A stretch of DNA of 64,000 nucleotides from Pavona decussata (taxonomy: Eukaryota). The notes under the pieces were generated by a model. The model searched no databases. It was not told where the DNA came from and saw only the letters and a list, made by a program, of their open reading frames with translations. Location of the stretch: the NCBI GenBank assembly GCA_977016875.1, contig CDRNST010000060.1, forward strand, positions 4,402,001-4,466,000, read 5' to 3'. This document shows positions 1 to 64,000 of this stretch, piece after piece (the stretch's first letter is position 1; each line of letters opens with the position of its first letter). A program made the position numbers and the translations under genes.

Positions 1-1772
1 CAATAGAGTATTGTAATATAGATTTTTATTTAAACCAACAAACCGGCCAACTAAGCATCTGTACGTAGAAATATACAGGCGGATTGTTGTTGTATTCAGT
101 TATGAGAGAGTATCGGGACTTGGGCACTAGTGTCTCCATGCTTCTGGGCTTACGTAGAAATCTGGAAAATTAGATTTGATTCATTCATTTAGGGCTGTTC
201 TAGTACTCCAAGCCTATTGTTTTGCTGTACTGCTTGCCTTATCAAAAACATCTTGCATCTTGCCAATTAATTGATGATGTCACAAATGGTACAATTTGCA
301 TACCCGTAACTGAATACCCACAAAACAAGTGACTAAATTTGAACCTGGTAGTTAAGTGGTAACACTCACTTAACTCATTTGGGTCTAAATATCGAACAGC
401 TTAAAACCTAATGTAAAAACATCCATCCCAAGAATTTCCAAAATGTATAAGCTTTTTTGTTTTGCTGCACCAGTTGCTCGTCAAAACAATCTTCAGATTG
501 TAAAAATTGACGACGTCACAAATGGCACAACTTGCATACCCCTAATAAGCCTCTGCCTATCACAGTAAAAAGTCTATTCACGAGATAAATAAATGTCTGG
601 CCAAGTACTGACGTGCTCAGCGGAGGGTGAACACTTGTTTCCACATCTCAAACTGACCTTAGACATTTGCTTAAAATTACCTTAAGTAAAACTTATTTCA
701 AACTTTATAGTAAAAGAAAGAGAACTTCAAAAAAGTGTTCGCCTCGAACCCGAGTCGTTTTTTTTTTTTTTTCTTCTATCCATAACTATAACACCTATGG
801 AACTAGCTGCCAAGGAATGTACTCTCTAACGTATTTATATAGTTGCCCATCATAATAAATGAAAGGTAACTGTATTCAAATCAGTCACTTAACCGTGCAT
901 CGGGGCTAAACCCTAAAATGGTGTTTCTTGCTAGACTGGAGCTCAGTTGTCTGCCAAAAAGAGTTCTGTTCAGCGAGGGATCGATCGTCGGAATAGTGAT
1001 TGGAGGCCCGGCTACTGAGCCTGTGAAGACAAAGTTTAGATCCTTACTTCAGGTACACTGAGGTAATTATATTATCTTTACTATTAAGTATAAGTCTGAC
1101 ATTTCTCTTTTATCAGTGCAACTTTCCCTTCAGTATCTATATGAAGATTTTTTGTCACAACTTGCTGACCGTGTGCCAGTGGCAGCGCATAAATATCTTT
1201 GCACTCGTCTCATTTCATGAGCTCCGTTTTCGTACCCGCACATTTTTGAAAGCTACACATCTTCCACCGGCGGTGGCGTACAACATCGACACGCGCTCTA
1301 CTCTTTGATAGGCTCAGTCGATTTTTTCGCGCGAAATCTCTCTTCTAACGATAGCCTTGGAGTTGTCAGACTTCTCTCTTTGCATAACTGTATTGAAATG
1401 CTTAGAAAAGGCTAAACAAAATAATAATATTTTCTTTATAAGAGAACATATTGCTTGTAAAATAAAAAATCAAAATTTGTTAAAGTGTTAGATTTAAAAC
1501 AGTTTTCAGTTGACATAATTTCTGATGTTTGATGGATTTGGCTGTTTCAAACAAAAAAGAGTTTGTTTCGTCAGCAGGCTCAGAAAACTCATCGAATGGC
1601 GGGCGGTAATTTATTTGCTATCAGTCCATATTACAGTTTTACCGTTTTTTTTTAGGCTGTAACAACTGCTATTATTTCTAGGGCTAGGTGCATTGTTTGT
1701 ACTTCTGTTGTAGTGTTCTCTTTAAGGTTATCGAACCAAAGTTGTGAGACCTTAGAGGAGCTGCTTTACCAG

Positions 1773-4700
1773 CTACACCAAACCATAACATTTGAGCTTT
1801 CCTAATGTATGATAACCTTCTTCGCTCGAGTCATCTAAATCTCCCAGTCTGATTTGCGTCACAGGCAGAGCAGACTTGTCTGTCAGCAGACCGCTATCTG
1901 ATCTCCAACCACCGCCATAGTTATGACAGTTACACTTGTGACCACCGGAACAAGAGTTTGTTACTCCGCATGCGCACATCACGTTATGGCCTGTAGCTCC
2001 ACCCCAGTAGTTCATCCGGTTTCCATCACGTGACACCCACCAAGCGAAACTACCCTCAACAAACGCTACGCTCCCAGCGCACTCAAACTTGATAAACTGT
2101 TCACAGTTCTGTGACTTTCGAGTGAGTGCTGCTAGCTGAGCGGTACTGACTCCAGTGTATCTCACGTCTTTACGGTAACATCCTGCATAACCACATCCAG
2201 GAATGTTAGCAACGTGGGTTCTACTCTCACTGTCGTGACTGATTACCGTCACGCCAACTCCACCTTTGTCACTCATGTCACAATACACACGGAAGGGAGC
2301 CGCGCCTCCTTTGCCGTCAGGGTCAATCATATAATTACCTGAAGAGCTGCCACTGTTGCCTGATTTTATGCTGCTGCAGGACACTGGTTTGAGTACTTCA
2401 ATAACAGTAGTTGCCTTAATTGTTCGCCGATAATTTTTTGCCTCGCACGTGTAAGACCCAGCGTCACTTTTGGCCACTTTGCTGAGAAACAAAGTTCCGT
2501 TTGGATAAACAACATGATTTTGTGAAAGAGTTTTGCCGACTCTTTTCCAGACAGTTTCAATTGAGCCCTGTGCTTCACAATTCAGCATTACATTGCTTAA
2601 CTCTAATACAGCATCTTTCAAGGGAGGGGTGAGGGTAAATTTGAGCCTGTCAATCACCGCCAGTAGTGAAACTGCGGAATCCTGTCCAAGAAGATTCTTA
2701 GCTGAGCATGCGTACGTCCCACCATCTGCCTTTTTTACATTAAGGATAATCAAATTCCCTTCAATGACTGTGGTCTTCTCTTTCGGCACGTGGCCCAGTG
2801 CCTTTCGCCACGTGACCTTTGGTTTGGGTTGACCAGTAGCTTTGCACTGCAGGTTCACGTTTTCTCCCTCTTCAACTATGACCGACGAAGGCTTTTGAGT
2901 TATCTTGGCACCAACTAAAAGTCAACAAAGAAGAGCTATGAAAAAAAAGATTGTTTTCTTATCCTCTATATTGAATTGGAACTTTCATCATCATCATTTA
3001 TTCCTTTGCCTTACTAAAAAAAAGAAGAAATGATAGAATTTACAATAATGGCGAGGAGACCTCAAGAAACCACCAGGCTTATAAGAGAGGCCATCTCGAC
3101 TGTCATTAATAAATAGAAAGTGTGTGGTGCTGCGTAAGTGCGGCTTGGTCAATTCATGATTTTATAGATATAAACTGCAACATTTTTTTCTTGAAGGTGA
3201 AAAAACTAGATGAAGAAGTTATTGATATTGGGAGAGAATTTCAGACAGGCTTGGACATGAGGTTTAATTGGGGGAACCTAGACAAAGAGTTTTTTCCACA
3301 AGAACTTCCATTGTAATCTAGATCCAGTTCCATACGGAAAAAAATATTGAGGGAACCAAATTGATGGAAGTCTAGTCTGCAACTGACACTTCAAGGAACT
3401 TTATTTAGCTGTCAAGCAAAAACATTTGACCTGGGGGTGCTTTTTTATATGTCCAGTATTCGTTAACAGAAAAATTTAGCCATCACCGGCAGTTGCTGAT
3501 GAGCTTGACCTTTTCAGATTTTAGATTTGTTTTATTCATGTACTATTTCAATAGTTAACCACAAAAGGAAATTCCGATACATCACAAAAGTAACATAAAT
3601 ACAACATTAAATTACATAAATCATCAACGGTAAAATGTGCGCAGTGACCAAAGGAGCTTAGGCTTCTGAGTTGGTCACTGCCACGTGCGGCTAACTGGTG
3701 TATAACGTGCAACTAACTAAGTAGCACAAAACAAAAGACAAGAAAATTAAGAGTGCATAAAATGATACTACAATTTGTACCTAAAAAACAATTGAAATGA
3801 TAGTTAATAGTGAGGGCAGAGAAATCAAATACTCATTGCGTATTTAAAAGGTACAATTTGTATTGCTTGTAGAAGCTATTATATGGGAGTTTTTTTTAAA
3901 TTTAGAGGGAATTTTTTCCCAAATTTTAGACCCAGCATATGCAAAAGTGGCAGCTCCGTAATTATTCCTTATCCTCGGCTGATGAAAATTAAGGTTTGAT
4001 GCAAATCTGGTGTTGTAGCTATGAACTTCAGAGGCAAGAGTAAGAGTTCCTTTGAAAATCATTGGAGCGTTAGTAGTATTGTTAGTAATCTTATATGTGA
4101 AAGGGGCACCTTAAATTTGTAAATGTTTTCAAGTGTAAGAATACCTAAGAGATTTAAGTATGGCATAGCACTGTCCCTACTATAAATAAAGAAGATGCTA
4201 CGCACACAGTTATTCTGTTTAGTTTTAATTTTATGTAATCTGGTCTTACAACCACTGCCCCAGGTCTTAATACCATAAGTTAAATATGGATAAATGAAGG
4301 AGAAATACATGTCTTTAGACCGGAGTTTAATCAAACAAGACCGCGAATGTCAAAGACTATCATCTGTCAGAGCCATTTCATTCCCAGGGCCACCTGCTCT
4401 ACTGGTCACCAACAGAGAAGACAGAGGTCTCTGCGGACATCACTGGTGGTTCTAGCCTACACGTTGCCATACCCATCCACCACGGAGAAAGCATGGGGTG
4501 TGTACCACTAAGCGTAGGCTATGGTGGCTCGGGCCTGAAGTTTCCCTAAACCTTAGCAGGCTCAACCCCAGTTAACACCCGCGTGCAAATCTGAGATAAA
4601 ATCTCTCTAAACGAAAAGACGCACAGGATTACAAAATTCGCTGAGTATGCCGTAAAATTCCCTCCACACAAAAAGCCTTAACAAATCAGCTTCTTTAAAT

Positions 4701-6818
4701 TTTTAGTTAAGATCTGTTAAATTCCTCTATTTACCTTGAACAGTTAATGTGGCTGTTGATGCTTTTTTCCCAAGGATATTTTTTGCAACGCAAGTGTACA
4801 TTCCATCATCTTGTGACGTCACGTCTGTGATCATCAGGCCACCGCTTGATTGTACAACTCGTTTATCCGCGAGGAGACTGAAATTCTGTTTCAGCCACGT
4901 GACCTGAGGCTTTGGGTTTCCTTTAACCTCGCACTGAAATGAGGCTGCATCAGTCTGGTTGACCACTAAAGACACTAGAGGTGAGACAATAAAAGGGGCT
5001 GAGATGGATTCACCAGGATTGCCCTTGGGTCCTTGAGGGCCCTGGTCACCTTTAGGTCCTGGAGGTCCCTGGTCTCCTTGAGCACCTCTTGGTCCCCGTG
5101 GTCCCTGAGCCCCGGGCGGACCATGCTTGCCTGGGGGACCAGGCCTGCCTCGTTTTCCCCTGATACTTTTTGGGCAGTGCACCATGCAGGCCAGGCTGCT
5201 CAGAACAAGTTGAACTTCCTTCTTGATAGCTTCTCGAATGATGTTTTTACTGCCGTTTTTTTCCTTGTTGTCATTCCCCAGATGGCGTTTGTAACGAATC
5301 TGGATATCTGTGAGGATTAAACCATTTATTTATATTAAAGCATGACAGTTTGGTTTACATATCTTCTTTGCTACCTACCCCTGAACATATAGTGAAAGAA
5401 TTAAACTATTTGATATACAATTTCCTATGGAAAGGTAAAGACAAAGTAACTAGAGTATCTGCAATAAATAATTATGAGGGAGGTGGCCTCAAAATGGTTG
5501 ATATTGAAAGCATGATCAAATCTCTCCGCCTCTCCTGGCTGAAAAGAATCTTTGGTGATAATTCAGGCGTATGGAAAAGCTATTTAGAATATCTTCTAAA
5601 AGAAACAGGTGGTCTGGTTCTTTTTAATTGCAATTATAATATTAAAGACTTAAATATTAATTCTCAATTCTATGCAGAGTTATTGAAATGGTGGTCTGAG
5701 TTTCGCAAAGACAATGCAAATGATACTAACTGGCATTACTTTATCTGGAATAATCAAGAAATACGAATAAACAATAAACCAGTTTTCTATAAAAGGTACT
5801 TCAATAATGGGATTCGAACTGTGGGCGACTTACGCTTTGATCTTAATAATATCGACTCTTATGAATTACAGGCAAAATACATAGAGAAGACGAATTTTCT
5901 GGAATGGACTGGTCTACGCCACTCCATACCGCTCAATTTAAGAAATGCTAATTATAAACCGGATCCCATAGTCCTAAATCCATCCTTCAAAACTGACAGT
6001 GGTCTTTTCGATGTAACTAAAAAGAAATCTAAAGATTACTATTCTCTTTTTGTCCGTAAAAAGGCACGCTTCCCTAATCATGCGCAAAAACTAAAGTGTG
6101 AATTTAATTTATCTGATGAGGCGTTGAAAAAAGCTTTCTGTCTTCCCCATTCAGTTGCTTTTGAGCCATACGTTCAGGCCTTTCAGTTTAAGGTATTAAA
6201 CTCTATACTTTACACTAATTCAAAATTACATAAAATCGGCTATATTTCAGACAATCTGTGCTCTTTTTGCAAACGGGAATCAGAAACTATACAGCATCTC
6301 TTTTATAATTGTTCTTACTCAATTACTTTTTGGAAAAACTTTGAATTATATTACTTATCCCTGACAAAACAACAAATACATCTTGAATTGAGAGATATTT
6401 TAATCGGTGTTCTAACACCAGAATGCCCCTTACTAAATTACCTGTTACTTATAGGAAAAATTTATTTATGGGGGTGTAGAAGAAATAACGAACTTCCGAA
6501 TATAGGTGGTTACAAATTTAAAGTATCGTTAAAGTATGACACAGAGAAATTTATTTGTACGAAAAATAATACATTAGACATATTTAAAAAGAAATGGACA
6601 ATATTTAGACCTATTTAATATATATGACTTGTACGGGTGTGACTTTGAATTTTTTGTGAGTGAGTGCATGAGAGCATGAGATGAGTGAGTGAGTGTTGTG
6701 AATGGTGTGTTAGCGGGCCAGCGAGTGAGTAAGCTAATTGTAATATTGTACAAAGTGTAAGTGCGTAAGTACTGTCTAGTTTATTATTGTATGTAACTGT
6801 GTGTTTTCTTGCAAATAA

Positions 6819-6849
<31 letters not shown>

Positions 6850-8239
6850 GACAGTTTGGTCCGTAAGCGTAGGCCTTAAAGGCAATTGAAATCAGTGAAG
6901 ATGGTTGTTCTTAACGCTCTAATTGACATTGTGTTAAATGAACCATTAAAAACTGAGAAGCCCTTAAAATCCCGGGGGGGTTCTCCCTTATATGGGCTAT
7001 ATAGGTATGTGCAGCGCCAAAGGGTATGGTTTTTCGGCTGTTTTGGTACGGTCATAAAGAGGGTATCGATTTTAGCCACTTTGCCGCTATTTTGGTAATA
7101 AATAGGGTATAGATTTTTGCACTGTAGTCCTGGGTTCGTTTTTTTTTTTAGAAGAAGCTACTTCAGGTCATAAATAGGGTAGGGAAAATCGCAGATTTTG
7201 GTCATAAATAGGGTAAGGGTTTTGGGAAGCGGACCGCACACCCTTACCCAATTTTTTTTGGAGTACCCCCCCGGGCTTAAAATCCAATAGTTCACAAGGA
7301 AGTATATTTGCTTCTCAAGCAACGGGAACAATGGTACTCAAGAACTTCCTTTACAGCATTTAAGGAAACGTTTGAATTTGTAGTTGCAAGCTAACATCTT
7401 CATTAAACGAAACGGTCAGTGTTCCTTGAGGTTTTCACGTTTTCTCAAACGGTAATCTAGCGGGATGATTTTTTTATAAAACATAATTTAAGAAAGTTGT
7501 AAATGAAAATGAAAGCGATTTATTGAGGGGTCAAATAACCGCCATGCACGTGAGAGGGGTTTAGTTTGATTTGTATTTTTAGCAATCAGTAATGGGATAA
7601 ACTGCGACCCGTGAAAGACATTATTTGCTGTCAAGAGTCAAGTTTTTAATTGCATCAAAGCAATTACGATATTAAATGGCGGTAGCAAGACACCGATCAC
7701 AGAAACATTATCGGCAATTGCTCTGTAAGTGCGGCGTTATTTCATTTTTCTACACTATTTATAAGGAGTTGAAACTCCCAGTACTTCAGAAAAAAACTCT
7801 TGAGTATTATCGGGTGCGGCCGGAGTCTTATACTTGCGCACTAAGGTATTTTTGGACTGTTTGGCCATATCGTGTAAAGGAGACTGAAACGTTCGTAATA
7901 GAAACAGCCCGATCAGATGTCAGTGATTCTCCCTGCAATCCTCCCTTGAGTTAAAAGCAAAATATTGATTTTCTTAAATGCAACTGAATACTCACCATTT
8001 TCGGCCGAGTCGCCGTGCAAGAAGCGCTTCAACGAAGAATCCGCAGTCGTCTCGTCATGTGCAGTGTTTTGTGGCTCGACATTTTCTTGTCTTTGTTGAT
8101 TCAAGGCTTGAAGCATTTGTCGATGAGCGTGAAGTTCGATCTCGACGTGAATCAGTGCCACGAAACAAACACAAACGGAGACAAATATTGATGAAAACAT
8201 CACCGTATTGGAGACCGGGCGCGACTTTGATTTCTCCAT
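1773..8239 (-). CDS. Gene A1: type II TM collagen-3xIg protein with CASPR-type fibrinogen-like C-terminal domain (~652 aa, intact)
   Basis: Exons 8239-7996, 5307-4735, 2914-1773; all introns GT-AG, phase 1; 1959 nt open. Hydrophobic [29 protein letters not shown], 17 GXY triplets, Ig motifs (W..DxGxYxC), then [46 protein letters not shown] as in the CNTNAP/neurexin IV fibrinogen-like domain. Confidence 0.88.
2985..3248 (-). mobile_element. Short retroposon 3' remnant with AATAAA(TGA)n tail
   Basis: Insertion relative to A2/A3 (GGAACTT^..CTTGGAC); also present in A4 at ~47052-47314. Confidence 0.55.
3520..4312 (-). mobile_element. CR1/L2-like LINE 3' fragment in intron 2 of A1
   Basis: Post-RT motifs [27 protein letters not shown]; frameshifted; absent from A2/A3 introns. 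Ends approximate. Confidence 0.75.
5355..6849 (+). mobile_element. 5'-truncated L1/Tx1-clade LINE in intron 1 of A1
   Basis: Open ORF2 C-terminus (FLWKGK..GGLKMVD, zinc-knuckle [18 protein letters not shown]), AATAAA 6814-6819, poly(A) 6824-6849, 11-bp TSD GACAGTTTGGT (5344-5354 and 6850-6860); empty site in A3 near 30206. Confidence 0.92.
6971..7275. mobile_element. MITE with CCCGGGGGGGT(A/T)CTCC TIRs and 8-bp TSD
   Basis: 16-bp TIRs with one mismatch; TSD CTTAAAAT at 6963-6970 and 7276-7283; empty site in A3 at ~30373. Confidence 0.9.
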
Positions 8240-8470
8240 AATACAATCTTAAGATTGTAAAAACCAGGGAAGGCTTCCAGTTGAGATCTTCCCCGTTCAG
8301 TAAAAGCTGTGTTCAGCTGTGTGTCCAGTGGACGTCTCTTGTCAGTCCAGCTTCTTGATCCTCTTATCTGACCTTTCTTCCGCTATTCAATAGTGGCATT
8401 TTTCCAAAATCTCCGAGTAGGTCTTTTCCCCATTAGTCGTCTTATTTTTAACCTACAGGATTTCTAATAA

Positions 8471-8479
8471 TTCCGGGAA
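8471..8479. promoter_or_regulatory. Candidate STAT (GAS) site TTCCGGGAA ~230 bp upstream of each type-A ATG
   Basis: Exact match at 8471, 24211, 31555, 50814 and 56226; function not shown. Confidence 0.35.
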
Positions 8480-8685
8480 TAAAGACACAGGTCATGTCTA
8501 CAGTAAACTGTATATGTCCGAATTTATATTTTTGTTCGCGACTTAATTTGTTAGTTTTCTAACGTAATAAATGGAGCGAAAACGAAAGAGAACAATTTAA
8601 TTGGAGATATCCAACGAACGTCTTCAAGAATAGAACAACAACCTACTGGATGATACATGGCAAGACGCATGCGCGCATGAGTACT

Positions 8686-8808
8686 GACTAAGCCCATTGG
8701 TAGAACAATGCACTTGTATCCCGGAGATCAGGGTTAGAATACCTTTCAGACGTGCGTGATTATTTTTTCATGCTTCATTTTCGCTGCTGGTTAATTGTGT
8801 ACACAACT
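8686..8808 (+). mobile_element. Decayed tRNA-derived SINE (copies also at ~31770-31892 and ~56450-56572)
   Basis: A-box-like TAAGCCCATTGGTAGA and B-box-like GGGTTAGAATACC at tRNA spacing, followed by a T-rich body; too degenerate for a tRNA. Confidence 0.5.
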
Positions 8809-8994
8809 TTAGGTATTTCTTTCAATTAGTCCCCTTGTTACCCTTAATAGAGTAATGTAATATAAATTTTTATTTAAACCAACAAACCGGCCAACTACGC
8901 ATCTGTACGTAGACATATACAGGCGGATCGTTGTTGTATTCAATTATGAGAGAGTATTGGGACCTAAGCACTAGTGTTTCCATGTATCTGGAGA

Positions 8995-9169
8995 ATAGGC
9001 CATTTCCGAGTTGCTGTGAACCTCATTATGAAAGCGAGGCTAAGTGCAAAGCTTTTCATATGAAGATTAGTTTTGTTTGCATATGAATGAAAACTAATTT
9101 TCACAACAAAAACCTTGCACTTAGCCTTGCTTTCATAATGAGGTTCACAGCAACTCGGAAATGACCTAT
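8995..9169. mobile_element. Fold-back MITE
   Basis: Long inverted arms ATAGGCCATTTCCGAGTTGCTGTGAACCTCATTATGAAAGC...; absent from the homologous sites at ~165 and ~56770. Confidence 0.85.
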
Positions 9170-9323
9170 CAGATTTGATTCATTCATTTAGGGCTGTTCT
9201 AGTACTCTAAGCGATTAGTTAGTTTTACTGTAATTGGTTTCCGTTAATCCTGGTTCTGCTGTATAATTTGTAAATAACTTAATAATTATAATTAATGTAA
9301 TTTAACAGGGAAGAGCCACCCAT

Positions 9324-9454
9324 NNNNNNNNNNNNNNNNNNNNNNNNNNNNNNNNNNNNNNNNNNNNNNNNNNNNNNNNNNNNNNNNNNNNNNNNNNNNN
9401 NNNNNNNNNNNNNNNNNNNNNNNNNNNNNNNNNNNNNNNNNNNNNNNNNNNNNN
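9324..9454. other. Assembly gap
   Basis: Run of N. Confidence 1.
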
Positions 9455-10264
9455 ACACGTGACGAAATCTGAACCGCTTAAGTCATTTGTCGGCCGGTTT
9501 AAAATATGGAATAGTTTAAAACCTAATGCCCAAACATCCGTCCCCAGAATTTCCAAAATGTATAAACTTTTTTGTTTTGCTGCACCAGTTGCTCGTCGAA
9601 AACATCTTGCATTGTAAAAATTGACGACGTCACAAATGGCACGACTTGCATACCCCTAATAAGCCTCTGCCTATGACATTAAAAAGGCTATTCACGAGAT
9701 AAATAAATGTCTGGCCAAGTACTGATCTGCTCAGAGAAGGGTGAACACTTGTTTCCATATCTCAAACTGACCTTAGACATTGACTTAAAATTACTTTTAG
9801 TAAAACTTATTTCAAACTTTATAGTAAAAAAAGGAGAACTTCAGAAAAGTGTTCGCCTCGAACCCGAGTCGTTTGTTTTATTTCTTCTATCCATAACCAT
9901 TACACCAATGGGACTAGCTGACGAGAATTGTAACTTTTAACGTAGTATAGTAGCTACCCATCACAGTAAATGAAAGCTAACCGTTTTGAAATTAGCCGCT
10001 TAACCCTGAATACTGTACATCGGTGCTAAACCCTAAAATGGTGTTACTTGCCAGACTGGAGCTCAGTTCTCTGCTAAAAATATGGAGTTCTGTTCTCGTG
10101 TATGTCAGTGCTATGAAGATAAGGAATGCTTTATTGTGTAAACATCATAAGGTGTCCAAGGTCAGTTTGAGATATGGAACCGAGTGTCGAAATAATGGCC
10201 GGCCACAATTAGATCACGAGCGCATTGAAAGAATTCTTTCATTCATACATCTTTATCATGTGAT

Positions 10265-13200
10265 TTATGATAGCCTGATAAACACGTGCGGTGGATATGC
10301 CATATCAGTAGTAAAAGTAAATGGCCTTCGTTTCGTGTGATCGAGGCACACGTAGCACGAGTTCTTTCCTCCAGACCAGTACTCAATGGCAGTACAATCC
10401 GCACAGAGGTGTTTGCATTCCTGTGAAGTAGTGCCTCTTGAGATCAATTGCCGATTGCTGTGACCACACCATTGGGGTGTGTAGTGCAACCATACTAAAA
10501 AAAGAAAATAAACGTATTCAAAAAAATTGGCTGAGATAACTAAATATTATCACTAACTCACGCACGGAGTTTTGCTCGTACGCTATTGAAATGCCTTTAG
10601 TGTCAGTTTAACGGCAATTTTATGGGTATATCAACGAGAAACCACTTTCATTGTCCATTTTGTCCAAAAGTGTCGGTCTGATGAAACAAGTGAATTCTTT
10701 TTGTATTCTTGCCTGTCTAGTGGGCGTTACCAGGGAGGGAAGGGTGAGGATATTCACTCTGTTGAAACAACTGAAATTGTAATGCCGTAATTTCCAGAAA
10801 CAGACCCCCGCATCGTAGTAACACCCGTCCAAAAAAAGAGGAATAAACCAGTCTTACAAGAAATATTAAGACATACGTGTCACTTATAAACTGGTTTGAC
10901 TGTAACAAAAATAAAGTAAAAAAACAAACAAACAAACAAGCAAGCAACTACAACAACAACAACAAAAAGATAAAAAGAGGGAAAGAAAACTAGTGAGAAT
11001 GAGGCATACAGTACTGTAATTGGTCAAAAGTGGATTGTATACCAGACTTGATCACAAACGATGCCATCTTAACGGGAAACCTATTTGTAATGAGTAGACT
11101 GAAATCCCAACACAGTCCCCCCCCCCCCAGTCCCCCCCCCCCCCCCTCAATTTGAACACTTTCTTCATTCACAATAAACCCCTCCTCTTGTTTCTCTGTC
11201 ATGACACACTGGTGAGTGATGACCACCACGTCATTATTACGTCACCCCTTTTTTACTCGAGAGCACACCGTAGCAAGTCATGTCGCCTACAGTATCATAC
11301 AATTACCTTCTTTCTTGAGAACTTCAAGAACAGTTGTTGCTTCGATGGAACGATGAAAGTTTTTCGCAACGCATATATAAGACCCAGAATCGTTTTGGGA
11401 AACATTCTTTAAATGCAAAGTTCCATTTGGATAAAGAACATGATTTCGAGGGAGGATTTTACCGGCTCTTTTCCAAACAATCTCTTTTGTACCCTGAGCT
11501 GTACAATTCAGCATCACATTGTTATACTTTTTCGCAACAACTTTCAGGGGAGGGGTAATGATATATTTGAGCCTGTCAGTGACCATTACTATGGCGACGG
11601 CGGAGTCCTGTCCAAGGAGATTCTTAGCTGAGCATGCGTACGTCCCGCTGTCTGCTTTGGTTACATTCCACAAGGTAAGCTTCCCATCGATTGCTGCAGC
11701 TCTTGCTTTTGGCACGTGACTTAATGCTTTTCGCCACGTGATCTTTGGAGTTGGCTGACCAGTAGCTTTGCACTGCAGGCTCACATTTTGACCTTGTTCA
11801 ACAATGAGAGACGAAGGCTCTTGAATGATCACTGCGCCAACTGCAATTAAAATATTGACACCAAGTTAAATTGTCTCTAGGCAGGAGCGCGTCGGTCTGT
11901 TACCCAGAAAAGCCGATATCCCACATCCCTCGTGCTCGTCCGAGTTTTCACGCGCCCTCTTTGATCTAGCAGTTTGTAGGTTTGTCTCATATGTACTTAA
12001 AGTCAAATGGTTTTGTTCGCCACAAATATTTTAGCTGCAGCTCAGCGTGCAGTGTATTCAATCGGAATGCGGAAGGTTGCAGTTTCGATTGGTAATTTTT
12101 GGACATAAATTTGCACGTTAGTCATCATAATCACCATCGTCGTCTTCATCGTCAGCGTCATTAACATCATCATCGTCATCATAACCAATATCGTTATTAT
12201 TATTAGTTGTTATCATTATCGCTAAAGGTGATATAAATGTGTCATAAACAGCCACGCGTATTTGTTATGTAATCAAAGTCGTCACGCTTTTCGTTTTGTT
12301 TGTACAAAGAGAGCACATGACAACAACTTGATTTACTGGTTTTTGTAGGATATCAAATTTAGTGGGTTTATTTAGGGGCGTGTGATTTAACTCGAAAGGG
12401 GTTCTTTCTGTACGATATCAGAGTGGAATAAATCAGAATTTATACGAAAACGATTACGACTACTTCGTGTTTATAACAAAATGAGAGCCTACTAAAAATT
12501 AGATACTAAACTATTTGTAGCACACGCATACATTAGTCGTTGCATTTGGCCCACGCAAGCACCTGATGCTTTTCATTTCTCAAAATCATAGTTGACAACA
12601 GCTGTTCTGCGGAGGGTGGGGGGGGGGGGGGACGGGAATGCGACAGCTACTGATAGGCTATAACTAAATCCACCCAATGTTTCTTTCTGATACACGACAC
12701 GATAGTACCTGTCGTAAAAAGTAGAATATGCACTTTTATTCACCTTGAACAGTTAATGTGGCCGATGATGTCACAATTCCAAAAATATTTTTTGCTACAC
12801 ACGTGTACACTCCATCATCTTGTGACGTCACATCAGTCATCAACAGGCTACCACGTGACTGCACAACTCGTTTGTCTGCGAGGACAGTGGAGTTCTGTTT
12901 CATCCAAGTGACTTGAGGTTCTGGGTTTCCTTTAACGTGGCATTGAAACGAGGCTGCACCGGTTTCGTTTACCACTAAAGACACTGGAGGTGACAAAATA
13001 GAGGGGGCTGAGATCGATTCACCAGGATCGCCCTTCGGTCCTTGAGGGCCCTGGTCACCTTTAGGTCCGGGAGGTCCCTGGTCTCCTTGAGGACCCTTTG
13101 GCCCCTGTGGACCCTGAGGCCCAGGCGGACCATGCTTGCCTGGGGAACCAGGCCTACCTCGTCTTCCCCTGATACTTTTCGGGCAGTATACCGTGCAGGC

Positions 13201-14258
13201 CAGGTTGCTCAGGGCAAGTTGAACTTCTTTCTTGATGTCGTCACGCCTGATGGTTTCATTAGCGTTGGTTTTTCTGTTTATATTTTCCAAATGGCGTTTT
13301 TGACGAATCTGAATTTCTGGAAGTGAAGGAGAGACGTCTCATAAAATTCTGGTATAAGTTCCCTCTGAACAGCAACAACAGAAAAAGGCTGTTAATAAGC
13401 CTAACCCATAAAAAAATTTCTTTGAACGAATTAGCCAAGGGCTTATATTTAATGACTCAAATTATATTTTTGGCTGATTAGATCTTTCACAGATCCTGCG
13501 TATACTTGCAGCATTTTCGTTGTGCGGTTCCTTGCTTATTGTTTGCTTATATTTAAGCATCATACTTTGGTCATTTACCTTCATCTTTAAATGTGAACTA
13601 ACGTGTTTCGACGGACGATTTCAAAACGAGGGGTTTACAAGCTGCCGTTTTACCCCAACCACCTCCCCCTATCGGGCCCCTATCCCATAAGCAAATACAG
13701 GCAACATTTAAACCTAACTGGGTCGGAGCATTACTACGTATGAAAACTTTTGAGCAATGCAGTAACGTTAGGTTTGAAGGGCGATGACTGGCTTTTCTAT
13801 TTGAGTATTTATTCTCAGTCGAATTTGGGCGTTTCTAACTGGTTATAAATGAAACTCTTCATAAAATTTTCAAATAAACAAGAGTCACAACTGGCGGAAC
13901 TGACACATAAACGAAAGGAAAACACGAAATTGAACTGTGAGACCTCTAATATCCCCTTGAGTTCATGACGATCGCGAACACTTTTAAGACTTTTTAAAAT
14001 CAAATTCAAAAACTACTCACCTTTTTCTCCGTCGCCATGTAGTATCTTCAACAAAGAATCCGCAATCGTCTCGTCATGTACAGTGTTTCGTGGCTCGACA
14101 TTTTCTTGTCTTTGTTGATTCAAGGTTTGAAGCATTTGTCGATGAGCGTGAAGTTCGATCTCGACGTGAATCAGTGCCACGAAACAAACAGCAACGGAGA
14201 CAAATATTGATGAAAACATCACCGTGTTGGAGACCGGTCGCGACTTTGATTGCTCCAT
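10265..14258 (-). CDS. Gene B1: type II TM collagen-3xIg protein with 6-Cys PAN/apple-like C-terminal domain (~524 aa, intact)
   Basis: Exons 14258-14021, 13316-12744, 11840-11307, 10494-10265; phase-1 GT-AG introns; RQKR furin site. The last exon reads [32 protein letters not shown].. in frame and is conserved in three paralogs. Confidence 0.82.
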
Positions 14259-15700
14259 AATTAAACCTGTGGAAACCAGGAAGCGATTTCAGTTGAGATC
14301 TTCGCTGTTCACTAGAAACGTGTTTCAGTGAACGACCCTATTCGTTCCTTAACGCTCTGTGAGCTCTCTTCCGCTATTTGGCTTTTTTCCAGATCTCCGA
14401 GGAGGTATTACTCCGATCAATTGCATTATTTTAAGCCCTTCAGAAATTCCTCCAATTCCGGAATTGAAAGACCCAGGTCATGAGTGAGGAAAGTGCGTGA
14501 AGAAAGCCAAATAGATTTTGTCTGAGTTCGCCTTTTTACGACTTTTTTTGCGATGCATGTCTAACAAATGGACCAAATTTAGAAAATCACACTTTTGATA
14601 TCTTTTAAATCAATGAATTTTCGTTTCCAATAAATGTGGTAGTTTAAGCGGGTTTAAACAAATTGTATACTCGGCTGTCTGGGTATTGCAAAATAAGTTG
14701 CCTCATTATAAAAACCCGAGCATCTTCAAATCTCAAAACTTCGCCTCCTTCTCAAAATCGCAAATTCAATTCACAACTAAACTGCGGTAAACGTTTCATT
14801 TTACATGGTAACAGCACAGCGAGATAAACAGGACATTGTTCCTCTTCTCCTATAACATAACAAAACATAAAAAACGGGGGTGAGTGTGGGGCCGTGCCAA
14901 AAAGAAAAAGATAAAAATACAAAACTAAAAAAATTTCAAAACTCAAAATTTCCTGACCCTCTCTCTACAACTTGATCTATATCTCACGGATAAATACAAA
15001 ATCTAATCATAAGTATACAAAATCTGTGTCCATATGTTACACGGCGGAAGGCGATTCGGCTGAAAAGTTCAGTTCTCTAAGATCTAGCTGATGTTTGCCA
15101 AGCCTTCTTCGTGAAGGCTTTGATTCTGTGCCATTTGCAAGCGGTGAGAGTAGATTCCAGATGACGGCACTTTGGTACGCGATAGCTGAGAGCACGAAAG
15201 TAATGGCTAAATTATTCGTATTTGTTAGATTATGTGTGGTTGAGCGATTCTTTGTTATGAATTCCATACATGGTGGTGCTAACTGAGAATTTATCTTAAA
15301 TATAAGGGTGGCTAGTCTAACTTTATATAAATCAGAGAGCTTGGACCAATGGGCTAGCTGGCGGGCAGTGGGCTATACTTCCAACAAGTCAACATTCGCT
15401 TATGAAGTCAGTTTAACGCGAGGAATTTAGGAGCGACGACTGACTGACAAAAAATCTGAAGGAAAATTTGTATTGGAGAGAACGTTTGGAAAGTTCACAT
15501 AAAAGCATGCGCGCACTTGACGTGCGTCACTCAATGTGCATATAAACAATTTAAAAATTATTGGCAACGGGCGGAGGGGAGGTGGGGGGGGGGGGGGGGG
15601 GGTTGACGACGAACGGAGCAGTTTTATTAGCCAGAATATTCTGAATATTTTCGCTTCGCTAAATCCAACATTCCCTATACCCTGTACCAATGGTTCCCAG

Positions 15701-18265
15701 TAACCTCCCCTGTTAGCTGAGCGGGACCTTGATTAGGGATGGGCCTGGTAAATTTGAGTATGCTAATACCTCCTACAATCACTGGTTTGATGGACAGGCT
15801 CTCCTGCACCGCTTCCACATACAAGATGGTCACGTGACTTACAGTAACAGATTCGTGCGAAGCCAGTGTTATGCAGATTCCTTGAAGCACGGAAAGTCAA
15901 ATCATTTGGAATTCGGCACATTTATTCCTCCAGATCCCTGCCAGGACATCTTTGCTCGTTTCTTCTGGCGTTATTTCGGAAAAGAAGTTCCCACAGATAA
16001 CACGAATGTTAATGTGTTCATGATGAAGAATAAAACGTATGCAACCACTGAATCTAGCATCATGTATGAAATCGACCGCAAGACGCTAAACACTTTAAAA
16101 GACGTGGATATTTCAAAAGAGTTTCCAGGTAACCAGACAAAAATGACTTTTAAAATTTGTTTTTCACTTTGCACTTTCTTTTATTTTGCCATACTTTCAA
16201 ACTAAAGAAAGGTGAATTGGTGAAGAAACCACCAGGCCTATGAAAAATTAGGTTTCTTTTCGAGATTCATGATTAGATGTCCTACTACAAATGTGGGTCA
16301 ATCGAGAAGGAAAAGGCGAAAAAAAAAAGGAAAATTAAATATAACTGACTGTTAAAGATCAACAATTGTAAAAGGGAATTCTTTTGGCTTTCTTTTGAAA
16401 GCAGCAAGGATCGAATGAAGAACTAATGACCTAAGAAAATGCAGGAGTGGTGTTATCAGAGCTATGAAATTAGTTATTTAGTAAAAATATACCATCAAAG
16501 TTTAAAGGAAGAGTAGAGACCTTCTTAAAAAAATAACCATATATCAGTAAGGCCTTTCTTTATTAACTCAAACATTGGATGTTCAATGTTTTTTGAGAAC
16601 GAAAATTTTAATAATTACCTGAAGTTGTTGAAGAGTACATTTCCATGGCGATATTTGGAGATTAAGAGATTAATCTTAGTCCAGCTGAATTCTCTTTATT
16701 TCTCTTCAGGAAGTGTCACACTCAACACCGCAACAGCACACCCACACCACACCCCAGATGGCTCAGTGATCAATGTCGCGGTCTCTTATGGTCTGAACTC
16801 CGCTTACAAAATCATCCAAATACCACCCTCCTCGGGGAAGCCAAGCGAAACTCCTCTAGAGGGGGGTAAAGTGCTCCCTTCCATTCATCCTTCGGGTGGC
16901 ATTGGGTATGTCCACAGCTTCGGCCCGACAGAAAATTTTATTGTTATTACCGAGGGCCCCCTCAAAATAGATATCTGGAAAGTTCTTGCTCACAGAATCT
17001 TCGCAACAAGCCCGGAAAATTGGCTCAGTTGGAATAAGAATGAACCAACGAGATTCCACGTCATCGACAGAAAACAAGGCGACAGTGTAGGCGTCTTCAC
17101 CGCGGAGCCATTCCTTGTGTCGGCCACCACATCAACGCCTTTGAAAAAGATGGCAAGATTTACCTTGATGCTTGTTGTTACCATGACGACTCAGTTATAC
17201 GCCAGGCATACCTGAGTAACTTGCGCGCCCCTGTGCAACCAGGCCAGAAGAAGTTTGATCTTTCGGAAGTACGTCGTTATGAGCTTCCGCTTGGAGAACT
17301 GGGCGGTGTGAACGAGGAGAGAGGCCTCCACAAGGGAGGGGTCGGGAGAGATTACACTTTGCTGTACCTGGGGATGGATTTACCGAGAATCAACTACGAG
17401 AAGAACAATGGCAAACCGTACAGGTTTGTGGAAATATTTTTAGAAGAATGTACAAACTTGTTAACAATTTGAGGAACAGACTTAGAAACCAGTGAACTTC
17501 ACACTTACCTCTATACAATGACCACTCTCAGTCAACCCCAAGGCATCAATGCTTATTTAGAGGAACAACAACTTATTTTGCTGAGGGTGACGACGAAGTT
17601 TAATTAGAGTGAAGTAATCAGTAGGCTACGTCCGTCATCGCTTAATGTAAGCTCTAAGAAACCTAACTTGGGCCAAATGACGAGATTTCGCGTCTGATTT
17701 CACTGTAGGCTCTAGAAGCAGAAAGGACGGTGCCTCCTTATACAGAAGTATTTTCGCGAAGGTTATGACTGAGAGATCTTCTTAACGGCTGTTGTAATCT
17801 AAAAAGGAAATTGGGGATAGCCACGCATCTGTCAGAAATAATCAAATCAAGTAACAGTAGTTCTAAAAAGGGATGGAACAATTATAAATGTTTAAAATGC
17901 AATAAGTCAATTGTATGTGTTCATGGCCGGTCCATATCACGTACGTATCTCCTTGTATCTTTGGCAGGTTTGCGTATGGCACGGGGAACTCCGAGCAAAC
18001 ATTACTTGACAAACTGGTCAAGTTGAATGTGGAGACAAAAGAGTTTGTTACATGGGAGGAGTCGGGCGGGTTTGTTTCAGAGCCCGTGTTTGTTAAAGCT
18101 CCTGATGGAAAAGAAGAAGATGACGGTGTTGTGTTGTCGTGCGTCATCAACGTTAATGACCAGACCACCTCTCTGCTGGTACTGGATGCGAAAGAATTCA
18201 AGGAGCTGGGGCGAGCTGTGGTTCAAGGAATTACCCCAGCAAACTTTCATGGCTTTTTCCAGTAG
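15701..18265 (+). pseudogene. Carotenoid cleavage oxygenase (BCO/RPE65 family) copy 1, disabled
   Basis: Exons ~15701-16128, 16710-17423, 17968-18265. Motifs GTLIRDGPG, NHWFDG, EFGT..PDPC, TAHPH, YVHSF, SEPVFV..EDDGVVLS, FHGFF. TAG at 15714-15716 where family consensus has Trp; +2 frameshift at ~17121-17123 in VFHHIN. First coding exon not identified. Confidence 0.85.
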
Positions 18266-20287
18266 CACTTGTCGGGAAATCAGTGTCAGGTTTTCGTCTG
18301 TGGATTTTATCTTCTATGTGTGATTGCGTTTTTATTTTCAATGTTTATCTACCAGCGTGAAAGAAGAAATTATGAAAGGTTTATTGCGTTCGACGTAGAA
18401 AAAACGCATTTTTTATTACGTTTGGAGTCGAGACTGTATGGGACAATCAACTAATCAAATGAATGAATGGATCTTGGGACGCGTATATTGCATCCCCCGC
18501 AGATTTTGCAGGGGCGGATGACATCATCACCAACTTGGCAAAGGAAAGACAGCCTGGGATCGAGACCATCGAACGCACTCCCTGAACTTTGATTATTACT
18601 AGTTTAGTTTTACTGTGATTGTCTTCAACTTGGACCACTTTTTCAAATGATCCTGACTTCCTCGCGCATGCGTTTTCATGTGCTTCCTTCCGTTTCCGGT
18701 TGGATATATACCTGGGGTGTGTTATAATGTTATAATGATGACGTTTTTGCCAGGAAGCCTATCTCACTCAGTAAGTGATCTTCAAAGAGATTCTAGGTAA
18801 AAACGTAATACTGAAATAAATAAAAGATAAAAATAAGAGCAAATAAATTATAAAAACAGGGTAATAATTAAAGTGAATTGGGATTAATAATTGTCAAAGG
18901 TAACTTCACGTTTTAATTTTTTTTTAAGAATTGATGTCTCAGTCCAGCGAACTCCATTTCTTTTTAAACAACAACAACATGTAACAACAACAAATTTTAA
19001 TTTTATACCACACTGGAATACAGAACAAATAAATGTAAAAACTACTTATGCAAGGTATAATGCCACCTAGAAAATAACTAACAAGCTAATCTAGCCAGGA
19101 GGCATAACAATAACTATGTATAAATGTCAAAAGTAGTCGTAACAGGGAGGCACAAGGATAAAAAATAAAACTCAAGCACACACAAAAAGACTTGCTGAGT
19201 AAAATGTTTGAGATAAAAAGGAGGAAATGTTGAAAGATTTGACAATACAACTTTCGATTCTGTTACTTTGACAAAACATCTTTCGTAAAGCGGAATGCGT
19301 CGTTTTTTTCTTCACCTTTCTCCCGGGTATATTTCTTAGCCTCCCCATTTGAGCTCGTGCCCATTCCCCTCCTGCATAATCGGTATGAAGACTATACAAT
19401 GATTATAATGATAGCTTGGAAAGGTTTTTTTTACATCTTATCTTAAAGTTTGTTCTATCTTGACTTGAACCGGATAAAAAAAAAAAATCCAAAATAGACC
19501 GCTTCATGGACATAGTCACTACATTGACGTAATTATATCAGTTATCTTGACTATGAGTCTGACATTTCTCTTACAGCAGTGCAACTTTCCCTTCAATATC
19601 TTTATGACGATTTTATGTCACGGCTTGCTGATCGTGCGCCGGTGACAGCGTATAAAGCTCTTTGCACTCTTCACATTCCATGAATCGCCGTTTTGGTGCC
19701 CGCAAATTTTTGAAGGTCACACAACTTCACCCGGCGAAGGCCTCGGCGATAGTGTACAATAAAGAACCCGTATTGAACCATCGACATGTCATCTGGCTCA
19801 GTCAATTCTTTTTCTGCGAAATCTCTGTTATAAAGATAGCCTTGGAGTTGTCAGACTTCTCTCTTTGGATAAATGTATTGAAATCCTTAGAAATGGCTAA
19901 ACCACGGGACTCATCTGTTTTTTTCGAAAGAACAGATTGCTTCTGAAATAAATTAAATTTCTCCCAATTAGTGCTAAATTTAGAACAGTTTTCAGTCGAC
20001 ATAAGTTCTGATATTTGACGAATTGGCTGCTCAAGTAAAAAACCGTTTGTTTCGTCAGCAGGCTCAGAAAACTCTTAAAAGTCCAAAACATGAACAACGG
20101 ACGGTAATTTATTTGCTATTTAATAGTCCATTAACATAGTAGTAGTATTAGTCTTACTGGTTTTTAGGCTGTAGCATCTGCTATTGTATCTAGGGTTAGG
20201 TTCATTGTTTGAATTGCCTGTTCAGTAGTGATCTCTTGAAGGTTATCGAATCAGTGGTGTAAGATCTTACGAGATCTCCTGCACCAG

Positions 20288-23200
20288 CTACGCCAAACCA
20301 TAACATTTGAGCTTTCCTAATGTATGGTAACCTTCTTCGCTTGGGTGATCTAAATCTGCCAATCTGATTTGCGTCACAGGCAGAGCAGACTTGTCTGTCA
20401 GCAGACCGCTGTCTGATCTCCAACCACCGCCACTGTTATAACAGTTACACTTCTGACCATTGGAACAAGAGTTTGTTACTCCGCATGCGCACATATTACT
20501 AGATCCAGCAACACCTCCCCAGTAGTTCATTTTTCTTCCATCACGTGACACCCACCAAGCAACCGTCTCTTCAACAAAGGCTACGGCGTCATGGCACTCA
20601 AACTTGATAAACTGTTCACAGTTCTGTGACACTCGAGTGAGTGCTGCTATCTGAGCGGTGCTGACTCCAGTGTATCTCACGTCTTTACGGTAACATCCTG
20701 GATTAATTAAGTCACATCCAGAAATGTCAGCAACATGGGTTCTACTCTCACTGTCGTGACTGATGACCGTCACGCCAACTCCACCTTTGTCACTCATGTC
20801 ACAATACACACGGAAGGGAGTCACGCCTCCTTTGCCGTCAGGGTCAATCATATAATTACCTGAAGAGCTTCCACTGTTGGCTGATTTTATGCTGCTTCAG
20901 GACACAGAGAATACTTCAACGACAGTAGTTGCCTTAATTGTTCGCCGATAATTCTTTGCCTCACACGTGTAAGACCCAGCGTCACTTTTGGTCACTTTGC
21001 TGAGAAACAAAGTTCCGTTTGGATAAACAACATGATTTTGTGAAAGAGTTTTGCCGACTCTTTTCCAGACAGTCACAAGTGAGCCCTGTGCTTCACAATT
21101 CAGCATCGGATTACTCAACTCTGGTACAGCATCTTTCAAGGGAGGGGTGAGTGTAAATTTGAGCCTGTCAATCACCGTCAATAGTGCTACTGCGGAGTCC
21201 TGTCCAAGAAGATTCTAAGCTGAGCATGCGTAAGCCCCGCCATCTGCCTTTGTTACATAAAAAATAGTCAAATTCCCTTCAACCACTGTGGTCTTCTCTT
21301 TCGGCACGTGGCCCAGTGCCTTTCGCCACGTGACCTTTGGTTTGGGTTGACCAGTAGCTTTGCACTGCAGGTTCACGTTTTCCCCCTCTTCAACTATAAC
21401 CGACGAAGGCTTTTGAGTTATCTTGGCACCAACTAAAAGTCAACAAAGAAGAATTATGAAGAAAAAGATTGTTTTCGTATCCTCCATATTGAATTGGAAC
21501 TTGCTTGGACATGAGTTTAACTGGAGGAACCTAGACAAAGGGCTTTTCAAATGCACAAGGTTTTTAATATATTCCCCCACAAGAACCTCCATTGTAAAAT
21601 AAATCCAGTTCTATATGGAGAATACTAAATGGCCTATTATCCCTTGATATAAGACTTAAAAAACATTTTCTCGTCGAAAGAAAAATATTGAGAGAGCCAA
21701 ATTGATGAAAGTGAAGCCTTCAACTGACACTTCAAGTAAGTTTATTTAGCTGTCAACCAAAACCATTTGGCCTGGGGGTATTTTACTATGTGCCTTGTAC
21801 TCGTTTTCAGGAAAGTTTAGCCATCACCGGAAGTTGCTGACGAGCTTGACCTTTTAGATCGGAGTTTAATCAAACTACACCGTGAATGTCAAAGGCTATC
21901 ATCTATCAGAGCCCGATCTCATTCCCAGGGCCACCCTCTCTACTGGTCACCAACAGAGAAGACAGAGGTCTTTGCAGACGTCACTGGTGGTTCTAGCCTA
22001 CACGTAGCCGTACCCATCCTCTGAAGGGAAAGCATGGGGTGAGTACCGCGCTTAGGTTATCGTGGGGTGGCTCAGGCCTGATGTTTCCCTAAACCTTAGC
22101 AGGCTCAACCCCAGTCAACACCCACGTGCAAATCTAAGATAAAATCTCTCCAAACGAAAAGACGCACAGGATAACAAAATTCACTGAGTAGGCCGTAAAA
22201 TTCCCTCCACACAAAAAGCCTTAACAAATCAGCTTCTTTAAATTATTAGTTAAGATCTGTTAAATTAATCTATTTACCTTGAACAGTTAATGTGGCTGTC
22301 GATGCCTTTTTCCCAAGGATATTTTTTACAAGGCAAGTGTACATTCCACCATCTTTTGACGTCACGTCTGTAATCATCAGGCCACCGCTTGATTGTACAA
22401 AACGTTTGTCCGCGAGGAGACTGGAATTCTGTTTCAGCCATGTGACCTGAGGTTTTGGGTTTCCTTTAACCTCGCACTGAAATGAGGCTGTACCAGTCTG
22501 GTTTACCACCAAAGACATTGGAGGTGACACAATAGAAGGGGCTGAGATGGTTTCACCAGGATCGCCCTTGGATCCTTGAGGGCCCTGATCACCTTTCGGT
22601 CCAGGAGGTCCCTGGTCTCCTTGAGCACCTCTTGGGCCCTGTGGCCCCTGAGGCCCAGGTGGACCATGTTTGCCTGGGGGACCAGGCCTGCCTCGTCTTC
22701 CCCTGATACTTTTCGGGCAGTGGACCTTGCAGGCCTGGCTGTTCAGAACAAGTTGAACTTCCTTCTTGATAGCTTCTCGAAAGATGTTTTCACTGCCGTT
22801 TGTTTCCTTGTTGTCATTCCCCAGCTGGCGTTTGTGACGAATCTGGATATCTGTGAATGAGAAAAGCAGTTATTTATATATCAAGGCATGACAGGCTGGT
22901 TTTTTAGCCTGGGGCTGAGACGCTAAAAGGAAATTAGCACAAACTACAATATGGTTGATTGAACCAGTAAAAACATTGGGGCATTTTGTTATATTAAAGT
23001 AAAAATAGATGTTTATCGTAATTTCTGCACTGCTATGCTTTCTTAAAATTGAAACTGAGGAGCCCTTATAATCCCAGTTACGACACGGGTTTAAATAGCA
23101 GTTCACAAGCAAGTATATTCGGCTCGCAAACAGCTGAAACCTTCCTCTGTAGCATTTAAGGAAACGTTTGAATTTGTGGGTACAAGCTAAGATCTTCTTT

Positions 23201-23979
23201 AAACCAAAGAGTGTTCCTTGAAGTTTTCACGATAAGCGCAGAAAAACGCTGATCTGGCTGGATGAATCGAACGCAAGAAAAAAATAAAGGAAAGCGAAAG
23301 GTATTTCTACGGGGGTCCACTAAGCGGCATGCACGTGCCGTGAGAGCCGTTTATTTTGGTTTGTATTTTTAGCAGTTAATGATGGGATATACCGCGACTT
23401 ATGGAAGAAATTATTTGCCCTCAAGAGTCAAGTTTGTAATTGCATAAAAGCAATTACGATATTAAATGGCAGTAGCAAGACACCGATCACAGAAACATTA
23501 TCGGCAATCGCTCTGTAAGTGTGGCGTTATTTCATTTGTTATTTTGAGTATTATCGGGTTCAGCCAGAGTCTTGCAACTGCGCACTAAGCATTTTTTGAC
23601 AACTTGGTTTACAATCGTGAAAAGGGTACTGAAACGTACGCCACGAAAAACAGCCCGATCAGATGATAGTGATCAGCCCCCTTCAATCCTCCCTTTCAAG
23701 CGAAATATTGATCTTCTAAACTGCAACTGAATACTCACTATTTTCCGAGTCACCTCGCAAGAACCGCTTCAACAAAGAATCCGCAATCGTCTCTTTATGT
23801 ATAGTGTTTCGTGGTTCGACATTTTCTTGTCTTTGTTGATTCAAGGCTTGAAGCATTTTCCGATGAGCGTGAAGTTCGATCTCGACGTGAATCAGTGCCA
23901 CGAAACAAACAGCAACGGAGAAAAATATTGATGAGAACATCACCGTGTTGGAGACCGGGCGCAACTTTGATTTCTCCAT
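20288..23979 (-). pseudogene. Gene A2: collagen-Ig-fibrinogen-like paralog with two nonsense mutations
   Basis: Exons 23979-23739, 22850-22278, 21432-20288. AAG>TAG at 21215-21217 (Ig2) and TGC>TGA at 20897-20899 (first Cys of the head) relative to paralogs. Confidence 0.85.
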
Positions 23980-24447
23980 AATACAATCTTAAGACTGTAA
24001 AAACCAGGGAAGGCTTCCAGTTGAGATCTTCACTGTTCGGTAAAAGCTGTGTTCAGCTGTTTGTCCGGTGGACGTCTCTTGTCAGTCCAGCTTCTTGGTC
24101 CTCTTATTTGACCTTTCTTCCACTATTCAATAGTGGCAGTTTTCCAAATCTCCGAGGAGGTATTTTCCCCATAAGTCGCCTTATTTTTAACCATACAGGA
24201 ACTCCATCAATTCCGGGAATAAAGACATAGGACATGTCTACAATAAACTGGCTATGTGGAGTATATAATTTTTTTTCGCAACTTAATTTCTTATTTTTCA
24301 AACCTAATAAATGGAACTTAAACGAAAGAGAACAACTTTAATTGGAGGCACTTCCAAAGAACGTTTTCAAGAATGGAACAACAACCTACTGGATAATACA
24401 TGGCAAGACGCATGCGCGCATGATTAGCGTCTAAGCCCATTGGTAGA

Positions 24448-25819
24448 ACAGTTCAGCCTGACAGAAACTTTTATTGTTATTGCCGAGGACCCCCTCAAAA
24501 TAGATATCTGGAAAGTTCTTGCTCACAGAATCTTCGCAACAAGCCCGGCAGATTGGCTCAGTTGGAATGAGAATGAACCAACGAGATTCCACGTCATCGA
24601 CAGAAAACAAGGAGACCGTGTAGGCGTCTTCACCGCGGAGCCATTCCTTGTTTTCCACCACATCAACGCCTTTGAAAAAGATGGCAAGATTTATCTTGAT
24701 GCTTGTTGTTACCATGACGACTCAGTCATACGTCAGGCATACCTGAGTATTTTGCGCGCCCCTGTGCAACCAGGCCAGAAGAAGTTTGATCTTTCGGAAG
24801 TGCGTCGTTATGAGCTTCCGCTTGGAGAACTGGGCAGTGTGAACGAGGAGAAACCCCTCCACAAGGGAGGGGTCGGGCGAGATTATATTTTGCTGTACCT
24901 GGGGATGGATTTACCGAAAATCAACTACGGGAAGAACAATGGCAAACCGTACAGGTATGTGGAAATATTTTCAGAAGGACTTTACAAACTTGTTAACATT
25001 TGAGGAACAGACTTAGAAACCAGTGAACTTCACACTTACTTCTATACAATTACCACTCTCAGTCAACCCCAAAGCCAGCAATACTTATTTAGAGGAACAA
25101 CAAATTCTTTTGCAGAGGGTAACGACGAAAGTTTCATTAAAGCAAAACAAATTTAGGCTACGTCAGCCATTGCTAAATGTAAGCTCTAAGAAAACAAGTT
25201 GTGCCAAATGACGAGATTTCACGTATGAATTCACTGTAGGCTTTGGAAGTAGTAAGGAGGGTGCCTACTAATACAGAAGTATTTTCGCGAAGTTTATGAC
25301 TATGCGAGAAGAGCAGATCTTATTAAGGGCTGTTGTAATCTAAAAAGGAAAATATATTGGGGATAACTACACATCTGTCAGACGTAATCAAATCAAGTTA
25401 CAATAATTTTTAAAATGCTCCAAAATATGGAACAATCATCGATGTTTAAAATGAAATAAGTCAATTGTATATGTTCATGACCGGTCCATATCACGTACGT
25501 ATGTCCTTGTATCTTTGGCAGGTTTGCATATGCCACGGGGAACTCCGAGCAAGCATTACTTGATAAACTGGTCAAGTTGAATGTGGAGACTAAAGAGTTT
25601 GTTAAATGGGAGGAGTCGAGCGGGTTTGTTTCAGAGCCCGTGTTTGTTAAAGCTCCTGATGGAAAAGAAGAAGATGACGGTGTTGTGTTGTCGTGCGTCA
25701 TCAACGTTAATGACCAGACCACCTCTCTGCTGTTACTGGATGCGATAGAACTCAAGGAGCTGGGGCGAGTTGTGGTTCAAGGAATTATTCCAGCAAACTT
25801 CCATGGCTTTTTTCAGTAG
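24448..25819 (+). pseudogene. Carotenoid oxygenase copy 2, 5'-truncated fragment
   Basis: Starts abruptly at the (H)SF motif mid-exon, fused to A2 upstream DNA. Exon remnants 24448-24954 and 25522-25819 end in FHGFFQ*. Lacks the N-terminal half, including TAHPH. Confidence 0.85.
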
Positions 25820-27610
25820 CACTTGTCGGAAAATTAGTGTGAGTTTTTCGTCTGTGGATTTTCTCTTCTATGTGTGATTGCGTTTTTATTTTTAATGTAT
25901 ATATACCAGCGTGAAAGAAGAAAGAAAGGTTTATTGCGTTCGACGTAGAAAGGACGCACTCCTTATTACGTTTGGAGTCGAGATTGTATGGGACAATAAA
26001 AAAATCAAACGAATGAATGGATCTTGGGACGCGTATATTGCATCCCCTGCAGATTTTTCAGGGGCGGATGACACCATCACCTACTTGGCAAAGGAGAGAG
26101 AGCCTTAGATCGAGATGATCGAACGCACTACCTAAGCTCTGATTGTTATAGTTTCACTGTGATTGTCTTCAACTTGGACCACTTTTTCAAACGATCCTGG
26201 CTTGCTAGCGCGTGCGTTTTCATGTGCTTTCTTCCGTTTCCGGTTGGATTTATCCCTGGGGTTTGTTATAATGTCTGTTATAATGGTAAGGTTTTTGCCA
26301 GGAAGCCTATCTCACTGTTAAGTGATCTTCAAAGATATCCTAGGTTAAAAAGTAATACTGAAATAAATAAAAGATAAAAATAAGAGCAAATAAATTATAA
26401 AAACAGGGTAATAATTAAAGTGCATTGGGATTAATAATTGTCAAGGGTAACTTCACATTTTAATTTTTTTTTAAGATTTGATGTCTCCGTCCAGCGAACT
26501 CCATTTGTTTTTAAACAACAACAACAACAACAACATGTAACAACAACAAATTTTATTTTTATACCACACTGGAATACAGAAGAAATAAATGTAAATACTA
26601 GCTACTTATGTAAGGTATAATGCCACCTAGAAAATAACTAATAAGCTCATCTAGCTTGGAGGCATAACATTAACTATGTATAAATATCAGAAGTAGTCGT
26701 AACAGGAAAGCACACGTATAAAAATAAAGCACACACAAAAGACTTTATGAGTAAAATGGTGAGTAAAGAAAGAAGGAATTGTTGAAAGATTTCACAAAAA
26801 ATTTTTCGATTCTGCTGCTTTGACAAAACATCTTTTATAAAGTGGATTGCGTTTTTTTTTCCCCACATTTCTCCCGGGTATACTTCTTAGCCTCCACATT
26901 TAAACTCGTGTCGATTCCCCTCCTGTAGCCTCGGTATGCAGGTGATCGAGACAACGCAATGAGATATAATGACAGCTCGGAAAGATTTTCTAAATCCTTT
27001 CTTTGTTCTATCTTGACTTGAGCCGGATAAAAAAATCCAAAATAGACCGCTTCATGGACATAGTCACTACACTGAGGTAATTATCTTTGGTACGAGTCTT
27101 GCAATTTTCCCTTATGCCACGCCTTGCTGACCGTGCGCCAGTGCCAGCGTATAAAGCCCTTTGCACTCTTCTCATTTCATGAATCTCCGTTTTCGTGCCC
27201 GCAAATTTTGCTTAAAATGGATAAACGGAATCACCTTCCTTTCTTTATAAGAGAACAGATTCCTCGTAAAGTAAAAAAATCAAAACTTTTCTCAAGTGTT
27301 AGATTTAGAACAGTAATTTTAAGTCGACATAATTTGTGATGGTTGACAAATTTGGCTGTTTCAAATAATAAAAAAGCGTTTTTTTCGTCAGCAGGCTTAC
27401 AAAACTCAGAAAAGTGTAAAACGCGAACGGTAGGAGGTAATTTATGTGCTATTAGTCCGTAACGTAGTAGTAGTATTCCAGTCTTACTGAGTTTTAGGCT
27501 GTAGCATATGCATCTGCTAAGTGCATTGTTTGTATTGTTTGTTCAGTAGTGTGTTCTCTTAAAGGTTATTGAACTAGTGCTGTGGAAACTTATCGGAGTT
27601 GCTTCATCAT

Positions 27611-30600
27611 CTACGCCAAACCATAACATTTGAGCTTTCCTAATGTGTGATAACCTTCTTCGCCTGAGTTATTAAAATCTGCCAGTCTGATTTGCGTCAC
27701 AGGCAGAGCAGACTTGTCTGTCAGCAGACCGCTGTCTGACCTCCAACCACCGGCACTGTTACGACAGTTACACTTCTGACCATTGGAACAAGAGTTTGTT
27801 ACTCCGCATGCGCACATATTACTAGATCCAGCAGCACCTCCCCAGTAGTCCATTTTTCTTCCGTCACGTGACACCCACCAAGCAACCGCCTCTTCAACAA
27901 AGGCTACGTCCGAAGTGCACTCAAACTTGATAAACTGTTCACAGTTCTGTGACATTCGAGTGAGTGCTGCTAGCTGGGCGGTGCCAACTCCAGTGTATCT
28001 CACGTCTTTACGGTAACATCCTGGATTAACACCACATCCAGGAATGTTAGCAAGATGGGTTCTACTCTCACTGTCGTGACTGATGACCGTCACGCCAGCT
28101 CCGCCTTTGTCACTCATGTCACAATACACACGGAAGGGAGCCGCGCCTCCTTTGCCGTCAGGGTCAATCATATAATTACCTGAAGAGCTGCCACTGTTGG
28201 CTGATTTTATGCTGCTGCAGGACACAGAGAATACTTCAACGACAGTAGTTGCCTTAATTGTTCGCCGATAATTCTTTGCCTCACACGTGTAAGACCCAGC
28301 GTCACTTGTGGCCACTTTACTAAGAAGCAAAGTTCCGTTTGAAAAAACAACATGATTTTGTGAAAGAGTTTTTCTGACTCTTTTCCAGACAGTCACAAGT
28401 GAGCCCTGTGCTTCACAATTCAGCATCAGATTGCTAAACTCTGATACAGCATCTTTCAAGGGAGGGGTGAGGGTAAATTTGAGCCTGTTAATCACCGCCA
28501 GTAGTGCTACTGCGGAGTCCTGTCCAAGAAGATTCTCAGCTGAGCATGCGTACGTCCCGCCATCTGCCTTTGTTACATTAAGGATAATCAAATTCCCTTC
28601 AATGACTGTGGTCTTCTCTTTCGGCACGTGGCTCAACGCTTTTCGCCACGTGACCTTTGGTTTGGGCTGACCAGTAGCTTTGCACTGCAGGTTTACGTTT
28701 TCTCCCTCTTCAACTATAACCGAGGAAGGCTTTTGAGTTATCTTGGCACCAACTAAAAGTCAACAAAGAAGAGCTATGAAAAAAAAGATTGTTTTCGTAT
28801 CCTCCATATTGAATTGGAACTTTCTTGGACTTGAGTTTTAACTGGAGGAACCTAGACAAAGGGCTTTTCACATGCACAAGGTTTTTAATATATTCCCCCA
28901 CAAGAACCTCCATTGTAATCTAGATCCAGTTCCATACGGAGAATACTAAATGGCCTATTATCCCTTAATATAAGACTTAAAATAACATTTTCTCTTCGAA
29001 AAAAAAAATATCGAGAGAGCCAAATTGATGAAAGTCTAGCCTTCAACTGACGCTTCAAGTAACTTTATTAGCTATCAACCAAAAACATTTGGCCTGCGGC
29101 ATTTTACTATGTGCCCAGTACTCGTTTATAGGAAAATTTAGCCATCAGCAGCAGTTGCTGATGAGCTTAGTTTGATTAAACTCCGATCTAAAAGGTCAGA
29201 CTGCGAATGTCAAAGACTATCATCTGTCAGAGTCATTTCATTCCCAGGGCCACCTTCTCTACTGGTCATCGACAGAAAGACAGAGGTCTCTGCAGACGTC
29301 ACTGGCGGTTCTAGCCTACACGTAGCCGTACCCATCCCCTGAGGGGAAAGTATGGGGTGTGTACCGCTAAGCGTAGGCTATGGTGACTCAGGCCTGAAGT
29401 TTCCCTAAACCTTAGCAGGCTAAACCCCATTTAACACCCGCGTGCAAATCTAAGATAAAATCTCTCCAAACGAAAAGACGCACAGGATTACAAAATTCAC
29501 TGAGTAGGCCGTAAAATTCCCTCTACACAAAAAGCCTTAAGAAAGCTGCTTCTGTAAATTTTTAGTTGAGATCTGTTAAATTCCTCTATTTACCTTGAAC
29601 AGTTAATGTGGCCGTTGATGCCTTTTTCCCAAGGATATTTTTTGCAACGCAAGTGTACATTCCACCATCTTGTGACGTCACGTCTGTAATCATAAGGCCA
29701 CCGCTTGATTGTACAATTCGTTTATCCATATCCACAAGGAGACTGGAATTCTGTTTCAGCCACGTGACCTGAGGTTTCGGGTTTCCTTTGACCTCGCACT
29801 GAAATGAGGCTGCACCAGTCTGGTTTACCACCACAGGCAGTGGAGGGGACACAATAGAAGGGGCTGAGATGGATTCACCAGAATCGCCCTTCGGTCCCTG
29901 AGGGCCATGGTCACCCCTAGGTCCGGGAGGTCCCTGATCTCCTTGAGCACCTCTTGGTCCCTGTGGTCCCTGAGGCCCTGGCGGACCATGTTTGCCTGGG
30001 GGACCAGGCCTGCCTCGTCTCCCCCTGATACTTTTCGGGCAGTGCGCCGTGCAGGCCAGGCTACTCAGAGCAAGTTGAACTTCCTTCTTGATAGCGTCTC
30101 GAATGATGTTGTCACTGACGTTTTTTTCCTTGTTGTCATTCCCCAGATGGCGTTTGTGACGAATATGGATACCTATGAGGGAAGGATTTATTTATATCAA
30201 AGCATGACAGTCTGGTCTGTAAGCGTAGGCCTTAAACGCCAATGAAATCAGTGAAGATGGTTGTTCTTAGCGCTATAATTGACATTGTGTTAAATAAACC
30301 AGTAAAAACTATGTGGTATTTTGTTACGTAATTTTTGAATTGCTATGCTTTCTAAATTGAAGCTGAGAAGCCCTTAAAATCCAATAGTTTGCAAGGAAAT
30401 ATATTTGCTTCTCAAGCAACTGGAACGATGATAATCAAGAACTTCCTTTACAGTATTCAAGGAAACGTTTGAATTTGTAGTTGCAAGCTAACATCTTCAA
30501 TAAACCAAACAGTTAGTGTTCCTTGAGGTTTTCACATTTTCACAAACGGTAGTCTAGCGGGATGATTTTTTTTATAAAAGATATAAATGAAAATGAAAGG

Positions 30601-31323
30601 TATTTATGGAGGGGTCAAATAACCGCAATGCACGTGAGAGGGGTTTAGTTTGATTTGTATTTTTAGCAATCAGTAATGGGATAAACTGCAACCCATGAAA
30701 GACATTATTTGCTGTCAAGAGTCAAGTTTTTAATTGCAAAGGCAATTACGATATTAAATGGCAGTAGCGAGACACCGATCACAGAAACATTAATTATCGG
30801 CAACCGCTCTTTAAGTGTGGCGTTATTTCATTTGTATACCCTATTTATAAGGAGTGGAAAACCCAGTACTTCAGAAAAAAAAACTCTCGAATATTATCAG
30901 GTTTAGCCGGAGTCTTACACTTGCGCATTAAGGTATTTTTGGACTGTTTAGCCATATCGTGTAAAGGAGATTGAAACGTACGTAAGAGAAACAGCCTGAT
31001 GAGATGTCTGTGATTCTCCCTGCAATCCTCCCTTGAGTTAAAAGCGAAATGTTGATATTCTAAACTGCAACTGAATACTCACCATTTTCCGAGTCACCTC
31101 GCAAGAAGCGCTTCAACAAAGAATCCGCAATCGTCTCGTCATGTACAGTGTTTCGTGGCTCGACTTTTTCTTGTCTTTGTCGATTCAAGGCTTGAAGCAT
31201 TTGTCGATGAGCGTGAAGTTCGATCTCCACGTGAATCAGTGCCACGAAACAAACAGCAACGGAGAAAAATATGGATGAAAACATCACTGTGTTGGAGACG
31301 GGTCGCGACTTTGATTTCTCCAT
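27611..31323 (-). CDS. Gene A3: type II TM collagen-3xIg-fibrinogen-like protein (~653 aa, intact)
   Basis: Exons 31323-31083, 30172-29594, 28752-27611; phase-1 GT-AG introns; RHKR; 2-codon insertion in Ig1; no internal stops seen. Confidence 0.87.
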
Positions 31324-32077
31324 AATAAAAGCTTAAGACTATAAAAACCAGGGAAAGCTTCCAGTTGAGATCTTCCCTGCTCGGTAAAAGCTGTGTTCAG
31401 CTTTGTGTCCAGTGGACGTCTCTTGTCAGTCCAGCTTCTTGGTCCTCTTATCTGACCTTTCTTCCGCTATTCAATAGTGGCATTTTTCCAAAATCTCCGA
31501 GGAGGTCTTTTCCCCATTAGTCGCCTTATTTTTAACCTACAGGAATTCTAATAATTCCGGGAATAAAGACACAGGTCATGTCTACAGTAAACTGTATCTG
31601 TCCGAGTTTATATTTTTGTTCCCGACTTAATTTGTTAGTTTTCAAACGTAATAAATGGAGCGAAAACGAAAGAGAACAATTTAATTGGAGATATCCAACG
31701 AACGTCTTCAAGAATAGAACAACAACCCACTGGATGATACATGGCAAGACGCATGCGCGCATGAGTACTGACTAAGCCCATTGGTAGAACAATGCACTTG
31801 TATCCCGGAGATAAGGGTTAGAATACCTTTCAGTCGTGCGTGATTATTTTCTCATGATTTATTTTCGCTGCTGATTAATTGTGTACATAACTTTAGGTAT
31901 TTCTTTCAATTAGTCCCCTTGTTACCCTTAATAGAGTAATGTAATATAAATTTTTATTTAAACCAACAAACCAGCCAACTACGCATCTGTACGTAGACAT
32001 ATACAGGCGAATCGTTGTTGTATTCAGTTATGAGAGAGTATTGGGACCTGAGCACTAGTGTTTCCATGTATCTGGAG

Positions 32078-32254
32078 AATAGGCCATTTCCGAGTTGCTG
32101 TGAACCTCATTATGAAAGCGAGGCTAAGTGCAAAGCTTTTCATATGAAGATTAGTTTTGTTTGCCTATGAATGAAAACTAATTTTCACAACAAAAACCTT
32201 GCAGTTAGCCTCGCTTTCATAATGAGGTTCACAGCAACTCGGAAATGACCTATT
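32078..32254. mobile_element. Fold-back MITE (duplicate of 8995-9169)
   Basis: Same arms at the same site upstream of A3. Confidence 0.85.
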
Positions 32255-32438
32255 AGATTTGATTCATTCATTTAGGGCTGTTCTAGTACTCTAAGCGATT
32301 AGTTACTTCTACTGTAATTGGTTTCCGTTAATCCTGCTTCTGCTGTATAATTTGTAAATAACTTAATTTGGTTTATTTTGAAATTTTAATTAATGTAATT
32401 TAACAGGAAAGAGCCACCCAGTGGATCTGTTAATGAAC

Positions 32439-32439
<1 letters not shown>

Positions 32440-32486
<47 letters not shown>
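32440..32486. repeat. (ATT)n microsatellite
   Basis: About 15 units seen directly. Confidence 0.95.
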
Positions 32487-33658
32487 CAAACAATATCCAC
32501 AATACACGTGACGAAATCTGAACCGCTTAAGTCATTTGTCGGCCGGTTTAAAATATCGAATAGTTTAAAACCTAATGCCAAAACATCCGTCCCAAGAATT
32601 TCGAAAATGTATAAACCCCGGCTTTTGTTTTGCTGTACCAGTTGCTCGTCGAAAACATCTTGCATTGTAAAAATTGACGACGTCACAAATGGCACAACTT
32701 GCATACCCCTTATAAGCCTCTGCCTATCACATTAAAAAGTCTATTCACGAGATAAATAAATGTCTGGCCAAGTACTGATGTGCTCAGCGGATGGTGAACA
32801 CTTGTTTCCATATGTATATCTCAAACTGACCTGAGACATTTACTTAAATTTACTTTTAGTAAAACTTATTTCAAACTTTATAGTAAAAAAAGGAAAACTT
32901 CAGGAAAGTATTCGCCTCGAACCCGATCGAGTCGTTTGTTTTATTTCTTCTATCCATAACCATTACACCAATGGGACTTGCTGACGAGAATTGTAATTTT
33001 TAACGTCGTATAGTAGCTACCTATCATAATAAATGAAAGCTAACCGTTTTGAAATCAGTCGCTTAACCTTGAATACTGTACATTGCTGCTTAACCCTAAA
33101 ATGGTGTTACTTGCCAGACTGGAGCTCAGTTCTCTGCTAAAAATATGGAGTTCTGTTCTTGTGTATGTCAGTGCTATGAAGATAAGGAATGCCTTATTGT
33201 GTAAACATCATAAGGTGTCCAAGGTCAGTTTGAGATATGGAAACGAGTGTCCCATCAAAAATGGTATTATTGACCATCATTTGCTGGGTCCTTAATCACG
33301 TCAAAAAATGGCCGGCTACAATTAGATCATGATGAGCTATACTGAGAAAATTCTTTCATTTATATCTCTTTATCACGTGATTTATGATAGCCTGATAAAC
33401 ACGTGCGGTGGATATCCGCTACCACGAGTATCAGTTTATGGCCTTCGCTTCGTGTGATCGAGGCACTCGTGGCAATACAATGCTCCTCCAGACCAGTACT
33501 CAATGGCATTACAATCCGCACAGAGGTCTTTGCATTCCTGTAAAGTAACGCCTATTTTGATGAGTCGCCGATTGCTAAAACCACACCATTGGGGTGAGTA
33601 CTCCAACCACAGGGCTAGAAAAAGAAAGAAAACGTATTCAAAAAATTTGGCTGAAATA

Positions 33659-34538
33659 ACTAGAAATACGTGACTCGCAAAACCTCGCGAAGCTGGAGCT
33701 GGGTGGAAAACCCTCTTTACTCGTACTGTAGCATCAAATGAGGAGATTAAAAGGGGCATAGCATTTTTTTTATGAGCATGGTCTTTTCGTAGTTTCCACA
33801 GGCTAGTTTGCGGTTGAAAATCTATTTCTGACGCGACGTACTGTACAACGGGCGTGCAGCGCTGTCGTGTTCGATGAATTTATTTCCCACGGAAAATAAT
33901 TTTAGCGCGGCCACAAACGTGTAATTTCTTCAATGCAATCTTTCACAAAAAAGATTTGTAAAAGAAAGGGAAAATATTCTGGAGAGATAGTTCTGTATCC
34001 AGTGAATATTGATGAACATTGCAGTTGAAATTTGATCATGCACGCATATTTTTTCCGATGTATGCAAATTTTGCTCCACACGACGCCAGACAGTCTGACG
34101 TCATTCTGCGGTTGAAAATCTATTTCTGACGCGACGTAATGTACAACAGGTGTGCAGCGCTGTCGTGTTCGATGAATTTATTTCCTACGGAAAATTATTT
34201 TACCGCGGCCACAAAACGTGTAATTTCTTCAATTCAATCTTTCACAAAAAAACATTTCTGAAAGAAAGGGAAAATATTCTGGAGAGATAGTTCTGTATCC
34301 AGTGAATATTGATGAACATTGCAGTGGAAATTTGATCATGCACGCATATTTTTTCCGATGTATGCAAATTTTTTTCAGACGACGCCAGACAGTCTGACGT
34401 CATTCAAGTGCGGACACCTTCAAAAAAATATATATATATATAAATATATTTTTCGCTCGAATTCGCGTGGCTTAGCTCCGCTCGGGCCGGCTCGGGCCGG
34501 CTCGGGCCGACAAATTTATTAACCTCGCTTCGCGAGGA
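33659..34538 (-). mobile_element. Non-autonomous Helentron/Helitron-like element in intron 3 of B2
   Basis: Can be read as a TSD-free insertion at T^T versus the empty B3 site (~58010). On the minus strand it starts TCCTCGCGAAGCGAGG (hairpin) and ends CTAGT. Sub-terminal inverted repeat CCTCGCGAAGC; (GCTCGGGCCG)3; internal ~298-bp tandem duplication 33809-34106 / 34107-34405. Confidence 0.7.
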
Positions 34539-36135
34539 ACTAAATATTATCACTAACTCACGCACGGAGTTTAGCTCGAATTGAAATGTCTTTAGTCGCA
34601 GTTTAACGGCAATTTTATGGGTATATCAGCGAGAAACCACTTTCATTGTACATTTTGTCCTAAAGTGTTGGTCTGATGAAACAACTGAAAATGTTTTGTA
34701 TTCTTGCCTGTCTAGTGGGCGTTACCAGGGAGGGAATGGTGAGGATAATCACTCTGTGGGAATTGTACTGAAATTGAAATGGCGTAATTTCGAGAAACAG
34801 ACCCCCGCATAGTAGCCCTTAGGCTGCAATATGATTTTAAATTAAAACAAACAATCCATCCATCCGTAGTAACACCTGTCCGACAAAATAGTCTTACAAT
34901 TCAGACATACGTGTCACTAGCTGATATAAACTGGTTTGACTGTATTAAAAACAAAAATAAAGTAAAAAAAAAACAAACAACAAACAAGCAAAAAACTACA
35001 ACAACAACGACAAAACCAAAAGAGATAAAAAGAGGGAAAGAAAAAGTAGTGAGAATAAGGCATACAGCACTGTAATTGGTCAAAAGTGGATTGTATACGA
35101 GACTTGATCACAAACGATGCCATATTAAGGGAAAACCTGTTTGTAATGAGGGGACTGAAATTCCAACACAGTCCCTCACCCCCCTAATTTGAACGTTCTC
35201 TTCAAATTGCAATAAACTGCTCTTGTTTCTCTGACACACTGGTGAGTGATGACCCGGCCACGTCATTATTACGACACCCCTTTTCCACCCTAGAGCACAC
35301 CGAAGCAAGTTATGTCGCCTACAGTATCATACAATTACCTTCTTTCTTGAGCACTTCAAGAACAGTTGTTGCTTCAATGGAACGCTGAAAGTTTTTGGCA
35401 ACGCATGTATAAGACCCGGCATCGTCTTGGGAAACATTCTTTAAATGCAAAGTTCCATTTGGATAAAGAACATGATTTAGAGGGAGGATTTTACCGGCTC
35501 TTTTCCAAACAATCTCTTCTGCACCCAGAACTGTACAATTCAGCATCACATTGTTATACTCTTCCGCAACAACTTTCAGGGGAGGGGTAATGATATATTT
35601 GAGTCTGTCAGTGACCATTACTATGGCGACGGCGGAGTCCTGTCCAAGGAGATTCTTAGCTGAGCATGCGTACGTCCCGCTGTCTGCTTTGGTTACATTC
35701 CATAAGGTAAGCTTCCCATTGATTACTGCAGCTCTTGCTTTTGGCACGTCACCTAATGCTTTTCGCCACGTGATCTTTGGAATTGGCTGACCAGTAGCTT
35801 TGCACTGCAGGCTCACGTTTTAACCTTGTTCAACGATGACAGACGAAGGCTTTTGAATGATCACTGCGCCAACTGCAATTAAAATATTGACACCAAGTTA
35901 AATTGTCTCTAAGTAGGAACGCGTTGGTCTGTTACTCAGGAAAGTCCTCCGTGCTCGTCCGAGTTTCACGCGCCCTCTTTGATCTAGCAGTTTGTACGTT
36001 GGTCTCAGATGAACTCAAAGTCAAATGGCCTTGTTCGCCACAAATGTTTTAGCTGCAGCTCAGTGTTCAGTGTATTCTACCGGAATTCGGAAGGTCACGG
36101 TTTTGAGTAGTAATTTTTCAACATAAATTTGCACG

Positions 36136-36250
36136 TCATCATCATCATCATCATCGTCGTCGTCGTCATCGTCATCATCACCAATATCGTTATTAGTATT
36201 AATTATCATCATCATCGTCATTATCACTATTATCATTATCATCATAATTA
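36136..36250. repeat. (CAT/CGT)n low-complexity tract in type-B intron 2 (also ~12122-12220 and ~59602-59727)
   Basis: Seen directly in all three B genes. Confidence 0.9.
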
Positions 36251-39200
36251 TTTGTCATTACATACAAGATGGTCGCAAAAGGGTATGTAAAGGCGAATCT
36301 GCTAAAAATTGGATAGTTGACTTATTTGCAGCACACGCATGCATAAGTGGTTGCATTTGGCCCACGCAAGCACCTATTGCTTTTCATTGCTCAAAATCAA
36401 CAGCTGTTCTGCGGGGGGTAGGGGGGGGGGGGAAGCGACAGTTACTGATAGGCTACAACTAAATCCACACAATGCTTTTTTCTGATGCACGATAGTACCT
36501 GTCTAAAAAAGTAGAATATGCACTGTTATTCACCTTGAACAGTCAATGTGGCCGATGCTGTCACAATTCCAAATATATTTTTTGCTTCACATGTGTACAC
36601 TCCATCATCTTGTGACGTCACATCAGTCATCAACAAGCTACCAGGTGACTGCACAACTCGTTTGTCTGCGATGACAGTGGAATTCTGTTTCATCCAAGTG
36701 ATTTGAGGTTCTGGGTTTCCTTTAACGTGGCATTGAAACGAGGCTGCACCGGTCTCGTTTACCACCATGGACACCGGAGGTGACACAATAGAGGGGGCTG
36801 AGATAGATTCACCAGGATCGCCCTTGGGTCCCTGAGGGCCTTGGTCACCTTTAGGTCCAGGAGGTCCTTGGTCTCCTTGAGCACCTCTTGGTCCCTGTGG
36901 TCCCTGAGGCCCGGGTGGACCATGTTTGCCTGGGGGACCAGGCCTGCCTCGTTTTCCCTTGATACTTTTCGGGCAGTACACCATACAGGCCAGGCTGCTA
37001 AGAACAATTTGAACTTCCTTCTTGATAGCGTCTCGAATGGTGTTTTCACTGGTGTTTTTTTCCTTCTTATCATTCCCCAGATAGCGTTTGTGACGAATCT
37101 GTATATCTGTGAATGAGAAAAGCAGTTATTTATACATCAAGGCATGACAGGCTGGTTATTTAGCTTGGGCCTGAAACGCTAAATTGAAACTACAATAGGG
37201 TTGATTGAACCAGTAAAGACATTGTGGCATTTTGTTATATTAAAGTAAAAATAGATGTTTTTTGTAATTTTTACATTGCAATGCTTTCTAAAAATTGATA
37301 CTGGGGACCTCTTATAATCTCACCTACGACACGGGTGTAGATAACAGTTTACAAGGAAGTATATTTGGCTCGCAAGCAGCTGTAACAGTGATACTCAAGA
37401 ACTTCCTTTGTAGCATTTAAGGAAACGTTTGAATTTGTAGGTACAAGCCAAGATCTTCTTGAAACCAAATAGTGTTCCTTGAAGTTTTCACGATAAGCGC
37501 AAAAAAACGTGATCTAGCTGGATGAACCGAACGCAAGAAAAAGCGAAAGGTATTTCTACAGGGGTCCACTAAGCGCCACGCACGTGCAGTGAGAGGCGTT
37601 CATTTTGGTTTGTATTTTTAGCAGTCAATGATGGGATATACCGCGACTGATGAAATAAAATATTTGCCCTCAAGAGTCAAGTTTTCAATTGCATAAAAGC
37701 AATTACGATATTAAATGGCAGTAGCGAGACACCGATCACAGAAACATCATCGGCAATCGCTCTGTAAGTGTCCCGTTATTTCATTTTTCTACACGATTTA
37801 TAAGGAGTTGAAACTCCCAGTAATTCTTGAGTATTATCGGGTTCAGCCAGAGTCTTGCACTTGCGCACTAACCATTTTTTGACAGCTTGGTTTATAATTC
37901 TGAAAAGGGTATTGAAACGTATGCCAAGAAAAACAACCTGATCAGATGACAGTGATCAGTCCCCTTCAATCCTCCCTTTCAAGCGAAATCGTGATATTGA
38001 TCTTCTTAATTGCAACTGAATACTCACCATTTTCCGAGTCACCTCGCAAAAACTGCTTCAACAAAGAGTCCGCAATCGTCTCGTCATGCACAGTGTTTCG
38101 TGGCTCGACATTTTCTTGTTTTTGTTGATTCAAGGCTTGAAGCATTTTCCGATGAGCGTGAAGTTCGATCTCGACATGAATCAGTGCCACGAAACAAACA
38201 GCAACGGAGACAAATATCGATGAAAACATCACCGTATTGGAGACCGGTCGCGACTTTGATTGCTCCATAATTAAACCTGTGAAAACCAGGGAGCGATTCC
38301 AGTTGAGATCTTCGCTGTTCACTAGAAACGTGTTTCAGTGAACGACCCTATTCGTTCCTAACGCTCTGTGACCTCTCTTTTGCTATTTGGCTTTTTTCCA
38401 GATCTCCGAGGAGGTATTACTCCGATCAATTGCATTATTTTAAGCCCTTCAGAAATTCCTCCAATTCCGGAATTGAAAGACCCAGGTCATGAGTGAGGAA
38501 AGTGCGTGAAGAAAGCCAAATAGATTTCGTCTGAGTTCGCCTTTTTACGACTTTTTTTGCGATGCATGTCTAACAAATGGACCAAATTTAGAAAATCACA
38601 CTTTTGATATCTTTTAAATCATGAATCTTATTATTTTCGTTTCCAATAAATGTGGTAGTTTAAGCGGGTTTAAACAAATTGTATACTCGGCTGTCTGGGT
38701 ATTGCAAAATAAGTTGCCTCATTATAAAAACCCGAGCATCTTCAAATCTCAAAACTTCGCCTCCTGCTCAAAATCGCAAATTCAATTCACAACTAAACTG
38801 CGGCAACAGTACGGTAACAGCACAGCGAGATAAACAGGACATTGTTCCTCTTCTCCTATAACATAACAAAACATAAAAAAACGGGGGTGAGTGTTGGGCC
38901 GTGCCAAAAAGAAAAAGATAAAAATACAAAACTAAAAAAATTTCAAAACTCAAAATTTCCTGACCCTCTCTCTACAACTTGATCTATATCTCACGGATAA
39001 ATACAAAATCTAATCATAAGTATACAAAATCTGTGTCCATATGTTACACGGCGGAAGGCGACTCGGCTGAAAAGTTCAGTTCTCTAAGATCTAGCTGATG
39101 ATTGCCAAGCCTTCTTCGTGAAGGCTTTGATTCTGTGCCATTTGCAAGCGGTGAGAGTAGATTCCAGATGACGGCACTTCGGTACGCGATAGAGCACGAA

Positions 39201-40330
39201 AGTAATGGCTAAATTATTCGTATTTGTTAGATTATGTGTGGTTGAGCGACTCTTTGTTATGAATTCCATACATGGTGGTGCTAACTGAGAATTTATCTTA
39301 AATATAAGGGTGGCTAGTCTAACTTTATATAAATCAGAGAGCTTGGACCAGTGGGCTAGCTGGCGGGCAGTGGGCTATACTTCCAACAAGTCAACATTCG
39401 CTTATGAAGTCAGTTTAACGCGAGGAATTTAGGAGCGACGACTGACTGACAAAAAATCTAAAGGAAAATTTGTATTGGAGAGAACGTTTGGAAAGTTCAC
39501 ATAAAAGCATGCGCGCACTTGACGTGCGTCACTCAATGTGCATATAAACAGTTTAAAAATTATTGGCAACGGGCGGAGGGGAGGTGGGGGGGGGGGGGGT
39601 TGACGACGAACGGAGCAGTTTTATTAGCCAGAATATTCTGAATATTTTCGCTTCACTAAATCCAACATTCCCTGTACCCTGTACCAATGGTTCCCAGTAA
39701 CCTCCCCTGTTAGCTGAACGGGACCTTGATTAGGGATGGGCCTGGTAAATTTGAGTATGACAATACCTCCTACAATCACTGGTTTGATGGACAGGCTCTC
39801 CTGCACCGCTTCCACATACAAGATGGTCACGTGACTTACAGTAACAGATTCGTGCGAAGCCAATGTTATGCAGATTCCTTGAAGCACGGAAAGTCAAATC
39901 ATTTGGAATTCGGCACCTTTATTCCTCCAGATCCCTGCCAGGACATCTTTGCTCGTTTCTTCTGGCGTTATTTCGGAAAAGAAGTTCCCACGGATAACAC
40001 GAATGTTAATGTGTTCATGATAAAGAATAAAACGTATGCAGCCACTGAATCCAACATCATATTTGAAATCGACCGCAAGACGCTAAACACTTTAAAGAGC
40101 GTGGATATTTCAAAAGAGTTTCCAGGTAACCAGACAAAAATGACTGTAAAAATTTGTTTTTCATTTTGCACTTTCTTTTATTTTGCCGTACTTTCAAACT
40201 AAAGAAAGGTGAATTGGTGAGGAAACCTAAGTGAAGAAACCACCAGGCCATGAAAAATTATGTTTCTTTTCGAGATTCATGATTGGATGTCCTACTACAA
40301 ATGTGGGTCAACCAAGAAGGAAAAGGAGGG

Positions 40331-40620
40331 ATATTTAACAATTAGACGGCGAGCTCGAGGTTTCTATCGGCTGATAGTTGGCGAGGGGCGAAGCCCCGAG
40401 CCAACTATCAAAGGCGATAGAAACGTAGAGCGAGCCGTCTAATTGTTTTAGCATACCTCAGTGATCGATCTATGAAGCAAAAAATCTTTTTATTTCATAA
40501 ATTTTGATATATTTGTGCAATGATGCATGCTAAATCGCGCGCGCCCTGACAAACTGCCGTCTGTCGGTCGATAGACGGCACCTGTGTAGCCAATCAGATT
40601 GCGCGTTACGCGATAGCCGG
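40331..40620. mobile_element. End of an unclassified element with a ~110-bp hairpin, running into an assembly gap
   Basis: Inverted repeat 40337-40447 (AACAATTAGACGGC...GCCGTCTAATTGTT); absent from BCO copy 1 intron. Confidence 0.6.
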
Positions 40621-40795
40621 NNNNNNNNNNNNNNNNNNNNNNNNNNNNNNNNNNNNNNNNNNNNNNNNNNNNNNNNNNNNNNNNNNNNNNNNNNNNNNNN
40701 NNNNNNNNNNNNNNNNNNNNNNNNNNNNNNNNNNNNNNNNNNNNNNNNNNNNNNNNNNNNNNNNNNNNNNNNNNNNNNNNNNNNNNNNNNNNNNN
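40621..40795. other. Assembly gap
   Basis: Run of N. Confidence 1.
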
Positions 40796-41030
40796 AAATA
40801 CGCTTAGCTTTTGTGAGACCAGCAAGCTAGTCTCACCAGCTAGTTTACAGATATTTCACACTAAATGATTAAAATAACTAACACATATTAAAAAACATCA
40901 AATGGCATACTAGGTTAAGTTTAAATTTCTAATACAAATTAATCATCATACGTAAAACAAAAATTACAATAAAGAAATAAATGGATATAAAAAACTACAA
41001 TAATTCGCATTGTGTGAAAAGCTCACTCGA

Positions 41031-41480
41031 TCATAGTAGACCTGCCAGATCTAGTGTTCTGATACTGTTTTTAAAAGCCTTGTAAGTTTGAACTGTTATG
41101 CTTGAGTCAGGTAATGAGTTCCTGAGTTTTGGTGCCGTAAACGTCCACGATTTAAGGCCATAAGTTGTAGTGCTGGCCTTTGGTCGCTTTAAAATGTCAC
41201 TTCCTCTTAGATTGCATTTATTATTTCTAAGACCGATCAGTTCTTTTATGCATTTTGGTGCATGTTCATTATTGATTGCATTGAAAACTGTGCAAACTAT
41301 TTTTGCGAGGCGTTGATTCTCAAGTGATGGTAAACCTATTTTGTTGAGTAGTTCAGAGTAGGGCCTTTGTTTTTTGTTAAAGACAAAACGGAGGGCACGC
41401 TCATTAACTTTTTCTAGCTTAGCAATGGCACTTTTGTTGCTGAAATGCCATGTCTCTGAGCAGTAGTTAAAATGAGGGAT
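41031..41480 (-). mobile_element. CR1/L2-like LINE 3' fragment
   Basis: IPHFNYCSETWHF..KLEKVNERALRFV..YGLKS post-RT motifs; bordered by A20/(GA)n; absent from BCO copy 1. Confidence 0.75.
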
Positions 41481-41493
41481 GAAAAAAAAAAAA

Positions 41494-41524
<31 letters not shown>

Positions 41525-42681
41525 AAAGGAAAGTCAAAGATAACTAACTGTTAAAGATCAACAATTGTAAAAAGGAATTCTTTTGACTTTCTTTTGAAAG
41601 CAGAAAGGACCGGATGAAGAACTACTGACCTCGGAAAAGGCAGGCCTGGTGTTATCAGAGCTATGAGTTTGGTTATTCAGTAAAAATATACCATCAAATT
41701 TTAAAGGAAGAGTAGAGACCTTCTTAAAAAAACAACCATTTATCAGTAAGGCCTTTCTTTATTAATTTAAACATTGGATGATCAATGTTTGTCTGTGAAC
41801 GAAAATTTTAATAATTACTTGAAGTTGTTGAAGAGTATATTCCCATGGCGATATTTGGATATTAAGAGATTAATCTTAGTCCAGCTAAATTCTCTTTATT
41901 TCTCTTCAGGAAGTGTCACACTCAACACCGGAACAGCACACCCACACCACACCCCAGATGGCTCAGTGATCAATGTCGCGGTCTCTTATGGTCTGAACTC
42001 CACTTACAAAATCATCCAAATACCACCCTCCTCGGGGAAGCCAAGCGAAACTCCTCTAGAGGGGGGTAAAGTGCTCTCTTCCATTCATCCTTCGGGTGGC
42101 ATTGGGTATGTCCACAGCTTCGGCCTGACAGAAAATTTTATTGTTATTACCGAGGGCCCCCTCAAAATAGATATCTGGAAAGTTCTTGCTCACAGAATCT
42201 TCGCAACAAGCCCAGCAGATTGGCTCAGTTGGAATGAGAATGAACCAACGAGATTCCATGTCATCGACAGAAAACAAGGCGACCGTGTAGGCGTCTTCAC
42301 CGCGGAGCCATTCCTTGTGTTCCACCACATCAACGCCTTTGAAAAAGATGGCAAGATTTATCTTGATGCTTTTTGTTACCATGACGACTCAGTGATACGT
42401 CAAGCATACCTGGGAAACTTGCGCTCCCCTGTGCAACCAGGCCAGAAGAAGTTTGATCTTTCGGAAGTGCGCCGTTATGAGCTTCCGCTTGGAGAACTGG
42501 GCGGTGTGAACGAGGAGAAAGGCCTCCACAAGGGAGGGGACGGGCGAGATTACACTTTGCTGTACCTGGGGATGAATTTACCGAGAATCAACTACGAAGA
42601 GAACAATGGCAAACCGTACAGGTATGTGGAAATATTTTCAGAAGAATGTACAAACTTGTTAACAATTTGAGGAACAGACTA

Positions 42682-42996
42682 AGGCCCCGTTTATATGGAG
42701 AAAAGTTGTCCCGGGTAGAAGGGTCACTCGCCTTCCCGAGCTACCCTGGGCGAGCCAACTTTTCCCACATTTCCTTACAAAACTTGGCGAACCGTTTGCA
42801 TGAGAAACAAAAAATTGGCCCGGCCTGGGCCAACTTTTCTCCATACAAACACTTTGGCTCGCCCCGGGTCAACTCCGTCAAGGCGAGACAATCAGTTTCA
42901 TGATGTGCGAGCGCTGTTGGCTCGGGCAAAGGGGTCAACTTTTTTCTCATACTGAAACGCTCGCTGAAGTTGACTCGGCTGGGAAGGTGACCCTGG
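42682..42996. mobile_element. PIF/Harbinger-like MITE, one end degraded
   Basis: Begins TAA|GGCCCCGTTTATATGGAG; internal inverted segments; absent from BCO copies 1 and 2 (CAGACTTAGAAACC). Confidence 0.6.
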
Positions 42997-44583
42997 ACCT
43001 AAGAAACCAGTGAACTTCACACTTACTTCAATACAATAACCACTCTCAGTCAACCCCAAAGCCAGCAATGCTTATTTAGAGGAACAACATATTCTTTTGC
43101 AGAGGGTAACGACGAAGTTTTATTAAAGTGAAGTAATTTAGGATACGTCCGTGATCGCTAAATGTAAGCTCTAAGAAACCCAACTTGGACCAAATGACGA
43201 GATTTCGCATATGAATTCACTATAGGCTCTGGAAACAGTAAGGACGCTGCCTCCTAATACAGAAGTATTTTCGCGAAGTTTATGACTATGCGGGAAAAGC
43301 AGATCTTAGTAAGGGCTGTTGTAATCTAAAAAGGAAATTGGGGATAACCACGCATCTGTCAGAAATAATCAAATCATGGAACAATTATAGATGTTTAAAA
43401 TGAAATAAGTCAATTGTATATGTTCGTGACCGGTCCATATCACGTACGTATGTCCTTGTATCTTTGGCAGGTTTGCATATGGCACGGGGAACTCCGAGCA
43501 AGCATTACTTGACAAACTGGTCAAGTTGAATGTGGAGACTAAAGAGTTTGTTACATGGGAGGAGTCAGGCGGGTTTGTTTCAGAGCCCGTGTTTGTTAAA
43601 GCTCCTGATGGAAAAGAAGAAGATGACGGTGTTGTGTTGTCGTGCGTCATCAACGTTAATGACCAGACCACCTCTCTGCTGGTACTGGATGCGAAAGAAT
43701 TCAAGGAGCTGGGGCGAGCTGTGGTTCAATGAATTACCCCAGCAAACTTCCATGGCTTTTTCCAGTAGCACTTGTCGGGAAATCAGTGTGAGTTTTTCGT
43801 CTGTGGATTTTCTCTTCTATGTGTGATTGCGTTTTTATTTTCAATGTTTACCTACCAGCGTGAAAGAAGAAATTAAGAAAGGTTTATTGCGTTCGACGTA
43901 GAAAAAACGCATTTTTTATTACGTTTGGAGTCGAGACTGTATGGGACAATCAACCGATCAAACGAATAAATGGATCTTGGGACGCGTATATTGCATCCCC
44001 CGCAGATTTTGCAGGGGCGGATGACACCATCACCTACTTGGCAAAGGAGAGAGAGCCTGGGATCGAGATCATCGAACGCACTCCCAAATCTTTGATTGTT
44101 ACTAGTTTAGTTTTACTGTGATTGCCTTCAACTTGGACCACTTTTTCAAACGATCCTGACTTGCTCGCGCATGCGTTTTCATGTGCTTCCTTCCGTTTCC
44201 GGTTGGATTTATCCCTGGGGTTTGTTATAATGTCTGTTATAATGGTAAGGTTTTAGCCAGGAAGGCTATCTTACTGTTTAGAGATCTTCAAAAAGATTCT
44301 AGGTTGTAGAGTAATACAGAAATAAAAAAAGGATATATATAAGAACAAATAAATTATAAAAACAGGGCAATAATTAAAGGTGAACTGGGATTAATTATTG
44401 TCAAGGGTAACTTCACGTTTTAATTTTTTTAAGAACTGATGTCTCAGTCCAGCGTACTCCATTTGTTTTTAAACAACAACAACAACAAATTTTATTTTTA
44501 TACCACACTGGAATACAGAAGAAATTAATGTAAACGCTACTTATGCAAGGTATAATGCCACGTAGAAAATAACTAATAAGCTA

Positions 44584-44756
44584 CAGTCGGACCTCTATTA
44601 AGCGGCCACCCTGGGGACTTTGAAAACTGGCCGCTTAATAGAGGTTGGCCGTTGAATAGAGGTATCGAATACAGCACTTTACTGACAAAATAATAATTCG
44701 GGACTTTGGAAAGTGGCCGCTTAATGGAGGGTGGCCGCTTAATAGAGGTCCGACTG
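44584..44756. mobile_element. Tc1/mariner-pogo type MITE
   Basis: Perfect TIR CAGTCGGACCTCTATTAAGCGGCCACC, TA target duplication, internal GGCCGCTTAATAGAGG repeats; absent from paralogous regions. Confidence 0.92.
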
Positions 44757-45832
44757 TATTCTAGCTAGCTAATCTAGTCTATGTATAAATGTTAAAAGTA
44801 GTCGTGACAGGGACGCACAAGTATAAAATTACATAAAGCACACACAAAAGACTTTCTGATTAAAATGGTGAGGAAAGAAAGGACAAATTGTTGAAAGATT
44901 TCACAAAACATTTTTCGATTCTGCTGCTTTGACAAAACATCTTTTGTAAAGTGGAATGCATCTTTTTTTTTCAGCTTTCTCCCGGGTATACTTCTTATTT
45001 TTTTAGCCTCCGCATTTGAACTCGTGCCCATTCCCCTCCTGCAGCTTCGGTATGCAGGTGATCGAGACTATACAATGATTATAATGATAGCTTGGAAAGA
45101 TTTTCTAAAATCCTATTTTTGTTCTATCTTGACTTGAGCCGGATAATAGTCACTAAACTGGAATAATTATGCTATCTTTCCTATGAGTCCGACATTTCTC
45201 TTACACCAGTGCAACTCTCCATTCAATATCTATATGAAGAATTTTATGTGAAGGCTTGCACTCTTCTCATTTCACGAATCTCCGTTTTCGTGCCCGCAAA
45301 TTTTTGAAAGCCACACATCTTCCACCGACGAAGGCCTCGGCAATAGCGTACAACATCGACACGCGCTCTGCTCTTTGACCTTGTCAGTCTATTGTTTCCC
45401 GCAAAATCTCTGTTCTAAAGATAGCCTTGGAGTTGTCAGACTTCTCTCTTTGGATCACTATATTGAAATTCTTAGCAATGGCTTATCATCTTCTTCTCTT
45501 TATAAGAGAACAGATTGCTTGAAAAAATAAAGAAAAATTAAAATTTCCGTCTCAAGTGTTTAACTTAAAACCGTTTTCAGTCGCCATAATTTCTAAAGTT
45601 TGTAGGGGTTGGCTGTTTCAAACAAAAGCGTTTGTTTCGTCAACAGGCTCAGAAAACTCAGAAAAGTTTAAGACGCTAACAGCAGGCGGTTCTTCAGTTG
45701 TTATTACTCCATTAATCTTATCGTTGCAGTAGTATTACAGTTTTACTGCTTTTGCATTGTCTGTTCAGTAGTGTATTTAGTTGAAGGTTATCGAATCAGT
45801 GGTGTGAAATCTTACGAGAGCTCCTGCACCAG

Positions 45833-48800
45833 CTACGCCAAACCATAGCATTTGAACTTTCCTAATGTATGATAACCTTCTTCGTTTGAGTCATTAAAAT
45901 CTGCTAGTCTGATTTGCGTCACAGGCAGAGCAGACTTGTCTGTCAGCAGACCGCTGTCTGATCTCCAACCACCGGCACTGTTATGACAGTTACACCTCTT
46001 ACCATTGGAACAAGAGTTTGTTACTCCGCATGCGCACATATTACTAGATCCAGCAGCACCTCCCCAGTAGTTCATTTTTCTTCCGTCACGTGACACCCAC
46101 CAAGCAACCGCCTCTTCAACAAACGCTACGTCCCCAGTGCACTCAAACTTGATAAACTGTTCACAGTTCTGTGACACTCGAGTGAGTGCTGCTAGCTGAG
46201 AGGTGCTGACTCCAGTGTATCTCACGTCTTTACGGTAACATCCTGGATTATCATTGTTACATCCAGAAATGTCAGCAACATGGGTTCTACTCTCACTGTC
46301 GTGACTGATGACCGTCACGCCAACTCCACCTTTGTCACTCATGTCACAATACACACGGAAGGGAGTCACGCCTCCTTTGCCGTCAGGGTCAATCATATAA
46401 TTACCTGAAGAGCTTCCACTGTTGGCTGATTTTATGCTGCTGCAGGACACGGGTTTGAGTACTTCAATAACAGTAGTTGCCTTAATTGTTCGCCGATAAT
46501 TTTTTGCCTCGCACGTGTAAGACCCAGCGTCACTTTTGGCCACTTTGCTGAGAAACAAAGTTCCGTTTGGATAAACAACATGATTTTGTGAAAGAGTTTT
46601 GCCGACTCTTTTCCAGACAGTTTCAATTGAGCCCTGTGCTTCACAATTCAGCATTAGATTGCTAAACTCTGATACAGCATCTTTCAAGGGAGGGGTGAGG
46701 GTAAATTTGAGCCTGTCAATCACCGTCAGTAGTGCAACTGCGGACTCCTGTCCAAGAAGATTCTTAGCTGAGCATGCGTACGTCCCGCCATCTGCCTTTT
46801 TTACATTAAGGATAATCAAATTCCCTTCAATGACTGTGGTCTTCTCTTTCGGCACGTGGCCCAGTGCCTTTCGCCACGTCACCTTTGGTTTGGGTTGACC
46901 AGTAGCTTTGCACTGCAGATTCACGTTTTCTCCCTCTTCAACTATGACCGACGAAGGCTTTTGAGTTATCTTGGCACCAACTAAAAGTCAACAAAGAAGA
47001 GCTATGAAAAAAAAGATTGTTTTCTTATCCTCTATATTGAATTGGAACTTTCATCATCATCATTTATTTATTTGCCTTACTAAAAAAAAGAAGAAATGAT
47101 ATAATTTACAATAATGGCGAGGAGACCTCAAGAAACCACCAGGCTTATAAGAGAGGCCATCTCGACTGTCATTAATAAATAGAAAGTGTGTGGTGCTGCG
47201 TAAGTGCGGCTTGGTCAATTCATGATTTTATAGATAAAAACTGCAACATTTTTTTTAAAAAGGTGAAAAAACTAGATGAAGAAGTTATTGATATTGGGAG
47301 AGAATTTCAGACAGGCTTGGACATGACATGAGGTTTAATTGGGGGAACCTAGACAAAGAGTTTTTTCCACAAGAACTTCCATTGTAATCTAGATCCAGTT
47401 CCATACGGAAAAAAATATTGAGGGAACCAAATTGATGGAAGTCTAGCCTGCAACTGACACTTCAAGGAACTTTATTTAGCTGTCAAGCAAAAACATTTGA
47501 CCTGGGGGTGCTTTTCTATATGTCCAGTATTCGATAACAGAAAAATTTAGCCATCACCGGCAGTTGCTGATGAGCTTGACCTTTTCAGATTTTAGATTTG
47601 TTTTATTCATGTACTATTTCAATAGTTAACCACAAAAGAAAATTCCGATACATCACAAAAGTAACATAAATACAACATTAAATTACATAAATCATCAACG
47701 GTAAAATGTGCGCAGTGACCAAAGGAGCTTAGGCTTTCGAGTTGGTCACTGCTACGTGCGGCTAACGTTAACTGGTGTATAACGTGCAACTAACTAAGTA
47801 GCACAAAACAAAAGACAAGAAAATTAAGAGTGCATAAAATGATACTACAATTTGTACCTAAAAAACAATTGAAATGATAGTTAATAGTGAGGGCAGAGAA
47901 ATCAAATACTCATTGCGTATTTAAAAGGTACAATTTGTATTGCTTGTAGAAGCTATTATATGGGAGTTTTTTTTAAATTTAGAGGGAATTTTTTCCCAAA
48001 TTTTAGACCCAGCATATGCAAAAGTGGCAGCTCCGTAATTATTCCTTATCCTCGGCCGATGAAAATTAAGGTTTGATGCAAATCTGGTGTTGTAGCTATG
48101 AACTTCAGAGGCAAGAGTAAGAGTTCCTTTGAAAATCATAGAGACGTTAGTAGTATTGTTAGTAATTTTATATGTGAAAAGGGCCACCTTAAATTTGTAA
48201 ATGTTTTCAAGTGTAAGAATACCTAAGAGATTTAAGTATGGCATAGCACTGTCCCTACTATAAGTAAAGAAGATGCTACGCACACATTTATTCTGTTTAG
48301 TTTTAATCTTATGTAATCTGGTCTTACAACCACTGCCCCAGGTCTTAATACCATAAGTTAAATATGGATAAATGAAGGAGAAATACATGTCTTTAGATCG
48401 GAGTTTAATCAAACTAGACTGCGAATGTCAAAGACTATCATCTATCAGAGCCATTTCATTCCCAGCGCCACCTTCTCTACTGGTCATCGACAGAGAAGAC
48501 AGAGGTCTCTGCGGACATCACTGGTGGTTCTAGCCTACACGTTGTCATACCCATCCACCACGGAGAAAGCATGGGGTGTGTACCGCTAAGCGTAGGCTAT
48601 GGTGGCTCAGGCCTGAAGTTTCCCTAAACCTTAGCAGGCTCAACCCCAGTTAAAACCGGCGTGCAAATCTGAGATAAAATCTCTCTAAACGAAAAGACGC
48701 ACAGGATTACAAAATTCACTGAGGAGGCCGTAAAATTCCGTCCACACAAGAAGCCTTAACAAATCAGCCTCTTTAAATTTTTAGTTAAGATCTGTTAAAT

Positions 48801-50581
48801 TAATCTATTTACCTTGAACAGTTAACGTGGCTGTTGATGCCTTTTTCCCAAGGATATTTTTTGCAACACAAGTGTACATTCCACCATATTGTGACGTCAC
48901 GTCTGTAATCATAAGGCCACCGCTTGATTGCATAATTCGTTTATCCTCGAGGAGACTGGAATTCTGTTTCAGCCACGTGACCTGAGGTTTTGGGTTTCCT
49001 TTAACCTCGCACTGAAACGAGGCTGTACCAGTCTGGTTTACCACCAAAGACACTGGAGGTGACACAATAGAAGGGGCTGAGATGGATTCACCAGGATTGC
49101 CCTTGGGTCCTTGAGGACCCTGATCACCTTTAGGTCCGGGAGGTCCCTGATCTCCTTGAGCACCTCTTGGTCCCTGTGGTCCCTGAGGCCCGGGTGGACC
49201 ATGTTTGCCTGGGGGACCAGGCCTGCCTCGTCTTCCCCTGATTCTTTTCGGGCAGTGCACCATGCAGGCCAGGCTGCTCAGAACAAGTTGAACTTCCTTC
49301 TTGATAGCGTCTCGAATGATGTTTTCACTGGTGTTTTTTACCTTGTTATCATTCCCCAGCTGGCGTTTGTGACGAATCTGTATATCTGTGAGTGAAAAAA
49401 GCAGTTATTTATATATCAAGGCATGGCAGGCTGGTTATTAAGCCTGGGGCTGAAACGCTAAAAGGAAATTAGCACAAACTACAATACATTTGATTGAACC
49501 AGTAAAAACGTTGTGGCATTTTGTTATATTAAAGTAAACATAGATGTTTATCGTAATTTCTGCATTGCTATGCTTTCTTAAAATTGAAACTGAGGAGCCC
49601 TTATAATCCCAGTTACGACACGGGTTTACATAGCAGTACACAAGGAAGTATATTCGGTTCGCAAGCAGCTGAAACAGTGATACTCAAGAACTTCCTCTGT
49701 AGCATATAGGGAAACGTTTGAATTTGTGGGTGCAAGCTAAGATCTTCCTTAAACCAAAGAGTGTTCCTTGAAGTTTTTACGATAAGCGCAATAAAACGCT
49801 GACTAGTTGGATGAATCGAACGCAAGAGAAAAAATAAAGGAAAGCGAAAGGTATTTATACAGGGGTCCACTAAGCGCCACGCACGCGCGGTGAGAGACGT
49901 TTATTTAGGTTTGTATTTTTAGCAGTCAGCGATGGGATATAACGCGACTCATGAAAGAAATTATTTGCCCTCAAGAGTCAAGTTTTTAATTGCATAAAGC
50001 AAATACGATATTAAATGGCAGTAGCGAGAGACCGATCGCGGAAACATTATCGGCAATCGCCCTATAAGTGTGGCGTTATTTCATTTTTCTACACTATTTA
50101 TAAGGAGTTTTAACTCCCAGTACCTCAGAAAAAAACTCTTGAGTATTATCGGGTTCAGCCGGAGTCTTACACTTACGCATTAAGGTATTTTTGGACTGTT
50201 TGGCCGTATCGTGTAAAGGAGTGACTGAAACGTACGTAAGAGAAACAGCCTGATCAGATGTCAGTGATTCTCCCTTCAATCCTTCCTATGAATTAAAAGC
50301 GAAATCTTGACCTTCTAAACTGCAACAGTATACTCACCATTTTCCGAGTCGCCGTGCAAGAAGCCGCGCTTCAACAAAAAATCCGCAATCGTCTCGTTGT
50401 GTACCGTGTTTCGTGGCTCGACATTTTCATGTCTTTGTTGATTCAAGGCTTGAAGCATTTGTCGATGAGCGTGAAGTTCGATCTCGACGTGAATCAGTGC
50501 CACGAAACAAACAGCAACGGAGAAAAATATTGATGAAAACATCACCGTGTTGGAGACCGGGCGCGACTTTGATTTCTCCAT
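45833..50581 (-). CDS. Gene A4: type II TM collagen-3xIg-fibrinogen-like protein (~654 aa, intact)
   Basis: Exons 50581-50338, 49385-48813, 46980-45833; phase-1 GT-AG introns; RHKR; 17 GXY. Confidence 0.87.
47597..48392 (-). mobile_element. CR1/L2-like LINE fragment in intron 2 of A4 (same insertion as in A1)
   Basis: Near-identical to 3520-4312 at the same intronic site; ORF 47921-48412 is open here. Confidence 0.75.
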
Positions 50582-51979
50582 AATACAATCTTAAGACTGT
50601 AAAAAACAGGGAAGGCTTCCAGTTGAGATCTTCACTGTTCGGTAGAAGCTGTGTTCAGCTTTGTGTCAAGTGGACGTCTCTTGTCAGTCCAGCTTCTTGG
50701 TCCTCTTATTTGACCTTTCTTCCACTATTCAATAGTGGCATTTTTCCAAAATCTCCGAGGAAGTCTTTTTTCCATTAGTCGCCTTATTTTTTACCATGCA
50801 GGAATTCCATCAATTCCGGGAATAAAGACACAGGTCATGCCTACAATAAACTGTTTATGTCTGAGTTGATTTTTTTTTTTTGGCGACCTAATTTCTTAGT
50901 TTTCAAACCTTATAAATGGAACAAGAACTAACGAGAACAAATTTAATTGGAGACACATCCAACGAATATGTTCAAGAATGGAACAACAACCTACTGGATG
51001 ATACATGGTAAAACGCATACGCGCATATTAAACAGGGAGGCACAAGTATAGCAAAATTAAGCACACACAAAAGACTTTCTTAGTAAAGTGGTGAGGAAAG
51101 AATGGAGGAAATGTTGAAAGATTTGACAAAACATTTTTCAATTCTGCTGTTTTGACAAAACATCTTTTCGTGAAGAGTAATGCATCGATTTTCTTCCCAC
51201 CTTTCTCCCGGGTATACTTCTTCACCTCCGGCTCCCCATTTGAGCTCGTGCCCATTCCCCCCCTGCAGCCTCGGTATGCACTGAGGTGATCAAGACTATG
51301 CAATGATTATAATGACAGCTCGGAAAGATTTTTTAAATCCTTTTTTTGTTCTATCTTGACTTGAGCAATCCAAAATAGGCCGCTTCATGGACATAGTCTC
51401 TACACTGATCATGAGGTAATTATCTTTGGTACGAGTCTTGCAATTTTCCCTTATGCCACGCCTTGCTGACCGTGCGCCAGTGGCAGCGTATAAGGCCCTT
51501 TGCACTCTTCTCATTTCGTGTCCGCAAATTCTGCTTAAACATGCCATGCCGGATTAAACGGAATCATCTTCTTTTCTTTATAAGAGAACAGATTCCTTGT
51601 AACATAAAAAAATCAAAATTTCTGTCAACTGTTAGATTTAGAATAGTAATTTTAAGTCGACATAATTTCTGATTTTTGCGGATTTGGCTGTTTCAAATAA
51701 TAAAAAAAGCGTTTGTTTCGTCAGCAGGCTTAGAAAACTCAGAAAAGTGTAAAACGCGATCGGCGGGAAGTAATTTTTTTGCTATTACTTAGTCCATTAA
51801 AATGGTAGTAGTATTACAGTCTTACCAAGAGAGGACCTTCATCCTCTCTTGGTCCTACTCGTTTTTAGGCCGTAGCATCTGCTATTGTTTCTTGGGCTAG
51901 GTGCATTGTTTGTTCAGTAGTGTTCTCGTGAAGGATATCGAACCAGTCTTGTGAGATCTTACGAGAGCTGCTTCACCAG

Positions 51980-54900
51980 CTATGCCGAACCATAACATTT
52001 GAGCTTTTCTAATGTGTGATAACCTTCTTCGCCCGAGCCATTTAAATCTCCCAGTCTGATTTGCGTCACAGGCAGAGCAGACTTGTCTGTCAGCAGACCG
52101 CTGTCTGATCTCCAACCAATGCCATTGTTATGACAGTTACACTTGTAACCACCGGGACAAGAGTTTGTTACTCCGCATGCGCACATCTTGTGATAGCCTG
52201 TAGCTCCACCCCAGTAGTTCATCCGTGTTCCATCAAGTGACACCCACCAAGCGAAACTGTCCTCAATAAACGCTATGTCATTATTGCATTCAAACTTGAT
52301 AAACTGTTCACAGTTCTGTGACACTCGAGTGAGAGCTGCTAGCTGAGCGGTGCTGACTCCAGTGTATCTGACGTCTTTACTGTAACATCCTGCAGAACCA
52401 CATCCAGGAATGTTAGCAACATAAGTTCTACTCTCAGTGTCATGACTGATGACCGTCACGCCAACTCCACCTTTGTCACTCATGTCACAATACACACGGA
52501 AGGGAGTCACGCCTCCTTTGCCGTCAGGGTCAATCATATAATTACCAGACGAGCTTCCACTGTTGGCTGATTTTATGTTGCTGCAGGACACGAGTTTGAG
52601 TACTTCAACTACAGAAGTTGCCTTAATTGTTCGTCGATAATTTTTTGCCTCGCACGTGTAAGACCCAGCGTCACTTGTGGTCACTTTACTAAGAAGCAAA
52701 GTTTCGTTTGGATAAACAATATGATTTTGCGGAAGAGTTTTGCCGACTCTTTTCCAGACAGTCTCAATTGAGCCCTGTGCTTCACAATTCAGCATCAGAT
52801 TGCTAAACTCTGATACAGCATCTTTCAAGGGAGGGGTGAGGGTAAATTTCAGCCCATCAATCACCGTCAGTAGTGCGACGGCGGAGTCCTGTCCAAGAAG
52901 ATTCTTAGCTGAGCATACGTAAGCTCCGCCATCTGCTTTTGTTACACTGAGTATAGTCAAATTCCCTTCGCTCATTGCAGTGTTGTCTTTCGGCACGTGA
53001 CTTAACGTTTTACGCCACGTGACCATTGGTGTTGGCCAACCCGTAGCTTTGCATAGCATGCTCACGTTTTCCCCTTCTTCAACGATGACAGAGGAAGGCT
53101 TTTGAGTAATTTTTGCGCCAACTACAAGTAGATATACAACAGCTATGATTAGTCACGCCGAAAAGAACACGGGACCGGAGTTGTCAACAACAATTTTGAA
53201 TTTTTTTAATCCCAAACCAACCGATAAATTGGGGGAATATTTTCTCTTGTCAATCGTTCCGCCATAGTGGGTAGAGTCTGAAGCGTACAATTGAAAGTAA
53301 TCTTCAAGTAAAATTTGAGTCAGCCGTTAACATTTAGCCTGACGTGTTTAACCACATGCCAAGTATTATAACTGGAAATTTAGCAATAATTAAATGCAGT
53401 TGCTGGTTGACCTTTTACAATGGAGTTTGATCATGAATTTTCAACCGTATGTGCGTGAGTCTATCATCTGGTTAGAGCAAACTCTTTTCCAGAGTCCCCT
53501 TTCTACTAATGAGCAGCAAGAAGAAGCCGGAAAGCTCAGTGAACGAGATTCAGCTTTAAAATTCGAAAACTGTCCGCTACTCAATTTCGTACTCTAACCC
53601 TGCTCTTATCTGAAGTTCACGTAGACCTTCAAAGGCATATCGCCATTAATGTGCTAATCAAAGACCAAAACAAAATTCCAAAATACCACCACGTATAGCT
53701 ACAGAATTATGCAGGCTTCTATTTATATGCAAAATTCCAACATTCCATTCAGTACGAAGTTTTTACAAAACTAACTTCTTAACGTTTTTAAAGGATCCGA
53801 CTAATTAACATATTCACCTTGGACGTTTAACGTGGCCGATGATTTCCTTTCTCCAAGGATATTTTTTGCAACGCATGTGTATATCCCGCCATCTTGTGAC
53901 GTCACGTCTGTAATCATTAGGCCACCACTTGATTGTACAAATCGCTTGTCCGTGAGGAGACTGGAATTCTGTTTCAGCCACGTAACCTGAGGTTCTGGGT
54001 TTCCTTTAACCTCGCACTGGAACGAGGCTGCACCACTTTTGTTTACCACCATAGATACTGGAGGTGACACAATAGAAGGGGCTGAGATAGATTCACCAGG
54101 ATTGCCCTTGGGTCCTTGAGGGCCCTGATCACCTTTAGGTCCGGGTGGACCATGTTTACCTGGGGGACCAGGCCTGCCTCGTCTTCCCCTGATTCTTTTC
54201 GGGCAGTGCACCGTGCAGCCCAGGCTGCTCAGAACAAGTTGAACTTCCTTCTTGATAGCTTCTCGAATGATGTTTTCACTGGTGTTTTTTTCCTTGTTGT
54301 CATTCCCCAAATAGCGTTTGTGACGAATCTGGATACCTGTCAGTGAAAAAAGCAGTTATTTATACATCAAGGCATGACTGGCTGGTTATTTAGCTTGGGC
54401 CTGAAACGCTTAAAGGAAATTAGAGTTAGTGAAGATGGTTGTTCTTACAAATAGCTATAATTAAAATGTATTAATCGAACCAGTAAAAACAATATGGCAT
54501 TTTGTAATGTAAAAGTAAACACTGATATCTTTCGTTTTTTTTTTTGCATTGCTATGTTTTTAAAATTGACGCCGAAGAGCCTTTCAAATCCCAGTTACGA
54601 CCTGGGTGTAGATAACAGCTCACAAGGAAGTAAATTTTTGGGCTCGCAAGCTGAGTGAGCTGAAGCAATGATGCTCAAGGACTTCCTTTGTAGCATTTAA
54701 GGAAACGTGAATTTGTGGGTACGAGCTAAGATCTTCCTTAAACCAACGAGTGTTCCTTGAGGTTTTCACAAAGCGAAATAAAACGCTGATCTAGCGGGAT
54801 GGGTTGGTTTTTATAAAACAGAAAAAATGAACCAAATGTAAGAAAGACTTAGCTTGGGCCTGAAACGCTAAAAGGAAATTAGCACAAACTACTATACGGT

Positions 54901-55990
54901 TGATTGAACCAGTAAAAACAACGTTGTATTCGTTATATTAAAGTAAACATAGATGTCTCGCGATATTTTTGCATTGGTATGCTTTCTAAAATTTGATACT
55001 GGGGAGCTCTTATAATCCCAGTTATAGGGTATAGATAACAGTTCACAAGGATCGAAGTATATTTTGCTCGCAAGCAGCTGAAACAGTGATACTCAAGAAC
55101 TTCCTTTGTAGCATTTAAGGAGACGTCAGTTGAATTTATGGGTACAAGCTAAGATCTTCTTTAAACCAAAGAGTGTTCCTTGAAGTTTTCTCGATAAGCG
55201 CAATGAAACGCTGATCTAGATGGCTGAACCGAATGTAAGAAAGAAATAAAGGAAGGCGAAAGGTATTTATACAGGGGTCCACTAAGCGCCACGCACGCGC
55301 AGTGAGAGCCGCTTATTTTAGTTTGTATTTTAGCAGTCAATGATGGTCTATACCGCGACTCATAAAAGAAATTATCTCAAGAGTCAAGTTTTTAATTGCA
55401 TAAAGGCAATTTTTTAAATGGCAGTAGCGAGACACCAATCACAGAAACATTATCGGCAATCCCTCTGTAAGTGTGGCGTAATTTCATTTTTCTACTACGC
55501 TATTTATAAGGAGTTGAAAACCCAGTACTTCAGAAAAAAACACTCTAGAGTATTATCGGGTTTAGCCGAAGTCTTACACATGCGCATTAAGGTATTTTTG
55601 GACTTTTTGGCCATATCGTGTGAAGGAGACTGGAGATACTGAAACGTTCGTAAGAGAAACAGCCTGATCAGATGTCAGTGATTCTCCCGTCAATCCTCCC
55701 TTGAGTTAAAGCGAAATCTTGATCTTCTTAAATGCAACTGAATACTCACCATTTTCCGTGTCGCCGTGCAAGAAGCGCTTCAACAAAGAATCCGCAATAG
55801 TCTCGTCATGTACACTGTCTCGTGGCTCGACAGTTTCTTGTCTTTGTTGATTCAAGGCTTGAAGCATTTGTCGATGAGCGTGAAGTTCGATCTCGACGTG
55901 AATCAGTGCCACGAAACAAACAGCAACGGAGAAAAATATTGATGAAAACATCACCGTGTTGGAGACCGGGCGCGACCTTGATTTCTCCAT
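51980..55990 (-). CDS. Gene A5: type II TM collagen-3xIg-fibrinogen-like protein with short collagen (~633 aa, intact)
   Basis: Exons 55990-55750, 54336-53818 (519 nt, 54 nt shorter, 11 GXY), 53121-51980; divergent intron 2 and Ig2. Confidence 0.87.
54389..55242. repeat. Diverged ~460-bp tandem duplication in intron 1 of A5
   Basis: TTAGCTTGGGCCTGAAACGCT recurs at ~54390 and ~54849 with collinear downstream sequence. Confidence 0.75.
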
Positions 55991-57734
55991 AATACAATCT
56001 TAAGACTGTAAAAACCAGGGAAGGCTTCCAGTTGAGATCTTTACTGTTCGGTACAAGCTGTGTTCAGCTGTGTGTCAAGTGGACGTCTCTTGTTAGTCCA
56101 GCTTCTTGGTCCTCTTATCTAACCAGTTTTTCCGCTATTCAATAGTGGCATTTTCCAAATTAATCTCCGAGTAGGTCTTTTTCCCATTAGTCGCCTTATT
56201 TTTAGCCATACAGGAAGTCCATCAATTCCGGGAATAAAGACGCAGGACATGTCTACAATAAACTGTTTATGTGGAGTTTATTTTTCTTTTTCGCGACTTA
56301 ATTTCTTAGTTTTCAAACCTAATAAATGGAACTAAAACGAAACAGCAAATTCAATTGAAGATATTCAACGAACGTTTTCAAGAATGGAACAACAACCTAC
56401 TGGTCGATACTGGATGATACATGGCAAAACGCATGGGCGCATGAGTACCGTCTAAGCCCATTGGTAGAACAATGCACTTGTATCCCGGAGATAAGAGTTA
56501 GAATACCGTTCAGTCGTGCGTGATTATTTTTTCATGCTTTATTTTCGCTGTTGATTGATTGTGTACACAACTTTAGGTATTTCTTTCAATTAGTACTCTT
56601 GTCACCCTTAATAGAGTAATGTAATATAGATTTTTATTTAAACCAACAAACCGGCCAACTACGCATCTGTACGTAGAAATATACAGGCGGATTGTTGTAT
56701 TCAGTTATGAGAGAGTATTGGGACTTGGGCACTAGTGTTTCCATGCATCTGGGCTTACGTAGAAATCTACAAAATTAGATTTGATTCATTCATTTAGGGC
56801 TGTTCTAGTACTCTAAGCCGATTGTTTTGCTGTACTGCTTGCCTTATCAAAAACATCTTGCATCTTGCCAATTAATTGATGATGTCACAAATGGTACAAC
56901 TTGCATACCCCTAACTGAATACCCACAAAACACGTGACTAAATTTGAACCTGGTAGTTAAGTGGTAACACTCACTTAACTCATTTGGGTCTAAATATCGA
57001 ACAGTTTAAATCCTAATGTCAAAACATCCATCCCAAGAATTTCCAAAATGTATAAACCTTTTTGTTTTGCCGCAACAGTTCCTCGTCAAAAACATCTTAC
57101 ATTGTAAAAATTGACGACGTCACAAATGGCACAACTTGCATACCCCTAATAAGCCTCTGCCTATCACATTAAAAAGTCTATTTACGAGATAAATAAATGT
57201 CTGGCCAAGTACTGACTTGCTCAGCGGAGGGTGAACACTTGTTTCCATATCTCAAACTGACCTTGGACATTTACTTAAATTTATTTTTGGTAAAACTTAT
57301 TTCAAGCTTAATAGTAAAAGAAGGAAAACTTCAGAAAAGTGTTAGCCTCGAATCCGAGTCTTTTGTTTTATTTCTTCTATCCATAACCATTACACCAGGA
57401 ATTTAATTTTTAGCGTATTTAAATAGTAATCCATCATAATAAATGAAAGGTAACCGTTTTCAAATCAGTGCTTAACCCTAAATACTGTAGATCGGTGCGA
57501 AACCCTTAAATGGTGTTTCTTGCCAGCTAGACTGGAGCTCAATTCTCTGATAAAAATATGGAGTTCTGTTCTCGCGTATGTCAATGCTATGACGATAAGG
57601 AATGCTTTATTGTGTAAACATCATAAGGTGTCCAAGGTCAGTTTGAGATATGGAACCGAGTGTCGAAATAATGACCAGCTACAGTTAGATCATGAGGAAA
57701 GAATTCTTTCATTTATATCTCTTTATCATGTGAT

Positions 57735-60700
57735 TTATGATAGCCTGATAAACACGTGCGGTGGATAACTGAGATCAGCAGTATTAGTATATAGACTTCG
57801 TTTAGTGTGATCGAGGCACTCGTGGCAATACATTGCTCCTCCAGACCAGTACTCAATGGCATTACAATCCGCACAGAGGTCTTTGCATTCCTGTGAAGTA
57901 ACGCCTATATTGATGAGTCGCCGATTCCTACCACCACACCATTGGGGTGAGTACTCCAACCACAGGGCTAGAAAAAGAAAGAAAACGTATTCAAAAAATT
58001 TGGCTGAAATAACTAAATATTATCACTAACTCACGCACGGAGTTTAGCTCGAATTGAAATGTCTTTAATCGCAGTTTAACGGCAATTTTATGGGTATATC
58101 AGCGACAAACCACTTTCATTGTACATTTTGTCCTAAAGTGTTGGTCTGATGAAACAACTGAAAATGTTTTGTATTCTTGCCTGTCTAGTGGGCGTTACCA
58201 GGGAGGGAATGGTGAGGATAATCACTCTGTGGGAATTGTACTGAAATTGAAATGGCGTAATTTCGAGAAAAAGACCCCCGCATAGTAGCCCTTAGGCTGC
58301 AATATGATTTTAAATTAAAACAAACAATCCATCCATCCGTAGTAACACCTGTCCGACAAAATAGTCTTACAATTCAGACATACGTGTCACTAGCTGATAT
58401 AAACTGGTTTGACTGTATTAAAAACAAAAATAAAGTAAAAAAAACAAACAAACAAGCAAAAAACTACAACAACAACGACAAAACATAAAGAGATAAAAAG
58501 AGGGAAAGAAAAAGTAGTGACAATGAGGCATACAGCACTGTAATTGGTCAAAAGTGGATTGTATACGAGACTTGATCACAAACGATGCCATATTAAGGAA
58601 AAACCTGTTTGTAATAAGGGGACGGAAATTCCAACACAGTCCCCCACCCCCCTAATTTGAACGTTCTCTTCAAATTGCAATAAACTGCTCTTGTTTCTCT
58701 GACACACTGGTGAGTGATGACCCGACCACGTCATTATTACGACACCCCTTTTCCACCCTAGAGCACACCGAAGCAAGTTATGTCGCCTACAGTATCATAC
58801 AATTACCTTCTTTCTTGAGCACTTCAAGAACAGTTGTTGCTTCAATGGAACGCTGTAAGTTTTTGGCAACGCATGTATAAGACCCGGCATCGTCTTGGGA
58901 AACATTCTTTAAATGCAAAGTTCCATTTGGATAAAGAACATGATTTAGAGGGAGGATTTTACCGGCTCTTTTCCAAACAATCTCTTTTGTACCCTGAGCT
59001 GTACAATTCAGCATCATGTTGTTATACTCTTTCGCAACAACTTTCAGGGGAGGGGTAATGATATATTCGAGTCTGTCAGTGACCATTACTATGGCGACGG
59101 CGGAGTCCTGTCCAAGGACATTCTTAGCTGAGCATGCGTACGTCCCGCTGTCTGCTTTGGTAACATTCCGTAAGCTGAGATTCCCATCGATTACTACAGC
59201 CCTTGCTTTTGGCACGTGACTAATTGCTTTTCGCCAAGTGATCTTTGGAGTTGGCTGACCAGTAGCTTTGCATTGCAGGCTCACGTTTTGTCCTTGTTCA
59301 ACGGTGACAGGCGAAGGCTTTTGAATGATCACTGCGCCAACTGCAATTAAAATATTGACACCAAGTTAAACTGTCTCAAAGCAGGTATGTTATCAAGGAA
59401 TGTCCCTCGTGCACGTCCGAGTTTTCACGCGCCCTCTTTGATCCAGCAGTCTGTAGGTTTGTCTCATATGAACTAAAAGTCAAACGGCCTTGTTCGCCAC
59501 AACTGTTTTAGCTGCAGCTCAGCGTTCAGTGTATTCAACTGGAATGCGGAAGGTCACAGTTTCGACTGCGGGTAATTTTTGGACATAAATTTGCACTTTA
59601 GTCATCATAATAATCATCGTCGTCATCTTCAGCGTCATTAACATCATCATCGTCATCATCACCAATATCGTTATTGTTATTAATTGTTATCATTATCATC
59701 ATCATCATCATCATCATTATCATTATCTTGAAAGGGAATGTAAAAGCTAGGTGACTTATTTAGACGTGAAAACTGCAAAGGACCGCGAACGATAATGCTG
59801 CTAGTTGACGTAGGATCTACAAGAGACCTAATCAGCCAAAAATAAACTGTAACACAAACTGCAAGGCTGATACTACGTACGTAGTATCAGCCTTGCAGTT
59901 TGTGTGACTTATTTGACTTATTTGTCGCATGCGCATACATTAGTCGTTGCATTTGGCCCACGCAAGCATCTCTTGCTTATCATTGCTCAAATTCATAGTT
60001 GACAACAGCTGTTGTGTGGGGGTGGAGAAGGGGGGAATGCGACAACTACTGATTGGCTACAACTAAATCTACCCGATGTTTCTTTTTGATGGACGATAGT
60101 ACCTGTCTTAAAAAGTAGAATATGCACTTTTATTCACCTTGAACAGTTAATGTGGCCGATGATTTCACAACTCCAAAAATATTTTTTGCTACACAAGTGT
60201 ACACTCCATCATCTTGTGACGTCACATTAGTAATGATCAGGCTACCACGTGACTGCACAACTCGTTTGTCTGCGAGGGCAGTGGAATTCTGTTTCATCCA
60301 AGTGACTTGAGGTTGTGGGTTTCCTTTAACGTGGCATTGAAACGAGGCTGTACCGGTTTCGTTCACCACCATGGACATCAGAGGTGACACAATAGAGGGG
60401 GCTGAGATAGATTCACCAGGATCGCCCTTGGGTCCTTGAGGGCCCTGATCACCTTTAGGTCCAGGAGGTCCCTGGTCTCCTTGAGGACCCTTTGTTCCCT
60501 GTGGTCCCTGACGCCCGGGCGGACCTTGCTCGCCTGGGTGACCAGGCCTACCTCGTCTTCCTCTGATACTTTTCGGGCAGTGCACCTCGCAGGTCAGGTT
60601 GCTCAGGGCCAGTTGAACTTCTTCCTTGATGTCGTCACGCCTGATGGTTTCATAAGCGTTGGTTTTCCTGTTTAAATTTTCAATATGGCGTTTTTGACGA

Positions 60701-61687
60701 ATCTGAATTTCTGCAAGTAAAGAAAGGATTCACCATAAAATTCTGGTATTAGCCTCTCCAGTAAAAAAAAGAAAAAAACCCGCAAAAAGCCACCAAATCT
60801 CAGACGCCAGCATGCATCGGACAACTTGAAGCCCTCCCCATATATGTCCATGGACTGGTGGCTGTTTTAAGAAGTGGGATGTATTTGGTTTAGCGTTTTA
60901 ATATATTTTTATTTCTCGTTGATAGAGCCATTTTGAAACACAAATTTCTTCCAACAGTAAGGACAGTAAGCCTTCCTGAAAATAAGCCAGCATAAAAAAA
61001 GTCCTTTGAGCAAATGTAGATTAGGGCTTATATTTTGGTCATTTAGTTTGATCCTTAAATGTGAATGGAATGCCGACGATTGGAGGCAGAAACATTATTA
61101 ATCGTGATTTAAGATGATTTCCAAACCAGGGGTTTACAAAGCGGCCATTTTACCTCAGCCACCTCCCCAAGCTATTTAAGCAACATTTGAACCTTACTGG
61201 CTAGGAGCATTACTACGTATGGAAACTTTTGGGCAATGCGTGACACAGTGATGAATCCGTTTTTCCATTTGAATATTTCTTCTCAGTCGAATTTGTAATT
61301 CTTCATAAAAATTTCAAATAAACAAAAGTCACAACTGGCGGAACTAACACATAAACGAAATGAAAACATGACATTGATCTGTGAGAACCCCAGTATCCCC
61401 TTGAGTTCATGACGATCGCCAGCACTTTTTAAAATCGACTTCTAAAACTACTCACCTTTTTCTCCTTCACCATGTAGTATCTTCGACAAAGAATCCGTCG
61501 TCTCGTCATGCACAGTGTTTAGTGGCTCGACATTTTCTTGTCTTTGTTGATTCAAGGCTTGAAGCAGTTGTCGCTGAGCGTGAAGTTCGATCTCGACGTG
61601 AATCAGTGCCACGAAACAAATAGCAATGGAGAAAAATACTGAAAATATCACCGTGTTGGAGACCGGGCGCGACTTTGATTTCTCCAT
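57735..61687 (-). CDS. Gene B3: type II TM collagen-3xIg-PAN-like protein (~523 aa, intact ORF)
   Basis: Exons 61687-61456, 60710-60138, 59340-58807, 57967-57735; phase-1 GT-AG introns; RQKR. Confidence 0.82.
59852..59905. repeat. Perfect 54-bp palindrome
   Basis: ACACAAACTGCAAGGCTGATACTACGT|ACGTAGTATCAGCCTTGCAGTTTGTGT, no spacer. Confidence 0.95.
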
Positions 61688-62794
61688 AATTAAACCTGTG
61701 AAAACCAGGGAGCAAATTAAAAATTATCAACCCTAGCTAACCCCCTCCCGAGTATAAGATCGAAAAGGAGAGTACAAGTATACATTACATTTAGTTGAAC
61801 ATTTAGTTACTCTCCATCGGAGGACTTCTTTTTCAAGTTTTGGGGTCTTGGGGGTCTTAGGGGTCTTTTGGGGTCTTCGTTTTCAAGACACCCGGTATTA
61901 CTCCGATCAATTGCATTACTTTTAGCCCTCCAGAAATTCCTCAAATTCCGGAATCGAAAGACCCAGGTCAGGGGCCAGAAAAGTGTGTGTGGAAAGCCTA
62001 ATAGAATTTGTCTGAGTTCGCCTTTTTACGACTTTTTTCGGAATGCATGATCTAACAAAAATGGACCAAATGATGTAAGAGAACAAATTTAGACTGAATC
62101 ACACTGTCGATATTTTTTAAATCATGAATTTTCTTATTTTCGTTTCCAATAAATGTGGTAGTTTAAACGGGGTTATCAAACTTTGGATTGACTTTTTGTG
62201 TTGACAATAGGACACATTTTCGCTCCTTTTCAGTCTTTTTTATCGTTTAAGGTAAAGAGCGTTTATTGTTCGTAATACAAAGGTTGCAATTACGGAAGGG
62301 TAGCCTGATCATCGACCGCGAAATTCAAATATCTTCGTTAGCGACTGTAGTGTTACAATGCCTCCTTTGGGGTAGTGGGGTGTGAAATCATTTCTAGAGG
62401 CAGAAATAACCTGACGGGGAAGGACTGCGGAATTTGTGAAACGAAGAGTAGGTTCACTCGTGCCAATGTCTCAAGCCTGACTTCCAAGAGTTTTCGTTCA
62501 GGCATTTTTAAACATGCAAACTAACCGAGTGTTTGCAAAATTGTCAGCTCTAAAAATCAACACACAGTTTCTGGTCTGGAAAATTTTCTGAAATTTTAAA
62601 AGAAAATACCTCCGGACAGGTCAGCCGCTAAAAACCCGACGCACTATCATGCCTTCCGATCGGCGCTAGGACCTGTAGAGGTCTGGATATCACTACCACC
62701 ACTATCATAGAAAACAGTAATAGTCGAACGACCCCAAAATAATTTGTCTCGATTGCGATCAACTAAACAAAACAAAGCCATTTAGCGTTTGTTC

Positions 62795-63006
62795 TGTCGC
62801 ACTTTGTAATACTCATCGCACTTTGTAATACCTGTCGCACTTTGTAATAAAACTGTCACACTTTGTAATACCTGTCGCACTTTGTAATAAAACTTGTCAC
62901 ACTTTGTAATAAAATAGCTGTCGCACTTTGTAATAACAAGTTGTCGCACTTTGTAATATATGAAGCTGTCGCACTGTGTAATAACAAGTTGTCGCACTTT
63001 GTAATA
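62795..63006. repeat. Minisatellite: 10 copies of TGTCGCACTTTGTAATA with short variable linkers
   Basis: Counted directly; linkers ~2-8 bp, some repeated. Confidence 0.92.
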
Positions 63007-63189
63007 AGCTTTCAAACTTCCTTTGAATAGGATATTTGGTAGAAAATAGATGACTTAACTAATCCCCCAAGGCACAAATACGTTCTTCCTTGATATTTTA
63101 CTCTAGATACTTAACTGAGGGGACAAACGCGTTCTACTCCACGCTTCTCCCAATTGTTATTTTGGAGATCACATAGCTTGTTTAGCAAC

Positions 63190-63725
63190 GATGGAGTGTA
63201 ATAATCAGAGATCGTCAAGGGTTTCTCCACCAAAGGAGGAATGTGAATCATTCTTGATTCTATTTTGGGCTGATTATGCCCTTTCCCAGCTGGGCAGCGG
63301 AGATAGGAAGAACCAATACGATTTCAACCAAGTGGAGTCCATCTTTGAGATCATCTTTGTCGGGTTTCTTTGTTAGAAGGGTGGTTCACAGATCAAGGTA
63401 TGCTTGCCTCTTGAACTGAGTACTGACCAGAACCTTCAAAAAGATCGAACATTAGTCGAAACCATTTTGTGAGATGTACAAATGCCTCCTGCCCTAGATC
63501 GATGAGGTCATTTTGAGGTGTGGGTCATGCATAGTAGTTAGACTAGCATGTCTTTAACCACTTGGTTGGGAGCAGAGGAAAACTTCTTGCCCGGGATTTG
63601 CAAGAGAACAACAAATCTCTCCCTCTGTCCTGAGCATCATCACAGGTTGCTTTCCAGTTTTTTCCTCTCTCAAACCCAACGGAGACAAGCCTCTTTTTAT
63701 TTTCATCCGCAGGAGATGCCATTAT
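63190..63725 (-). mobile_element. Decayed hAT transposase / ZNF862-like fragment
   Basis: Manual minus-strand translation of ~63405-63210: LHLVEIVLVLPISAAQ-(frameshift)-WERA*SAQNRIKNDSHSSFGGETLDD, resembling the hAT C-terminal dimerisation motif LPxSxAxxERxFS..IK. Outer limits approximate. Confidence 0.6.
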
Positions 63726-63885
63726 ATTTCAAATTCGAATCTTTATTCAAGATCTTAAGACCCCATCATAAATACCTTTTTTAACAACTGAATTAAGCTA
63801 TGCCATTATATTTCAAATTCGAATCTTTATTCAAGATCTTATGACCCCATCATAAATATTTTTTTTAACAGCTGAATTAAGCTAT
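63716..63885. repeat. ~84-bp tandem duplication
   Basis: ATGCCATTATATTTCAAATTCGAATC... at 63716 and 63800. Confidence 0.9.
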
Positions 63886-64000
63886 CATTTACAAATTAAA
63901 CATGCAATAGGGTCATTAGCACGGTAAATTAGACTAGTACCGAGTCAATAGAGGGCTTAACAAAACCGATTTTTAAAAGTCATTACTCGTGATAAGAAAG

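Follow-up and report, generated by a model that had tools for sequence, protein, structure and literature searches.

Cnidarian ficolin-like (CniFL) proteins were reportedly described by Baumgarten et al. in 2015. In those parts of the published accounts that are considered here, CniFL proteins combine a collagen region and a fibrinogen domain with, in most members, a transmembrane (TM) segment and three immunoglobulin (Ig) domains (PMC5094078, PMC7654579). According to the same parts, the genes are multi-copy in anthozoans (van der Burg et al. 2016, PMC5094078), the proteins have already been proposed as pattern-recognition receptors of the lectin-complement system (PMC5094078, PMC7654579), Vibrio infection of Exaiptasia induces CniFL along with lectin-complement genes (PMC7654579), and CniFL expression varies with symbiotic state (PMC4840205). 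Several better-known systems share portions of this layout. Vertebrate ficolins, collectins (MBL), and C1q have a Cys-rich N-terminal segment, a short collagen stalk, and clustered heads; in snail FREPs, Ig domains are joined to a fibrinogen-related head within a diversified multigene family; and type II transmembrane collagens, ectodysplasin, and gliomedin (colmedins) have a cytoplasmic N-terminus, a juxtamembrane helical segment, and a furin-type R-x-K/R-R site before the collagen.

We analyzed a 64-kb stretch of the genome of the stony coral Pavona decussata (hereafter, the window), which forms the central part of a tandem array of 12 members (contig coordinates 4,390,085-4,478,643). Examination of stop-to-stop frames, together with an HMM scan, across the whole window detected eight gene sets and no more, each of them on the minus strand, without additional family relics (Table 1). 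For all eight genes, we obtained models with an ATG, GT/AG introns, a stop codon, and a coding sequence length divisible by 3, and every intron is in phase 1. The original prediction of eight co-oriented paralogs thus stands, and the limits that it gave, 1773 and 61687, are the outer ends of the models of genes H and A. It did not mention the in-frame stops that make two of the eight pseudogenes: gene D contains a TAA in Ig2 (~35820-35822) and another TAA in the PAN exon (33436-33438), and gene F contains a TAG (21215-21217) and a TGA at the first head cysteine (20897-20899). The remaining six copies are intact. Two N gaps lie between family genes, 9324-9454 (H/G) and 40621-40795 (D/C), and no family exon touches either; the latter gap is inside an RPE65-like gene on the opposite strand that is unrelated to the array. 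Intron 1 of gene H contains a plus-strand zf-RVT ORF (5350-6618), and intron 2 of gene C contains a repeat fragment (47924-48427) that has a copy in intron 2 of gene H and shows no significant Pfam match.

Table 1. Family genes and terminal modules in the window
Feature	Position	Strand	Exons	Description
Gene A	57735-61687	-	61456-61687, 60138-60710, 58807-59340, 57735-57967	PAN-type, intact, 523 aa, stop TAA; HMM match in all four exons
Gene B	51980-55990	-	55750-55990, 53818-54336, 51980-53121	COLFI/fibrinogen-like head, intact, 633 aa
Gene C	45833-50581	-	50338-50581, 48813-49385, 45833-46980	COLFI/fibrinogen-like head, intact, 654 aa
Gene D	33382-38268	-	38028-38268, 36534-37106, 35339-35872, 33382-33614	PAN-type, pseudogene and chimera
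Gene E	27611-31323	-	31083-31323, 29594-30172, 27611-28752	COLFI/fibrinogen-like head, intact, 653 aa
Gene F	20288-23979	-	23739-23979, 22278-22850, 20288-21432	COLFI/fibrinogen-like head, pseudogene
Gene G	10265-14258	-	14021-14258, 12744-13316, 11307-11840, 10265-10494	PAN-type, intact, 524 aa
Gene H	1773-8239	-	7996-8239, 4735-5307, 1773-2914	COLFI/fibrinogen-like head, intact, 652 aa
Module of gene A	57738-57965	-		Predicted PAN/apple fold, 76 aa, 6-Cys
Module of gene D	33385-33612	-		Equivalent of gene A module
Module of gene G	10268-10492	-		Equivalent of gene A module
Head of gene E	27614-28213	-		COLFI-scoring, fibrinogen-related; equivalents in B, C, F, and H occupy the final ~600 nt of exon 3

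Motif checks, Pfam searches, and hydropathy calculations bear out the claim that the TM segment, RxKR, CxxxC, GXY repeats, and three Ig domains are common to the eight copies. A 19-residue hydrophobic stretch (mean Kyte-Doolittle hydropathy 2.4) with a net positive N-terminal flank (three basic residues and one acidic) fits a type II membrane anchor. The predicted cytoplasmic N-terminus is ~11-12 residues long, and no signalling motif is evident in it, which makes the designation of these proteins as receptors doubtful. The putative coiled coil is no more than a short helical heptad-like stretch. About 50 residues past the TM segment, between the anchor and the collagen, all eight copies contain R-[QHY]-K-R, a putative furin-type cleavage site; CxxxC is present in 8/8 as well, and both motifs recur in RefSeq models from Montipora, Oculina, and Acropora and in two transcripts from another coral (L001 and L002). 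Each copy has 17 uninterrupted GXY triplets, except for gene B, with a collagen shorter by six triplets (11); even with this shortest stalk, Pfam Collagen (PF01391) scores 27.7 bits (cut-off 27.2), compared with 38.9 bits in L001. Every gene encodes three I-set Ig domains (Pfam, E 1e-22 to 1e-32 per exon). In seven of the eight copies, and in the Montipora, Oculina, Acropora, and L001 homologs, the collagen includes P-G-K-H-G-P (gene A has GEQ, with the Lys replaced). In its position pattern, this motif resembles the site through which ficolins, MBL, and C1q bind MASP/C1r-C1s (P-G-K-x-G-P type; PMC2856262), but only putatively, given that Xaa is His rather than aliphatic and that such a motif can occur by chance in Pro/Lys-rich collagen.

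The heads that follow this common chassis are of two kinds, five and three in number, as originally proposed. Genes B, C, E, F, and H share a large head (~200 aa) fused to the Ig3 exon, which the original prediction took for a CASPR-type fibrinogen-like domain. It matches Pfam COLFI (PF01410), the fibrillar procollagen C-propeptide family, with 34.7-35.4 bits against a cut-off of 26.2; in gene E (34.7 bits), the match spans head residues 3-182 and profile positions 37-219 of 233, and COLFI is matched by 22 of 22 aligned heads. Fibrinogen_C (PF00147), in contrast, scores below its cut-off (19.6-20.1 versus 22 bits, E ~6e-4) and only over the N-terminal ~45 aa. In a PDB profile search, procollagen C-propeptides came out best (E 0.002), and fibrinogen beta was matched at E 0.01. 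Because the head resembles the procollagen C-propeptide more closely than it does the FReDs of ficolins, the acetyl-binding site of the latter should not be assumed. The likeness to the C-propeptide (PDB 5k31, 4ae2) is a profile match that exceeds the curated cut-off and covers ~180 of 233 positions, whereas sequence identity is low (PDB E only 0.002-0.015) and there is no Cys in the Ca-loop region, judging from the sequence. Moreover, the head does not adjoin a long fibrillar triple helix: three Ig domains separate it from a collagen of only 11-17 triplets.

In genes A, D, and G, the protein ends in an unrelated 6-Cys domain of ~76 aa, encoded in a separate phase-1 exon. The AF2 model of the gene A module (pLDDT 97.3, 82-row alignment) is most similar, in VIA-align, to plasminogen PAN (Z 8.6, rmsd 2.0, 67/76 residues); other matches include the HGF N domain (7.9), leech antiplatelet protein (7.8), Wsc1 (6.8), SML-2 (6.7), and TgMIC4 (6.4). 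The 28 highest rows belong almost entirely to PAN, apple, WSC, or MANEC domains, with a thyroglobulin chain as the exception. Atlas neighbours are PAN_1, PAN_2, and MANEC, and Foldseek agrees on the families. The module is thus predicted to adopt the PAN/apple fold, a disulfide-stabilised five-stranded sheet on one helix, with the same order of elements as in the equally disulfide-rich modules of TgMIC4, SML-2, plasminogen, HGF N, and WSC (Z 6.4-8.6, with 66-69 of 76 residues aligned). Galactose or heparin is bound by some proteins that have this fold. Unlike these modules, the 6-Cys domain matches no Pfam model, including PAN_1 to PAN_4, MANEC, and WSC (E<=0.1 for the window exons, E<=0.01 for homologs), and its C-terminus bears a distinctive conserved motif, Y-P-P-H-V-F. 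The module is rare, with 109 clusters among 1.84 billion representatives, and is also found on other secreted coral proteins, with EGF, ShK, or tandem-PAN. In L001 and L002, which are intronless contigs, TM-collagen-3Ig-PAN forms one ORF of 527-529 aa; hence, this variant is expressed in that coral. P0250 is a further example, and no annotated protein with this architecture was found.

The original prediction regarded the architecture as undescribed, which does not hold, as TM, collagen, three Ig, and fibrinogen already define CniFL (PMC5094078, PMC7654579). Like CniFL, the genes in the window encode an N-terminal TM segment, Collagen (PF01391), and three Ig domains between the collagen and the head, followed, in the five genes of the COLFI (fibrinogen-like, FBG) type, by a fibrinogen-related C-terminal domain. 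In the part of the published alignment considered (PMC5094078), the Adi_CniFL1/Ap_CniFL1-3/Cp_CniFL3 clade shows the motifs of these heads, including 'WWVSRDG'; the heads of published CniFL members thus share motifs with window heads that pass Pfam COLFI and fall short of Fibrinogen_C. A search for homologs returned 2276 at E<=1e-5; the named ones among the 120 matches listed are from scleractinians, and full-length RefSeq homologs have 650-659 aa. The three PAN-type genes contain no Fibrinogen_C domain and are paralogs of CniFL rather than CniFLs under the definition by that domain. What is new is their PAN/apple end domain, previously unannotated and not reported in the portions of the CniFL literature searched; the furin site, CxxxC, and tandem-array dynamics are likewise not among the features described in those portions.

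The notion of interchangeable heads is also too strong. The two types share 74% nucleotide identity along Ig1-Ig3 (dS ~0.8) and form separate clades; they are two old lineages, interleaved along the array, rather than one chassis with freely swapped ends. Gene D is a chimera: at the nucleotide level, its linker is 86-93% identical to the FBG type and shows 72-76% identity to the PAN type, and its Ig1-Ig3 match the PAN type at 92-97%. Gene H is a mosaic, where Ig2-3 are 98% identical to gene C at the nucleotide level and the head only 89%. Together with the two pseudogenes in the window and a deletion relic just beyond its edge, the chimera and mosaics support the birth-and-death evolution originally proposed, in which copies of the array are duplicated, altered by gene conversion or unequal crossing-over, and turned into pseudogenes. 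By pN/pS, the heads change 2-4 times faster than the stalks (Fisher p 0.002-0.1; PAN, 0.018); dN/dS is 0.13 in collagen, 0.17-0.45 in Ig, 0.57 in the COLFI-like head, and 1.1-1.3 in PAN. Because the PAN value is not significantly above 1, relaxed constraint accounts for it as well as diversifying selection does.

With a probability of roughly 0.6, we read the locus as a CniFL-family array of putative immune lectins that would be shed in a ficolin/collectin-like layout. From N to C, each intact gene encodes a predicted cytoplasmic end of ~11-12 aa, a signal-anchor TM, a putative coiled coil, R-x-K-R, CxxxC, a 17-triplet collagen, three I-set Ig domains, and a head. Chains would trimerise via the juxtamembrane helix and the collagen region and be joined through the CxxxC cysteines, and a furin-type convertase would free a soluble product, with a Cys-rich N-terminus, collagen stalk, Ig spacer, and head cluster, suited to binding multivalent extracellular ligands and, perhaps, to engaging MASP or complement. 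The first lineage, with the COLFI-scoring head fused to the Ig3 exon, corresponds to the published Adi_CniFL1/Ap_CniFL1-3 clade; in the second, the COLFI-like head is replaced by the PAN/apple module on its own phase-1 exon. Such proteins would differ from ficolins, MBL, and C1q, which have a cleaved signal peptide, in being type II membrane proteins, in inserting three Ig domains between stalk and head, and in having a head that is not a canonical FReD, CRD, or gC1q; snail FREPs, for their part, have a canonical FReD and lack collagen and a TM anchor.

Three I-set Ig domains and a COLFI-like end are just as characteristic of adhesion and matrix proteins. The family could consist of structural or adhesive membrane collagens, akin to collagens XIII/XVII/XXIII/XXV or gliomedin, that are shed into the matrix and function in cell-matrix or cell-cell adhesion (for example, mesogleal, calicoblast, or neural) instead of non-self recognition. 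The type II anchor, predicted furin site, and collagen reproduce the membrane-collagen/colmedin layout, I-set Ig are typical adhesion modules, the head scores in the fibrillar-collagen C-propeptide family, and collagen and Ig are under purifying selection. In their details, the proteins differ from that layout: olfactomedin and TNF domains are absent, an Ig spacer is present, and collagens XIII/XVII have a much longer collagen region. We consider this reading rather unlikely: the great size of the family in one genome (at least 150 chassis, that is, collagen-Ig1, exons scored of 1771 candidates genome-wide), its pseudogenes and fast-evolving heads, and the induction of CniFLs by Vibrio in Exaiptasia, as given in the part of the source considered (PMC7654579), fit a recognition family better than core matrix genes.

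It is less probable still that the COLFI-like head serves mainly in trimerisation and chain selection, as in procollagens, such that its variability would set co-assembly (homo- versus heterotrimers) rather than ligand. The chain-recognition sequence of fibrillar procollagens sits in COLFI, and both the near-full-length match above the Pfam cut-off in every aligned head and the best PDB matches point in this direction. However, with ~280 aa of Ig between head and collagen helix, C-to-N zipper nucleation is implausible, and the PAN-type paralogs keep the same stalk without COLFI. A role as polymorphic self/non-self labels, determining allorecognition or symbiont specificity, would be in line with the tandem array, gene conversion, variable distal domains, and, in the part of the report considered, the effect of symbiotic state on CniFL expression (PMC4840205); against the cytoplasmic tail without signalling motifs, we regard it as very improbable.

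Elsewhere in the genome, the same chassis adjoins exons for canonical Fibrinogen_C, F5/8C (discoidin), and TLDc, with matching phase-1 sites. Tentatively, stony corals might possess a genome-wide cassette system, in which one chassis (type II anchor, furin site, two Cys, collagen, and three Ig) is joined at phase-1 exon junctions to at least 5-6 unrelated heads, which may include COLFI-like, PAN/apple, canonical fibrinogen, F5/8C discoidin, TLDc, and Gly-rich domains, giving a large repertoire of recognition molecules that could be released as trimers, perhaps as heterotrimers. If so, this repertoire would be much broader than the 'ficolin-like' family so far described.

The stop-to-stop reading frames of the whole window, in which the GC content (about 0.40) is evenly distributed, display a four-fold frame pattern that is repeated eight times on the minus strand. 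Scanning all frames of the window with exon HMMs (positions 58417-58476 masked) yielded exactly eight sets of family exons and no further relics of the family. The eight sets are all on the minus strand and their outer limits, 1773-61687, equal those of the original prediction; the eight co-oriented paralogs stand as proposed. Every copy could be modelled with an ATG, canonical GT/AG splice sites and a stop codon, the coding length being a multiple of three, and all introns of the family genes are in phase 1. The exons were analysed one by one, and the full-length architecture is based on two intronless contigs of another coral (L001 and L002) and on RefSeq models. No family exon abuts either of the two runs of N in the window. 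The gene models are good and the underlying observation is sound.

Between the family genes, the plus strand carries three copies, one of them partial, of an RPE65/carotenoid-oxygenase-like gene (E 1e-18 to 1e-40 with the Pfam model), which were apparently duplicated along with the array. Retroelement remnants, among them, in intron 1 of gene H, an ORF of 422 aa that encodes a zf-RVT domain, and near-identical fragments in intron 2 of genes H and C, account for the longer introns of these two genes.

Coordinates of family genes and other features (positions in the window unless a contig or locus is named; G000 is this genome, C60 the contig of the window)
Feature	Position	Strand	Remark
Gene A	61687-57735	-	ATG/GT-AG/stop model; 6-Cys head
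Gene A, exon 2	60138-60710		G-E-Q variant
Gene B	55990-51980	-	ATG/GT-AG/stop model; large head
Gene B, exon 2	53818-54336		short collagen stalk
Gene C	50581-45833	-	ATG/GT-AG/stop model; large head
Gene D	38268-33382	-	ATG/GT-AG/stop model; 6-Cys head; pseudogene
Gene E	31323-27611	-	ATG/GT-AG/stop model; large head
Gene F	23979-20288	-	ATG/GT-AG/stop model; large head; pseudogene
Gene F, in-frame stops	21215-21217; 20897-20899		
Gene G	14258-10265	-	ATG/GT-AG/stop model; 6-Cys head
Gene H	8239-1773	-	ATG/GT-AG/stop model; large head
N run 1	9324-9454		between genes H and G
N run 2	40621-40795		between genes D and C; inside unrelated opposite-strand gene (third RPE65-like copy)
RPE65-like copies	15729-18265; 24440-25003; 39726-42670	+	Pfam RPE65
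Retroelement remnant	5350-6618	+	
Retroelement remnants	3847-4349; 47924-48427; 41034-41543	-	
Array outside the window	G000:C60 4390085-4401402; 4471630-4473060; 4475022-4478643		loci L029, L032-L034
Partial locus with 6-Cys exon	L023 993-1671 (G000:C243:365792-366470)		

Exon 1 encodes about 11-12 net-positive residues, a 19-residue stretch with a mean hydropathy of 2.4 and then acidic residues, a pattern that fits a type II signal anchor; this is followed by a short helical Gln/Leu-rich segment, termed a coiled coil in the original prediction. Exon 2 starts with R-[QHY]-K-R in all eight copies and continues with N-glycosylation sequons and CxxxC, a second basic cluster (R-G-[RK]-R) located 3' of CxxxC, and a collagen region of 17 uninterrupted GXY triplets, which leads through the junction G-E-S-I-S-A-P into Ig1. 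In gene B, the collagen stalk is shorter by six GXY triplets (18 residues), that is, 11 remain. In the stalk, seven of the eight copies, as well as homologs from four other corals, contain P-G-K-H-G-P, which matches, as a motif only, the MASP/C1r-C1s binding motif P-G-K-x-G-P of ficolins and collectins (PMC2856262); gene A has G-E-Q in place of G-K-H. Exon 3 encodes Ig2 and Ig3 and, in genes B, C, E, F and H (hereafter, head-fused), extends into a ~200-aa head with no intervening intron. In genes A, D and G, a phase-1 donor lies directly after Ig3, and a six-cysteine module of 76 aa is encoded by a fourth exon. Thus, the anticipated common stalk (RxKR, CxxxC, (GXY)n and three Ig domains) is present in the sequence of all eight copies, with Pfam support for Collagen and three I-set domains, and so are the two kinds of C-terminal ends, in five and three genes, respectively.

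A search with exon 3 matched 2276 proteins, and full-length RefSeq relatives of 650-659 aa, named 'uncharacterized' or 'peroxidasin-like', come from Montipora, Oculina, Acropora and Porites. Because these models have the same order of parts, they support the predicted splicing. The architecture is already in the literature as that of the cnidarian ficolin-like family, CniFL (PMC5094078), which has been proposed as an input to the lectin-complement pathway (PMC5094078, PMC7654579). In the alignment included in PMC5094078, Adi_CniFL1, Ap_CniFL1-3 and Cp_CniFL3 form a distinct clade with the head motifs 'VYCDM[ST]DKGG' and 'WWVSRD[GN]', in place of which the canonical members have 'VYCDMTTDGG' and 'GAWW'. 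The heads in the window contain exactly the motifs of the distinct clade, and therefore the five head-fused genes belong to this clade of the CniFL family; the notion of an undescribed system is wrong. Since 'peroxidasin-like' is the automatic name of family members in Montipora and Stylophora, the tandem, co-oriented and heat-responsive 'peroxidasin' clusters described in the Porites australiensis genome paper (PMC8691061) may represent the CniFL-type family under another name.

By the Pfam cut-offs, the large head is assigned to COLFI, the fibrillar-collagen C-propeptide family: all 22 heads tested matched this model at 34.7-35.4 bits (cut-off 26.2) over profile positions 37-219 of 233. The match to Fibrinogen_C, the kind of domain to which this head was originally likened, stays below the cut-off (20.1 bits or less, with a cut-off of 22) and is confined to the first ~45 residues. 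The precomputed Pfam lists for more than 100 homologs likewise give PF01410 and almost never PF00147. When a profile of the head was compared with PDB sequences, procollagen C-propeptides (E 0.002) ranked ahead of fibrinogen beta (E 0.01); a phmmer search of the PDB with the head produced only marginal N-terminal matches, to fibrinogen beta. A language-model feature search of the Atlas with the head returned COLFI and GON clusters; the GON identity was rejected, with no Pfam support at E<=1. With a head that appears to be of the COLFI type, the case for sugar binding by analogy with ficolins is weakened, so that this activity cannot be assumed for the clade of Adi_CniFL1, Ap_CniFL1-3 and Cp_CniFL3.

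The 76-aa module had no Pfam match, either in the window exons or in the homologs, and its profile, searched against 1.84 billion representative proteins, retrieved only 109 clusters at E<=0.001, mostly single-exon calls. Single-sequence AF2 prediction of the 6-Cys exon was unusable (pLDDT 48), and an AlphaFold model from an 82-row alignment, with a pLDDT of 97.3 for the module, was used instead. In an exhaustive structural comparison, the first match to this model was the plasminogen PAN domain (Z 8.6, rmsd 2.0, 67 of 76 residues); others included the HGF N domain (Z 7.9), leech antiplatelet protein (Z 7.8), yeast Wsc1 (Z 6.8), the Sarcocystis lectin SML-2 (Z 6.7), and the apple domains of Toxoplasma MIC4 (Z 6.4) and factor XI/kallikrein (Z 6.3-6.4). 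Among the best 28 matches, nearly all belong to the PAN/apple fold class, with one exception, a thyroglobulin chain, and Foldseek together with the ESM Atlas recovered the same families. Judging from the predicted fold, the small head is a divergent PAN/apple module.

Scanning the contigs of the JGI metagenome collection with the module detected two contigs without introns, 2.3 and 3.3 kb long, in each of which a single ORF of 527-529 aa encompasses the anchor, basic site, two cysteines, collagen, three Ig domains and PAN module; the Ig3/PAN junction coincides with the position of the phase-1 intron in the window genes. A third protein of this type, P0250 (484 aa), is encoded in a 1.7-kb contig from a sister sample. 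The intronless contigs are spliced messages of another coral, in which the PAN variant is expressed. The same data include a 271-aa secreted protein with two EGF domains and a closely similar module at the end. In a region-restricted search of 5.8 billion proteins, those from JGI were the only ones of 291-926 aa with the module, and no annotated database entry with the TM-collagen-3Ig-PAN architecture was found within the sensitivity of a word-based search. In other coral proteins, the module follows EGF repeats or ShK-like repeats or occurs as tandem copies after an acidic region. The longer of these proteins, which come from Oculina, Pocillopora and Montipora, have the module at the C-terminus, and each is named 'uncharacterized'; examples are Oculina XP_078360774.1, with the module after EGF repeats, and Pocillopora XP_058949911, with two tandem modules. 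Secreted coral proteins that end in this PAN/apple-like module are represented by positions 35-847 of L003 and by proteins P0125, P0149, P0180 and P0160.

The whole array spans G000:C60 4,390,085-4,478,643, with the window at C60:4402001-4466000, and comprises 12 members. The additional ones are two intact-looking head-fused genes of the COLFI type upstream, a fourth, intact PAN-type gene downstream, and a relic that consists of exon 1 and the second half of the head only. A locus on another contig, L023, retains ~25 codons from the end of Ig3, then the same donor with the beginning of the intron, and a PAN exon that is 69% identical to that of gene A; it is a dispersed partial duplicate of a PAN-type gene. 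For the collagen-Ig1 exon, the genome (602 Mb) contains 1771 candidates, at least 150 of them scored matches, with large arrays on other contigs; for the PAN module, it contains 19 matches. We sampled 13 other loci with the common stalk, or chassis; in five, a COLFI-like head is fused to Ig3. In the remaining ones, the Ig3 exon ends in a phase-1 donor and the next phase-1 exon downstream encodes a different head: canonical Fibrinogen_C (270 and 213 bits; classical CniFL), F5/8 type C, TLDc, or a Gly-rich domain that matches no Pfam model. Arrays followed by such different heads are at L014 (contig C85), L015 (C36), L022 (C24), L013 (C288), L018 (C519), L019 (C273) and L021 (C52). Where the head is not fused, exon 2 encodes the basic site, a pair of cysteines, 20-27 GXY triplets and the G-E-S-I-S-A-P junction, and exon-1-like anchors are present. 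That these heads belong to the chassis genes is a lead drawn from proximity and phase alone, and hints at a much wider head repertoire.

Modular, birth-and-death evolution of the array was correctly interpreted from the start, as indicated by the array relic, two pseudogenes, a chimera and a mosaic. Gene F contains two in-frame stops, the second of which replaces the first cysteine of the head, and gene D has an in-frame TAA codon in Ig2 and another in the last exon. In the linker, the DNA of gene D is 86-93% identical to the head-fused type and only 72-76% to genes A and G; from Ig1 on, its identity is 92-97% with A and G and 70-80% with the remaining genes. Gene D is a chimera of the two types. 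Between genes H and C, identity is 98% in Ig2-Ig3 but only 89% in the head, and the head of gene C shares 95% identity with the heads of E and F; stalk and head have therefore recombined within one type as well.

Between the PAN and head-fused types, dS is 0.17 in exon 1 and about 0.8 in Ig2-Ig3 (74% nucleotide identity). A tree of Ig2-Ig3 separates a clade of the array's four PAN-type genes (100/99) from the seven head-fused genes (91/84). When the PAN types of the two corals are constrained to group, the log-likelihood falls by only 0.23 units (p-AU 0.35); when all array members are constrained to group, it falls by 23.7 units (p-AU 0.076). Thus, the split between the two types probably predates Pavona decussata, and the 5' parts were probably homogenised later. 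The dN/dS ratio is 0.13 in the collagen, 0.17-0.45 in the Ig domains, about 1 in the linker, 0.57 in the COLFI-like head and 1.1-1.3, not significantly above 1, in the PAN head. The non-synonymous excess in heads compared with stalks gives Fisher p values of 0.002-0.1 for six COLFI-type pairs and 0.018 for A versus G. Changes in the PAN module are concentrated in three loop segments, and neither the cysteines nor the core vary.

The domain order, folds and conservation were established here, and the most likely mode of action is inferred by analogy with type II membrane collagens, ectodysplasin, gliomedin, ficolins and collectins. The chains would join at the juxtamembrane helix and collagen region and be cross-linked by the two cysteines; a furin-type convertase would cut at R-x-K-R, releasing a product that shares the layout of ficolins and differs by the Ig spacer; and the clustered heads could bind repetitive ligands avidly. 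The tail of ~11-12 residues argues against signalling of its own, and therefore 'membrane-bound precursor of a released recognition molecule' fits better than 'receptor', the term applied initially.

The CniFL family and its architecture are already known. New here are a lineage with PAN/apple heads, the assignment of the other head, in one published clade, to COLFI, a recombination pattern, with the array illustrating re-assortment of heads and stalks, and the hint of a much wider repertoire. The CniFL-family stalk also carries a module without a database model, so that the fibrinogen head is not a defining feature, and this PAN/apple-like module merits its own family model. Studies of coral genomes and expression probably miss the family behind automatic names such as 'peroxidasin-like'. 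In corals and anemones, CniFLs represent one of few candidates for lineage-specific pattern-recognition molecules, with ties to infection and symbiosis that come from expression only; the conserved putative furin site and the triplet resembling the MASP motif would make shedding and complement coupling experimentally approachable.

Follow-up and report, generated by a model that had tools for sequence, protein, structure and literature searches.

Loop variation on a predicted COLFI-type head in a tandem family of candidate recognition receptors of a stony coral

A 64,000-nucleotide stretch of DNA (the window) from the stony coral Pavona decussata carries a tandem gene array that fits a large family of candidate recognition receptors; in the five copies analysed, the loops of the head change at about the neutral rate, and only a few codons bear signs of selection for change. 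Corals must discriminate symbionts, pathogens and neighbours without adaptive immunity, and the receptors responsible are largely unknown. The reading that we favour, with roughly an even chance of being right, is that these genes encode germline receptor candidates resembling the cnidarian ficolin-like proteins (CniFLs), with heads of COLFI/CASPR type whose loops vary through gene conversion combined with replacement at a near-neutral rate or above.

Gene array and predicted protein

The window contains eight tandem paralogs, five of which are the 'A' copies with the head. All 24 motifs quoted in the initial annotation were located; they belong to five tandem paralogs (A1–A5) and read on the minus strand. 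The heads, and the five patches (P1–P5) to which that annotation had assigned the variation, occupy the following positions:

1776-2378, minus strand: A1 head, coding sequence, with its stop codon at 1773-1775; the exon that carries it also encodes Ig2-3 and extends up to 2858
P1 2178-2198, P2 2046-2081, P3 1977-1997, P4 1908-1928, P5 1824-1844, minus strand: A1 patches
20291-20896, minus strand: A2 head, pseudogene
P1 20693-20719, P2 20561-20596, P3 20492-20512, P4 20423-20443, P5 20339-20359, minus strand: A2 patches
27614-28219, minus strand: A3 head
P1 28016-28039, P2 27884-27919, P3 27815-27835, P4 27746-27766, P5 27662-27682, minus strand: A3 patches
45836-46444, minus strand: A4 head, the copy used for the structure model
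P1 46238-46264, P2 46106-46141, P3 46037-46057, P4 45968-45988, P5 45884-45904, minus strand: A4 patches
51983-52585, minus strand: A5 head
P1 52385-52405, P2 52253-52288, P3 52184-52204, P4 52115-52135, P5 52031-52051, minus strand: A5 patches

A2 is a pseudogene in the present assembly, with two in-frame stops: a TGA at 20897-20899, at the first cysteine of the head, and another at 21215-21217, in Ig2.

Each of the eight genes is predicted to encode a type II membrane protein in which a short segment of collagen triple helix is combined with three Ig domains; in the A copies, a C-terminal head of ~200 residues follows. The corresponding exons are:

45836-46980, minus strand: last exon of A4, with Ig2, Ig3 and the head (spliced contig; Pfam I-set/Ig_3, E 1e-24)
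48813-49263, minus strand: A4 exon with a collagen G-X-Y run (~17 triplets) and Ig1 (Pfam on a paralog and splice joint)
50279-50584, minus strand: N-terminal exon of A4 (tblastn and translations)
7955-8242 (A1), 23686-23982 (A2), 31042-31332 (A3) and 55700-55993 (A5), minus strand: equivalents of the N-terminal exon

These three exon types were detected by tblastn in all eight genes. One intron is backed by a spliced contig (A4, run X5), in which 48813 is joined to 46980, with 1832 bases skipped and GT..AG ends on the minus strand. In A1, the exon at 4727-5185, paralogous to the collagen/Ig1 exon of A4, gave E-values of 7e-11 for Pfam Collagen and 6e-21 for I-set; over the gene as a whole, the Collagen and Ig matches are spread over separate exons, each searched singly. 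The N-terminal exon of A4 encodes a short cytoplasmic tail followed by ~19 hydrophobic residues, a putative type II anchor, and then by a charged helical stretch.

The copies, or their mosaic patches, could in principle be products of a wrongly assembled repeat array, with collapsed haplotypes or chimeric joins at N gaps. The span has two such gaps (9324-9454 and 40621-40795), the paralogs are 80-91% identical, and contigs of other samples differ from the assembly toward other paralogs (for example, K149Q/R150K/H154R/A157G, giving a U1-like sequence). However, neither gap touches the five head exons, and both are outside every codon alignment used. On both sides of the first, the sequence is collinear with that of the paralogous B2/A3 interval (8316-9322 with 31400-32420, and 9455-10542 with 32504-33662), and the second lies within an insertion of ~1.2 kb, in an intron of a plus-strand RPE65-like gene. 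Moreover, introns and flanks are diverged and particular to each copy, A4 is matched without differences over 45507-45935 and 46010-46167 by contigs from an independent run, and the same pattern recurs in more than 100 copies on other contigs. An assembly artefact is hardly credible.

Fold of the head

The AF2 model of the A4 head has a pLDDT of 92.3, and procollagen I/III C-propeptides take the first 17 places among its Foldseek matches (E 7e-10 to 2e-7). By VIA-align, residues 1-200 of the model superpose on residues 41-246 of chain 5k31_A (Z 15.3, rmsd 3.7, 179 residues aligned), the next match reaching Z 6.7. At the sequence level, Pfam COLFI (PF01410) scored above its gathering score of 26.2 bits in the tested copies (29.5, 36.7 and 37.7 bits, the best match covering profile positions 33-223 of 233), and it was found at E <= 0.01 in 43 of 46 family heads. 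The Atlas cluster 'contactin-associated protein-like 5' matched with TM 0.88 by query over 194 residues (rmsd 1.8, predicted against predicted models), and coral relatives carry the NCBI name 'contactin-associated protein 1-like'. These models point to a CNTNAP/CASPR-type 'fibrinogen-like' domain with a predicted COLFI base and petal fold.

A canonical fibrinogen-related domain (PF00147) was rejected. Fibrinogen_C reached 19-20.7 bits against a cut-off of 22, over residues 7-52 only, and this partial match (profile positions 10-52 of 221) was found at E <= 0.01 in 18 of the 46 family heads. The three-subdomain FReD fold with its P subdomain was discarded as well: Foldseek against FReDs gave E >= 3e-3 and TM ~0.25 over 103-140 columns, and the VIA-align scores for FGL1 (Z 5.4), H-ficolin (Z 4.8) and fibrinogen beta (Z 4.6) are at the level of unrelated beta-sandwiches. 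With a COLFI fold, the head deserves the earlier label 'fibrinogen-like' only as the term is used for CASPR. The claimed replacement of CNCD, a putatively CASPR-type motif, by CNC followed by H, Y or R was confirmed within the coral family: it is seen in the five window copies, whereas 34 of 46 coral family heads have CNCD.

The near-complete structural match relates the head to CNTNAP/CASPR and neurexin IV. CNTNAPs, however, are built differently: they are neurexin-like, of type I, carry discoidin, laminin-G and EGF domains with a single fibrinogen-like domain per protein, and are not known to form tandem variable-loop repertoires. The window copies depart from the CNCD consensus of the coral family. 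With the fibrillar procollagen C-propeptide (PF01410; PDB 5k31, 4ae2) the head shares the fold from Cys41 to the C terminus, the base motif, the Cys41-Cys73 pair and a collagen segment in the same gene. In contrast to that propeptide, it begins at the Cys41 equivalent, straight after Ig3, without the stalk coiled coil (residues 8-29); the positions of the inter-chain disulfide Cys47-Cys64 are not Cys; the chordate chain-recognition insert is absent; and the head does not adjoin the triple helix.

A COLFI-type head might nucleate trimers, with the patches setting which paralogs co-assemble rather than contacting an external ligand. The fold itself is compatible with this proposal, as are the base region (Y-x-I-D-P-D-G ... 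F-x-V-x-C-D-M), near-invariant across the family, and the presence in the same genes of a collagen segment, for which trimerisation is obligatory. Chain choice in procollagens is set by a discontinuous, variable sequence within this domain (PMC5353611). However, the variable part of the coral head is not the chain-recognition sequence: the homologous stretch (YTGVST-QL...SQN) shows conservation from paralog to paralog, without the 6-residue insert of chordates, and P1 aligns to CPI 109-117, in a variable region ahead of that sequence. An external petal loop in that CPI region has no role in inter-chain contacts (PMC5353611). The missing stalk and inter-chain disulfide, together with the three Ig domains that separate the head from the triple helix, also argue against a chain-selection code, which we consider improbable.

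Loop variation, recombination and selection

Of the 203 head columns, 56 vary in the five-copy comparison. They divide evenly between the patches (28 of 42 columns) and the remainder of the head (28 of 161). Consecutive variable columns are at most two positions apart in a share of 0.655, versus 0.477 for random placement (p=0.0003). The initial annotation had described a nearly identical framework with substitutions and indels concentrated in the patches. The clustering bears this out in part, but 17% of the framework columns vary, the heads are 80-91% identical, half of the variable columns fall outside the patches, and the indels of the five copies are found only in P1. The proposed CDR-like layout was upheld, the patches being DSSP coil (surface loops connecting the strands) in the confident A4 model. 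Four of the five patches also rank as the most variable loops in clades of the family that expanded independently, less strictly in one. In other clades, 17 (p=2e-8) and 11 (p=0.004) of the top 25 entropy columns are within the patches, P3 not being variable in the former; entropy at the patch columns is high in clades c162 and c486.

Signs of recombination are strong. The PHI test gave p <= 0.0005, the Ig tree and the head tree disagree, and the GARD-like check that had been suggested put one breakpoint at joint column 108 and another at 145, with successive AICc decreases of 115 and 25. The features concerned, together with the codons flagged by site models, are:

2371-4060, minus strand: A1/A4 conversion tract (A4 side ~46440-48140), from 100-base windows
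46037-46141, minus strand: P2-P3 cassette in A4, head residues 102-136, from breakpoints, dS and omega
46253-46255 (residue 64), 46133-46135 (residue 104) and 45998-46000 (residue 149), minus strand: A4 codons flagged by site models

Between A1 and A4, the intron and Ig2-3 are 99-100% identical; 100-base windows reach 97-100% there, 72-96% in the head and 46-85% in the 3' flank, identity falling at the Ig3/head border. Along the head dS is uneven. P2 and P3 form an old two-lineage cassette, bounded by recombination breakpoints and shuffled by gene conversion, with a dS of 0.36-0.76 versus ~0.1 in the flanking head framework. The combination of this very high dS with an omega of ~0.5 indicates old, neutral-looking divergence. 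P1 (omega 1.45) and P4 (omega 2.56) carry recent replacements, with low dS and high dN, and residue 149 also has recent replacements. The patches are thus mixed in kind.

Diversifying selection, as originally suggested, was recovered only in part. The framework is under purifying selection (omega ~0.3, range 0.24-0.46), and the patches taken as blocks do not exceed a dN/dS of 1, the outcome that the initial annotation had named as counting against its own suggestion. By NG86, the five copies have 1.07, and a set of five other paralogs 0.65; maximum-likelihood partitioning gave 1.05 (not significant), and patch omega was 0.81 in seven paralogs outside the initial set. For the window clade, hot columns defined from other clades yielded 0.94-1.16 (not significant), and unbiased patch estimates ranged from 0.8 to 1.3, not different from 1. 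In our own implementation of M1a and M2a alone, the naive LRT of 64 for a class of codons above 1 fell to 10.6 when synonymous-rate variation was allowed and, when three segment trees were used, to 9.7 (p=0.008), with 2.7% of sites at an omega of 6.5. After these controls the site-class test gave p 0.005-0.008 in the window clade, a result that rests on ~3-6 codons and belongs to a kind of test that residual recombination can inflate.

The signal differed among clades. In c162 the LRT was 22.6-28.7, cross-validated hot columns had an omega of 2.0-2.3 (p <= 5e-5), and the homologous loops had an omega of ~2 (p=5e-6 to 1e-5), which holds under a breakpoint model; synonymous rates were alike in hot and cold columns (a = 0.98 versus 1.00; p=5e-6 for omega). 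Hot columns of c86 had an omega of 1.49 (p=0.025). In c486, omega was <=1, with no positive class.

Much of this would be expected if the patches were simply tolerant loops drifting neutrally on a scaffold kept alike by purifying selection and gene conversion. Such drift agrees with a patch omega of ~1 in the window clade and <=1 in c486, with the collapse of the naive LRT to ~10, with the strong recombination (PHI, breakpoints) and the divergence of P2 and P3, and with the decay already under way in A2. It does not account for the omega of ~2 at independently defined hot columns of c162, at equal synonymous rates, nor for the positive class that remains in the window clade or the pairing of low dS with high dN in P1 and P4. 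In addition, the patch average of ~1 includes invariant Gly and Cys, and some codons must therefore be above 1. We hold purely neutral change to be possible, though on balance doubtful.

Candidate receptors and related systems

In the receptor reading, gene conversion and recombination, acting between distant as well as tandem paralogs, would homogenise the scaffold and would also reshuffle the old, deeply diverged P2-P3 cassette with its two lineages. Recent replacements and small in-frame indels would build up in P1, P4, P5 and around residue 149, at a rate at or modestly above neutral, with the scaffold held by purifying selection (omega ~0.3). The collagen segment would trimerise, three heads would be displayed on an Ig stalk, and the variable loops would determine the binding partner of each paralog, so that the family would amount to a germline repertoire of recognition receptors of CniFL-like kind. 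A bolder proposal is that stony corals possess hundreds of germline recognition receptors on a COLFI/CNTNAP-type head, not one of ficolin type, with combinatorial loop cassettes such as the P2-P3 block staying distinct and being recombined by gene conversion on a homogenised scaffold, under diversifying selection. This we judge rather unlikely; if true, the combinatorial loop diversity would be an innate counterpart of conversion-based antibody diversification.

The genome contains at least 150 heads (150 scored matches among 324 candidates), in several architectures, and 2734 database proteins match at E <= 1e-3. A coral family of this size, loosely named "fibrinogen-like", "contactin-associated protein-like" or "collagen alpha chain", shares one COLFI/CNTNAP-type head, its variation focused on a few loops that recur in clades of separate expansion. 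Rather than uniform positive selection, the evolutionary signal combines gene conversion, old cassettes and a small number of fast codons, and the roughly six-fold inflation of the naive LRT is a caution for dN/dS analyses of recombining tandem families. The specific loops identified are targets for binding work.

Like the coral genes, snail FREPs and ficolins are tandem multigene families with localised variation and conversion-like mosaicism, and in FREPs Ig domains precede a globular head. By contrast with the coral head, their heads are true FReDs, in which the P subdomain binds acetylated ligands; the coral head matches FReDs at background level only (Z 4.6-5.4, TM ~0.25), and somatic diversification is not indicated for it.

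CniFLs are defined by Pfam Collagen, Ig and Fibrinogen domains, most of them with a TM domain and three Ig, and have been proposed as pattern-recognition receptors, with 1-7 copies in sea anemones (PMC5094078). Compared by this published definition, the coral proteins come from the same phylum and resemble CniFLs in their N-terminal membrane anchor (putative here), collagen segment, three Ig domains and C-terminal globular head. The published head is PF00147, whereas the present heads pass the COLFI cut-off and have a sub-threshold Fibrinogen_C match (residues ~1-45); the numbers also differ, at 1-7 copies in sea anemones versus at least 150 heads in the present coral genome. Some database relatives (P0001, P0034, P0096) carry a precomputed PF00147 match, and published CniFLs may therefore include the present head type.

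Architecture and content of the receptor array

The feature is real and constitutes a diversified tandem receptor family. Eight minus-strand genes were recovered by tblastn with the exons of A4, all searches being run with single exons, by reference and one by one. Five of them, A1–A5, carry the variable C-terminal head of ∼200 residues; the three related genes, B1–B3, lack it in their Ig exon. Each of the eight has an N-terminal exon encoding a short tail plus a ∼19-residue hydrophobic segment, followed by an exon with ∼17 G-X-Y triplets and Ig1 (Pfam Collagen and I-set). The third exon encodes Ig2–Ig3 (Pfam I-set) and, in the A copies, the head. In public run X5, a contig joins position 48813 to 46980, skipping 1832 bases with GT..AG ends on the minus strand; the intron is therefore confirmed and a spliced transcript exists. 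Within this A4 intron, the stretches 47072–47333 and 47596–47988 are dispersed repeats, as judged from a public-run contig depth in the thousands.

Features of the array, in window positions
1776-2378, minus strand, A1 head, open frame
20291-20896, minus strand, A2 head, open frame
27614-28219, minus strand, A3 head, open frame
45836-46444, minus strand, A4 head, open frame
51983-52585, minus strand, A5 head, open frame
11314-14312, 35346-38322 and 58814-61711, minus strand, B-type paralogs with the TM-collagen-Ig1-3 build, Ig2-3 frame terminating in KKEGNCMIL and a stop, without COLFI-type head
15729-18265, 24440-25003 and 39726-42670, plus strand, RPE65/carotenoid-oxygenase-like genes (PF03055, E 1e-40)
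5350-6618 (plus strand), 41031-41537 (minus) and 47921-48412 (minus), intronic retroelement fragments, including one in A1 intron 1 with a zf-RVT open frame

The RPE65-like genes, encoded on the strand opposite to the receptor genes, alternate with these and were duplicated jointly with them; the copy at 24440-25003 appears partial.

The five minus-strand open frames of the window contain all 24 peptide strings quoted in the initial annotation. The assembly gaps (9324-9454 and 40621-40795) were left as N without filling and lie outside all head exons and all alignments used. On both sides of the first, the sequence runs collinear with the B2/A3 paralogous interval. The second sits in an intron of an opposite-strand RPE65-like gene, within an insertion of ∼1.2 kb. 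A2 as assembled is a pseudogene: its first head cysteine is replaced by TGA (20897-20899) and a second stop occurs in Ig2 (21215-21217). The remaining A2 gene (20291-23982, minus strand), N-terminal and collagen exons included, still aligns at ∼90%.

The five heads had been described as invariant outside five patches, P1–P5. The patches themselves stand, since variable columns (56 of 203 aligned) cluster more than expected from random placement (p=0.0003), being split evenly between the 42 patch columns and the 161 remaining ones. The invariance does not: 17% of framework columns vary, and pairwise identity is 80–91%. Likewise, the proposed concentration of indels in the patches holds for P1, the sole indel site among the five copies, but not for P2–P5.

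The head has a COLFI/CNTNAP-type fold

The AlphaFold model of the head, for which 46 family members were used, has high confidence (pLDDT 92.3). The top ranks of a Foldseek search were occupied by 17 chains of procollagen I/III C-propeptides (E 7e-10 to 2e-7), with fibrinogen-related domains (FReD) ranking below (E ≥ 3e-3, TM ∼0.25, 103–140 columns covered). An independent all-against-representatives structure alignment placed 5k31_A first (Z 15.3 over 179 residues, chain 41–246); the next matches were unrelated beta-sandwiches with Z ≤ 6.7, FGL1, H-ficolin and fibrinogen beta being among them at Z 4.6–5.4. At the sequence level, the tested copies scored above the cut-off of Pfam COLFI (PF01410, the fibrillar procollagen C-propeptide domain), which reached E ≤ 0.01 in 43 of the 46 heads, while Fibrinogen_C stayed below its cut-off, with a match confined to the first ∼45 head residues. 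The Foldseek ranking, the structure-alignment Z scores and the sub-cut-off Fibrinogen_C match together rule out a canonical FReD.

The Atlas fold search retrieved a chordate cluster named "contactin-associated protein-like 5" (TM 0.88 over 194 residues), and NCBI labels the coral relatives "contactin-associated protein 1-like". The label "CASPR-type" (after the contactin-associated proteins) given to the head in the initial annotation is apt because of this match and these names, but the COLFI fold excludes its reading as a ficolin-type FReD.

A profile alignment of the head with 5k31, using the residue numbering of PMC5353611, places the head start at the equivalent of Cys41 and indicates that the Cys41–Cys73 pair and the Y-x-I-D-P-x-G base motif are retained. 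Unlike the procollagen C-propeptide, the head has neither the stalk (residues 8–29) nor the inter-chain cysteines Cys47 and Cys64, and its chain-recognition stretch is without the six residues inserted in chordates. The CNCD-K-N-D stretch has been lost in the window's clade.

The collagen segment suggests that the proteins are trimeric. If multigene recognition receptors are a guide, the loops may set ligand specificity. Alternatively, the variable loops could form a code for trimer assembly, as in procollagen chain selection; this explanation is weakened because the stretch homologous to the chain-recognition sequence is conserved in these heads and P1 aligns within the variable region preceding it, where procollagen has an external loop that takes no part in the trimer interface (PMC5353611).

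The genes share the build of the cnidarian ficolin-like proteins (CniFL), a name reportedly first used in the Aiptasia genome paper. CniFL combine Collagen, Ig and Fibrinogen domains, the majority having three Ig domains as well as a TM domain (PMC5094078), and the entire architecture of the window genes is identical save for the Pfam family of the head. This architecture, as CniFL, and the automatic annotation of relatives as contactin-associated protein-like were thus known already. In the literature, we found no description of the loop-focused variation, of the COLFI nature of the head or of the scale of the family in stony corals, and no mention of collagen, fibrinogen or ficolin in the papers examined on coral gene-family expansion. 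The search for COLFI/PF01410 in corals yielded only one table row, reporting a PF01410 orthogroup with a dN/dS of 2.75 in Montipora/Acropora (PMC9145168).

Recurrence of the loops and recombination within the family

The head is widespread in the genome, with at least 150 scored matches among 324 candidates on many contigs, where it is linked to Ig pairs, linked to EGF modules or alone in an exon. The named relatives that match best come from Oculina, Porites, Orbicella and Montipora, which marks the genome as that of a stony coral. Further head arrays lie on the following contigs:
C162, 1.62-2.09 Mb
C86, 0.96-1.98 Mb
C486, 0.24-1.05 Mb
C404, C331, C7 and C93

Three further clades (c162, c486 and c86, 20–23 heads each) were compared with the close paralogs of the window's clade (n=12: the five window copies, another five from their contig and two outgroups). 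Entropy peaks in c162 and c486 coincide with P1, P2, P4 and P5, whereas of these two clades only c486 varies at P3. The 25 columns of highest entropy fall inside the patches in 17 cases in c162 (p=2e-8) and 11 in c486 (p=0.004), and indels in these clades are also located at the P1, P2 and P5 loops. In the head model, each of the five patches is coil, P2 beginning at a strand end; in A4 head numbering they cover residues 61–69 (P1), 102–113 (P2), 130–136 (P3), 153–159 (P4) and 181–187 (P5). The loops are thus real and recurrent across clades.

Recombination is pervasive. The Ig and head portions of one exon give conflicting trees. A1 and A4 are 99–100% identical over the intron and Ig2-3 (A1 ∼4060-2371; A4 46440-48140), and their identity drops to 72–96% in the head and lower still in the 3′ flank; this tract is the product of gene conversion or recombination, ending at the Ig3/head domain boundary. 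Within the head, the PHI test was significant (p ≤ 0.0005), and a GARD-like scan located one breakpoint within P2 and another where P3 ends (AICc falling by 115, then 25). In the tree of head segment 1, D1 clusters with A4.

The patches differ in kind. Synonymous divergence is ∼0.1 over most of the head framework and 0.36–0.76 over P2, P3 and the conserved intervening codons (omega ∼0.5), a region made up of two deep lineages: (A2, A3, A4, U1, U2) versus (A1, A5, D1–3, outgroups). In contrast to these old lineages, P1 (dS 0.16, dN 0.23) and P4 (dS 0.09, dN 0.22) have a young background on which replacements arose recently; P5 lies near 1. The scaffold dS of ∼0.1 is also four-fold lower than that of the Ig portion of the same exon (0.42), so that the scaffold is the more homogenised of the two, a difference that holds even between sub-clusters 0.8 Mb apart (12-paralog alignment columns 215–316, A4 46142-46444, versus 34–208, A4 46445-46969).

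Selection on scaffold and loops

For the patches, Nei–Gojobori dN/dS came to 1.07 among the five window copies, to 0.65 among five other paralogs and to 0.80 when the ten were pooled, against 0.24–0.34 for the framework. Because multi-step codon paths may inflate the patch dS, it was rechecked by maximum-likelihood (ML) partitions and same-amino-acid codons. With synonymous and nonsynonymous rates left free, the ML partition gave an omega of 1.05 for the patches, not different from 1, and 0.32 for the framework; sequences outside the set used in the initial annotation gave a patch value of 0.81. Hot columns were then defined from other clades only, which avoids choosing sites by their own variability. 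Their omega was 0.94–1.16 in the window's clade (not significant), 0.64–1.03 in c486, 1.49 in c86 (p=0.025) and 2.0–2.3 in c162 (p 5e-6 to 5e-5), where synonymous rates were equal in hot and cold columns. The scaffold is therefore under purifying selection, while the loops of the window's clade evolve at about the neutral rate, with a few codons faster.

Site-class tests (M1a/M2a) used our own GY94 implementation. The plain comparison of M2a with M1a in the window's clade (LRT 64; 13 sites with posterior >0.8) was discarded as inflated, because synonymous-rate variation among sites improves the null M1a by 43 lnL units; allowing for it reduced the LRT to 10.6 (p=0.005). Three segment-specific trees gave an LRT of 9.7 (p=0.008), with an omega of 6.5 on 2.7% of sites. 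Codons with posterior >0.9 in the rate-controlled single-tree model were A4 head residues 64 (P1), 104 (P2) and 149 (between P3 and P4).

Contigs from public runs, the sole material of the allelic comparison, differ by 11 nonsynonymous versus 6 synonymous changes in the A4 head and by 1 versus 3 in Ig2-3, with several combinations that reproduce other paralogs, so that these differences may reflect paralog cross-mapping rather than alleles and were given no weight as evidence.

Site-class tests in c486 and c86 were not significant. Clade c162 is under clear positive selection (LRT 28.7; 22.6 with a breakpoint, p=1e-5). At the homologous loops, the signal of positive selection is strongest in the array on C162. 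The diversifying selection proposed for the patches is only partly supported for the window's copies: it is not seen in the patches as blocks (omega ∼1 in the window's clade) but is supported at a few codons (p=0.005–0.008).
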